Positions 1-63,783 are shown, counted from the first letter of the whole stretch. The stretch: DNA of 63,783 nt, filler included, from Choristocarpus tenellus KU-1152 (GCA_964200185.2; 8 parts of 8 records of this genome joined end to end with filler, not necessarily neighbours in it), one strand, 5' to 3'. The notes: generated by a model from the letters alone, not told the origin. Translations and numbers: made by a program.

Positions 1-2461
1 CCCCCCCCACAGCTGCCCTGTCTGCGTTGCCGGCGCGATCGTGTCGGGGCACTCATCTCCCTACCTTCATCATCATCAGAAGCCGGATTATCCACACTTC
101 CCACTGCCCCCAGCGCTCCCCACCTCCTTCCGTTGCCGCCACTGCCAATACCTCCCATGGATGATCCCTTGCCAGGAATTGTCAGCCCCCAGTAACCCGC
201 TGGAGTTGGCGTCTTCGATACAGACGCCTTCACAAGCTTCTGAGGAGTGAAACTGGAATTGTTGTCTCTGCCGCCCCCTGCCCCCCCCCCAACATTGCTG
301 CCACTAGTCCCACTGTTGCGCTGGCCCTTCTTAGGAGTTCGCTCCTTCTTTAACCTTTGTGCTTCCTCCTCTTCAGGAGTTCGTTTCCGTGGAGGACGTC
401 CTGATTGTGTGTGTGCGGGTTGGGACAGGGGGGTTGGGGGGGTGGACCAGGAGGTTGAGGTTCAATGGGTGAGCAAGCAAGCTGTGACATGGGCAGGTTC
501 ACCCCTATTTGGATTGTTAAGGCTTTGACACAATTTAGTCGTGTATTTCTATATTCACTGCCACACAGGACAACAACAATCACGATTGGGGGATGAAATG
601 GGGAGGAGACAAAAATAATTATAGAGCTCACACTTTGATCTACCAAGGAAGAGTCATTTAAGCCCTTGGCCCTGGCAAGGGCACAATGAGGACACATCCT
701 CCTAAAACCAGACAACAAAAATCGAATTCTAACTCCCATATATTAGCAGGCATTTCAAGGCCAGTGCATGATACAACTGTGGCCAACCCTATCCCATGAC
801 TGACGTCACCACTTTCAAGGCTGCTACAAGCTTTTGGGAGAAGGAACAAGTGAGGAAAGTTAAGTCACCAAGGGAGGAAGTCAAGATCTATATCACTCTA
901 TCACTCTATCACCTCTACGAGTGGCTGGTTCGTTTGGGTTGTTGACCACTACCAGTCCTCGTACTGCCGCCAGAGCCACATCTGTCATGTCCTTGAAGCC
1001 CATTCCCTCAAACTCTGGGGAATCAGGGCGCAAATCCGTCCTAGCAAAGACAATATCTGCCTTGCGCTTCATGCTGGAGTTCCAGTGATTCTTGATGGCG
1101 TTGTCAGTACGCCCTGGCATCACCTTGGCAATCTCCGCCCACTTGTTCCCCAATAACCGGTGCTGCACCAGGATGGTACGGTCCTACCACGAAAAAATAT
1201 AAATCGGCAGTGAAATATGCCACCCACGGACGTAAGTGGGATGACATGACGTAGGGCAAGGAGAAGTACAGTTTCATTCAAGAAGATCACGTTGAAGTGA
1301 ACCTGACATATCACTGCGTAATAATCAATAGCACATATACACACAACGCAGATCAAGACCTGAGAATCATCAGACAACACCTCTCCTCTTCTCGTTCCTA
1401 TCCCTCATGCATATCCCTCACGCGTATCCCTGCAACTGGCAGTCTTCCGGGTGGTCCAACAACTCTGCGAATAGATCTTCAAAATCCTACGTATGTTTGT
1501 ATCACCATGCCATGTTCAAACGCTTTGCATTATCACTCACCTCAGCTGCAGACCAGGGGTTCTTGTTGATGTGAGGGTTGAGGTGGTTATGCCACCTCTC
1601 CCGACACTGCTTCCCAGTCCGTCCTGGGAGCTGCGCCGCAATCTGGCTCCACTTCTTGGCCCCAACCTCCCCCACTAGCTCCGCAACACGGCGGTCATCC
1701 TCTGCAGACCAAGGCCCCTTTGTGCCCCCGTTGAAAACCTTCGTCCAGCGGTGGAAGCACTGCATATCCGTCTTACCTACAACTTCCTCAGCCACCTGTC
1801 AATCAACAGGGATAGGTGCCGTCTACAAATGATTAGAAGACGTAACTAGCGAAATAGGAGAGGTACGATAGCTCCGTAGTCAATGTTCTTGAGTCTAACA
1901 TACAACCATAGTTCGAGAAGACGGTTAACATAATTGTGCTTGACAAATAATACTGGTGGCTTGTAGGATCTTCCCTCGGGGTCAGTTGAACGGAAGTCTA
2001 TACAGGGAATACCTTCCTACGCCGTATCATGTGCGCACCTTCCCCCAGTTGCTATTTCCGTGTTTCTCAACCGCGTCCTTTAGCTTCCCGTCTTCAACGG
2101 TAGACCATCTCGTCTTTATGGGCTTCCTTCGTTCCAACGCCACTGCCCCAGCAACTTCTGCAGCACGACTCTCGTCATTCTCCTTGCTCCCGTCGCTCTT
2201 CCTTCGCCCAGCGTTGGTGCTGCCATCCTCATCCTCGTCCTCATCCTCATCATCCCCCTCTTCATCGCACTCCAAAATCATCTCAGCTATACGTTTCCCA
2301 GTTTCATGTGCCTTCAAGGCAGCTGCACGTCGGCTTCGGCGTTCGCCCTGCCCACTGCAATCATCGGCATCGTCATCTGACGCTCCCGAGTATTCCGCGT
2401 TGACCAATACGTCATCCTCACATTGTTTATGCCCTACATCTACATGAGAATCTAGTTCCAT
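1..2461 (-). CDS. R1R2R3 (3R) MYB transcription factor, c-Myb/MYB3R-like; exons 2461-2039, 1795-1541, 1183-913, 400-<1 (3' end outside window)
   Basis: Three tandem MYB repeats after splicing at GT-AG sites with consistent phases: [26 protein letters not shown]|VAEEV..QCFHRW; [35 protein letters not shown]; KNPWSAAE|[35 protein letters not shown]. Acidic N-terminus; exon 4 begins with basic, NLS-like RPPRKRTP and stays open to the window edge. Confidence 0.95.
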
Positions 2462-4181
2462 TGGTGACGACCGCCCCCAGGACGGGGTCGGAGTCCGCCA
2501 AACTGCCTAGGAGGACGCAGGTCTTCAGACACCTGCGAAAGCGGAAAGTTGAGCGAGGAGGTTTAGAGGTGGGGACAAACATTACATGCTGAGAGTGGAG
2601 ACAAAGGTAGCCCACAAGTGCACGAGAAACACGATCGACACTCTAGGTTGCCAATAGTTACAGCCCTCTCACCCACTGAGGGCATTTCCTGTCATCCTAC
2701 CCCCTACCAGGCAATGCGCGCTTGTTTCACCCCCCTCCATGAAGCATGTTGGAGGTAGCGACAAAGAATGCTGCAGATATTTAAGTTGCGTACGGTATTA
2801 TCGTTGTGAGAGAGATGAGGAGGGCAAGCCAGCATTCGAAGTACCAAGCCACATACAGACCCCATTAAGTTGGCCATCACAGGGGATCCGTTAGAAACGA
2901 CGAAATCTTCGAATAGTCTTATTGCGATAGGCGAGCGCCCATTCCAAGTCAACAGAACTCGTAAGGAACACTTTGGCATTTGCACTGGTCATTTTGACTC
3001 CTAACCTCAGATCGCGTTATAAACGCACCTGAACAAACCGCCACAATTTTAAGCCCTGAGTGGCGAACGGTTCACAGTTGGGTTCTCTCCACTTGACTTC
3101 AAGCGCCCCGTCACCCTCAGGCTCCTCGTCCAGCTTTATATACCCTATAGGTTTATATTTACTTATGCGCTGCCCACTACTGTTTGCTTTTGCCGCCAAG
3201 GTCAAGCCTTATAGGAGTGCTCACCCCCCGTTAACCTTTTCCGGGTGTGGCATAGATGGAGTGATTTGGGTTTACAGGTACTTTCACTTGATTAATGTAT
3301 ATAGTAATACTGAACGCCTTTAGTCAATTGTTCACCCCAACCCGAACTCAACACCAACTGACGGAAATAATAACATAAAATTATACTTATCTCTCTAACT
3401 TACCATGATGACATGATATATATGATATATATCGAAAAAACGAAACAAAAATCAAAAACCGACTGAGAGGTTATTATTGATATCTTTCACTTGTATTATG
3501 TATGAAATATAAAAAACGTTATGTTTTCCACATGTCGTGGAAGGGAAAAGAAGGAACATACAATATGTATGTAGAATATGAATTATACATCACACACAGT
3601 AAAATGCAACAGTCAGTTTGATCAATAATTTCATTTTTTTTATCATAATGGAACCAACCCACTCCAAATCTCCAGTCATTCTAATCCTTTTGCAATACCC
3701 AAAATTGTACAACGATTATCAAGAGCAAAGTTTAGAAAAAAAATCCCTACCAATGACGTGGGTACATACCACCAAACGTTTGATTTTTGAGAGGGATTGG
3801 TATGGTTGGGTTTTACCACCATAACATTCAGGACATAGAAAAAAATACCACCTACCTACCTGGTCGTCCACAGATAGATCGTGGTCAGAAACACACACAC
3901 CAAGTAAGTACAACCACGGCTGGATGGAGTGAGCGACTGCGATACATTGGTAGCAAACGCGCACACACACAGTACACCCACCCACCTATGACACCACCCC
4001 TCTTCCTCCTCCTGTAGGATGAGGCAATACCCTGCCTGACAGTTACGGCTGTATCAGGGACCTAAATTCCTTCCTATTACTACAACTAGCTAGCAGCCAC
4101 AAAGAACGGACCGATGAGAACACGCGTACAGGTCAAGCGACACACTATGCAAAGGTTGGGAAAGATAAGCCATCACACTGC

Positions 4182-4365
4182 GACCCAAACTATCTTGGGG
4201 AGGGAGGGGTCTACAACAGGGTGTCCAGTTGGGTTAGAACCAGGAAAAGTGAACGTACATTATCCATACATACGACGTACGCAACCAAATCACCCAAAAA
4301 TCGGGACATGAAAAAATTGGCCCCAAATGGACAACCGCCACCCCCCCCCCCAGATACTTTGAACC
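4182..4365. mobile_element. MITE, family A (complete)
   Basis: GACCCAAACTATCT...AGATACTTTGAACC termini, inner GTCCA(G)TT/AAATGGAC motifs, flanks TGC/TGC; similar to copies at 20408, 51723 and 52761. Confidence 0.85.
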
Positions 4366-6577
4366 TGCCTGACCTTGCCGGAAAGGAGAAACCTTTCAGG
4401 ACGAAGGTCCGTGATCGTAATGGGACGATCATCCATCGTGTAGGAGGTCGCAGTCCAAGTACAATAGTGTGACCGGGGATTGGGTTTTGAATAATGAATA
4501 AATCGAGCTCCTCGAAAAAATTAAGCAATGCGCCGAACTGACTATGAGATGAGCATGAAGAAGTAAAACTACTTCTCAATACTAAAGTAATGGGTTTTAG
4601 ATTCCTTCAGACGGTTGTTGTTTTTGTGTTACGTAGTCTGGTATTTATTCGAACTGTTACATATTTTGTATGATGAAATGCGGATGTTTGCAACGTCATG
4701 AGGGTTGTGTCCTTCAAGAGGCCCTATGGTACATAGTGGTAGTTTGCATACGAACAATTACTAATAGTCTCGAGCTTGTGGGCTGATCGAGCATTTGGAT
4801 AGGAGGCGCCCTCGGTCATAACAACTGCCCGACTGAAGATATGTGTGGTGATGTTAACGACCAGAGCTTTCATCATCATTGCCACCAATTTCTTTCGCAT
4901 ATATGTCATGCGACAATACAAAGGCGAGGCCATGCGAACATATAGCAATCCGTGTCAGTATGGAATGAAGGTAACACTTCAACTCAAGCCAAGACCGAGT
5001 TCGACAACTCCAAATATTACCAGATAGATGTACGTTCTGGTGGTGTGGTTTGCGATTCTAATATATCGCTTGGTAGTTCAAGATGGTGCATATAACAAGC
5101 AGTGCTCGTCAAAGTCGACGCACACAACTTTTTGGGGGGAGTGGAACTACAACTTATACTAATCTGATGAGTGGGAACGTGAGATGGCAAGTGGCATCAA
5201 CCACCACCGCCAACCTCTGTCATTGACACAAGCCATGAAAACAGAAAATCAGTCCCACATATTATTTTAAGAGTTTGTAAGATTATTCATCATTTAAAAA
5301 GGAGTCAGGAATGGTGACAGTACACTACCTCCCAAATAGTTTGCATCCGTGGCAAAGACAGATCTTCTACGCAGTTCATGCTAACATGATGCCTTGGAAG
5401 TCACTATCTCATTATATATCAGCCTGAACTGAGCGATAAAGTTGCCCTAAGCACTGGAATGGTTCTCCAATGTGTATCGCTGACTGTGCCTCACCTTCGC
5501 AAAAGGTCAACCACCAAAGCCTCTTGAGATGAAATAGTCAACAGTTCACATTAACCATAGCTGACATATCATTACAAATAATTATGATTCGTGTATTGAG
5601 TACTGGAGAACATTCCCTTGCGATAGTGCATGGAATAGGGTGAGAACCCACATAGGCAAATTGGGTGAACTCAGGAAAACAGCAAGAAAGTCCGTTTGTT
5701 GTGTGTGCTACTGTTCCAAGGCGTAAGTTGTATTGATTGCTATCTGGAAACCCCGAGCATTGTAACCCTCCCCAATTGCCAGCATATTGCACGTAACATT
5801 GATTGGACTTGTGCACCACAATTATTGAGAAATCGAGGGACTGTTCTGTTGGGGGGTAAAACTTAGGGAGATATGCCCTTCGTATTCTGATCGTTTTGAT
5901 AGTTAAACGCTTGATAATACACATAATTTTGCGAGGGCTAGATCTATTCGGTAACAGCAGCAACTATCTACAACTACATTTAACCACGTATCATTAGATA
6001 TATAGGCTCATACTAGTACTATTAATTCGGTGCCCCTCATATTCCCAAAACCGCATCCACTCTGCACCCGCTAGACTAAGCAATAAGATCAATCTTTGTC
6101 CAACAAAGGAGTCAAGCAAAGGTAGGAGAATTTGTTGGCATCTATTCTTCCACGCAGCTTGCTCAGTCAGTGTCGGCACAACCCAATACCAGAGCTATTA
6201 ATACATGCTTATCTGGCTAACAAGTCGATTGGATAATGAACAGTCAAGATAACCAATACACAGTTCTAGGTTCCGACGGCCCACCATGTGTGAACTACAG
6301 TCACCTTTGTCTGAAGGCCAATGCCAAGATCGATTGAGTCAGGGAAGTTGCAAGTGGAAAGCACCACATTATTCAATCAATGTAGCTTATTATCATCAGC
6401 TAATTGTATAAATCATGTTGCCTTTTGTGCAATTGCCCCTACATCTTTATCTTGAAATTGATCTATACTAAAAGAAAATGTCAGTCAGACATCAAACCAC
6501 TGAAATCAACACCAAATACCTCAACAATGGTAGGCAGCACAACACCCAACAACAATTGACTGTAGCGCTTTGCATAA

Positions 6578-6740
6578 GGTTCAAATCATCTGGGGGGGGG
6601 GCTCGGCTGTCCAATCAGGGCCCATTTTTCCATTTCGCGATTTCGGGGTGAATTTGGGTGCATGCATCGGATGGATGATGCAAGCGAACTTCACCTGGTC
6701 AGGGCCCGAATGGACACCCTGGTGTAGACCCCCCCCCCCC
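6578..6740. mobile_element. MITE, family A, opposite orientation, truncated by gap
   Basis: GGTTCAAATCATCTG(n)..GTCCAAT ... AATGGACACCCTGGTGTAGACC(n); reverse-complement match to 4182-4365. Confidence 0.8.
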
Positions 6741-6840
6741 NNNNNNNNNNNNNNNNNNNNNNNNNNNNNNNNNNNNNNNNNNNNTTAATTAATTAANNNN
6801 NNNNNNNNNNNNNNNNNNNNNNNNNNNNNNNNNNNNNNNN
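6741..6840. other. Artificial contig linker (N44-TTAATTAATTAA-N44); identical linkers at 12037-12136, 17137-17236, 20574-20673, 43465-43564, 52979-53078, 59221-59320; separate 10-N gap at 41459-41468
   Basis: Identical 100-bp spacer carrying stop codons in all six frames. Confidence 0.98.
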
Positions 6841-6863
6841 CCCCCCCCCAGATACTTTGACCC
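6841..6863. mobile_element. MITE family A terminus at contig start
   Basis: C(n)AGATACTTTGACCC. Confidence 0.7.
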
Positions 6864-9800
6864 ACTCCCGTTGCCTGTACAAGAGACCTATGAATCTTGC
6901 TTGTGGTGAGATTCAATGAGTTGAAGTGGATTTGCACTATTTTTTGACAACTGTTTGTTTCATTATTATTGACCTGGTGTATGCAGATGCAGCGTGTGTA
7001 GAGACTGTGTTGTGGATGGCGCAAACATTTGTTGGGTGTAGTATTGTTAGTTCTTCTAATCAACAAATGTTTGCTTGCATGCCCCTGAGATGAGAGACCA
7101 CGTTAACTTTGCTGCCAGAAGGAGGAGGAGATCGCTCAAAATTCTTTCATCTCTTCCAATCGGGTTAGGCGGCAGAAAAAAAAAAGGCATGCTTGTACAT
7201 TATGTGCACAGGAGCCTCTATGGTATTTGAACTCTGTTTGCCATTTTCATTAAAAGACAAATGAAGAAATTTCTGTGGGGAATACCTCTCAACCCACACA
7301 CCCGACCTGCTGCGTCACCTGGGGGCAAAGGTGGCAGCACGTAGACACTGTCAACATAACAAAGCTGCAGCAGAAGCAGCTCGAGCGCGCTTTATGGCCC
7401 TTCAGCTGGAGGCTGCCATCAAAGCTGACCGTAGTCGAGAATTAGAGGTGCAGCAACAGGACATGATCAGGATAAGAAGGCAAGGGGTGTTAAGGGTGGC
7501 AGATGGTGGACTGAGGGAAGACTCAACTACAATGCCTCGTATTTGTGTAGGGACAGTCTTTTGACACACTCAAAATGGGTTGGTGTGAGAGTAGTGAAAG
7601 TGGCTCGTTCTCCTCGTCATGAATGAATGCACTCTTGATTGACACCCTTGTTTACGGGTGTCAAAGTTGAAGATAGTATGTTTGCGTCTTTGGGTATGAA
7701 TCATTCAAGGTGCTGCTGAGCGGTGATTTTCTTGGAGTTGTCAAAAGCTTAACTCCTCAAACCAACCAGACAAGGCGGGTAAGTGTGTAAGGTTTGAAGT
7801 CTTTCAAGACTGAATGCCAGAATTGTGGTTGATTCAAAAACATCACCCTAATAAGGCAGGCAAAAGGAGTGTCTTTGACTTTCCTTTCAAGAACATGCGT
7901 GGAAGTGGGACCAATCAAGTGAGATCTATGTGGGAGGGGTGGGCGTTCTCTTTCCAGAAAGCAGCAAGCTAACAAAAGCATGGCCTAGCCCTCCTCCCCC
8001 TCTGGCCATGAGAACTTCAACAATATCCCAACCACACCAGCCCAATGATCCTCCATACGCAGGTGGAAGAGATATATCAAGCATCGTTTTGAGTGACCAA
8101 CATGCGACACAAGTCCACACTCAAATATCCCTGGCTCCCCACTCATGGCCCTGTCCCTGAAGCCAACTACACTGTGTAATATCCAAGCCTGGCGCCCTAC
8201 CTTCAAGCACCTCCTATTGTTCTCCTTATCTCTTGTCTGATGTTATCTTTGAGAACGATTCCTTGTTCCTGTCCCCAATACTGCTTGGACGAACAGGGGC
8301 TGGGAAGCACAGCAGTCTGTGTTGGAAGGGCTCAAGGCGGTGGAGGCTCGTGGGGACAGCATACTGCTCGACAAAATCGTTTGTTTAGCAGGTCCCAGCT
8401 GATCGTCAAGTGGTGATAAAATTTAGGGGCCCTGTTCTTTGTGTCTTGCATTTCCTCTGGTATACACAGTGCGCGCCCGAGCAAGGACGGTACGTCCTCA
8501 ATGAAGGGGAAGTTGTAACTTGTGATCTGGAGTGGGCGGAACATGGGTGAGCAAGCATGTTGGTGTGTCTTTGTTTTTTTTCTCCGTGCGTGCACGCCTG
8601 TGTGGGTATATGCATTGCGCATTGCCTTGGGAGTGCAAAAGGTCACCAGTGGCAACAGTTGATGTGTGTCAGTCAGTGCCGGAGGGATGCTCAGATAAAC
8701 CTTGACTCTGGGTCAGGTGAACTTGGTGTTCGAAGTAGTTTGTGGGAACCATGGGTCACCACAATATACTTCAAACCTAAGTGGAATTTTCACCTTCACC
8801 TTTTGTCAAGAAAGTATAGTAAGGCAGGGTCTTAGACTAAGACAAGAGTTGGAACAGGAGCAGTAGCAGAAGGATAACCTTCAGCTTTAATAACCACTGA
8901 AAGGAGGTTTAAAGGAGACACGGGGCAAGCTGGGAACCTGCTCAGACATAAATACTGTAGGCTATGGAAGCAAACTCTTCAAAAGACGAATTTAATGCTC
9001 TGGATAGGCAAGCTACCCTATGGCGAAATATTCGAACAAACACATTATTATTAAGTTGCTTTCTGGTGTGTTTTGAGGCACTTATGAGTATTGTGCCTGC
9101 AACGAAGCCCTGCTTTCACAAGTCCATCATCACAGAGCTGTTATGCCGTGGAGGGTAAGTGAGCAAACGAAGTAGGGGCAAGCGGTTAAGGGAGGGTGAT
9201 ATGTGCCCCAGAAAAAGTGTGGGCATTGCACACACAAAGTATTGTAGAAAATCCGTTCCCATTCAAGGCTACATTTTGAGGACTTTATATCTGATACTGT
9301 GGTATGATGCATCATGCATGAGCATTCCTGAGATTAAAGAAGACTGAATTCTTAGCATTGGACGGTGCTGACTTTGAGACCTGACATTTGAACATGTTTG
9401 GCTTCATCACATCCTGTGGACTTTGGCAATGGCATATTAGTGAGCAAATACGGCGATACTTCTCAACTCTTTGTTTGCATTGGTTTTATTTTAACATATT
9501 GGACCTCATGCGTTGATTTGTTTGCCTTTGAATCTCGACTTGCTGTGATTAATAGACACATATGTGTACTCGAACGGAGAAGATATTGCACAAACTCAGT
9601 GCACCAATATCAGAAGTCAGATGTGTAACACATGGTGGGGTAGGTGAGCGCGCTGGAGCAAAGATCGCTCTGAAGGTCTTCCACTCTGTGAAATGTTGCA
9701 CGATGGTTTGAGTCTGGAAAGTTGCATGAAGTGCTCCAATACTGCTTCCACTAGGAAAAGTTTGGAACAGTTGTGCACAGCTTGTCTTTACACACATGTA

Positions 9801-11971
9801 CAAGGTGAATGTAATCTGAGGTCATGCATCTTCAACATCCAAACCTTGTGCATATATGCTGTCCAATCTAGCAATATTAAGTGGGAAGCCATGTACAATG
9901 CTTGTTCCAATCAGGTGACCATGAGGATTCGAACTGTTTGACCCCCCCCCCCCCCATCTGACCTCGGAAGTACGAGAGTATGAATCATGTTTCAGTGCTG
10001 TAGAGTGCCATGGCCTTCTGTAGTTTGTTCAACCCAAACAAGTATCTACCATGACAAGAAAACACCTACGGATGGTTACCACATACAGCACACTGTCATT
10101 GTCGAAAGAAACCAACCACTCCTTTGCTATTCATGCTCACAATCATTTTGTTCTGTTGCTCACCCCTTCTGCAGGATAGAGCAATGACTTTATTGTGCAT
10201 TGTTGAGTTACAAGTAACTCGTTATTTTACTGCCTATCCAGTTCCGCCCACCCCCACAAGTGGTTAGAAACGCAGGTAGGATAATGTATCCCAAAGTTCC
10301 AGTCCTTTCGCCTCCTTGTTCTATATATTTGTTCAACCGTTTTTTTTGGAGACTTCAACTAAGTTCAACTCTATCATACTTCAAATAAACACATAGTGTA
10401 ATAATGAACTTCCTCGTATGCACTCCAGTAGTGTAGATACGCTAGCATCTCTCAAGACTTGAAGGCTTACAATGACAACACTTGGCTTTTTACCCAGTAC
10501 AAGCTAGGCCTTTGATTCACTGCTGGTGTATGGTTTTCTGAGTTCCTTTTTGATTGACCGTATTAAGTCCTTACTAGATTTACTTGGACAGAATTTCTTT
10601 GTGTCGAAACGACTGGAGTTCACATGAAGACTCTGTGGCTTCAACAACAGGAGTCTTTTTTTAGCAGGTCGCCGACTTAATCTGCTTAGTTCTTGACATC
10701 CACTGAATAAGCGATAGGAGATCAACAGATTGGTGTGAGGTTATGGCATCTGCCTAAAAAAGTCTATGTAGTTCAACATGTTGTGCTGTTGATGGCTTCT
10801 TGCACAATCATACCTCACCAACAAAAATCCTTTTTCAAATTTTAGACGATGCCAGATTAGGAAGAGCAACATACATCGTTGTTGGAGCTTGACTAAATAA
10901 AATGATGTGACGCTTTGCAATACCCTACGGCGATTCTATAGTACTACTAAGACTGCAGCAAGCTACTGAGCTACTTCTTGGAGGTACACGGCCTGTTCAT
11001 AAGCACAAACCACCCTGTTCCCCATTTTTTCTATGATTGTGTAACTAAGTTGTATTCTTCTACTTTCTTGCATTTTTCCAAATGGCAGTGCATAAAAACA
11101 ACGGGGAAAAGCGCCATATAAGGGCGAAGATACATAGCAAACTTCAATAAAAATCCCATGCCACTTGACTGTGTACAAATTGTTTCACGGCATACTACAT
11201 CACTGGGATGTGTATCTGCACGAGGGAGACACCTGTGCCCAAGACAGTTACAACGAAAAATTGTCGTTGCTTGTCGTCAGCCCTCAGCTGGCCTCTAGGG
11301 TCGGTGACTAACACCATGAATGGACCAAAACCGTCTACAGTTGATGGAACGGGACGAAAGATGTGCGCACCTCAAGCATACAGCAATCGCTAAGCCACAA
11401 CCAAAGATGGGCTCACACCGTGTAGTGAACAACACAATTTAAATCAAACCCTAAGTCTCGTACAAGTAGCAGGCTTAGGGCACAAAAGACTGCAACTTTC
11501 AAGGGATCTTGAAAACGGGTACACACTCTATGCTATATGGTCCCTTATCGATCGCTCTCCTCCCAAATCGTTGCTCACCAATTGATAGCACCTATGGAGG
11601 TGTAGAGTTTAATCCTCCCACATGCCTTCCATGATCACAAGGTATGGTGTGACTTTCTATATCATCACACCACCATTCAGAACATCTGTGGTGATGTGTA
11701 CACTCACCGATATGATATCTTGCACTCTTCAGGACACCTGCACTTTTCAGCCCATCCTACAATATTCCTGAGAAAGCATACATAACTGTCTGTCACGGAT
11801 GTAGATCTTTATAACATTCTCAGTTGTTCTTGAGGTTCAAGGTCCACTTATTAAGCATTTTGTGGGTTTTTCTCCAAGGATATGAGCTGAACTATCCTAG
11901 AGGAGGGGATTCTTGATCATAAGAGGCCTCTATGATTGCCCCTTCTGGTTTTGATGTTATGTGTGGGATCA

Positions 11972-12036
11972 GAGCCAAAGTATCTTAGAGGGTAGAGCCG
12001 CGTCCATTTGGGGATCAAAATACAATGTTGTGATTT
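11972..12036. mobile_element. MITE family B, short-spacer end, truncated by gap
   Basis: GAGCCAAAGTATCTTAGAGGGTAGAGCCGCGTCCATTTGGG; near-identical to the start of 45876. Confidence 0.85.
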
Positions 12037-12502
12037 NNNNNNNNNNNNNNNNNNNNNNNNNNNNNNNNNNNNNNNNNNNNTTAATTAATTAANNNNNNNN
12101 NNNNNNNNNNNNNNNNNNNNNNNNNNNNNNNNNNNNGGGTTGTCTCACTTCTACTTGTATTATGTTTCTTTAAGCACTGTGCTTTTTTCTTCAAAAAAAA
12201 AAAAATGAATATTATTAACCTCTAACGTTTTCGGCTCAATTAAACACCTCATTTACTCCACTCAATCAAGATCAAAATAGTTAAATCAAACTGAAGGCAA
12301 TCGAACCGTTGCAGCTAGCAACACCAGAAAACACACCCCACATAATATATGACACCATATGTGTGATTAGGCAAAAGAACAGTAATCCTTACGTTGCACT
12401 TGTATCGAAATTAAATTATTGCAGTGGTATCAACGATTAAGGGTTAGGGTTAGTTGTATCACTGGTTAAGCTCTGTGTCTAATGAATGCTCCCTATTCTT
12501 GC

Positions 12503-12615
12503 CTGTAAGTGATCACGTCTGGCCTGGATCTCTTTGGCTTGTTCAACTTTGCCTCCTGGAGTAGGGATACAGCCTCTCGCCAACGACCTTGACCTCCACA
12601 GGCACTGATCACCTG

Positions 12616-12647
<32 letters not shown>

Positions 12648-13652
12648 ACAGAAGAAGTAAAGAACAAAAAAAGAACAAGAAAATAAGCGAAAGAAGAAAA
12701 AACGTTGTTCGGTAATGTGAGGGATGAAATAAAAAAAGGTACTCACTTGCAGCCCGAGAAGATAGGGTACTATATTTTGCTAGATTGAATACGTTGAAGT
12801 GTTACATATATATATATATATAAATGTTTTTCTTATGTTTTGAGACATTGGAGAAAAAAAGGAGTAAATATTTGACAGGCAGACCAAAGCAAGAGACCGA
12901 TCGACCACACCAACAAATTGACGACTTGTGGGGGGTAGTGAGTAGTTTTGAAATATTGGTAGTGAGTAATGTTGAAGTATTGGTAGTGAGTAATATTGAA
13001 GTATTGGTAGTGAGTAATATTGAAGTATTGGTAGTGAGTAATGTTGAAGTATTGGTATTGAGTAATATTGAAGTATTGGTAGTGAGTAATATTGAAGTAT
13101 TGGTATTGTCGAGGTGGGTACAAAGTATGTAACAAGAAGGAAAGGGCGGAGTGGGGAAATAAGGTAATACCATTTTTCTAATAAACAATGAAATGACAAA
13201 TTGTCTGGATAATAGAGAGATTATGACAATATTAACAATAAACAATAATAATAATAAAATGGTATAATAGATTGATGACGGCAACATCGATAATACTAGT
13301 AACGGCGAAAAAAAATTACACACAGAAAAAAAAAGAAAAGCCTAGCATAGGTAGGTTAGAAAAAAAAGCTTTGTTCACAAAAAATATAAAACTTGTATAC
13401 GTATGGGAGGTCTCATGAAAAAAATAAATATACATAGGACAACAAGCACCCGAAGTCATGGCACAGACACGCCTCGGCAGGGTTTATGAAATCCATAAGG
13501 GGTACTCCGAGAGAGGCATTGCGGTCCTCCTTGCCTTATTGTATATGGAGATATTGGGGATAACTTTGTCCGGCCTCATCTCTCGGAAGGCCTCCAAGCA
13601 CTCCTCCAAGCGTCGTGATGAGAGCAGGGCATGGATGAGCGCGGTGTGAACC
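12503..13652 (-). CDS. Pentatricopeptide-repeat (PPR) protein, internal exons 13652-13535 and 12612-12503
   Basis: Spliced product VHTALIHALLSSRRLEECLEAFREMRPDKVIPNISIYNK|VISACGGQGRWREAVSLLQEAKLNKPKRSRPDVITYS fits two consecutive PPR motifs; AG acceptors, apparent GC donors. Confidence 0.8.
12936..13108. repeat. Intronic minisatellite, 24-bp unit, about 7 copies
   Basis: (GTAGTGAGTAATATTGAAGTATTG)n. Confidence 0.95.
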
Positions 13653-14002
13653 CTGGAGGAAAAAGGGATAAAAAAAAAGAAGAAAGTATATTTATTTATA
13701 CATACATGTTCCTAGTGTACTCCTACATATGTGTGCTTAGGAATGTGTTCAAATTAGAAGGAAAAAAATGTGTTGTATGTATGCTCGATGCAAGTATGAA
13801 TCATACGTAAGTAGACAATGGTATATTAACATGTAAGTATCATCTTGGTACTACTGAACGATATTATTATTTACTTATTATTACTACATAAGAATTGTTT
13901 TATAATTATTGATATTGTTTCTTCACAATCGTTGGGACAGGAAGTGACTGGGTTTGTTCCAAAATAAGAAGTCAAGTTAAGGAAAGGGAAGACCATAAGT
14001 GC

Positions 14003-14259
14003 TATTTTTATTATTATTGTCAATATTATTATCATCAATGTTATCGATATCATTATCAATCTTGTTGTTCTCCCTAATATCACGATTTTTGTTATTATTG
14101 TCAATATTATTATCATCAATGTTATCGATATCATTATCGACCTTGTTGTTCTTCCTAATATCGCGATTTTTGTTAATATTGTCAATATTATTATCATCAA
14201 TATTATCGATATCATTATCAATCTTGTTGTTCTTCCTAATATCACGATTTTTGTTATTA
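14003..14259. repeat. Minisatellite, 78-bp unit, about 3.3 copies
   Basis: Repeated ATTGTCAATATTATTATCATCAATGTTATCGATATCATTATC..CTTGTTGTTCT.CCTAATATC. Confidence 0.95.
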
Positions 14260-14664
14260 CTCAGCCATGGTATTGTGGCAAGAGAGTGTAGCAAAACCTA
14301 CATATTGGCTACACAGTGAAATAGTGATAACCTAAAAAAACGGAAAAATGATCACTTCCTGATGCTGGCAGACCTTGTCATATATAATAGTTAACCTTTA
14401 TTATTGCTATGATATCGCACCATACATCTTGGTGCGATATGACTATTAATCTCAATGTGACGAAACAGTCTTATTTTGATTCAAACGTAAATTTGAGTAC
14501 ACAATATACTAAGGACCTATTAATCTCAAAAATAGGAAACAACAGCTAACCTCAACACGATACAACTTTAGTCTAAAACCAATACAACCATCAATATTTT
14601 TTTTATCAAGAAGTAATATAAATACAGATATAGTTGTAAGAAATCTTGACAACATTCTAGCCGT

Positions 14665-15250
14665 GTCAATGAACAAGGTCGCTAGAAACACTGCATTTGT
14701 AGCAGGAAGTCAAGGACCGGCTCAGGTCGTAAGGCGCCAGCTCTGCAATTGGGGCTGGGTCACGCAGCAATGCACTGCAGGGCCATGAAAGGACAACTCG
14801 CAGGAGAAAGCATCCTACAGCAACTGGGGGCACAAGGCAAGGGGCTGTCACAGGAAAAAAATCCGCAAGACGGCTACGATCAAGGAAGACGGGAAGAAGA
14901 TGCTTCACCTGCAACAACACAGGACACTTTGCCAAGGTCTAATTATAGACCGGTTGCGGCAGTCCTTGGCAAAGTGCCCTGTCTCGTTACGGATGAAACA
15001 CCTTCTTCCTGTCTCCCTTGACCGTAACAGTCCCGCGGTTTTTCCGTCACGACTGTCCCTTGCCTCGTGCCCCCGCTTGCTGCGAGGTGTACATTCTCTC
15101 TTGCGAGTCCTCCTTTCTCGACTCTTGCAGTTTCTCTTTGCTGTGTGACAAACCCTCTCACAGAGCTGGCGCCTTTACGGCCTGAGCCAGTCCTTGATTT
15201 GCCGCTACGAACGAAAAAAAAAATTCAGTGGCTCGTTGATCTGTTCATAG
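14665..15250. repeat. Long imperfect inverted repeat (foldback), arms about 250-280 bp, loop about 14941-14960
   Basis: GGACACTTTGCCAAGG / CCTTGGCAAAGTGCCC at the loop; GCTCAGGTCGTAAGGCGCCAGCTCTG / CAGAGCTGGCGCCTTTACGGCCTGAGC distally. Confidence 0.9.
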
Positions 15251-15399
15251 TCCCTCGTACCGCTGAGGAATCACCACCGTGTCGATCCTCACGTGTGCCG
15301 AACGAAGCCAGCGATGTGTCATTGTCCAGCATTTCTCTTTCCCATCCATCTCGTACTCCACGCAAAGTCAACTCACTCATGATTCTGATGTTGACCTAG

Positions 15400-16225
15400 T
15401 CTTCCGATCCCTTTACCCTTAACCTCTCTAACTGCTTCACGGCTCAATCAACACGGGGTGCAAACTTGGTCGGATTTTCTCCTGACCCTGCTCTCCACCG
15501 CATTCAAATCGCAACATAGCTGCCGTCGCTCACCTATACTATTACATCAGGCCGACAGTACATGAGCAGCCCCTTCTAAGCCTGGCTCGGTGACTTCCGC
15601 ACCTAACACGATCTCGAAGGAAATGTCCCTGCCCGCAACGATCAGTGACCCCCACACCACCCCCCACCCCGGCCTCATACAATCTATCTGCGTTTATGCA
15701 CATGCTGTCGAAGTCAGATGACCCGATTTTGATAGCCTCCTCCTCAGCGCACACCCGAATTCTAATGACACATACAAGAGAGATCGCATACGTGCACGGT
15801 GTACTGCTTTCGGGCAGAGCTCCGTAAGTCCTCTTTCTTGCCTGAGAACAGTTTGCAGCTCCACCTTCAGGACCGACTTCCGACCGCCGCCTTGGCAATT
15901 GGTGCACCTCATTAGCGCCTCTGTCAACAATTGCATCAGGTTGGCCCACGCTCAACATCTCTGTTCCCCAGGTGAAGAGACTCAATGAGCTTCTGAAGAA
16001 ACGCCAACATTGGGCATACTTTCGACCTTGCGATTCAACCTGCTTGTTGGCTCCTGCGCTCGCCTTTTCTCTCTTCCCTCCGTTCAGGCGGAGAGACTCA
16101 GCCTTTTCTCTGTTAGGCGTGTGTCTCAAGAATGTTTACTCTGTATTGACTATGACCTGCAAACTCTTGCGCTTAATTGTACATCTAACTCCATGGAAGG
16201 GACTCAGTCCTTGATGAAATTTTGA
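15400..16225 (+). pseudogene. Possible decayed hAT-type transposase C-terminus
   Basis: CARLFSLPSVQAERLSLFS resembles the hAT dimerisation motif (A.R.LS.P.S.A..ER.FS); reading frame broken. Confidence 0.3.
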
Positions 16226-16739
16226 AAGCGAGACCGTGCGAAGTTTTTTTTTTTTTCTTTTTCTCAAACCCCGGATGTCTAGAACGACATTAAAGGTTCC
16301 ATTACTGTATGTGTATAAAGGTTCCTTCTCAACTGTATCAAAATCGTTCCTAACGATCTAGAAGCTTTCCTTCTAGAATGTACCGTTTCGCCTGAAGCAG
16401 CGCCAACCACTCCTAACAAAATCGTGTTTCCAGTGCCCCTGAGTTGCATCACCGGGATATGATCACACTACATGGCCAAATAATCAGTTCCTGTCCATTT
16501 CATTGAAGGTACTTGGAAACACTTGTATAGTGCAACTACTATCGACAAAAACGTGTTTTCAGTGTCCCTGATTTAAATCACTGGGATGCGATTGGACCAC
16601 ATAGTCAAACCCTCATTAAGTGTCCAAAGGCGTGTGTATATATATATATGCACAAAAATACAGTAATTATTACTAATCCCACTGTCCCATAAGTCTGGGC
16701 CGTTTAGTTGTAGCCCTTCAATGTGACCTCCATTCACTA

Positions 16740-17136
16740 AACAAACCTTGGCGCCGGATTCGTTGGAGTATATTACATCAAAAAACTATGTCTCACCTCT
16801 ATTCGACACCGTCAACCCACCCACCAATCCAGGGCTGCCGTGGAGGCTGCTCGGACTACTTTGACTGATCTAGCCAATCTACCCTCCTGCTGCCTTTTTA
16901 TTGGTCCCGGTGTGCTCTACCTCGAAATCGTCCCCCCCTAGCGCCCTCAACACCTGATTTTACCCCTTAAACACACTCTGCCCCACCCTCTTGAGCGTGT
17001 CCGTGTCATACACGTGGAACATACTTGAAACCCCCTCTACAAGTTCATCAACGGTGCCGTAACGCTCTACCCAAACCCTTCTCTTCACGGATGCAAAAAG
17101 AACAAAATCATTGACATTGAAATCTGGTGTTTGCGC
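16740..17136 (-). mobile_element. Mariner (DD39D-like) transposase C-terminal remnant
   Basis: Minus-strand AQTPDFNVNDFVLFASVKRRVWVERYGTVDELVEGV...LGGDDFEVEH matches the SPDxNxxD...GGN.Y...H tail of plant/stramenopile mariners. Confidence 0.65.
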
Positions 17137-17236
17137 NNNNNNNNNNNNNNNNNNNNNNNNNNNNNNNNNNNNNNNNNNNNTTAATTAATTAANNNNNNNN
17201 NNNNNNNNNNNNNNNNNNNNNNNNNNNNNNNNNNNN

Positions 17237-17261
17237 CCCCCCCTCCCAGACACTTTGGGTC
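17237..17261. mobile_element. MITE family A terminus at contig start
   Basis: C(n)AGACACTTTGGGTC. Confidence 0.65.
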
Positions 17262-18594
17262 TTTGACTCATTGTGATATGTGGGTAACATGAGATCTGGG
17301 CCTCAAGAGAGACTAGTCATGAAAGTGATTGGGGGGATCTGTACCAGACATGTATCCAAAAATCTTTTTACATAGACAATAGATTGTTACGGCAATGCAA
17401 GATATACACGCTATGCAAAGGAGAATGTTACCAGCAAAACGAAATCTCAAGTCAAGACGGTTTGGGACGAGAAATTTACTGATTATACAATCCATTTACT
17501 GACGTTAGGTTGCGATCATTTCATAGCATTGTGGGATCTGTTCTCTGTTCTTTTGTGAAGGTCACAGGAGGGTCCATAGCCACAAAAACGAAAGCAATAG
17601 ATATCAATTGTGGACGAACGAAGACCAGGGGCAGGTCCATGTCCAACAATACTATCAATAATGTACTGGCAAACGAAGGGTTGAGAGGATTGACGTTCTG
17701 CTTCTGGTAAGGGTAACGCTCTTCCCAGAAAGAAATATGGCAGTTAATTCAAGTGGTATGAGGGGTTTGACTTGGTGATTGTAACTCTTCATTCTACCCA
17801 AATGGACAGAAAATGGACGTGGGTTTTCAGGAAAACGACCATGTGCGCAATGGTTTATACCTTAGAATAAACTTCATATTGACCCTCCAAGACTTCAAAA
17901 TAGAATCATTAGTACTCTCAAGGGGCCTATGGACTACAACTATAGTACCAGTTACCAAAACGGGCTACACGAGACGTTGGTTGGCACATTCCTCATCTGT
18001 AACATGTTTATGCAGGTTCCAGTGTGCCATTTCAAATGCATGCCGTAAATTATCTTGGGTTTGTTGAGTATACTCTTCAGTATTGACATGTATATCAGTT
18101 TGAGATGACCCAGGGATAATACCAACAGGTAAATGAGGCTGTCTTCCATCAAACAGAAGGGAAAACGGGGTTTCATGCGATTTTGCACTGAAAGATGTGT
18201 TACGGGTTAATTGCTCAAAAGGTAGTAACAATGCTTGGTTATCCCCAGCAACAAAGATATAACCATTTCTAGCATAGAATGCAACGTGGCATGTACTCTA
18301 ACGCAGATTTTTCTTGGGGGAGATACGTTGTGGTTTTTGGTTTTCTTGTAACCTAAGACATAGTCCAACTCTGCAATGATAATGTATTCGAATTCGGTAT
18401 CATGGTCGGAATGTAACAACTCTGGTGGACTGAAAATAGGAAATTAATGTGCTACCAGCATACGAGCAATTGTTGGGCTTCTTTGTTCGGAAAAAGTGGA
18501 TCAAAGTTTTGAAGAGGGTAGGGCCGCGTCCGTTCGACGTCATAAATCCAATGTTGTGATTTTGATGATGAATTTTGACTATCGTGTTTGATAG

Positions 18595-19278
18595 TGTTAA
18601 AAGATAGGCTAATCAGTCGATTTGCTTTGATACGATACAGCATCATCAGTCATACTGAGCGTTGATTTGTTCATTGCAATGGTCGCTAGTCCCATTTACA
18701 TCATTAGCTCATGTATTCAGTCATAAGTTGCATAGATTTGTCGATTCTTTTTTTTACTTGACTGGCATTGCTAACCATAAGGTATCCTGCTTACTCTGCA
18801 ACGCGTGTAAGACAAACGCCGGAACGCAATATAAACAGGGTTAAAAAACCATCCTTCGAAACCCTTCTCTGCCAAGGCGACAACCATATTCATAGAGGAT
18901 GAATTTCTTCATTTGAGCGCCTCAATGAACGACCACACAGTTTCTATCAATCACAGTCTGCTTCAGTAAAACATGCCACAGACGTACCAGTACCCATTTC
19001 ACTCCAACCAAAGTCTGATTGCGTAAGACGTCCCTTCAGACGCACCGAACCGGACCAAATCCATAGGTGTGTTGTTGCACCGTGACACACACGCTCTAAA
19101 CGTGTTAATCACAGCACAACCAAACATACCTTCATATCGAACACTGTCTGACTAAATACAACATGTCATCAGACCTGCCAGAACAAATTCATCAGTGATT
19201 TGTTGCGCAATGATTTCCTTTGTCACAAACCAGACACATCACAACAAGACACAACTCATACGAAATCGGGTTTCAACA
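18595..19278. mobile_element. Solo LTR (684 bp)
   Basis: TGTTAAAA...TTTCAACA termini, 5-bp flanks GATAG/GTTAG, precisely interrupts a family B MITE. Confidence 0.75.
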
Positions 19279-19320
19279 GTTAGCAAGTGTCAATATCCTT
19301 GCTCCGGATACACCTTTATA

Positions 19321-19581
19321 GAGTGAAAACATATGAGAGGGTAGGGCCGCGTCCGTTTGGGGTCCAAAATCCAATGTCGCGACTTTGATGCAATTTTGGC
19401 ATTCGTGTTTATTAGCAAGCGTAAAATATATCTTGTTCTGGATACACCTTTTGTCGTTGTATACATTCTAGGTGACTTTGTTCAAGCAGAAAACCGAAAA
19501 AGGGCAATAAAAAACCGTGGAAGCCGAGACCCGAATGACAAACAGGGCAAACCTCTTACCCTCTTAAATGCTTTCGATCTC
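19321..19581. mobile_element. MITE family B (inner, nested)
   Basis: GAGTGAAAACATATGAGAGGGTAGGGCCGCGTCCG...TACCCTCTTAAATGCTTTCGATCTC; flanks ATA/ATA. Confidence 0.8.
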
Positions 19582-20407
19582 ATAGTCATACACATTTTAG
19601 GTAACTGTGCTCACATAGAAAACCGAAAAGGGTATAAAAAGTTTGCAAGAAGCCAAGCCCCGAATGGACAAACAGGACAAAACTCCTACCCTCTCAAATT
19701 CTTTGGTCCAAGGCACAGCACAACAATTCCAGTGAGATGAACAACAACAGACAAGACGTACAAGCACATCACAGCATTTCCTGCTGAGGAACGTGTGTTG
19801 TACTCTACAATATTAATTGCAACACGTTGAAATGCTCTTTCAACAGACATGTGGCCAGCGGGAAGTGTAGTTTAGTTTTGAATAGTCTTACAAGTTTCGC
19901 ATGCTTGATAATCACGGCACCATGTACAAATATCGATATTGAATGTTGGCCACCAATATGAATCTCTACCCCTATCAAATGCGGGTTTGAAATCTATAAG
20001 TGGCCTTCAGAAATACGTGATTATGACAACCGTGGAGTAAAAGTCGAACTAGTGAGTGAGGAATGACCAACTGGTCTCTAAACGTGCTCGTCTTACAAAA
20101 ATGGCTAGTATATGTGGACGACAAAAATAAGCCATCACCAAGCAAAAAATACAGCATAGACATTATGGAGTCCTTGTCAGATAGTGGGGCGAAACTGGGG
20201 GACAACTTCCTGAAATATGATCCAAACTCGGACTCCTGCTGCCCCTTGCACAATTGCTCCAATTTCACTCTAGGGGATAAAGTGGTGGAACTACTACAAA
20301 ATTCACGATCACTTTGGACAGTATTTGCTTGGACAAAGTTAGGACCAGATAACTCATATTCCTTTGGACACGTACGATACAAGAGCGATTACATGGGGTG
20401 CATTATG

Positions 20408-20573
20408 GACTCAAAGTATCTGAGGGGGGGAGGTGGGGGATCTACACCAGGGTGTCAATTTGGACCAAAACCAGGAAAAGTGCACTTATGTTATCCATCC
20501 GACGTATGCAACCAAATCACTCAAAAATGGCGACATGAAAAAATTGACCCCAAATGGGCAGCCGTCCCCCCCC
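20408..20573. mobile_element. MITE family A, truncated by gap
   Basis: GACTCAAAGTATCTGAG(n)..TCTACACCAGGGTGTCAATTTGG; interior matches 51723. Confidence 0.85.
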
Positions 20574-20673
20574 NNNNNNNNNNNNNNNNNNNNNNNNNNN
20601 NNNNNNNNNNNNNNNNNTTAATTAATTAANNNNNNNNNNNNNNNNNNNNNNNNNNNNNNNNNNNNNNNNNNNN

Positions 20674-20743
20674 GGTCATTGCCCAAAATGGACCCCCTGG
20701 TGTAGACCCCCCCCCCCCTCCCCCCCCCCAGATACTTTGGGTC
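20674..20743. mobile_element. MITE family A long-spacer end at contig start
   Basis: AAATGGACCCCCTGGTGTAGACC(n)AGATACTTTGGGTC. Confidence 0.85.
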
Positions 20744-21099
20744 AATGACTAACATAGGCTCCTCGGTAACTCAGGGATTTACTGAAGGTTTAATGTGCCG
20801 CACCTCCTATGCATCATGTGTACTGCACATACCTCTGTTGTTTCACGGTATGAAAGTGTTGTGTCTGTCTGTCTTGACTATTTTTTTGACAGCATGTTCC
20901 TCCCTACTCCGAAACTGTGGTTGTCGTCAAGTCCAAAGCACTTCCTGGTTCTCCAATGGAGACTGTTATTGAACTTTACATCAAGCCCGCCTCTTTGCTG
21001 GATCCTTTGGGTCGTCAAAGACCTTGGTCCTGCCTGATGTTGAGTCGTACATAATGATGGTTCTTGTGTTGTAAAGATTGTTAATCCATCTAGTCGAAG

Positions 21100-22420
21100 A
21101 GTAAAGTTACCTGCTGGGTTGAAGTCGGAGCAGAAGCTCCAACCACTGTCGACGAGTGTATGGAGGATGTGTTATCAGTGCTGTTCTAGCTACACCGATA
21201 AGTGAGTCCCAACATTGTGCCGCATGTAAGGAACTTAAACAAGCATTTATACCCATATTGTCAGATACCATGCTCACTGTAAGTGAAACAGAGCAGATAC
21301 TCGATGTTGCGCCAAATTTGGGCAGTGTTTGCTTTGAGTAAAAGTATCTTAGAGCGTACGAGTTTTGCCCTGTTTGTCCATTTGGGGCTTGGCTTCCCAT
21401 GTTTTTTTTAATGGCATTCTCCTACTCCAAAATATTTCGAGTAGGTAAAATGTGTACCTTATGAAAAGGTGTGTCCGGAACAGGGATATGGAGACTTCCT
21501 AAAAACACGATAGCAAAGACTACATCAAAATCGCAACATTGGATTGTAGCTACCAAATGGACGCGGATCTACCCTCTAAGATACTTTGGCTCTTTTTCAA
21601 AGCAGGAGTTGGGCGAATATACTACAGATCCTGTTCAATTTCTACTTGAACCTGGGACGCGTCCGGTTAATCGTGCTCCATATCAAGTGCCTCTCTGAGT
21701 TCAAGACACCCTTCCCAAGTACATTCTACAGATGGAAATTCAAGGAGTTGTGTGTTCATCTATAAGCTCCTAGTCCTCACCTGTCAGGCATACAGTCACA
21801 GCTGATGGATCACCTCGTTTTTGCTGTGACTACTACAGACATACACTCAATGAACACCCAGTCCAACAATCTTGACCTTTGCTGTTCATGGAGGATTGAC
21901 TCAATAATTTAGGAGGCGCAAAGTACTAAGTTGCGTAGTCAGTCAGAGCTTGTTGACAAATTCCAATCACAGATGAGGAAGCACGTCGAAAAACCTCGTT
22001 CCTCACTCGTGATGGTAAAAGGGAGTTCCGTATACTACTATATATACGAGTTGGTAATGCGCTGTGGGTGTTCTGAAGTTTTATCTCTACCTTATTTTCT
22101 GCTTTTGGTCCCTTGTGGAGGCTCCTTGATTGTTTAGAAGATACAGTACTAGCATCTCTCACCCAGGAAAAGCATATTCACTTGATCGGGAGAGTACTAT
22201 CCACCCTCCAAGCCACAGATGTCGCTCTCAAACCATCTAAATTACAGATTGGATTGAAAAAGATCACATACCTGGATATAGTGTCACTCCTGAAGGTATT
22301 GCTGTCATTTAGTCAAGAACAGAGGCAATCAATAATCTTCCTCCTCCATCCAACCTCAAAGTCTTCAATCTTTGTGGGGGTCAGATGAACTACGTAAGGA
22401 AATATATAAATAATATATAT
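21100..22420 (+). mobile_element. Decayed Ty3/Gypsy reverse transcriptase
   Basis: LEPGTRPVNRAPY, SSPV..DGSPRFCCDY, LGGAKY, KTSFLTRDG, HLIGRVLSTLQATDVALKPSK..ITYLG; stops and frameshifts. Confidence 0.85.
21336..21592. mobile_element. MITE family B (complete, 257 bp), inserted in Gypsy pol
   Basis: GAGTAAAAGTATCTTAGAG...CTCTAAGATACTTTGGCTC; flanks (C)TTT/TTT(T). Confidence 0.9.
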
Positions 22421-23249
22421 TCCTGACTTAACAACTATATCATGATTCGGTTGATCATCCTTCCTTATGTTTGTAAAACAAAAAATGCGAAGTTGGGTAA
22501 ATTGTGGAGGGTGTTGTTAAAGTATCCCCCAATTTATGTATGGATAGGAATGATAAATACAGGAATGGTACCAAATGTTGTAGAGAGAAGTGATCAATTT
22601 AAGAAGGGAGGCATCTAGCAACCTCAAAGCACCTTGTAATAGTATATTCAATTCCAAATAATCAATGCATACACGAGCAGTTCTGGGTTTACCAGCTGAT
22701 AACTGTTGCACTCTCACCCTACATGTATATTATTATTAATATTCAATGTGGTTGAAGGAATATATTTGAACATCTTTCCCTGCGCCAAACAATTCTGAGT
22801 GATCTTTCAAGATTCTATCACAGTCACTGCCACTAAGAAAAAACGCAGCTAAATAAGAAAGGACAAAATATTGAACTCATTGAATAATGCTCCAAACTAA
22901 TAATAAGAAATTCAGACCCAACAAAATAAGCTTACAATATACAGGTCTAGCCCTGTAAGTTCAGCAAAACTTCTCTTTGCAAACATAACTTTCCGAGTCA
23001 TGAGGCATGTGCTATCAAATTAGGCCCTGGCCGCATCAATTCCACTATTTGTAATAACCCTAAGCAGATAATAATGCAAGAACATATTGCAATAGAAAAT
23101 AACTCAGGTTCCAAAAGACCAATCAGTGGGAATGCCAAGCCCAAATAACAATCCAGAGCCCACCATAACTGCCTGTTTATATTATTTGGAGCAATGACAA
23201 TCTCGATCTGACACACAACAAACTACTGTGGGTAGGTACCACATCTCAT

Positions 23250-23640
23250 GGGACATAGCACAAGTGCATACAGGCACCACAATAGCCCATATCGAGTAAA
23301 CATAATACACACAATAAGTATTGCACAGAGCCACATAATCGAGCAGCAGTCATAACTAGAAGTCCGTTCTAAATAAATACCATCTGTGCAAATCCAGAAT
23401 ACTCTGGCATGGAGATGTACATTGTGAAATCAATGGCGACAGACACATAAATCCAGACACCATGCCATTCCAAACACCTGAGATAGATTCAAAAACAACT
23501 CCATTGTCACTCTTCTATGCTATGAAAACACTCAAGAACTGAGAGCTCAGAACGACACTGGAAGATGTTAAAAAGTGCCACACAATCAGCAACGCCTGCA
23601 AGTAGTTAGGGTCATCATAAAAATAACCTCCTAACAAAGA
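23250..23640 (-). pseudogene. Possible CxC/KDZ-transposase-associated domain remnant
   Basis: Minus-strand FLNLSQVFGMAWCLDLCVC...ICTDGIYL resembles the F..AW..F..L...C..C...I..DG..L pattern; heavily decayed. Confidence 0.25.
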
Positions 23641-23764
23641 CTTCAAGGTTGGGGCAGGTCTTTCCTAAGTAAATACCTCTCACAACTTACCAATATTGGA
23701 TGCACAGACTAGTTTCTTGAAGTACGACTTACCACAACCACATGTGGGGGCGAAGTCAACCCCC

Positions 23765-24034
23765 TTGCCATAGTATCTTAGAGGGTATGTGTTTAGCTCA
23801 GGCTGTCCATTTGGGGATTGATGAGGTGTTGTAAGATACTCCAGTTTGATGCCTGTTTTGTGAGTGAATTTCCTTCAGATTTGGTTCAGGTAAGGGGATG
23901 GAAAAGGAAGGTGCGTTCAGATGAAGGAAATTGCCCTTACATCCGACACGTTCACTCAAATGACATGAAAAACGCTACAGGTTCGCACAGGCCCTGAATG
24001 GACGTCTGAGCCCCACTCTCGAATACTGTGGGTT
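23765..24034. mobile_element. MITE family C (complete, 270 bp)
   Basis: CCATAGTATCTTAGAGGG..GTCCATTTGG ... AATGGAC..AATACTGTGG; colinear with 35104. Confidence 0.85.
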
Positions 24035-26088
24035 ACTACTCAATTGCAGATAACCTATCAGTCACGCAAGTGTTCAGGATACTTGCACGGCGACACACCT
24101 TCCTGCTATGATAACAAAGTGGGGTTGACATCATTCCTAACGGAACAATGGCAACGCCATGAACTCATATGCAAGACTCCCCTCTTACAATATAGCGTGA
24201 TGGGATGTCATTTTTACCAGGTCAGAGCAAAGGGGGAAAATCAAGACCGACTTTCACTCGAGAGGGGTGATTCCCCTTTACAAGCTTGCCCCAGTGAAAC
24301 ACTTGCAAGCACTTCTTAACAAACTAATATCTCTGACTAGAACCCCCCCCCCAAAATGGTTCAAATCCTGTTCTGAATGGCACCAGGCAGGTGGGTAAGG
24401 ATAGCGGTGCACGACCGAATGGTTGGATTCTTTTGTCTAAATGGAACGACTTCACAGTGCCAGTCAGTGTACATAGGAGGGTTGTCATTCTACTCACGTA
24501 GGTACATAATAGAATCAGGTTCCACCTCTGGTCCAGAGTACTGTGTCTTCTCTTCATACTTCTTATTTTTCCTACATGACAAACCCTCCAATGTGTCAGG
24601 GCATAATACACTTCAAATTTATGTACGTTATCCTGTATGGTACATAGTAGTATAATATGTATGTGATGTAGTTTGTATAACATTCTTTGATAAAATATAA
24701 TCATTCTGAAAAGAAAACTACAACCCCGGGGATCCGAATCCAGAACATCTGCTTGGAAGGCAGATATGATCACTTCACAACAATTATATACTTGGCACTG
24801 TCTGTACGTTATACTTAATTCGACTAACAATTGTCAACCCATAACCAATATTTTGTTCGTTCTTCTTCCTGTCTCTGTCATGTGCACGCCCGCCTTTCCT
24901 GAAGAGGCTGTACGGAACGTTCCATACTGTTTGCGTGTGCGTGTGTAAAATTTACTGTTGATTCAACTCTTGTATTCATTGCTCGTGTCATATGAATATT
25001 TGTCTGTGCTCTTTAGATCTCATTCAAATCATAAAGTGAATTATCATAGTTAGTGATTCAGCATATTTTCATATTTCCAATATGGCACTATCTGCAAGGT
25101 TCATCATCAGCCTACAGGCTTGTGGATCAGAGCTACATATCTGATCATGATAAGCTGTGGAGTGTTAGTACGTAATACAACTCGATCTCTACAGTGCCGA
25201 CCCTGTTTAGGAACAGGCGGCAAATAAGAAGTGGAGCCTAAATTTTCTCAACAAAACAAGGAGGAGACGCTGAAACTTTGATTGTGCTGCACAATGCGAA
25301 ATGCAGAGATTCTACCTTTCTCTGTATCTCATCTAAGGGGCAGCAATGGTGGGGGCGCGTGGAGCAATAGCTACACCATGATAGCTTTGGTCATCAACAT
25401 TTCAATGCTACTTTGCATGTTGCTTTATTCTTTGCTTGACCCCAAATGAACAAACACATTGAACTATGATAACGTGCATTCAACATCTAAGTAACCTTCA
25501 AAAGTCTATAGTAGAAACTTGATGCCGTTCTCTGGCCATTTTTTCGTCGGGCACCGTTAAATCTCCTTGGTTTCATGGACCATGCACTGGGGGGGTCAAC
25601 TAATTTACAACATTTTTTTACAGGAGTATAGATGTGCTATATTTAGCAAGTAATTCCTCTCTAGTATTGGTTGTGTGTTCTGTGTGTTGTGTTTGTTGCG
25701 GATGACAATGTGCCAGCTGAGCTTTTAGTAATCAGTAGTCACCAATATAGCACTGCAGGGATGAGCTCCTCTTCTCCAGCATAAAAACCACACAATCACA
25801 TACATATGCCAAGCCCAACTAGTTTATCCATTACAAAGTCGCTGATACTGCGAACAACTATCTAGGACGTAGCAAGGAGCTCATATTGCATCTGCAGTCA
25901 GACTAAGCATTGCTGAAACATTGCCATAATCCTAAGTAGGCTGGGTAGGTCATAGTCCATTCCTGGCAGATTGTTCTGTAGAGGGCATCAACTTGCACAA
26001 TTATGTCGTGGGGAGTACGGCAACGAGAAATAAATGCGCAAGCTTGAGCAGATAACATGTTTCTTTATTGCTTTCCAATCAACCATGT

Positions 26089-27435
26089 TCAATTGACAAT
26101 GCTGTCAGTTGGGAGCAACGTCCGCATCTTCTCCAGAGTTTGTTGAGTGCTAGTGTGGTGCATAAAAATCCCCCCCATCCGTTCCCAGTCTGGCCTCAAG
26201 GACTCCCTGTAAGGTGAAGAGTTGGAAGAGGGCAGGGCATGAGGAAAGAACGCATGCGGTGTTAAGGACCAAAGGCCTGTGGTTGAAGTGCAAATTCTGA
26301 TTGAATCCCAATATTAGGTTCTTTCTTGAAATAAAATATATTTGGAGTATCTTTAGTGGAGGACATTTTTTTGTGGTGTATGTGCCATGTCTAGTCTCAG
26401 AATGTTGTGTGGTACAAGATGTTGCTGTCCTCAGAATGATGCTATACAGATCAGGAAGCACTGGCGTGCGGGCTGATCCTATTTGCCTTGCTGTGTATGC
26501 TGTGAGAATAACAGTGGGCACTGTACTCACCTGTCATCGATGAGAATACTCCCGGCCGTCGTGCAATAATTATATTTATCCTTAGACATGCATGTGATCA
26601 CTGGAACATGCTTCCCCAACTCTCGAGAACACCACAGACGCTAGTTAGGACGATGCATGTCACGGATCGACACGAATGAGACTCTGGATGTGGATCAAAC
26701 TTGTGGAAAGGTGTTACAAGAAATTCAGTACGAATATTGCGTAGCAGTAGAGGTGGGATGTCCTTGGCAGGAAAAGATTAGATTGAGAGTATGTGTAACA
26801 CAGCAAAATATTGCCCGGTCTACTGGCATATAAAGACGCTTGTATGATTGGATTATGGGTTCCTGGCTCCAAATATCATTGGGAAGGATGAGCCGAGGGT
26901 CACTGACCTTTTGAGGTTCAGCCCAATTCCCCATCGGAAGTCCTGTCAGGATCGTTGGTTGCAGATGACGGATACTCTCCCACAGCTCTCGGCCATCATC
27001 CATCCAGTCCAGCTTTGCATCTGCCGCAAACGTATTTCCAGGTTAACACGGGCGAGAGGAACTCGACATGACCCTTAGGACGTTACGATTAGCGAAAATT
27101 AGACCTACAGCACACCTTTGCTACTGAGACCGTGGATGATTGCAGCACAGTTGTAGAGTACCCACATCCCTATCTTCCACATCATCACTGCATTGGCCAT
27201 GGCATCAGTTGAATCCAGCAAGCAGATCATTAATAAATCAAAGGATATCTCACGACGTGTGCCAGGACCTCCACAACTCAAGACTGGGTCTTATCTCACA
27301 GAAATCAGATGTTCGTGCGAGTTGGCCCCACATAGTCTTCTTGCTTAGTTCATGAGGAGGCACCCCGAGAAGACGGATGACGCCCTTGTCAAAGTTGCAC
27401 AAGACTCCATCGAGATCACAGAAGACAGTTACCAT
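26089..27435 (-). CDS. HAD-superfamily 5'(3')-deoxyribonucleotidase (NT5C)-like hydrolase; exons 27435-27300, 27020-26908, 26640-26531, 26206-26089
   Basis: HAD motif I VFCDLDGVL, motif II ILTG, motif III K (SKDK), motif IV ILIDDR, C-terminal W..MGGIFMHHTS; three GT-AG introns with matching phases; stop at 26089. The true start may lie further upstream. Confidence 0.9.
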
Positions 27436-28163
27436 GCCCTTCCTCCATGACGAGAAGCACTGATGTTCAACCATGCTTTCGTAAAAAATATCGATCAACC
27501 TCAAATTCCTTCAATGGTTTTCAGGAGATGGGGAAGGCGGAGTGCAACACTAACAAGAGATGTTTGGTTTGATCTGCATTTTGCATTTGGAGGGCAATGG
27601 GGAAGAAGAAAGAGAATGAGAGCAGTGGCGGAGGGGTTAGCGGAAGACCTCGTGGGACTCGCAAGAACATCGTGGGAAGGCAAGGGCCATAATGTTGTCT
27701 CTTTTTGTGCTGTTGACCTGTGAAACCTCGCTGTACAACGATGTAGATAGGAACTCCATTTACGAGGTAGGTGACCGTCTGCCTGTGCAGCACGTTGAAT
27801 CAAACAACTTCATGTCCTTGTATAGCTACGGTGACTGAAGCCAAAGGTTTTGTGATAGTCTCGTATAGTACTTTCCCGTAGAGGATGGGAATGTGGTATT
27901 GGCTCTGAGACCACACCTGATCTCTGCTGAACACATTGACATGCAGTTCGTGAATCTGGCAACTTCTTGCCCGTGCATCGTGACAACACTTTCGGACTAT
28001 GGGTTCATGCCAGCAGTCGTATAGTTATCGTATGTTTGTGCACAGCACTCCAGGCAAGGTAACATGTAGATGCTAGGCATTCAATTATCTTTGATCTCAT
28101 TGAACGTTTTCTCGACCGATGCACGCTGAACCCTTGTGATCACCACGTACTATGCCTGGACAG

Positions 28164-31100
28164 CGAGTCCAAAGGACTACTCCAGGCGGCTGCCTCGTCG
28201 GGCTTCATTGGCTTCTCGGCGTTTGCCTCGTCAACCAAGCCGCTTAGCACTGGGAGTACGTCCAAGTCGGAGGGTGGTCGGAAATGGACTGGCCCTGGTA
28301 GAAACGGGAGGAATCATGGCGTTGGGATGTATTCTGGAAGCAGTGGGGGGCAGGTGTGTTACCGTTTAGGTCCTGGTTCGTATCGACCTGTGCGTACAAT
28401 GCTTCAAAAGAACTTATTTGATGTTGCAGTGCATATGTGCGATAGATACCAATGACACTCTTCATCTGCGAGTTGGATATCTTGTCTACCTAACTACATG
28501 CTGCAGAGATTGGGGAGGAGTGAATTGAAGCTCATGATAGTGTACGCCCTCTTTACTCCCTCCTCAAATGTGAAAGGTTTTCCCTGAAATCGTCCTTTGC
28601 TCCGCAATGTTCGCTGGTTCAACTTGCATTGGAGAAGGGTAATCCATTGGTGACTATAGACATATGAGAAATGCGTGGAAACAGTGGGAGTGTTTCTAGT
28701 TCCCCGAACAGCCTAAATGTCCAGTCCATTGCCCTGATTGGGCATCCTGTTACTGATTTTTGAGTTTGGGAGTATGACATTTGGTGTCAGTTTCCTCCAA
28801 CTATTGCTATTTTTAGAGAGCAATGAACTTACACGCCATACAAATTCTTTTGTTGAGCTATGCTCTTTTCTATTGCCTCTTTCCTGTTTGCTGTATAAAT
28901 CCTTTGGTAGGTGCTTCCCCCTCATTACAGTGGATCAGACAGCCACTTAGCAGTTGTGTGCAAACGCCTGTCAAAGCAAGACTCCACAACAAAGCTGAAG
29001 GCGCTGGTGGAGCTTCAGGCCTTGTGTAGGTATCTCAATTTGATCTGTGTGTGTGCTATTTATAGCCCTGGCAGCAATCCGATATGCGGTACTTCAATAT
29101 AGGGTCCTTGTCTCTCATGTTCTGTAGTCCTTTCTTGAGCGAACTATGTTTCTAATTTTCTGGTCAAGTCTAACCTCACAGCTTTTCACCTACAGCACAC
29201 AATGAACCATTTTTTTTCTATTGGCTTTGCTCTGAACCTGGTAAGAAGATTTCCTCCTTCCTAATCCACTTCAAAATGACATTGAGTGTTACACAGCAAA
29301 CCTCAATATATATATTTTTTCAAGTTTTGTTATTAAAAAAAAGTTATTATTATTCACTCTAGTGTTACCTGTGGACACTGTGATTAGTTTATGAAGAGTG
29401 AGCGTACTTGCTCTCAGATCAGACAATCTCAAGAAACAAAATCGCTGCCAACACCATCGACATGCATATGAAAGCCTTGATCTGGGTCTGCATGACCAAG
29501 GTAGGGATGGGGGGTAGCATACAGCCTTTCTTCCTCCCTACTGTCCACTTTCAGTAACCTTGTTGTGCTGATGCATTCCTATACCTGTATATTGTTGTGT
29601 GGTGTTTTTTGGCAATACCTCAACCTTCAACACCATTCAGAACAAAAGTGAAAACAATATGTACATTTTCATTTGAGATAGATGACCAACCGTAATGATG
29701 TGTACAGAACCTAATGCAACATCCTCACACACGACAAATGAGATGAAAATGAGATTATAATGAGATTAAAATGAGAGTAGAGGGTGGTTGCAATTGGGTC
29801 TCTTGAAGAGTAGGCCTTACTGGACATGTCAGTGCAGGCAATTTGCCAAGCACAACCAACCATAATGTGGGTCAAAATGCAGAGGCCTTCCATATGATGG
29901 CTGCTCTCTTCTGATAGGCAAACACAACTTGTTGCCTATGACGTATTGTCACCTATGTCATCAACACAATTTACGAACATCCCTCGATAATTTAGGTAGC
30001 TTTTTTTGTGAGAGTAAATAACTGCCTGTTGCCATTGTTAATAGTGCCTCTACAACTATGCTTTTGAATATTATTTTTGTGAATGTAACGGTCTGTTGCA
30101 CGTGCTAAAATGATAGTGTTTCAAAGTACCTGCAAAATCAGTGTCTGCCCCAGACTGTTACGCCTACTCGCCAATTTGTGTTCTGAATGGTGTGAAAAGG
30201 GTTCTAAATGTTGTTCGAGTGGGTTAAGGTTAGGGTTAGGGTTTCTGCATGTGGGAGGCTGGTATTATAATGTGACTGCACTGTAGCTGATGAAGGACAG
30301 CTAGCTCACTGTGTGTTGATTTATTAATGACCTGGGTGTCCTGTTGGTGTGACTTATTAGTACTATACTTGACTGTTATTTTTCAGACCTTTCACTGGGT
30401 TGGGCAGTTGGAATGTCCACTTTCTGGGTCATGATCGTGTTGTGCCTGCCCATTTGGCACATTTGATGGCCATTGACTCGGCCATGCTCGAACTTGGTTG
30501 TACAGGGCTGTCCATCAACCCGTCCATGTTGAAGTAGTGATGGCCATGGACCTGACCACGTTAGAAGATTTTATCAATGTCCGGTCGGGTAAAACACATT
30601 TGACTCACAGGCTGGCCATGTCATAGCATGTCATACAGATCCATTAACTCTAAATATTAAGTAGTAGTACAGTTTCAAGCAAAATAAGTCTGGCTTTTAT
30701 GGTGATGACTAAGAGAGTGTGGTGTTTGCAGAGTAAAGTGAAACATTATTAAAGTATTGCAACAATACTACAAGTGAAACAATACTACGTTTTGGAGCAA
30801 AGAACATCCAGTGATGATGTCATGATAGCGAAGTTTCTATTTGTGAGGTGCATACAAATCGGGCAAGGAACAGCATGTACTGGACTCATACAGCATGTAC
30901 TGGACATGGTCTGGACATGGTCTGGACTGGACATGTTAGACAATGTTGGACTGGTCCGGCCAGTGACATCGACAAGTACAGAACCTGTTGGACATGGTCT
31001 GGGTATATGTATATAGGAAGTAGTAGGCATGATCCGACCGGTGAACATGAACCAGTACAATACCTAATGGACATGGACTGGGATATGTGTGAGAAAATTT

Positions 31101-34100
31101 GTGGGACTGGTCTGGTCTGGTCCTTGGACGGGACCACTCATTTGCCAGCCCAGTGAAAGGCCTTTCTATTATTCAATATTGCCTCAAAATCTGACAAAGG
31201 AATTAGGTGATACACCTTGTATTTTCCGATTTCTTCTATCCTACCTCAACCCTTTGGTTAAGTCTTGTATCCCTATCCCTGTCCTTTATCTTTGAAGTGT
31301 AATGGTATCAATATGTTTTTTGATTACTGTTGCTTATATATTTTTTATTATGTGCCTTGTATAAGGGTGATTCTTGTTTTGGCACAAGGTTTTGGTTTGC
31401 AGTGGAAGAGATATGCAGTATGCAAGGCGTGGAAGTATCTGCATTGTGTAGTTTGAACTGTCCTTGGAAATACATCAACACATTTCTCAGCTCTAACCCT
31501 AAAACCTTTACCCTAATCCCAACCCTAACCCTAATGCAACATTTGTTTGTATAACAAGTCGGTTTTCCTCTCATAGTGGTCCAAAATCGTCCTCAACTGA
31601 AGTGCAAGCAAGCTTAACAGAGTCTACATCAGAAATTGAAATTACCAACTCAGGTTGTGTTAATCTTTTGAACCTGTACCAACCTGTACTGCAGTGGTTC
31701 ACTGTGGTTCACAGTGGTTCACAGTGGTCTAACGATGCAAGCGCCTGTGAGGCCACGTAGGGAAAGGACCACATACTTGCATAGTATATATAGTATAGAG
31801 GTCAAGGTCATACTTTGAAGTACTGGTCTACTGCTGTACAAGCAATCAAATATAACCTAGACATGCTTTATGCCCTACATGTAACTGTATAGTTACGGCA
31901 ATGAAAAACAAGATGTGAAAAAGTGTGTAGTAGAGTCAAGGTTAGGGTTATCGTTTGGGTTAGGGTTGGATAGGATTTTAAAGTATGAGTTTATATGTTG
32001 TGCCTGGACTGATGTGAGGGGAGAGTTGGGCTTTAAATGGTCTTGTTCTTCACAGTCGAAACTTGTTTCTTTTTTAGACGAGTAGAGCTGTACCAGCAGG
32101 ATATATATATATATATATAAATATCATTTTATTTTTATTATTCTTGCATGATTATGCTTATTATTATTCTTATACTATTATTGTTACTATTTTTATTTCA
32201 TCATTGTTCGTGTTACTATTAGTATACTATGGTGGATATGCCACTTGTTTGTTCAAAGGGTGTGTGTGTGAGTGTGCCAATCTGATGAGTTAAGTTGAAC
32301 ATGGTGGGGTGGGTAAAGTACCACTGATATTGATGGGGGGGTGAAGGGTTCTATTACTATTACTAAGTGTTTGTTTTTGTGTATGTAAGGTACTCCTGGT
32401 GCTGTTCATCCAATCACAGTAACATACTTGATGTTAAAATACTACAGTGTTACACATGTTACTGCATATCTTGACTAAAGAAAAATTAGTACTAATAATA
32501 ATTGTAATAATGATTTTGTGCATACTTTGATTTAGACTTGGTCCATGTGGAAAATGACTTGTGTATCTACTGCATAATCTCCATTGCTTAGGGTTAGGGT
32601 TACAAATGTATACTTACAAATGTATACTTGCCAAATCAGAAAATAATTCCTCCCTCTTTTTTCTTTCTTTTTTTCTTCTGAAGGGGTGTCATTGACAGGA
32701 GCACCTCCGCCAGTGTCACTGAATGCACCAAGGAAAATGAGGGTACCACCTCCTCTGCTCGTGTCCTTGGTGGGCTAGAGGTGCAACACTCTTGCACCCG
32801 AGAAGCCCTGGGATTGATGGCACCACACTGGATATTTATATACCATCGCCTATCTACTGAGGGGGACAGGAGGGTGAGGGGGTGTGATGAGGAGTTGATA
32901 AGGTTACGGGTTGTCATTATATGGGAAGTACAGGGTTTGGTCTTCATTGAGGGTGTGTGCGTTGATTGGGATGCTGATTAGGATGCTGCACCTCTCAAGT
33001 AATGTGTATGTTGTTGTACAGTTGTACAGTTGTTGTGTTGTGCCTACTTTTTTATGTTTTTTGTTGTGTTGTTATGGTATGGAGAGGTGAAAGAAAAAAA
33101 AATGTGTGAAGAACCCTAACCCTTACCCTAACCCCAACCCTAACCCAGAGAAGTTACAAGTGGTGACATATGCTTTTGACTATTGCTCAATATAAAAGGG
33201 TACACCTTGCATGTGTAGAGGAACAAGAATTGTTCTTTTGTCTTTATCAAAGGTTGAAGTCCGGCGTAGGGACTGGAAGGATGCTTTTCTCCTCCCTTGT
33301 TCTTTTCTCCTACCTTGTTCTTTTCTCCTCTCTTGTTCTTTTCTCCTCCCTTGTTCTTTTCTCCTTCCTTGTTCTTCCTGGAGCACATTTTTTGATTCTT
33401 TGTATTGGAGGGTTCAGGTCTTGGGTTTCTCCCTAACTGTGTACACATGGAAGTGTGTGACTCATTTGATTGGAGTATCTACATACATGGTACAAGCTCT
33501 TATTGTACCTAGAGTACAGTACATTACATCCTTGAATAGTAGTAATATACCCCATGTCATCACCTCCCCAGTAGAGCGTTTGCTGTTGACAGGGTAATTC
33601 AAATAATTCTTGTCCATGTTCCTTTTTTTAAAAAATGGGTAAGGTGAGAAGTGATAAGGTATACCTTTTGGAGGCAAGTGCTTTCTTTTTGTATGTACGG
33701 ATACATGATATTTTCATTCCCTTGCATGCTTGTGTCTGATGTTGATTTTTTTTTCCATTCAAGTTGTTGTGAGCGATCCACTGTCCAATCAGATTGAATT
33801 GAATGAAGAGATTGTGTTCTGAATTCCCAACAGGTTATACTCGTACTATTTTTTTTTTCTAATATTTCTGAGCTTTGTTGCTATGAAGGCACCAATATCG
33901 ATCTGTCAGGAAACCTAAGTTGAGGTGAATGATGGATTCATTTCCGTTCTAATTTCCTTGGTCGTGATTTGGGAAATTAGAAAATTAAAAGTATACTCCA
34001 GACAACCATTGTGTAACTTTTAATTTTGTTACTGAAATTTCTTCAGACAAGTGTCAAGTGTCAAGTGCAGTGTCATGAATATGTTCACATTTAGTTGGTT

Positions 34101-37100
34101 GTATGGAATCACTAACAAAGAAACTGCTGATAGTGTATGTGGTGTTACTTGTACCATTTTGTGATAAATATCATAAATATCATATAGTGATATCAACATA
34201 CCCCTGGACCAACCACACCTTTCCAAGTTGGTGTAGAGCAGGAAATTTCTGATGTAAATTTCTGATTTACCTGTCAGCCCGCTTGAAAAGAGGTCCCAAT
34301 TTAGAGCCCTGGTGCAGTGCAACGTCAATGTAGAGATACAACTGTCAATATATCTACTGATGTAAATGTCAATGTATCTACTGATGTAACTCTTGAAGTA
34401 TATAGTGATACACCTGGAGTTGATGTAAATAGGGTGGCGGTTTCATCAGTGGTATGGTATGCCTGTGAAGAGAAACTGTTGACGTTATGTTGTTATACTC
34501 ATGTTGTTATTGTCCAAGGGGTATCGACCCATCGTATTGAAATGATGCCATCCTTCAGTTTCTCACAAAAATTAGAAGCCTCCAACTTTTTAAAGGACTA
34601 TTTCCATCTTGTGCATGTTTCCATCTTGTGCATGTGAAAGTATGAAGTGGTGGATGCTCGTGTCTTTCCCCAACCTTATTGTGCTAAGACCTTTCATCCA
34701 ACTGTTTTGGTTTGCAGACACGGGAGAGTGTGAACTGTACCTTACTGTGGATGATGAAGGCCAATAGGAAAGCCTTCCAGCCACTGCTTGGGTCCCTTCT
34801 GGGTCCATGGTGGTGTGCGCAGGCTGATACTGCTGCAGAGGTTAGTTGGTCAGAAAAAAAGAAAACAGTGTAGTTTTATTTCTTATTATAAAATGCTTAT
34901 ATTTTTGGGTAGTATCACTGTTAGTACCGTTTTGCTTGATGACTTAAAAAAAGCTGTTATTTGTGCTTAATACATTAGTGTTAATAGGGTTTACTACATT
35001 GCTGTTGTTGATGTTGATAAATTGGTGTTACTAGTGTTGATACGTAAGTGTTATTTGTGTTGCTATGTTAGTGTTTGTATATTAGTGTTTGTACATTAGT
35101 GTTGACCAATAGTATCTTAGAGGGGGAGGGTATTTAGCCCAGGTTGTCCATTCAGAGGTTGATGGGTGTGTTTTAAGATACTCCAGTTTGGTGCCCGTGC
35201 TGTGAGTGAATTTGCTTTGGATTTGGTTCAGGTAGGGGGATGGAAAAGAAAGGTGCATTCAGATGAAGGAAACTGGCCCTGTATCTGACATATTCACTCA
35301 AATGACCTCAAAATCACTAGATGTTTACACAGGCTCAGAATGGATGCCTGCCCCTCCCTCTAGGATACTATTGGTCATTAATTTATTGCTGTTACTAGTG
35401 TTGATGTATTATTGTAAACACTTTGGTTACTACCATGGGTTGATTTTTAACTTTTTTTTTGTTCACCTGTATGTGTCCAACATGCTACATGAGTAGAGTC
35501 AAGGTCCGGAAAAAATAGAAGTTAGAATTAGAATTAGGGCTATGGCAGATTGTGCAGTATTAGTGTCAGCATTACTGGTATATTGATCTTGTTGATATTT
35601 GTCCCTCATGTGTGTATGTTGTTGGTGCTATTATTTGTATTCTTATTAGCAAAGCATCATCATAATCATCGTCATTATTATTATTATTACTATTATAAGT
35701 AGTAGTATTTACATTGGTGTAGTTAGGGCAGGTTGACCACAGTATGTTGACATGAATATTTGGTGTGTGTGTTGTTATGTGCCAGGTGGCTACTGCTGCC
35801 AAGGATGCATTTGAGTCAGTGTTTCCAGTCAAGAGGCGTCCAGATGTGCTCAGCAGATGTGCTGGTGAGATTTTTTGTAGCTGTTCATTTGTTGACTTTT
35901 TGACTGGCTCATTCACTAGTGATATTAACATCCTTGTCCTGACTACTAGCCCTAACTCCATAACTTTTCAATAACACTGATAATACTATTGATACTACTG
36001 GTAATAACACTGATAATACTATTGATACTACTGATAATAATACTGATAATACTATTGATACTACTGGTAATAATACTGATCATAATATTGATACTACTGG
36101 TAATAATACTGATAATACTATTGATACTACTGGTAATAACACTGATAATACTATTGATACTACTGGTAATAATACTGATAATACTATTGATACTACTGGT
36201 AATAATACTGATAATACTACCGATGGCACTCATAGTAATAAAGATGTATTTTGAGAAAGGATACCATGTAGTGGTACCATGGGTAATGATATCTTGTGTA
36301 GACTATGGTTTTGTTTGATTTGAAAATATATTAATGTTCTATGATGAAATGACTAAACTGTTGGAAGAAGAAATGTCTAAAATGGGTCAGATTGACCATG
36401 TAGAAACCTTTGTTGTAGATTGAAAGAGGCTTTGTTGTCGTCTATTGACATCTATGAACACTATTAATAGTGTAATAAATGGACAACTAATTGATAAGTA
36501 CAATGAGTTTACCTTGTGTTACTACTAGCAATTGCAATGAAATTATTAAGTGAACAATGGAGTATTAATCAGTAATAACATTATGAATACTACATAATAC
36601 CAGAATTTAAGAGAATAAAATAAGACCTGCGTTATATTGGTAAATGCCCATGGGATTATTAGAGTGACGGAGAGCGCAGATCGTGGAGCATGTGTCACTA
36701 GGTGTGGAATGGGTGCATTATGTGACTAAAGTTTGCATGTGAGTTAGAGTTGAACTACCTGAGAGGAATGTGTAACACAGTTTTTGGTTGTTATATATTA
36801 TGTTAGTACAATGTTTAACTTTTCCGTAACCCCTGTGTAGTACACACTAGTTTCATGTTTTAAATACACAATTCAAGCCCCCCAAACGATGGTGTCACAG
36901 CAGAAGAGAGAGGCCAATTGAACTATTTGCTCACAAATGAGGAAAGACCATTTTTGTAATGTTCAGGAAGGCGTATTTTTTCTATGTCTGGGGATACTTG
37001 TTATGCAACGGTATGTGGCATTTGTTTACTCAATGATAACATTGTTGATTTGTTGGATGGGTTTTATTTAATTAATGTTATAGTTTAATGAGATGGCTTT

Positions 37101-40100
37101 TAGAAGTTGTTTCTGTTTTGGACTCTCTACGTTGGTTTAAGGGTTAGCAATTGAACGAGATGCCTTGGGAGGCAGGAGGTACGGTGAATATCTCTTCTTG
37201 GCAAGTGAAGCCAAGTTTGCTTAGTATTAGGGCAGCTTTTCATTATAATTTTTCATGAGAACTTCTGTGCAACAAGTGTCTTGTGAATTATGTTTTGTTT
37301 TGTTTATTTTTTAATATTTGAAGTTGACCTGTCTTGGTTTATGGCTAAGGGTGGTACGCTTATATTTTTGAAATGACTAGATAATCAATTTTTGAAATAA
37401 TTGTTTAAAATTAAGTCGTGTTTATTGTATTTTTATTGCGATGCAGATGGGGGAGAGAGAGGGTAGCGGTTTAGTACAATATTAGTACTATATATCAGGT
37501 ACACCTTACACTGTTAAAGGTTTCTTATACAGGAATATCATACCACCGACTTTTCCTTTTTTTCCTGTCAATACTGTATATGAATAATGTGTATGAATAA
37601 TGTGTATGAATAATTTATATGAATAATGTGTATGAATAATGTATATGAATAATTTGTATGAATAATGTATACAAATAATGTTTATGAATATTGTGTATGA
37701 ATAATTTGTATGAATATTGTGTATGAATAATGTATACAAATAATGTTTATGAATATTGTGTATGAATAATGTATACAAATAATGTTTATGAATAATTTAT
37801 ATGAATATTGTGTATGAATAATGTATACAAATAATGTTTATGAATAATGTGTATGAATAATTTATATGAATATTGTGTATGAATAATGTTTATGAATAAT
37901 CAACGGTCCTGTTGCTTTTTTTGGCATAGGCGTATTATAATATAGTCAAGTGTACACCTGAAGGAGCCAATAAGATCTGCAGTGTTTGTCTTTTTTGTTT
38001 ATTGTGTAGTTAATAAAATTTATTAATGAGTGTGTACAACAACAATAATTATTTTATTATTAGCAATAATTATAGTAACTGTTGATGTGCTCATGTGCAT
38101 ATGGTGGATGTGGATGGTATGAGACAGGTGATATCCTGCGACATCTGGGCCGCAACCTTTTTCAGACTCAACAAACGTTACAAGAGGCTATGGGGTGCAG
38201 TCCGGAAGAGGTGAGTGCAGCGAAGAGTATGCCTGACCATAACCCTAACCCTAAGAGATGTACATTTCCCTGATGATATTGTTTTTAACCCTAGCTCTAA
38301 CCCTAACCCTAGCCTTTGGTAGACTGTGTGTTGATGTGTTGTTGTGTGATGTATGTTGATGCACTGGCAGTGGAAACCAAAAAGCATATAGATGTAAGCA
38401 GGTATGTATGAGATGGACAACAACCAGCACTGATATGTCATCCTGGATGAATTAACTTCTAATTAGTAAATATTTCATGCAATAGGTAGGGTGGAAGAAC
38501 AAAAGTTAAAGGAGTAAGGGCTATTAGTATGTTTAGCCTGGATGCTAGTGTTGTGCTCTTCCAACTATGGGTTAATGATAGTGTTATTGATAGTGTTGTT
38601 GGTGGTGTTAGTGTTATGATTTTGGTTAGTTTTATGTAGCATTAGGGTTAGGGTCATGATATGGGTGCATCCTGTATGCTTGAATATCATTGTGTAAGAG
38701 TTGGAGGTTAGGACTATGCTCAGGTTTTGTGTAATTACATAAATTTTATGGATAGTGTTGCTATGGTGTTGATATATACCATTCTGTAATCTATGGACAG
38801 CATGTGGAGGTTCAGAGTCAGCTAACCATAACCCTACTCCAAGAGTTAACCCTAACCCTATTGAAGAGACCTATACAACATCATGAGAAACTTGAAATTA
38901 CGTCCATCGTTTCATTTGAAATCTTGATGTTGACCTCGAATATAATGTTTTTGGAGATACTTGTAGATTCTGGTCCAAAATTATACACCAAAGAGTACTT
39001 CTAAATTTATTTCATGTATTCAATATAGCAGATGGAGAATTTGTTGACACAGTTGAGGGGATGATTCAGGACATGGTTGATGTTATTGTTCACTACCCAC
39101 ATCTTACTGCAATAATAATAATAATAATAATAATGATCTTGAGGCACAATGAGTTATTTTGGAAACATTCATTTGACAAAGAGGTGTTTGATCACAATTT
39201 TTATAAGTTCTGATTCTTATCTTGTCAAGATAACACAGTTGATATCAAGAATGTATCTCTTGATACGTGACTACGTTGTGTTATCTTGACTACGTTGTGA
39301 CTAGTTCTGTACACTGGGTAATCCTTCAGTTGGTGCAGACTGAACAAGTATCGTAATTGTGAGGGTATAGTTTGGTATTATCATAGAGCTGTGAATGAGA
39401 GGTTGCAGCATTGGACGCCCTTGTGGCTTGAGTGTGAAAGGGACAGTTCCTATCTTGAGTTATGTGGGTTCAATCCCTGTCTATGCCAGACCTTTTTTTT
39501 AAAAAATCTGTTTTTGTTTCTCCATTTGAATGTGTCAAGGTGCAGTGCATGGTATCCAGTCTCTTGCTATATCACAAAAATTCCGTACCAAGGTCAAGGT
39601 GGATGTGGCAGTCTTTGAGGCAAGCCCAGCAAGAGATTTGATTGAGGGAGGAGTTGGAGTGAGGAGTGATGTGATGGGAGTGATATGATGGGAGTGATGA
39701 ACTCAACCCAAAGTGTGGCAAGCAAGGCATGAACAGAGGCAGTACAGTCAGTCATAGTACTATACTAGATTTACTTGCATCACATCACATCATATCACTC
39801 GTAGTGCTTATTATGGAAGTAGTGCAGTGTGTGTGTGTAGTGCCTCTGACCACGGGTCGGGACAATCCTCAAGCTAAAGTGATAACAAATATGATGTAGT
39901 AACAATATTAATAATATATAATAATAATATATAATAATAGTAAATTTGGAGCTCCCATCTGGATCCATCATATTTTGTGTGAGGAGTATGATAGTCACCA
40001 CCTTGTACATACATATATCTACGTACACTGATTTCTCCTTAGTACAAACTTCTTGAAATGAAGCATGTATATATGTGTATGGTGTTAGTAATTATTGTTT

Positions 40101-41501
40101 CAGTTTGGAGTACATTTTATTTTCGATTTTGATACAGGCAGTCACAATCAAGTGGATGGGTGTGGTTCAAAGCGTGACTCTTGGGTGCCTCCAGCTGGTA
40201 ACAGGATGACTATTAATGTATATATATATCTTGTATGATAATGGTACGATATATATATATTGATATATTGATATAAACTATGCTCTGCGTGCAATATAAA
40301 ATGGATGACTGTTGATACATATTTATGTTGTATGTTACATATTGCAATATAAAATGGATGACTATTGATACATATTTATGTTGTATGTTATATATTGCAT
40401 ATTGATATAATCTATGCTCTGCATGCAATATAAAAACATGTTTTGCTTGCAAAAATAAATGACCTGAACAATCAAACAGGCAGAGAAGCGATATGATCGT
40501 ATGACTGTTTCCAGTCTGAGGGCATTGGCTAATCTGATGGAAGCACTGCCAAAGGAAGTGAATGAGGCACTGTGTGTGTCATCTTCATTGAGTGTCAAAG
40601 TCAACACTCTTACCCTGGGAGACACAGACACCAACCATGATGCATACAAGGAGATTGAAGAGGAGGAGGAGGAGGTGGGGGATTGAGAGGGTATTGTATG
40701 AGTGTCGGGGGATACTCTTTGAAGTGTTAAGGTTAGGGTTAGGGTTTGCCGTGATCATTCTTCTTTTGATATTGGATTAGGGTTAGGGATAAGGTTAAGT
40801 TTAAGTTTTTTTTTTCTTACAGCTGGTCCGTTAAAAGAGATACCAGGCTTGAGGCTTCTGCTCAGGGATTGGTTGTTACTGAGTGGCATTGGTATTAGAG
40901 GATGAGGATGTCTGTTGTTAGGGTGTACTATCTGTAGATGATTGGTATGAGGCAGACAGTTAGGGACAGATCTGGGCTTAGTTGGAATATTGTTTTTTCT
41001 TTAGGATGGGGTGTTGGAATCAGGCTTTAAAAAAGACTTTAGATAAGAGAATACTGATACACAGGAGCATTGTGTACGCCTTCTAGGTTATAATGTTTTT
41101 TCTGTTCTTGAGACTTGGATTATTAATTGATAAAGGATGACTTGAATTTTTTGTGCACAGGTTAGAGTTCAGGTTATAGAGCTGCGTCAGGGTTAGGGAT
41201 TGAATATATTGATAGTTGGAGCTGTATAGTTTGTAAGATAGTTTGCCGTAGGTACGTAGATGCTGTGATTTGGTTTACATGGTGTTTTTTTATTCAAACG
41301 CTGTCGGGATGTGTCTGTACTAGTTGTAGTAAACATTAAGATATTAGTATTTAATACTGTTATTAATACTGCTATACTGTTATCAGTATAATAGCTACTA
41401 AAAGTACAAAAAACATGTCATGTGTCACTAACTACATCCTCTCTACCCCCCCCCCCCCNNNNNNNNNNAAAACACCCTCTTTTTCCACAACACCCCCCCC
41501 C

Positions 41502-41532
<31 letters not shown>

Positions 41533-43464
41533 ATCACACCACCAGTCTGTGTCATTCTCAAACTGTCTCTTTATCTCAATGTTTGTCTCTTATTGTGTGT
41601 CCTCCAGCACCTCACCTACCCCGATGTCATCAATGAACGACTATGGTCTTTCCTGGCTAACCCACGTCATCTGGTTCGTCAAGCTGCCTATAGGATGGTC
41701 TCATGTTGTTGCCGCTTGGCACCACGCCTACTAGACCTGGAACTCCCCCGTGATACGAAGGTGTTCAACACAGAAGGGAAGGTCCAAGGTGGTAAGGAGG
41801 AGGCTAAGGCTAAGGAAGAGGGATCTGACAAAAATGAAGTCTGTTGTGTTGATAAAAGGGATGGTGGTGTTGGAGGAAGAGGGGTAGGCATGTCTTCGTC
41901 TCTTGTTGATAAACCTCACCTTTTGGTGAGGCTCATATCGGAGACAGAGCCAAAGAATCACCGGGAGGCATGGGAGGCGGTTTTGCTGATTGTGAGGGAG
42001 TTCAAGGGGATGTGGGAGGCGGAGGAAGCGTCCAAGGTACTATGGATACGTTTTTTTTTTGTGAGGTTTTGCTCTTGTTTGATTTGATCGAATTGCATGT
42101 TTTGTTGTGTATTTTTTATTTATTTAAGTAATACACCTATATACTTGAATTTAAGTAATAAACCTATATAAATGAATTTGAGTGATACACCTATATACAT
42201 GTATTTTAGTAATAAACCTATATACATGTATTTAAGATATCATTCCTTCTTTTGTCCAAGTTTTGAAGGTTGTGTTGGTGTTGGGTGCTGGGTGCTGGGT
42301 GCTGCTATTAACGTGGTAGATATGCATGTTTATGGTATGAGATATATCGTCAAGTGTTTGATCCTCCAATGATTTGCCCTACATAGGTATGCCTTAAACT
42401 GAATAATTTGACCTGATCATCAAAAACATATAACATACAACATGCAGCATACAACATGAATTTTCCCTCCCTCTCTCCCTTTTTTTTGATTTTATGGTAC
42501 AGAAGCAGTGAAACAATTGACAGTATGTGTGTGTTTTTTGTACGAGAACTATTAATACAAGGGTTAGGGATATGCACTAGTGCACTGACAGCACCTTGAT
42601 TGGAGTAAAGCAGTTTTCACTTAGTGGGTGCTTTTTCTTGACCTCCCTCAATAAATTGTACTAGTAGTACTAGTAGTTGTGTATTAGTGATTATAATAGT
42701 ATAGAAATAGTATCTGTAATGATAACAAAAATAGTAACAGTGATACTACTAACATTAGTAATAACATTAGTACTGGAGATACTTTTTAATCAAGTTTATG
42801 TACCTGGGCCCTTTCCAGGTGGTGCTTCCAAAGGTTCTGTCCCTCCTGCGAAGGGGTGCCTTCAATCGGTCGAGTAAAGTGTCATACCCCTCTTTCCTTC
42901 CCTTCATTGCAGCATTGCCATATACCACCCTCCTTCTGCCAGTGCCCACAAAGGGCCGGACTGGGAAGGGAATGACTGGAACTGCTGGTGGTAGTGGTAC
43001 TGATGTCACTGGCAGTGTGGTGGGTAATAGCTCTAAAGGTGTAGCAGTAGCACCTTCAACTAGACCGCCTCCTTTTTGTGAAACCTTTTTGGAGACGTTG
43101 TGGTCTGCAATGCACAATGGTCCGGATGGCGTGGGATGGGAGGTTGAGGCAGATGTGGTTTCATCCTATGTGGAATGTTCTGTATATTTTCTGTTGATGT
43201 TGGGGGGAAAGGAGAAAAACAGTGATAGTCATAATGGGACAGGAGTGTCAGCAATGACAGGAGCTGAGGGAGTGGAGGTGGGGTCGAAGGCAGCCCGTGA
43301 TCACCTTGTGCAGGCGTTGAGGTTTTCCATTCAGCGGGCGGGAGGACATGAGAGGGATGATGGAAAGGGATCTGGGGTGATGGTGTTTGGACGAGCCCTG
43401 ACTCAGTTGCATTTGGGGGGGTGCAGGGGTGCTGGTGTGTTGGGAGGTGAAGGGGGAGTGGAGG
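28164..43464 (+). CDS. LTN1: E3 ubiquitin-protein ligase listerin, N-terminal part; exons 28164-28353, 28911-29029, 32684-32873, 34718-34840, 35786-35864, 38128-38210, 40480-40674, 41608-42036, 42819->43464 (start exon unresolved, 3' truncated by gap)
   Basis: Conserved listerin N-terminal motifs SGFIGFSAF, KRLSKQDSTTKLKAL, WIFIYHRLSTEGDRR|TRE, GPWWCAQAD..E|VATAAKDAFESVFP, VRQAAY, YPSFLPFI; all junctions GT-AG and in phase. Confidence 0.9.
30385..31163. mobile_element. Intronic TIR element (779 bp) with 3-bp flanking duplication, Harbinger-like MITE
   Basis: AGACCTTTCACTGGGTTGG / CCAGCCCAGTGAAAGGCCT termini, flanks TTC/TTC, internal GGACATGGTCT/CTGGT repeats. Confidence 0.7.
33284..33375. 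repeat. Intronic minisatellite, 18-bp unit x5
   Basis: (TTTTCTCCTCCCTTGTTC)n. Confidence 0.95.
35104..35376. mobile_element. MITE family C (complete, 273 bp) in LTN1 intron
   Basis: GACCAATAGTATCTTAGAGGG...CCCTCTAGGATACTATTGGTC; flanks GTT/ATT. Confidence 0.9.
35970..36220. repeat. Intronic minisatellite, 33-bp unit, about 7.5 copies
   Basis: (TAATACTGATAATACTATTGATACTACTGGTAA)n. Confidence 0.95.
37575..37900. repeat. Intronic minisatellite, 13-bp unit, about 25 copies
   Basis: (TGTATGAATAATG)n variants. Confidence 0.95.
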
Positions 43465-45875
43465 NNNNNNNNNNNNNNNNNNNNNNNNNNNNNNNNNNNN
43501 NNNNNNNNTTAATTAATTAANNNNNNNNNNNNNNNNNNNNNNNNNNNNNNNNNNNNNNNNNNNNCTCATAGTCCCGCTCCATCCTCACTTTTGCGAATCC
43601 CCTGTTATTTGTACCGCTTCATAAAACACCCTTCCCCAGGAAGTGTAGAGAAGGAAGCACCAGACTGTTGCCCCTCTTTGCATGGTGGTGTTGGAGTGAA
43701 CATTGGATGGGTCAATTCTCTATCTTGATCTTGCATAATACAACATAATATCTGTTTTTTACTCTAGTTTGACCACAGGTCTATCTATACCTCTACTTGC
43801 AATGCTAATATACATCACAATAATTTTCCTTTGGTGGAACATCACGGATCACCTCTCTCGTCTCCTCCTGTGCCGGTGCAGAACAACAAATCGAAGTATA
43901 CAACAATTGTAGAGGGCTTTGAAGCTTTGCCCTGCAACTAGGTGTGGAATATTCGTAGCATATGGTGAATGCTGCTCGTGATAGATGGCGAACGCTTGTG
44001 ATACAGCTCTGCTATTTGTGGTGTGCACACATTGATGCAACCGTTTAGACACTGACATCCCTCCCCCAGTACAAACTGGAATAGGACCGTCAAAAATGGT
44101 TGGCGAGTACTCCAGGGTACCTGAAGGATATTCTAGTCTTACAGAAGGTATGCCTCAGATTAATTGTTTTCACAATAGCAGCTTGAATTACCGAGTAGCT
44201 CTAAACGTAAGGATTGGAGATTAACACGTTCAGATGGATGCTCAAAATCCGTATCTCGCTGTATACTTGTTCCTCAGTGCAGGTAGTAATTGCATGCAGA
44301 GGTGGAGAGGATTTCAACACCTGAGAATGGATGGTCAAGCGGATAGAATTCCCCTGTTGGTTCGCACACCCCAAGTTATTCTGCCTAGACAGAAGTAAGC
44401 TTCACCCCACTTTGCGGCGTGCATACAGTAAGTTCATGGAGTGCTGAAGTATCTCTCTTTCTATACTCTTGCTGCAGTTCTTGAAGGAAGACATAACTTG
44501 ACCTATGCACACTTCATGCCCAAACACACACACCTAACTACATCTACTCATATCCGCACTTTCTCATTCACTATTGTGCTATTGATTCATATCTAGTGGT
44601 ACCAAAGTCAAACAACTACTGAAGTATGTGCTGCTGCCTTGGCCTGTGAATACTCTACATGTGGTGATCTAACTTTTCGTTGGAAACCCTACGATAACGT
44701 ATGGCGTTCCATGCACAAATAATTTGACCAAGCGAGAAGCCGTGCAGATGTGTATAATCTTGCTGCCTAGGTGGCGAACGAACTCAAGTGTCCAAAACTG
44801 CTGGAAAAACAACGCTGACTACAACTCTACAATACATCTTTATTTTATTAATCATCAACTATTGCAGGGGTATTGCTCAGGTTTTGGGGGTCTTTGGCTT
44901 ACAAAACATTATTCCCTGGCACCTCGCGATGTCAGCCAGGATGAGCCATGTGATACTGAAGCTAACCTACCAGGCCTGCGTAACATCTGACCTAAACGCT
45001 TAGAACTATTGCCACGACATAAATCAAGTGCGCCCTAAAGTTGCAGCAAAGTATCAATTGTGTGAGTGGAGAGAACAATTAACTTCGGCACTCTTATTTT
45101 GCCGTTTGAACCCAATACCCTCCATATGATCTAAAGATATATACCTACCGGCAGTTTAGAGACCCTACGCCAAACTCTGAATGCAAATATATGCCGTAGA
45201 CCCCAACACAAAGTGACCTATTGTTGAACCATGTAACTTCAAATGATCATTGTTATATTTCTACTACTTTCTAAGTGAGGGCTGCATCATGATTTTGAGA
45301 TACGCTAAGAGATATAAACCCAAACGTATTCATAATGTGCACACAATGTCCACAAGCCTGAAGATCGATGAGAATGATGTGGTGTGGACGAAAGCCCCAA
45401 TTCGTTCTCTTCCTCTCTGGCACATTTTTTGCCTCCATGCGTTGGCAAACGCTCTAGAAGTACATTTTGCGCGATTGATAGTGCTTTGCACAACTGTTAT
45501 CCTTGGATGAGCTATGTGTCCAGGGAATGCTGGTGATGTTCTCACACAATGAGTGTGAGAGGACTCATACTCTTTTCGGTAGTCTGCGTTGGACGTGCAC
45601 CATGCAACAGGGGCGGTAGTGTGTCGTGAGATTCTGGGTACTGTAGGAGAGTGGAGCAGGGTTACATCTAAGTATGTGTTGGAGGTAGGTAGGCTAAAAA
45701 TAATCTGACCACAAGGCTCAGTGCCAAAGAAGAGACACATGAGGAGCAGGAAAATTATTTTTGAATAATTTGTGTGTGCATGGCACTGCTTAATTCAATG
45801 TATCTATACTTAGTCTTAGATCCTCCTGATGCCACCTATGTGGGAACTGAAGACAAATTGTTATTATACAGGCTC

Positions 45876-46135
45876 GAGCCAAAGTATCGTAGAGGGTAGG
45901 GCCGCGTCCATTTGGGGGTCAAAATCCAATGTTGCGATTTTAATGTAATTTTGGCTATCGTGTTTGTTAGGAAGTATCAATATCCTTGTTGCAGACTCAC
46001 CTTTTCATAACGTATACATTTTACCTACTCCGAAAATACTTTGGAGTAGGAAAATGTCGTTAAATAAAACATTGGAAGGCAAGCCCCAAATGGACAAACA
46101 GGGTAAAACTCGTACCCTCTAAGATATTTGCACTC
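45876..46135. mobile_element. MITE family B (complete, 260 bp)
   Basis: GAGCCAAAGTATCGTAGAGGGTA...TACCCTCTAAGATATTTGCACTC; no clear TSD. Confidence 0.9.
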
Positions 46136-46267
46136 AGTTTCAAAGACGACCATAGTGCATGGAAATCAGGGAGACTATGGTTTCAAATGGACAAGACTAG
46201 TTCTCTGCATGGATCATAACCTAGGTCATTCTTCCATGACTGCAAGTATACCGAAATCACCATCACT

Positions 46268-46539
46268 GACCCATAGTATCTACGCTAGAGGAGGGGTAAG
46301 GCGTCCATTCGGATCCGGTCGAATCTGTAGGGATTTTAGTGTCATCTGAGTGAATGTGTCAGATGTAAGGGCAATTTCCTTCATCTCAACGCACTTTACT
46401 TTTCCACCCCCCTGCCTGAACCAGATCCGAGAGGGAAATACTCACGAAACGAGCATCAAACTAGGGTACCTTATAACACCCCATCAAATACCAAGTGGAC
46501 AACCTGGGCTAAACACGCCCCCCTAAGGTACTACGGCAC
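46268..46539. mobile_element. MITE family C (complete, 272 bp), opposite orientation
   Basis: GACCCATAGTATCT...AGGTACTACGGCAC; flanks ACT/ACT; reverse complement aligns to 23765 and 35104. Confidence 0.85.
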
Positions 46540-46544
46540 ACTGG

Positions 46545-47900
46545 TTGAACCTTGCTTACAACGTACTTGGAACCGATGTTTCTTTGGGGTACGATTATAG
46601 TCAGGAATTCCTCACAAAGATATCCTCTACACACAAGAGCAGGGACCTTTTCAACCCCCTTCATCCTGGTCCGTAGTAGAGGACACATAAGCTCAGTGTG
46701 CTCTACTGTTCTATCTCCCGCAGAATGCCGTGACCTGTATATCAACACAAAAAACATGCTAATACTCAAGGATTTAATCAATACTTTTGAAGAAGGAATA
46801 CTATGGTACACCGTAGAGCTTTGTCTTGCAGCAAGCTCTCCACAGCAACTGTGGTGGGAAACAATGGGGAGTGCACAGAATTCCGAGCATCCTTTATTTG
46901 CTTTTTTTCGCATGGTACTGGACAACGCGCAATGCACCACCAGTTGTGGGTTCAACACCATTCTGAAGAAGTAGGTGGATGTGCATGGGTGATAGGAAAA
47001 AAGGGATAAAGTAGTGTGAACTATTTCTAGTGCAATTTTGGTTTGAAGAAATTCTTCTGCAATTCAATATTGTTTGTGAAGAATTATTGTCCCAGACAAT
47101 TGTAAGGAGATATTACATTAGCAGTGTGGCACAACTGTGTTGTAAGGTTCAGTCGGTAAACAAACAACGAGATACACTCTCAAATGTCAAAGTGTAACCA
47201 TCTGGTACTTTGGAGACAAGTTTAATAAGTTTCCTAAGGCGTGAAGATGCTCAATGCACGAACAAGTTCTAGTCCCCTATCGTTCTGTGCATATGCTTCA
47301 GAGAGGTAACAAGGATATCAATATTTCATATGTTATCGTGGAGGTTTCTACCACCTATTGTCTGAGATTCATTGGGAGTGGTGTGCAAACGGATAATTTG
47401 CATAGGATTGGATTATTTTACTCTGGAGTGCATGTCTTCCCTTCCTCCACGACTCTTTTGAAGGCCTCGAGGACATGTAGGCGGAGCTTTGAGGTGGTTC
47501 AAACGTATTTACTCATTTGAAGGGGAGGTGCCTCCTAAGGGATAAGCACTGCCTGCAAGCAGGGTACTCTCCTGAGGCATAGCAGTGTGCGTAGCAAAAG
47601 GCAGAGAATGCAATAGACATAATCCTAAAGTTCATTCAACAAATGAGCAAAGTTGGTCTCTTCAATTGTCAACATATATATATATATGTATTGGGCGTAC
47701 CTCAGACCTGTCCATCTTGTCCTTGAATTCCCGCAGTTCACGCTCATAGCGCTCCCGGTCCAACTGTGCCCTCTGTGAGAATGAGGACTTTTCCTCCTTT
47801 GAGAGCCCTTTCCACATTCTCCCCAAACAAACTCCAACATCCTTCCAGTCAATACAGGTGATGCAATCGGAGATGGTGACAGGATAGAAATTGAGACTAA
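46545..47900 (-). mobile_element. Decayed CACTA/EnSpm-like transposase
   Basis: Minus-strand SKVPDGYTLTFESVSRCL (cf. KVPDGYSSNISRC) followed by LLM*YLLTIV (cf. LMQ.LLPIA); frames disrupted. Confidence 0.5.
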
Positions 47901-48232
47901 AGAAGTGATGTATGTGTTGAAAGATGGTGCAGGATATGACTGGAGTTTAGAGTTTGACTGGATTTGTATGTAACAATTCTATATAAAGCAAAATATGTGA
48001 TGCAGGATGACAGCAATGAGAGAGAACTAAAGCTGTGTTGGTTTTGTGAAGGCATTACTTGTTTAGTTAGACAAACTGTTTCAATTGTATAGGATGGTTT
48101 GAGTACCTAGAAGTTGGTATTACAAGACAAAGTAAGCAATGAACAATAGCATTGATTTGCTCTTTACAAACCATACTCGAAAATACATCAGAGAGAATAA
48201 GCAGCTGCAATAGCTACTTCAAAGTATATAGT

Positions 48233-48491
48233 GAGTCAAAGTAAACTACAGGTATCCAGGGTTGAATTTTTCAGGATGCCGACAAAGATTTCCAAATTCC
48301 AGCATTTTGAACTAATGCGTGTAGGGAATTATCTGATTTGTGTCGATTTTTTTTTAAGAAAAGAGAAATCAACGCTTCTCAGATCAATATTTGTACTTCA
48401 TACATAGAAATGCGGTGAATCGAAGAAGATAAAAATATGGGTTAAAATGCAAATCAGCCAAAACCTGGGTACCTCTTGTTTACTTCGGCTC
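48233..48491. mobile_element. MITE family D (complete, 259 bp)
   Basis: GAGTCAAAGTAAACTACAGGTATCCAGG...CCTGGGTACCTCTTGTTTACTTCGGCTC; flanks AGT/AGT; homologous to 62490-62749. Confidence 0.85.
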
Positions 48492-49449
48492 AGTACAAAA
48501 TAGTAAGTTAACTATTGAATTGCAATTTTGCAATTTTGCACTTTTTACTTCCTCACTACTACCCACTCTCCCTTTGACTACTCCTGTCCCTAGGTCAGCG
48601 ACCAAACTCGAAGCTGGGAACACACTCACCATGGTGGCAATTGTTGGGTTCTGTGCCTTGAAGGAGCTATAGTGATCATGATAGAAGATGAGGTAGGAGC
48701 TCTTGGGACCTTTGGGCCTTGATAATGTTTTGGTGGCATCGAGCAGAAGACAGTATTTACAGCAGGTAAGACAGAATGCATGCAGGAAAGTAAAAGTGGA
48801 GCAGGGTGGTTGATATCATGAAAAATACAGCAATCTCTACTTGGAATTTATAAATAACTCCTTGTGTCAAGCCGTGTGTCAAAGTAGCCGAGAGGGTACC
48901 TGTTTTGGACGTTTTGAGTCTTGTTTTTAGGTGTATGAAAGCATTTCAACAAGGGGACGGGTATTGGTAAGCTGCTTCTGCAAAGTGAACGTATCCACAA
49001 AACATTCGAAATGATCTCCACCGCTGTGGACTAAGTGCTAAAGAAACGTGTGCCATGAGAAAGTCAGAGTGCTTCTCATATACCACGTTCATTACGCTTC
49101 AGTCTGCTTATTCTTGACATCCCCTATTACCTGCAGTCAAAAACACAACCGCACTGTACAGATATTCCTAAGCCCAGCACGATCTTACCTCACCATGGGG
49201 AGTGTCGGACATTCTGCAACAGATCAAGCCTTGGGCAAGGAGTTTGTTACAATTCTGATGGCTGAGGTTATCTCATGCTGATTGCAAGGATGCATGAACA
49301 ATGCTCCAGGATGCAATGCTGCTACTGATAGGACAACTTTGAATATCTCAACTATGATATCACCCTGTCAAATAATCTGGAGTATATTATGAGCATCGTT
49401 ATAACCGACCCATTCTTGCTTTTATTTGTACAGCACTTTACCCTTTGAT

Positions 49450-49705
49450 GAGTCAAACCTAGTGAGGAGCAGGCAGGGTTGCATTTGAATGATTCCGAAA
49501 AAGGGGAAAAAAAAACATTTACACACCTACAGAAAGAGGCTTTGCTAGATCGTGGTGTTACTTTGTGTGTGGGAAGGGGGGAGTGAATTTCGCGTACAAT
49601 AATGCACATATAGGACAATATAACAGAATATGTTGCACAGGGTGGGGAAGTTTCATTTTAATGCACAAGGGTCCAAACCTGCCTACCTCCTAATTTATTT
49701 GGCTC
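49450..49705. mobile_element. MITE family E (complete, 256 bp)
   Basis: GAGTCAAACCTAGTGAGGAGCAGGCAGGGTTGCATTT...CCTGCCTACCTCCTAATTTATTTGGCTC; colinear with 58789-59045. Confidence 0.8.
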
Positions 49706-49846
49706 ACATTTTTAAAGTTAAATTTTGGAATAACTAATTTGATCTAGAGCACAGTTTCTGGACACTCACTGCCTGGTTGTCATTGTTGTATTGAACTATG
49801 TATTACTTTGTTCGTCTCCTGTTTGCCCCTCTCGCACACTACTTGT

Positions 49847-50099
49847 TAGTCAAAGTATCTTAGAGGGCAGAGCTGCATCCGTTTTGGGGCCAAATCCAAT
49901 GTTTCGATTTTGATGTAATTTTGGCTATGGTGTTTGTAAGTGTCAATATCCTTGTCCCGGGCACAACGTTTCATAACATATACATTTTACCTACTCTGAA
50001 ACATTTCGGAGTAGGAAAATGTTATGAAAAGCCCGTGGGAAGCCAAGCTCCAAACGGACAAACAGGGCAAAATTTGTACCCTCTAGGATATTTTCGCTC
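49847..50099. mobile_element. MITE family B (complete, 253 bp)
   Basis: TAGTCAAAGTATCTTAGAGGG...ACCCTCTAGGATATTTTCGCTC. Confidence 0.9.
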
Positions 50100-51722
50100 T
50101 TTTGAGCACCTGTCTGGTTTGTCCTTGACAAGCCTCTCCATAGCTACAATCTCAGCCCTCCTAGCTGCCTTCCTCAACTTGTCCTCCTGACGGACTCTTG
50201 CCTTTTCCTGTCTGCAAGTAAGTGGACGGATTTTATCCATCTCTTTTTTGGCCTTTTTTGGGGGGCGATTGGGGGACCTAGCAGAGAATACTCCAGGTGA
50301 TGCACCGCTCTGATTGTGGAGAGGCAAGAGACGAGTCTTGGCAATGAGTTATCGAAATGACTTGAGGGTACCCTCGTAGAGATCGTAAACAGAAGGTAGA
50401 AAGTCGCGATTCACTGTTGTGTTATTGAACAGCTAAATCGAGTGCGTGTATAGATTTCTACCTATGCATAGCTCTAGCAACTTTCTTCATTACTTGAGTT
50501 TGTGTATCAATCCTGTGTACATAAATATAGTTTAAAGGGTAGCATGTGACGGAAAGCAATCACAAAAAAGCTCCATGGGTGTGACTGAGGAACGATAGAA
50601 ACAAAGATAAATATATGTTGCATTTATGTAGGATACAAAACTGCTTCACTTAGGATCTCAACATAGGAATATTTCAAAAAATAAATATCGCATACGTCTC
50701 AGTACAGCATGACCAATAAATTTAACCTTAGTTGGAACACTGGAAACAATGCACCTGGCCCTGGCTGTGCAGGGCTAGAAGTGTGCTTTCTATTGCAGTC
50801 GTATGTGCTTTGTGGATTATATATTTTTTATGGCAGCAAAGGAGACTCAATTATTTTGCAAGTTTGTTATAATGGTTGAAAGTAGACATACCATACATTT
50901 CGATCAAGCTGGTCAAGGAAACACTGTGAGGAGACCGAACTAACTATATGTGAGTGTGAGCTGAAATCCATTACACACCCAACCAAGCAGCATATAGCAC
51001 TGACTCATCGATATCAAATATCTACACGAGCTCTTTCTGGTGTATGGTCTTCCATCATATTCAAAATAGCATAATAGAATTTGTCCAACCTGAAGCAGTG
51101 GCGTTTGGTCTATCGACCAGGTGTCTCTCAATAAGTCTAAGGGGCTAGACTCAATCTTCACAGGTGTCCCATAGGCAGGATCTCCCTGACATACAAAGCA
51201 CCCAATTAATGAAGTACACGGAAATGTAAGAGAAGGTACCAGGTGCGGATTCAAGAAAAGGGGAAGAATGGAGAAAGGGGAGAGAGGAAATGTATCATAT
51301 ATGGAAGGGATACATCAATGGTGGCAATGGACTGGAGTTAACCCTTGGACACAGAACCCAAGGAGTGGCATTAAGGTGTGCTCGAGGGGTCAAGGCACAT
51401 GTTCTGCAATTTATGTCCTGTTTCAAATGAGACAGTTAAACATCGCAATATGCAAGGCAACTGGAGGAGAAAGGTCACTGTTCAGAAGGTGGGGTAGACT
51501 GTATGACTGTTCGAAAGGAAAAAAGAGGGAAATCATCTGAGAGCTAGGCAGCGTTGCAATAAGGATCTCGAGAAAGGGAAAATTTATATGCTATTATGTA
51601 CAATTGCAGAAGAGGCTTTGCTGAATTGTCGGATGCAATACTGCTGAACATTGTGCATATAATGCACCAAGGCACTAAAGCCTTAGCAATATTTGATTTG
51701 AAGATCACGGTGTTACCTTTCA

Positions 51723-51897
51723 GACCCAAAGTATCTAGGCGGAGGGGGGGTCTACACCAGGGTGTCCATTTGGGTCAAAATCAAGAAAAGTGCATTTACA
51801 TTGTCTATCCGACGTATGCAACCAAATCACCCCAAAATTGCGACATGAAAAAATCGACCCCAAATGGACAACCGCCACCCCCCCCAGACTTTGAGCC
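51723..51897. mobile_element. MITE family A (complete, 175 bp)
   Basis: GACCCAAAGTATCT...AGACTTTGAGCC; flanks TTCA/TTCG. Confidence 0.9.
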
Positions 51898-52760
51898 TTC
51901 GAGCTTTGAAATAAAATGTGTTGCTCAAATCCTAAATGAACAGTGTGATTGTTCAGTCATCTGCTGAGCCTGTGTCAAGGGGTGGGCTGCGAACGTAACC
52001 CGATACATCTCACCTGCCACGTAGAGGAGCCAACATCCAGGCAGCGCTTGACACTGCTTGTCGGTTTATTGAGGTGAAGGATACCACCAGAATGAGTAGG
52101 CGTCTTGATCTGTTGTAGAGGAAGAGTATTAGCATGGTACGAGAGATCAGTGTATGTTAGTATGAGATAAGTTTTATCTCCATTCCCGCTGCTCAGAACT
52201 CCACTACATTTGCAGTCGATCCTCATCAACTGTTGAAATGTTTGCAAAGCTGAAAAAAAATCGCAGAATTGTGAAGTCTATTGATCAATTGTGAGTCCTA
52301 GCGCAGATTTGAACGAAGTACAGTATTATTGATATACTTATAACAGACCTTTAGTGCTTTGAATTGCTATGTACTATACTTCAGAATGAACGTTAGTACC
52401 CATCTCCACATCCCTCTGAGAGGCTAAGGCTCTAACGATATCGAATACATTATTCTATTATGCAAGTGATCCTTATTTTTTCAAGTCTCTATCCCACAAA
52501 CGCGTTATCCAGGAGTAGATAAAAGTATAGTCCTCTCTTCCACAAAATTTAGCAAGTATTGGTAATGTTACAGAAGGCACTCTAGACCACTTTGAACGCG
52601 AGATGTTGCAAGAACACTTTACTCTCCAAGCAAATATCCTGTAAGAGCGAGGAGATATGTTCTACCTCCCAATAGGTAATGAGTGGGGGTTGTTCTTTTG
52701 TGACCCTTCAAATACATCCTGTGTGTTTACTGAACTACAAAGAATGCCAAGAACTGCAAA

Positions 52761-52937
52761 GGGTCAAAGTACCTGAGGGTGTGTGGCGGCTGTCCACTTG
52801 GGGTCAATTTTTCATGTCGGGATTTCTGGGTGATTTGGTTGCATACGTCGGATGCATAATGTAGCTAAACTTTTCCTGATTTTGTCCCAAATGGACACCC
52901 TGGTGTAGAACCCCCCCCCCCCCCCCCCCCCCCCCCC
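52761..52937. mobile_element. MITE family A, opposite orientation, far terminus missing after poly-C
   Basis: GGGTCAAAGTACCTGAGGG..GTCCACTTGGGG ... AAATGGACACCCTGGTGTAGAAC(n). Confidence 0.85.
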
Positions 52938-54017
52938 GCACCAGCGACAGGAAGGCCACAGATACAAAAAAAAAAACANNNNNNNNNNNNNNNNNNNNNN
53001 NNNNNNNNNNNNNNNNNNNNNNTTAATTAATTAANNNNNNNNNNNNNNNNNNNNNNNNNNNNNNNNNNNNNNNNNNNNCACTCTTCCAATCTCTGGAGGG
53101 CTTCGTGACAGGCATCACGAATATGCGTTTTTTTTTTCTGATATCTACATCAAAAGTTATGACGGGACAACCCCAGAGGGTGAAGCTACCTGTACCACTA
53201 TAGTACATTTTCTTATCGCCCATAGTAGACAAAAAACCAAGTGAATTTCGTTTTGTGCAAACACTCTACTATATATTTTTTTGTGTTCCATAATAAAGTG
53301 TTCGTTAAGAGCCAAATCAATTGAAAGGCAGACAGGTTTGAACCCTTCTGCATTCCAAGTCATCTTTTTTACACTGCGCAATACACTCTGACTTGATTGC
53401 TTAATCTATAAAATATTGTACGCAAAATTGATATTCCCCCTTCCCACACACGAAATGACACCACAATTCAGCAACAGCTCTTCTTACTGTAATCTTACAA
53501 TATAATAGCTCTTTGCCTTTTCGTGATCCTTAAAATGCAACACTACCCACCTCTCGGTTTGACTTGGAGTCAGTGGCGAAGGCCGTAGCAAATAAATTTA
53601 GAGGGATTTGAACACCTTCGATGCTTGACTTCTATTCTCGGAAATCTGGTTTCGATTATGCGATTCAACAACACGGCAAGTTCAAGGGATTGGATTCTAC
53701 GCCTTGACTACTATCATCTGTGCGCTTGTATCACGAACACACCGGACAAAGATCAAGATAGAAACTTGTGGCAGGTCTAGCAGAAGATTCGATGGAGGAG
53801 GCGGAATAACGAGGAGTGAGAGCGGTGGTGAACCGAATGTATGAGAAGCAAGACAAGAACGAAGACAGCATAGATAGTTGTATTGCAACAATTGATCAGT
53901 TCAGTATGATAAGTAGTTTGTGTGTAGTACATCTGATCACAGATTGGGATTATTCTCCACTAATGTGATGCTAAAAAAAAAACAGTAACGCCAAACAGAA
54001 ATACGTTAATAATATTA

Positions 54018-55880
54018 CAGTTGATGTACCTATATAAGAGAGATGGATATAAGAGAAACAAGATATAAGACAGGTTTTGGCTTTTTCCTTCCAATTATCT
54101 CTTACATAGAGCAAACTTTCATTCTTTTTCACTACTTGATAGAGTGGTTTCTCTAAAAGCCATGTCTAGAGTTAAGCAAAATATACAAAAGCACAAACCT
54201 GCTCGACACCACCACTACAAAACATACAGTCTCTTGTCTCTCAGTACTGTACAGTACAGTAAGTACAGCATGTCACATCAAGTTTAGATGACTGCATTCT
54301 ACAGATATAACGATGCCCTGCGCATCGGGATCCAGCTGCAACATAAAGTGTAATACTCCTGGTCCGCCACTATACATGCCGTGTCGTGTTTGTAGTGACT
54401 ATCTTCATCACATTTGTGGCGTCGCGGATCCTTTAGGTGCCAGCAAAATGGAACCCGTGTGGAAATTGTGCGTGAGCCCCACCAAGCGCAAGGCTTCGAG
54501 TCCTCCAGCCAGTGACAACACGGCGTCAAAGTGCTATAATAACAAGAACAAGGGCAAGGGGAAGGTGTTGCCAAATTTATCTACGGAGAAAGTCTCTCCC
54601 TACAAACAAGCCTTGCGGTGCCGACAATCTTGAACGTTTGAACTTTGCAGAGAAGGTGAGAGCGTTGAGAGTCCTGAAGACCATGATGGGAACTGCGGTT
54701 GCTCAAAGTTTGGAATCGATCACACAGCACCCTCTACAATTTGAAGGATGCAACAACCATCATGGAGAACGCACAGACACTGAAGCCTGATGCCAAGTCT
54801 ACGAGGGGTGTCAAACAAGTCGAATTGCATTGGCGCGCGTATTGAAAGTCTGAAATTAGGTTGATTGTGATCGTGATTGAATTGCCTTTCTGCACTGTCT
54901 GCTGATCAGGATCATTATTGAATTTTTTGAAATTGTGCGCGCGTTGCTGTTGTATTGTAATGTCTATACTGTGCACTATAGTATCACAGGTGGCCATTTT
55001 GCTCGTACAAGGTGTCCCTATATATTAAAGAGGATCTCTCTAATGCTCTGGACGCTCAGCGCTCCAAACCCGAAGGAAACCCGTCTCAGGCTTCCATCAA
55101 CGCAGCAAGACCGTGGATCGGTGTGAAAGACAACAATGAATTGGCCAATGTGACACTACAGGGCATGAAAGACCAGCTGAATGAAAGTATCTTAGAGGGT
55201 ACGAGTTTTGCCCTGTTTGCTCATTTGGGACTTGGCTTCCCATGGGTTTTTTTGTAACGTTTTCCTATTCCAAAATATTTCGGAATAGGTGAAACGTATA
55301 CGTTATGAAAAGGTGTGTCCGGAACATGGATATTGACACTTCCTAACAAACGCGAGAGTCAAAAATTACATCAAAATCGCAACATTGGATTTTGCCTACC
55401 AAATGGACACGCATCTACCCTCTAAGATACTTTGACTCAGCTGCTCAAGAAATTCTTCTACCAGTCAGACAATGAAAGCTCGAGTGACGAGGATGACGGT
55501 GGGTTTATGGGAGGGGGCAGTGCATCGGGGGCCGTGAGGAAAGGAGCAACCTCTTCGGTGTTCTCAATTCCTCCACCGCCGTACTCTCAAGTAGCTGACG
55601 AGTTTGCATGTTTAGAAACCACCGTCCAAGAGTGCAGCTTGAACCATGTTTTGTACTAATATATCTCCAGAAAGCAAAGCTGAATTGGCTCAGCGCAATC
55701 GGGGCAAGGGCAATCAAAGAAGCGGATAATTGCGAATTTTTTGGCAGTCGCGATTTTTTTATCAAGGAATAAGTTGTTTTACTTAGTGCGTGCGATGGGA
55801 GGTGCATGACGGTGTAGCTACATTTGATCGACGGTGGTGTTTTCATACTGTACTTTATAATATCCTTGTAGAGTGCAATT
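54018..55880 (+). mobile_element. Internally deleted pogo/Tigger-like DNA transposon remnant
   Basis: TA|CAGTTGATGTACCTATATAAGAG start; Cys/His N-terminus (C..C...LHHICG), HTH-psq-like RLNFAEKVRALRVLK, acidic C-terminal tail (ESSSDEDD..PPPYSQV); no DDE core seen. Confidence 0.4.
55179..55438. mobile_element. MITE family B (complete, 260 bp)
   Basis: GAATGAAAGTATCTTAGAGGGTA...TACCCTCTAAGATACTTTGACTC; perfect 4-bp flanks AGCT/AGCT; removal restores the host frame MKDQL|LKKFF. Confidence 0.92.
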
Positions 55881-56370
55881 GAATAAGTAGGGCAGGGCAT
55901 TGGAGGGAGATTGGCTTCGACAAATGACTAGATTTGAGCTGCGAGTCGTCTGTCCAGTCATCTGACGGCTTGCGGATGCTTTTCTTGGGAAGGTTTTTTA
56001 TACATACGAATGAATACATATTTATTGTTATGCCCTCTGAAATTTTACAGATAGATAGATGTGTCAGGGGGGAAACAAATGAAAACTATACATACGAATA
56101 CATTGTAATGAGTGTAATTTTGCCCAAGTTACAGTACGGTATACATATGTTTACTAATGTAATACAACAGTGGTACTACAAATAATCTACGACTAACACA
56201 ATTCAGAAAATATCTTAGTGAGAAGTATGACAGTCTTCCTTTCTTACCCTAATTTACTAGGTACTCAACTCACTACATTTCGTGGGTGTGACAGGATGTC
56301 ATACGCTAAAATACAAAACACATATTTAAAGAACGACTGGGATGATGTGTACACTCGTTGAAAATAGTTA

Positions 56371-56950
56371 ACAGCCCATTTCAAAAATTGAGGATGGAGC
56401 TTTTCATTGAGGATGGTCTTGACCCAAAATTGACTGGGATAAAGTGTCGATATGTTTTTTTTTGTATTTTTTTGTGAGAACCGAGGCAAACTGTCAGCAA
56501 TAAGGCATAAACATATTTCTTGGATAACCACTGCTTATTAAGGATGCAAGGTAAGGCATTAGGAAACAAATTTGGATCAAAATTGGAAACGTGGAAATAC
56601 GTATCAAAGGTATTACAAACAGCAGTGAAGTTCTACTCCATAGCTTTCAAGTGCTCCAGGGTTTGGCCTTGAAACTTGGAAAAACATATTTGTGCGTCAG
56701 ATGTAAGTTTTTGAGCCATAGAATCCTCGGAAAGGCATAGGTTCATGTCTCCACGATCTCACACTGAAGCATATACTTCTGAAGCACCAGATCAACCAAA
56801 ACAGATGAGTACATACCTGAAAAGTGCAGGCCCGACTGATCAGAAAATGGAGTTTAAAAAAAAATACATATCGACACTTTATCCCAGTCAATTTTGGGTC
56901 AAGCCCATCCTCAATGAAAAGATCCATCCTCAATTTTTGAAATCGGCTGT
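56371..56950. mobile_element. 580-bp MITE with about 95-bp TIRs flanked by TA
   Basis: ACAGCCCATTTCAAAAATTGAGGATGG..GACCCAAAATTGACTGGGATAAAGTGTCGATATG and its reverse complement at about 56857-56950. Confidence 0.9.
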
Positions 56951-58788
56951 TAGTTGCCTAACTAATAATGGAGGGATGAAGTCGTGTTGTAGACATAATA
57001 TGTGTCATTACGTCGTAGCGAATTGTGTTTGCCTCAGATTGTATGAACTACCAAATGGAAGGCCTTTCCATTTTGACCCGTAATAGAGTTGTGCTTGACG
57101 GATTGCTGGCATTGACATGTCCAACAGGGCCTACTCTTAATAACGAATCCGTTGTGACCACCCCCTGCTCGACTCGTGAACATCGTCATGGTCGATAGTC
57201 TATTTTTAGAGAGTTTACGCGTCATCACTCAATATTGTTCTGAAATGTGTAAGTACTACATAGTTCTTGGTAGTAGGTAATATTACAGTACGGATCACTT
57301 CGTGTATTTGGTATTTCAAGTATGGTTGGTGTACCTATATAATAGAGGGTAGGGACAAGCCCAAAACCCCTCTCATATATCCCGGTCCTCTATTATTGTT
57401 GAATATAAGAGCGCTTTTCTCTTAAACCGAGGGATCGTGATAAGAGAAACCTATGTTATATCGACCAAAAAAGTGGTCGTAGGTACTTTATACTTGTCCC
57501 AGAACGACAACAGAGCGATGTCCTTGCTATATGTGCTTCCCATGTGCCTTCAAGAGTAGTTACGTGTAGATATGTATTGAACATTGCCCTCAGTGAGCCC
57601 ATTTCGATGGAGCTGTGGTGGTGCAGCAAGGACCACATCTACACCACCCTTCCACAGTATACCAGTGTCATAACCTTCACTTATAGTTCAGGGACTATCC
57701 CGACCTGTGGTCAGAGGCACTTCACACTGTAATACTATCATTATGCTTTTCATCATACCAACTATTTTAAGTTGTTTTTGCACCACAGTTGGTTGTACTA
57801 CACCATAGGTGCCTTCTTGTGTTGCTCGCACGTTTGATACAGGTATTCCACTGTTTATTGATGCTTCCCCTTCCTCGTATCTTCTCGTGCTGGACCTGCC
57901 TCACATCGTTGTTTGGCAATGATGCCTTACCACATCATTCTTAGGTCATTGGTCTTTTGTGATATAGAGACATAGGATAGTAAATAGGTGTACAAAATCC
58001 GTAACGCTTACACGGGCTCCATGTTCTAGGTAGAGTATCTAAAAGCCAGACTTGCATGGGAAAAAGTAGTGTGGTATCCACAAACCTGAACCCACAAAAT
58101 TGCTGCATATAATAGGCCCCCTAAGACCACTGAGTCACGAAGATGCTCCTCTTTCATTCAGGAGTTGCTGACTTGTTGGCTAGCTGTACGTGGGGTATTG
58201 CTTTTGTCATGCCCTGAATCGCATCACACCGAGCTGCTCGAATTCTTCACGCTTCCAGAATTTCACCAAGGGGTATCGTTTAGGGATACTTGCCTTTCCT
58301 TGCATCCAGTGCCACACACAGAGCATGGAGTATATGAGTATCTCTCAAGTCAGTGATAGTTTACTTGGTTCGCTCTCGGTGCTCTTGGTGACAAATGTTC
58401 GTTAGCAGTGGTCTGGCACCCTTTGCCCCCATGTTCGAGCTCATTGCTCCCAACATAGTGAGGCTCCTCTCAATTTGTAGACAATCGTCCTGACGAAACC
58501 TAATTCTGCTATCTGCTTTCTGCCATTCGAAATGGATAACATGAGGGTGTGATTCAAGATCTATGTGGGCATACGGGGGTAAGAATTCTCCTTTGTTGGG
58601 CCTTCAGGCGCATAAGAAGCATTTATGATGGGAGGTGCGGGATGCACACTCTAATCAGCACAGCCAGAGGACTGAAGTGGGATTGTAGTCTGCGCTCCAT
58701 TTGTGTTGTTACGTTCGTGTCTGTCCTTAGGTAAAGATGTAGAGAATACACTATTACTTCCTCTCCTGTGTGTAGGTTGATATGAAAT

Positions 58789-59045
58789 TAGTGAAATCAA
58801 CCGAGAGGTAGGCAGGGTTGCATTTTAAGGATCCAGAGAAAAGGCAAAAAATATCATTTGTGTACAACTGAAGAGAGAGCCTTTGCAAATTGTGGTGTCA
58901 CTCTGTGTATGGAAAGGGGGAATATCCATTTTTCGTACACTATTGTGCACATGACAGTAAAATTAGAGTTTATTTGCCGAGGGTAAAAAAGATTACATAT
59001 AATCCCAAAGGTCCACGGTTGCCTACCTCTAAATTGGTTAAGCTC
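58789..59045. mobile_element. MITE family E (complete, 257 bp)
   Basis: TAGTGAAATCAACCGAGAGGTAGGCAGGGTTGCATTTT...GCCTACCTCTAAATTGGTTAAGCTC; flanks AAAT/AAAT. Confidence 0.8.
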
Positions 59046-59089
59046 AAATGTCGCTGCTATGCCTTTCATTGCACAACTGCGAGTTGCGG

Positions 59090-59220
59090 GATCTCTTCAC
59101 TTTCTAGAATGCTACCCAGAAGTATTGTCTAAGGAGTTCCATGGTTTGTTGGACACAGGTACCTTCAGTGCTGCAGATGTACCTCTAGGTCGTAAGGCCA
59201 TTGGTTCCAAGTGGGTTTTC
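59090..59220 (+). mobile_element. Ty1/Copia reverse transcriptase start (fragment, cut by gap)
   Basis: EVLSKEFHGLLDTGTFSAADVPLGRKAIGSKWVF. Confidence 0.85.
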
Positions 59221-59320
59221 NNNNNNNNNNNNNNNNNNNNNNNNNNNNNNNNNNNNNNNNNNNNTTAATTAATTAANNNNNNNNNNNNNNNNNNNNNNNN
59301 NNNNNNNNNNNNNNNNNNNN

Positions 59321-60300
59321 CATGGTATTGAGGTCGGGGGAGTTAGATGGCTGTGTCACAAGCCTAATCGATCACCCCTCAGTCTTCCCTGCCCCTCACA
59401 AGATTTCTGAGTTGCCCTTGCCCATGTGGGAGGTGGCATCATCTTGCTGAACAACAATGTGCTTCCCCTGCAACCAAAGCATCTTGGTCTTGAGTGCAGG
59501 CAGTAACTCCTCTGTGTACCACTTCCTGTACCACAAATGGTCTAAAGTACAGTCCTGCTCATACACATCCTCCTTTTTATGGTTCGTGCTTGCCCTGTCT
59601 GGCGTTTTTGGCGCACACACACGCCAAACACCAAGTTTTCCATCAAAGCTGTGGGCCGAATCTGGGTGGGCCTCGACTGCAATGATCATGGTTTGGGGGG
59701 ATATGATTCTTATGCTGCACAGTAGGGGACCCTGGAAGGTCGCTATCATCCCCACGCGGAATACCCTAACCCTTTCCCCATCAGCCATCACGTAAAACCA
59801 GGCTTCATCCACATGGATCGTGTTCGCCAGGGAGGTGTACACACCACGTTTCCAGTCCGCTTGATGCAAGAAAATTCCATTCTCCATACCTTTTGCCACG
59901 ATTTAAGCGTGGTTTTGATCCAACGGCGATTCGGCATGGCCTCCATATCATCCAACCACTTGTTTATGGTGTTCGTGCTATAATTCAGCCCCTTGGTGGC
60001 CATCTTTATTGTCACCTGACGCAATATGGATGACCGCTTCTTGGAGTTGATACTATGTGTTGCAGCCATCTTGGTTGGTGTGAGCTCCGAAGTCCGCCCA
60101 CTACGTGCTGGCACCCCTAGGTCAAGCGTGTGACCGCGGGCGAGCTGATCGGCGACGTCCTCCCAGAGCCCTTGCATGTAAACACTCGGACACAACAAAC
60201 TCCGCTGGGAGGGCCGGCCCAACGGGACACTGCAGTTTATACTTACCAGGGACCATCGCGAGCGCATACCGCACTGCAAGCGCAATCTTGGTATTTAGGA
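59321..60300 (-). mobile_element. Mariner (DD39D-like) transposase pseudogene
   Basis: IHVDEAWFY, FDGKLGVW, IVVQQDDATSH, QPSNSPDLN; upstream RSGRTSELTP HTH region; frameshifted. Confidence 0.88.
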
Positions 60301-60679
60301 ACACTTGGGCACCCTTCCTACACAGGAGGGTCGACGGGGGGGTTACCATGCCGACTTTCTGACCCTGGATGTGCCCAGTTCTGGCCTCAAAATCGCCCCA
60401 AAAGACTCCTACTTTGACGGCTTGAAGCACCTCGAGTTTGTACCTGATGGTCCTCGACCCTCACCTTTTCTGAAGGCTGAGATTGCCAGCCCGATTTCAT
60501 TCTGTGGGGTTATCGTCCGATTCGGCACCTTTCTCGCTCGCCGACCCCAGATGTTTCACGGCACAAACGTATGGCACAGAGGTAGTACCATATTGAAGAG
60601 TAAATATTGAAGACGGAGACTGGGGGAAGAGCCCAACAAGTCAGAGGTGTCCCTTCTTTTCCAACAGCGAGAAAGAGAG

Positions 60680-62300
60680 TCACATGGCGAATGATTGTTG
60701 CATACTTGGAACCTCATAGTGAGAAGATTGTGGTGGGTGGATTAGCATGTTGAGAGCTGTACGATTGGTAGCGAACCTGAGTTTGAGAAAGAGACAATAG
60801 TGGACAGTACCATAGTTTGTATATTTATAATATAGGGAAAGAATTTCCGTGGACAGTGCACTACGATGTATGTCAAGCTGAAGCATGTCGTGGACAATAC
60901 CCTATCTACCTACTTTTTTGTTTATGATGATGGAAGAGCATTTCGTTGACAATTCCTAGTACTTTTGTATGTTGTGCTGTGGGAGAAGGCTGTCTTGGAC
61001 AACTTGTACCCAACTTCTCGTGTTTTTGGTTTATTTCCTTAGTGAAGGAAATAGTCTTTGTAAAATGCCTCCAGTGGTTTCAAGTACTTGATGTTGAGAA
61101 CTCAACAGCTTAAAATCCGGTACCTAATAACAGGAGTGCCCCACCCACCTTTACCAAGGGCATTGGGACCTGTTTGAAACACCATCCACCGTATCGTAAC
61201 GGGGGCTTAGTGACCTGTGCAAATCCCACCAGCCGTGCAAACACATTTCGCTATGTTCAAGAGGTGATATTTAGGTGGGACCAAGACAAACCAGGATTGG
61301 GGGGGGCTTGGGATTCACCTGGCACTGAACTCTAAGTGGAATAGACGGGGGATAGTACTCAACTTTGAAGGTGCCGAAGGTGGGAACGGGGGATACAGAG
61401 TTGCCCACTACGCACTTCACACTACATTCTGTACATAAAACAGAAAAATAATGTTTGGGAATAATGATGGCAACAGTACTGCCACTACCAAGTACAGTAT
61501 TTCTTTCCATGAACTCACTCTCCAAAGAAAAGAGTCACACACCACTTGCCTAACCTTATATCCAACTACAAGGAGGGAGTTACGAATAAAAGTTGGCCCT
61601 ACTCAAGTAGAAGATGATAACTGTAAGTGGTTGTACAGCACGGCTTTTTTAGACATCATTCATTTAATGTGCACTGTGTTTAGGGTTTTTACTTGTGCTC
61701 AAGTATAGAAGAAAATTAGTGCCGTAAGGTACAAGTGTTGCACAAGCATATATGTCCCTGGGAGATAACACTCAAGGGGGTTTGCTCACCGGGGTTTGTC
61801 CTGCTAACTGGACTCAACATTGACTATTTTACAATTCTTTCTCAGGTGATACTCTTTTCATTAGAACTGGTGCGTTCATTTTAGGATGAAGAGATGTTTT
61901 TTCTCTTTCCTTGTGTATTTCAATTGACTCCAGATAGCGTTGAAGTTATTCAGCTAATGTATGCAGTATATACTTCACTCTGGGTGGTGTATGTTACAGG
62001 CAATAGTTATGGGCAGCTGTTCGCGATCAGCAGAAAACGAACCCTTACCTTTCCACGCCACACCCTGTGTCAAGGGCGCTATAACAATGTGGATAACTTT
62101 GACTTGTCCACGACCTTTTTCTGAAGTTCTTCTTCTAATCCCTTCATATCCTGCATTGCTGATCCTTCCTGCTCTTTGTTTGTACTGGATGTCTGAGGGT
62201 CACTCCCTCTCCCCCTCCTTGCTTCACCTCTCATTAATGACTTTTGCTGATGAAGGATCGAACCATCCAATGTAGTCTTTGTCATATACTACTCTGGTTG
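60680..62300 (-). pseudogene. Possible decayed Plavaka-like transposase
   Basis: Scattered minus-strand motifs in the expected order: DKTTLDG, IACNIHHPE (cf. YIADxPE), IVHDMLQ (cf. DxLHQ). Confidence 0.3.
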
Positions 62301-62489
62301 TGTAGGGACTTAGGAGGTGTTTTGATTTAGGGATTGTACAAGGCAGGTCGTACCTGAGGGGCTTCGATCAGTCATCTGAACATCTAATAGAATGCAATTG
62401 AAAGGGCAAAAATAAGGTCCTCGGTGGTCCAGTATACATCCGCCTGTCTTCCGTACCACCAACGTGTGCCTACATTCTTGACCAGTTCA

Positions 62490-62749
62490 CCGTCGAGGTA
62501 CCCAAGAGGTACCCCACTTTTTCCCCGTTTTGCTTTTATAAATCAGTTTTTCAATCTTTTGCAGTTCACCCATATTTGTATGAAGTGGTAATTTTGACTT
62601 GAGAAAGTTTACTTGCATATTGTTTGAAACTTTTCGACACAATCCGGAAAATATTTTATACGCATTATTTGTAATAAAAGTCGAATTTTACATATATTTA
62701 CCGATATTCTTAAAATCCAACTGTGGGAACCTCTCGTTTACTTTGACCC
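62490..62749. mobile_element. MITE family D (complete, 260 bp), opposite orientation
   Basis: CCGTCGAGGTACCCAAGAGGTACCC...GGGAACCTCTCGTTTACTTTGACCC; reverse complement aligns with 48233-48491. Confidence 0.8.
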
Positions 62750-63783
62750 TGAACCTACTATATTTTATTATTATGCCCCCTGACATTTTGTAGATGTGTT
62801 TGGGTGGAAACCAATGAAAACTAATAATGTCAGTAGAATAAGGCCTGAAACTACTATATCCCAACAAGATGAGTTAACTTGGTGCACAGCAAAAAAATCA
62901 AGTAATATCACTGATCCAGTTTACATCAGGTCATCTTACTTACCTAGCACCAACGTCTGTCGACATTCTTGAGCACTGAGCTAGCTATATCATCCCAACA
63001 AGGTGAGTTAACTCGGCGCCGAAATAGCTGAGTTGGGAGGAAAAGACAACAACTGCGACCAGCAGCTCCCCCAGTGTCCCAGCAGCACCACCAGAAGGAA
63101 AGGAACAGAGGGAGGGTGTAGTTTGTGTCCAGGGCAAAAGAGAGGAGAACCTCCACTACTAGCGAGCAGCCACGGTTCTCCACAATAGTAAGAGGAAAGA
63201 CGCGGGGGAGGAATTGTGCCTGGCTGGGTAGAAGGAACAGGTGGACTGTGGCAGGATATATCTGTGTCTGCCTGTGCAAAATTTGATGAATCGAAATAAT
63301 GAAAATATATGTATGTATTGTTCATAGGAGTTTTCCTCTTGTCCATGTGTATACGTCTAAAACGCCACTGTTGTATTAGAGACGTTTAGAACTATTCCCA
63401 AATCCTGTATCCCTACAGTTTCGAACAATGGATTCAGTATGGATATCCTACGGAGATCTAGAAACGTTCCTGGAGGAATGCATCGTATCTTTTACGAAGT
63501 TTCACTTCATTATTTTTGCATTATTTGATGAAAATAAAAACGATGCCCATTTTTGCTTCAGTCAAGGAGATACGTATATATCTTGCTCACGAATTCTGGA
63601 TTATTATTATTATTTATTCTACGTTTGTATTCCTCCCTATTCCCTTTTCTCCCTATATTCTAACAACCCTTGTGACCAACCAGTGCGACCTCTTCGTCAC
63701 TGATTTCCAGTCACCCCCCTATCCGATGACCAACCAGGGTGAACCCCCCTTCCCCCCCCACTTCCCGCCCCCCCCCCCTCCCC

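Follow-up and report, generated by a model that had tools for sequence, protein, structure and literature searches.

A MITE clan with unequal ends in the brown alga Choristocarpus tenellus, probably of PIF/Harbinger type

Overview

Repeats scattered through the analysed DNA of Choristocarpus tenellus are best explained as one clan of MITEs with ancestral unequal ends, likely moved in trans by a PIF/Harbinger (PHIS) transposase (probability about 0.6, judging from sequence features). The asymmetry likely reflects the left/right specialisation of ends that is usual in cut-and-paste transposons. The window, that is, the whole stretch of DNA that was analysed (63,783 nucleotides, filler included), consists of eight draft contigs of this brown alga (KU-1152, GCA_964200185.2) joined by linkers. 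These linkers, N44-TTAATTAATTAA-N44, lie at seven places in the window, several of them inside MITE copies, and the draft assembly is broken at G/C runs of the clan.

Copies and families

The clan is represented in the window by 17 two-ended copies and by truncated ends, the copies measuring 176-286 bp except for one of 1,212 bp including insertions (B6). Matches to the terminal 13-mer with up to 2 mismatches number 22 in the window against 2.9 expected, a count reached in 0 of 100 shuffles, and the inner motif GTCCATTYGG, with at most 1 mismatch, has 31 matches where 7.1 are expected, again with as many in 0 of 100 shuffles. The clan catalogued in the earlier note is thus real, but one copy, C3, had been omitted from it. 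End lengths below are distances from terminus to inner motif, in nt.

Family A includes a complete copy of 184 bp at 4182-4365 (A1; long left end 41, short right end 33, target duplication TGC), a copy at 6578-6863 that spans the contig linker at 6741-6840 (A6; short left end 31, long end interrupted in a C-run), and copies at 51723-51897 (A2; long 41, short 28 with the terminal motif lacking 2 bases) and 52761-52940 (A3; short 31). The long end of A3 lacks the terminal motif but retains a C-run of about 29 and, at 52887-52896, the inner motif. G-runs extend two further long ends of the family, to an offset of 46 at the left of 20408-20573 (A4), where the short end is cut in a C-run at the contig end, and to 50 at 20743, where two long G-runs lie in a minus-strand end (A5, 20674-20743) cut at the contig start. 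Another minus-strand family A terminus with a G-run, at 17237-17261, is likewise truncated at a contig start.

Family B has 30/40 ends in a complete 257-bp copy at 21336-21592 (B1; long end first, duplication TTT), at 45876-46135 (B2; short end first, termini backed by loose contig ends), at 49847-50099 (B3; short end first) and at 55179-55438 (B4; long end first, AGCT on both sides). An old copy at 18498-19709 (B6; short 30, long 40) holds a 680-bp insertion (18597-19277) and a nested copy, B7 (19321-19579; short 30, long 40), and a plus-strand short end (30) at 11972-12036 (B5) is truncated at the contig end. Family C copies lie at 23765-24034 (C1; long 40, short 31), 35104-35376 (C2; long 42, short 31) and 46268-46539 (C3; short 35, with 4-5 extra bases past the 13-mer, long 39, duplication ACT); in C3, 4 bases at 46281 are left out in two contigs.

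The remaining families are represented by D1 at 48233-48491 (short 29, long 39, duplication AGT), by E1 at 62490-62749 (long about 40 with a degraded terminus, short 29), and by F-type copies at 49450-49705 (F1, earlier counted with D1 in family D; short 29, long 39-40), 53309-53569 (F2; long left 39-40, short terminus uncertain) and 58789-59045 (F4; short 29, long about 38, flanked on either side by AAAT). An F-type short end with interior on the plus strand, at 51525-51722 (F3), breaks off where A2 sits, and a solitary D-like long-type end at 48876-48931 (plus strand) is without a convincing partner.

Structure of the ends

All 15 copies measurable at both ends combine a short end of 28-35 nt with a long end of 38-42 nt, with differences of 4, 8, 9, 9, 10 (eight copies), 11, 11 and 13 nt. 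The difference is 9-11 nt in 11 of the 15, and the ends are exactly 30/40 in all 6 B copies. The inner-motif distances reported in the earlier note were reproduced within 1 nt on re-measurement: 30/40 for the B copies at 21336, 45876, 49847 and 55179; 40/31 and 42/31 in C; 41/33 and 41/28 in A; and 29/39, 29/39-40 and 29/40 in D/E. Bipartite unequal ends are therefore real, short pairing with long in every two-ended copy of the window; the proposed offset of about 10 bp holds as a median of 10 but is loose, ranging over 4-13 nt (C3 having 35/39).

The terminal inverted repeat, first described as 13 bp, extends to about 23 nt in all families (GAGYCAAAGTATCTTAGAGGGTA-like; the 13-mer followed by a TAGAGGGTA-like part). 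Termini read GAG, GAC or GGG, and the repeat together with the inner motif spans 40-50 nt. The inner inverted motif, GTCCATTTGG, has diverged to TTGCATTTT in families D/E/F, and what had been taken for a separate D/E motif is instead a diverged version of that in A/B/C. At one end only, a conserved, GTTTTGCCC-like block some 10 nt long lies between terminal repeat and inner motif, in the very long-end spacer that had been thought to vary freely. The terminal 13-mers of the two arms differ at bases 4-5 (long-end consensus GAGTGAAAG, as given by the loose end at 46126), and the short arm has additional copies of ATTT(T)GG, a motif whose density is 7.15 per kb within 14 elements and 0.97 per kb elsewhere. 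Since the arms differ in these two respects, spacing is not the sole mark of left and right.

Termini are exact in B1, B2 and A2. Logan contigs from public runs of this organism, most of them shorter than one element, stop matching precisely at 21336, 21592, 45876, 46135 and 51723. At each terminus 200-560 contigs end their similarity, and their flanks are unrelated, with an agreement of only 0.35. Target duplications among the 17 copies are exact 3-mers in four (TGC, TTT, ACT and AGT; about 0.25 expected), exact 4-mers in two (AGCT and AAAT), two of three bases in three, and none in seven; A2 is a special case, with TTC on either side if one extra A is permitted. The copies sit in A+T-rich DNA. 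A search of 285 ORF segments from the window gave no Pfam transposase, no Pfam match fell within the copies, and the clan had no match in Rfam. By their terminal inverted repeats, target duplications, small size, lack of coding capacity and many copies, the elements are MITEs.

Abundance

Of the 1,405,250 contigs of run X1, 23,935 have a match of at least 80% to B1. The word depth of B1, summed over contigs and not a true copy number, is 0.14-3.7 million versus 27 in the flanks, and peaks at 3.69 million at 21364-21379, the bin of the extra block. Summed depths of families A and B run from hundreds of thousands to 1.2 million versus 20-22 in the flanks, and those of families C and D are in the thousands. 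Summed depths of this kind are not true copy numbers; in copy-equivalents, the clan amounts to about 10^4-10^5 in same-organism public runs. This is far above any curated Ectocarpus family, the most numerous of which has 4,042 copies in the available part of that library (PMC12477816).

Superfamily affiliation

Among the curated Ectocarpus transposable elements, as far as the available table extends, no DNA-transposon group other than Harbinger has a 3-bp duplication (PMC12477816, table MOESM3), and several Harbinger families there have GGGTC-GACCC or GACCC-GGGTC termini and imperfect inverted repeats of 35-43 bp. The clan shares GACCC/GGGTC termini and a brown-algal host with Harbinger-N4, -N7, -N8 and Harbinger-5_Ec32, its duplications are mostly 3 bp where theirs are 3 bp, its terminus-to-inner-motif span is close to the length of their repeats, and non-autonomous derivatives are found there too, in a comparison of five-base termini and lengths alone (PMC12477816, same part). 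A KDZ family of Ectocarpus also has GGGTC termini (PMC12477816, in part), so the five-base match is weak evidence. Unlike the clan, mostly 176-286 bp long and with about 10^4-10^5 copy-equivalents, the Ectocarpus Harbinger families are listed in that part at 0.8-1.3 kb and at most 236 copies, and with targets TwA/TnA or AWT where the clan has TGC, TTT, ACT, AGT and two 4-mers (PMC12477816).

PIF/Harbinger repeats in general mostly begin with G or A, and a second, Myb/SANT protein is encoded (PMC4482050, in the portion available). A G- or A-initial inverted repeat, usually below 60 bp, is also what the clan has. Among its ORF segments, the window yielded no autonomous partner with a DDE_Tnp_4 transposase and a second, Myb/SANT-like gene. 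Agreement in target sites is poorer: beside the four exact 3-mers two copies fit 4-mers and 7 of 17 have no duplication, and of the targets given for known PHIS groups in the same portion, TWA/TNA, ANT and CWG (PMC4482050), TNA fits 0 of the 4 exact 3-mers and ANT 2 of 4. Such targets, together with the exact 4-mers in 2 of 17 copies and with window ORFs among which no transposase is linked to clan ends, would be expected if the Harbinger likeness were superficial and the clan belonged to an unclassified superfamily or to another one with short duplications, namely AcademX (3-4 bp), Zator (3 bp) or a relative of CACTA/EnSpm. Duplications are 3 or 4 bp in AcademX and 3 bp in Zator according to the available text of PMC10045372, and both of the AcademX lengths are present in the clan. 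Further features of AcademX are its transposase and an XPG nuclease. However, Academ and Zator are missing from the available part of the curated Ectocarpus library, where EnSpm families are listed with CAC termini and a 2-bp duplication and where Harbinger matches the G-initial termini and imperfect repeats of about 40 nt (PMC12477816), and PHIS elements overall make duplications of 0-4 bp (PMC10045372, in part). An affiliation outside PIF/Harbinger is considered rather doubtful.

Under the preferred PIF/Harbinger reading, a transposase of that type (PHIS) and a DNA-binding partner, both encoded elsewhere in the genome, would mobilise the copies. The terminal repeat would be the putative cleavage and transposase site, and the inner motif and the short-arm ATTT(T)GG copies would be putative sites for the accessory DNA-binding protein. 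By analogy with piggyBac or P, the unequal ends may distinguish left from right in the parent element, and the 10-nt offset would leave the inner site on the same helix face, as a single inherited feature and not a 12/23-like code. Tourist-like MITEs such as mPing resemble the clan in small size, A+T-rich targets, 3-bp duplications (in the clan, mostly) and huge bursts, and mPing is mobilised by a transposase and a Myb-like ORF1 protein (PMC9921582). The clan differs from mPing, which targets TAA/TTA, in its stramenopile host, its other targets and its bipartite unequal ends across six families (PMC9921582).

Comparison with known asymmetrical ends

As the earlier note held, the clan matches neither Transib nor P nor piggyBac in termini and duplications. 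Transib and RAG-like ends have a CAC-initial heptamer, a 5-bp duplication and 12/23 spacers, whereas the clan is G-initial with mostly 3-bp duplications and offsets of 30/40. RAG 12/23, Transib and P ends are bipartite, with a terminal-inner distance that differs by about one helical turn between partners, and left and right ends are functionally distinct in P and Ac. The clan is like RAG, Transib and P in its bipartite ends and in an offset of about one helical turn, but its spacers are about 7 and 17 nt after the 23-nt repeat and the longer one is conserved in sequence. The P element, with a duplication of 7-8 bp, was rejected against the mostly 3-bp duplications of the clan, and piggyBac was rejected with TTAA at 0 of 17 copies. 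P-like families of Ectocarpus have a 7-bp duplication and CAAGG termini (PMC12477816, in the available part).

The best-documented case of such ends is piggyBac, in which an asymmetrical pair is required in cells (PMC7351741, in the available text). Its LE35/RE63 pair is like the clan in having short repeats at both ends with an insertion between them at one, and unlike it in the TTAA target and a 17-bp insertion plus duplication, where the clan has mostly 3-bp targets other than TTAA and a single block some 10 nt long (PMC7351741, same text); no sign of relatedness between the two was seen. With no transposase found in the window, and with left/right asymmetry with an insertion already required in piggyBac, as that text describes (PMC7351741), the suggestion of an undescribed end-recognition system was not upheld.

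Origin of the offset

The 16 long ends of families A-F form a near gap-free alignment of 59 columns, 4 of which are invariant, two of these (T30 and C35) inside the extra block, and the 17 short ends are likewise co-linear. Subterminal parts of C long ends score z 7.8-9.4 to the B long end versus 1.0-3.8 to the B short end, and those of D/E/F have weak pairwise homology to B (z about 2). When only the spacers of the long ends are compared, 12 of 21 family pairs score above at least 95% of shuffles, which connects the families as A-C-B-D/E/X-F; the same shuffle comparison gave no homology of A spacers with D, X or E1, and A versus F1 was not significant. Alignment of the long with the short end of the same copy leaves one main gap of 7-14 nt at a similar place in 9 of 11 copies, with smaller scattered gaps in C1 and C3. 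As judged from these alignments, the offset is inherited from the common ancestor of all families. Since the long ends are co-linear and share a conserved block, it is one ancestral feature and not a rule found five times, contrary to the claim that five families had each kept it independently. Inheritance of the offset from a single ancestor is an outcome that the earlier note had itself named as a refutation. Common descent is compatible with the asymmetry being needed.

One could suppose that the offset is a frozen accident, a 10-nt insertion or deletion in the founder that has no role, the inner motif being simply that stretch of a long imperfect inverted repeat which is better preserved. 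The single homologous indel and the copies with deviating offsets agree with this, and young abundant families would retain any founder feature, yet the block keeps invariant positions across families whose 23-nt repeats have noticeably diverged, its bin is the deepest of the whole B element (3.69 million), and in piggyBac, in the available text, left and right ends are functionally distinct (PMC7351741). A role-free accident is for these reasons held to be improbable.

Similarly unlikely is a spacing code of the 12/23 kind, selected in every family, in which the transposase would require one end of each type, the inner site of the long one lying a helical turn deeper. Such a code would account for the short/long pairing in 15 of 15 copies, the 9-11 nt differences in 11 and the constant 30/40 of all 6 B copies, and has a precedent in piggyBac, which in the available text is active in excision and integration only as the asymmetrical LE35/RE63 pair (PMC7351741). 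Interiors are unalignable between families while the end regions keep their lengths, and no indel was listed at 5% or more, or 10% or more, of depth in the B end spacers (23,935 and 52,175 contigs); these constant lengths and indel-free spacers fit constraint as well as youth. Against the code, the pairing is predicted by common descent without selection, the extra block being homologous in all families, and the sequence of the block is conserved (T30, C35), unlike that of a spacer serving for length only. There are also exceptions to it (C3 at 35/39, A1 differing by 8, A2 by 13, A long ends of 46 and 50), the deviating family A is nevertheless among the most abundant, and the arms differ in ATTT(T)GG copies and 13-mer bases 4-5 as well. 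Quite improbable is a non-animal 12/23-like pairing code proper, in which a PHIS-type or unclassified stramenopile transposon would synapse only a short with a long end, the 10-nt block shifting the accessory-protein site one helical turn inward; if true, it would lie behind one of the largest brown-algal MITE bursts known.

Significance

The clan appears to be undescribed in print for an early-diverging brown alga: its termini were not found in a search of papers, and in the preprint on the brown-alga genome the main text mentions neither MITEs nor Harbinger. Should the PIF/Harbinger reading be correct, the clan is a MITE clan of the ordinary kind whose left and right ends are specialised, and the value of the finding is descriptive. 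In annotating repeats and building gene models for this genome, these families need to be masked. The three-block architecture of 23-nt repeat, one-sided block and inner motif offers a natural substrate set for the question of how two-protein transposases distinguish left from right.

A clan of MITEs with unequal ends

The two sequence elements that define the clan are over-represented in the window, the terminal 13-mer occurring 22 times against 2.9 expected and the inner motif 31 times against 7.1, with the observed count reached in none of 100 shuffles for either. The earlier note had described a shared 13-bp terminal motif; the motif and its enrichment stand, but the inverted repeat proper is 23 nt long rather than 13. 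Searched with a profile built on terminal positions 1-24, the window gave 46 places at E <= 50, of which 36 were accepted as clan ends and 10 are doubtful, and the 23 ends that built the profile match it by construction. Seventeen two-ended elements were catalogued, besides truncated and solitary ends, and the catalogue families comprise five A or A-like, six B, three C, and a single copy each of D and E; three more are of an F type, which the earlier note had put under D.

The distance from terminus to inner motif (the offset) differs between the two ends of a copy, as had been claimed, and all previously quoted distances were reproduced within 1 nt. A short end (28-35) is paired with a long end (38-42) in 15 of the 15 elements in the window for which both offsets are readable. 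The six B copies are each 30/40. Offsets in C are 40/31 at 23765 (C1), 42/31 at 35104 (C2) and 35/39 at 46268 (C3), and in A 41/33 at 4182 (A1) and 41/28 at 51723 (A2); the remaining types have 29/39 (D1, 48233), 29/39-40 (F1, 49450), 29/38 (F4, 58789) and 40/29 (E1, 62490). For a B copy at 19321 and an A copy at 6578, a diverged inner motif was missed by the script and its position was taken from the printed sequence by eye. The long-short difference is 9-11 in 11 of 15 elements. A kept offset of about 10 nt is thus right for the median (10) but is not strict, given C3 and the long ends of two family A copies, where G-runs bring the offset to 46 (20408) and 50 (20743); the earlier note mentions none of these three.

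Family A ends carry runs of G or C of up to about 29 where the TAGAGGGTA block would be (4195-4210, 4340-4352, 20422-20440, 20706-20730 and 52897-52937), and another C-run (41490-41520) has (CA)n behind it, the two together spanning 41490-41532. Members of the clan insert into one another: an old family B copy (18498-19709) is interrupted by an unrelated 680-bp insertion (18597-19277) and, at 19321-19579, by a nested second B copy. A candidate partner at 49383 for the solitary D-like long-type end at 48876 was rejected as a weak profile match (E = 41).

Insertion boundaries and abundance

DNA of the window is present in three public runs of one study, and Logan contigs, most of them shorter than the element, were aligned at 80% likeness to the B copy at 21336 (B1) with its flanks and to 45800-52950. 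In hundreds of these contigs similarity stops exactly at 21336, 21592, 45876, 46135 and 51723, and the sequence outside those five termini agrees only 0.33-0.36 among contigs. The flanks, which are A+T-rich, are therefore unrelated, and the termini are true insertion boundaries. The loose-end consensus, with an agreement of about 0.35, revealed no target preference beyond A+T richness. Exact 3-mer target duplications are found in 4 of 17 elements (TGC, TTT, ACT and AGT), and exact 4-mer duplications in two of 17 where 3-mers fail (AGCT and AAAT). A2 has TTC on both sides if one extra A is allowed. Two of three bases are duplicated in 3/17 elements, and no duplication is seen in 7/17, mostly older copies.

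Among 1,405,250 contigs of one public sequencing run, 23,935 match B1 and 52,175 match 45800-52950. Summed word depths in this run, which are not copy numbers and are read to an order of magnitude only, are 0.14-3.7 million for B1 against 27 for its flank; against a flank depth of 20-22, they are 1.2 and 0.53 million for bins of the B copy at 45876, 0.45 million for that at 49847, 0.08-0.32 million for A2 and a further A copy at 52761, 2,934 for C3 and 1,246-6,434 for D1. Expressed as copy-equivalents, again by order of magnitude from word depth, A and B reach 10^4-10^5 and C and D 10^2, in agreement with the window, where an end-bearing copy comes up about every 2-3 kb. In the curated table of Ectocarpus TE families, the most numerous counts 4,042 copies, and no non-autonomous Harbinger family exceeds 236 (PMC12477816). 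That this is a clan of MITEs is shown by its small size, its inverted repeats and short duplications, its targets rich in A+T, and a very high number of copies without coding capacity.

Within B1, summed depth is about 1.9-fold higher in the long-end core (21348-21395) than in the short-end core (21556-21587), at 2.5-3.7 versus 1.9-2.0 million in the same run; the excess may stem from solitary long ends, from a long end shared with other families, or from an artefact in contig depth. Dozens of contigs also link the B right terminus (21592) to another B left terminus (21334-21337), the two separated by 0 to about 25 letters, and either B copies often lie head to tail or very close, or de Bruijn contigs jump between copies.

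Inheritance of the longer end

The earlier note read the unequal offsets as a spacing rule kept independently by the families, akin to 12/23 pairing, and itself named inheritance from one ancestor as its refutation. When the long end of a copy is aligned with the short end of that copy, a single main gap of 7-14 nt opens after about base 23-30 in 9 of the 11 copies tried, with scattered smaller gaps in C1 and C3. Sixteen long ends (from A, B, C, D, E and F, and the solitary end) align nearly gap-free, in 59 columns from 56-nt inputs. The extra block, which contains two of the four invariant columns (T30 and C35), has the sequence GTTTTGCCC in B, GTTTAGCCC in C, GTCTACACC in A, GTTTTGGCT in D and GTTTGGACC in F. 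Seventeen short ends are likewise co-linear. The subterminal part of the C long end scores z 7.8-9.4 to the B long end versus 1.0-3.8 to the B short end; subterminal z is 3.9-5.0 for A and only about 2 for D, E, F and the solitary end (X). With long-end spacers alone, 12 of 21 family-representative pairs score above 95% or more of the shuffles that preserve composition, forming a chain A-C-B-D/E/X-F, and nine pairs fall below that level, including the four in which A is paired with D, F, X or E. The longer spacer is therefore more than a stretch whose length alone is kept. It is a conserved third block at one end only, which the common ancestor of all families already had, and the independent keeping of the offset gives way to one inherited, sequence-conserved block, the very case by which the earlier note had said its rule would fall.

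A true code of short/long pairing is improbable beside such inheritance, though common descent leaves room for a use of the asymmetry. End lengths have been kept while family interiors diverged past alignment, and among the positions listed the B end spacers have no indel at 5% of depth or more in contigs on B1, or at 10% or more on 45800-52950. The sole end indel listed, 4 bases left out at 46281 in two low-depth contigs, suggests other C3-related copies with a short-end offset nearer 31. The two ends also differ otherwise: the short arm of A and B has two additional direct copies of ATTT(T)GG, a motif with a density of 7.15 per kb in 14 elements versus 0.97 per kb elsewhere, and the B long-end terminus consensus departs from the short-end one at bases 4-5 (loose end at 46126).

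Three other readings were rejected by eye: if the extra block were a tandem duplicate of the inner motif, the two would agree at 6/8 bases in B and at just 3-4/10 in A and C, a hairpin of outer and inner motifs has only 5 complementary bases, and for a nested origin (an inner element inside a 70-bp outer one) no duplication was read around the inner motifs.

Genomic setting and host genes

The window consists of eight contigs of 3.3-22.8 kb joined by seven identical linkers (44 N, TTAATTAATTAA, 44 N) at 6741-6840, 12037-12136, 17137-17236, 20574-20673, 43465-43564, 52979-53078 and 59221-59320; because these are glued draft contigs, features spanning linkers are not contiguous DNA. Assembly breaks coincide with long C or G runs, several of them inside repeat copies, and 6 of 14 inner contig ends fall within clan copies or their C/G runs.

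A three-repeat c-Myb-type gene has its exons on the minus strand at 896-1798 (the Myb exon being 1505-1798), with an intron within the third repeat. Its best match, labelled Choristocarpus tenellus (Discosporangiales), is 99% identical, followed by Discosporangium at 88% and other brown algae at 82-86%; the host is, to judge by sequence, an early-diverging brown alga and neither a plant nor an animal. A land-plant source, which the Myb and PPR matches might suggest, was rejected on the three-repeat c-Myb type of the gene and its brown-algal best match. A Pfam scan of 285 ORF segments of the window gave Myb, an HMG-box exon (47665-47946, minus strand, E = 3.6e-08) and weak PPR and zinc-knuckle matches, the PPR-like segment (13487-13711, minus strand) lying under Pfam cut-offs, and no transposase among these segments. 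An Rfam search of the window gave no match. At 59111-59220 (plus strand) one frame, cut by the contig end, resembles by eye the start of a Ty1/copia-type reverse transcriptase, and Pfam gave no match for this short piece. Minisatellites lie at 37505-37972, 35937-36299, 12910-13132, 14001-14259 and 42122-42256, with units of 13 bp (about 36 copies), 33 bp (12+9+12), 24 bp, 81 bp and 27 bp. The 32-44 kb region is A+T-rich and has a strong GC skew (maximum 0.25).

Affinities of the clan

Unequal ends are the norm in well-studied cut-and-paste elements, among them the P element, with its unequal end spacing, and RAG/Transib, with its 12/23 arrangement. Clan ends differ from Transib (5-bp duplication, CAC termini), from the P element (7-8 bp duplication) and from piggyBac (TTAA), and the poor fit to all three noted earlier is borne out by termini and duplications. 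At most the clan may work like these systems, and it is no member of them. According to PMC7351741, piggyBac ends share short repeats, between which the right end adds a 17-bp insertion and a duplication, and in cells with the native enzyme only the asymmetrical LE35/RE63 both excises and integrates. The proposed novel end-recognition system accordingly loses its novelty, unequal ends of this kind being known from piggyBac, and its transposase is unseen in the window.

Assignment to the Harbinger/PHIS superfamily has a probability of about one half. In the curated Ectocarpus table no DNA-transposon group but Harbinger has a 3-bp duplication, and several Harbinger families there combine GGGTC-GACCC or GACCC-GGGTC termini with imperfect inverted repeats of 35-43 bp (PMC12477816); the clan has the same termini and repeat span, as compared by table entries. 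The five-base terminus is weak evidence because an Ectocarpus KDZ family also begins with GGGTC (PMC12477816). In PIF/Harbinger, as described in PMC4482050, the first base of the repeat is mostly G or A, and a transposase is encoded together with a Myb/SANT protein. Counting against PHIS are the targets, palindromic in the known groups as described (TWA/TNA, ANT, CWG), since only two of the four exact 3-mers of the clan fit ANT and none fits TNA; the 4-bp duplications in two copies also count against Harbinger. Duplication lengths given in PMC10045372 are 3-4 bp for AcademX, 3 bp for Zator and 0-4 bp for PHIS overall.

In the mechanism that we propose, a transposase supplied in trans would cut at the 23-nt repeat, an accessory DNA-binding protein would bind at the inner motif as well as at the ATTT(T)GG repeats, and the one-sided block would mark one end of the parent element.

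The literature searched has no true occurrence of any of six terminal 13-mers, two matches being due to chance, and a metagenome scan with an 18-mer of the repeat gave 14 loci, all chance, with the rest of the end missing. MITE, Harbinger and DNA transposon are all absent from the main text of the brown-alga genome preprint, whose supplements may hold repeat tables. Judged by the literature searched, what is new here is a very abundant clan of MITEs, apparently not described before, in an early-diverging brown alga.
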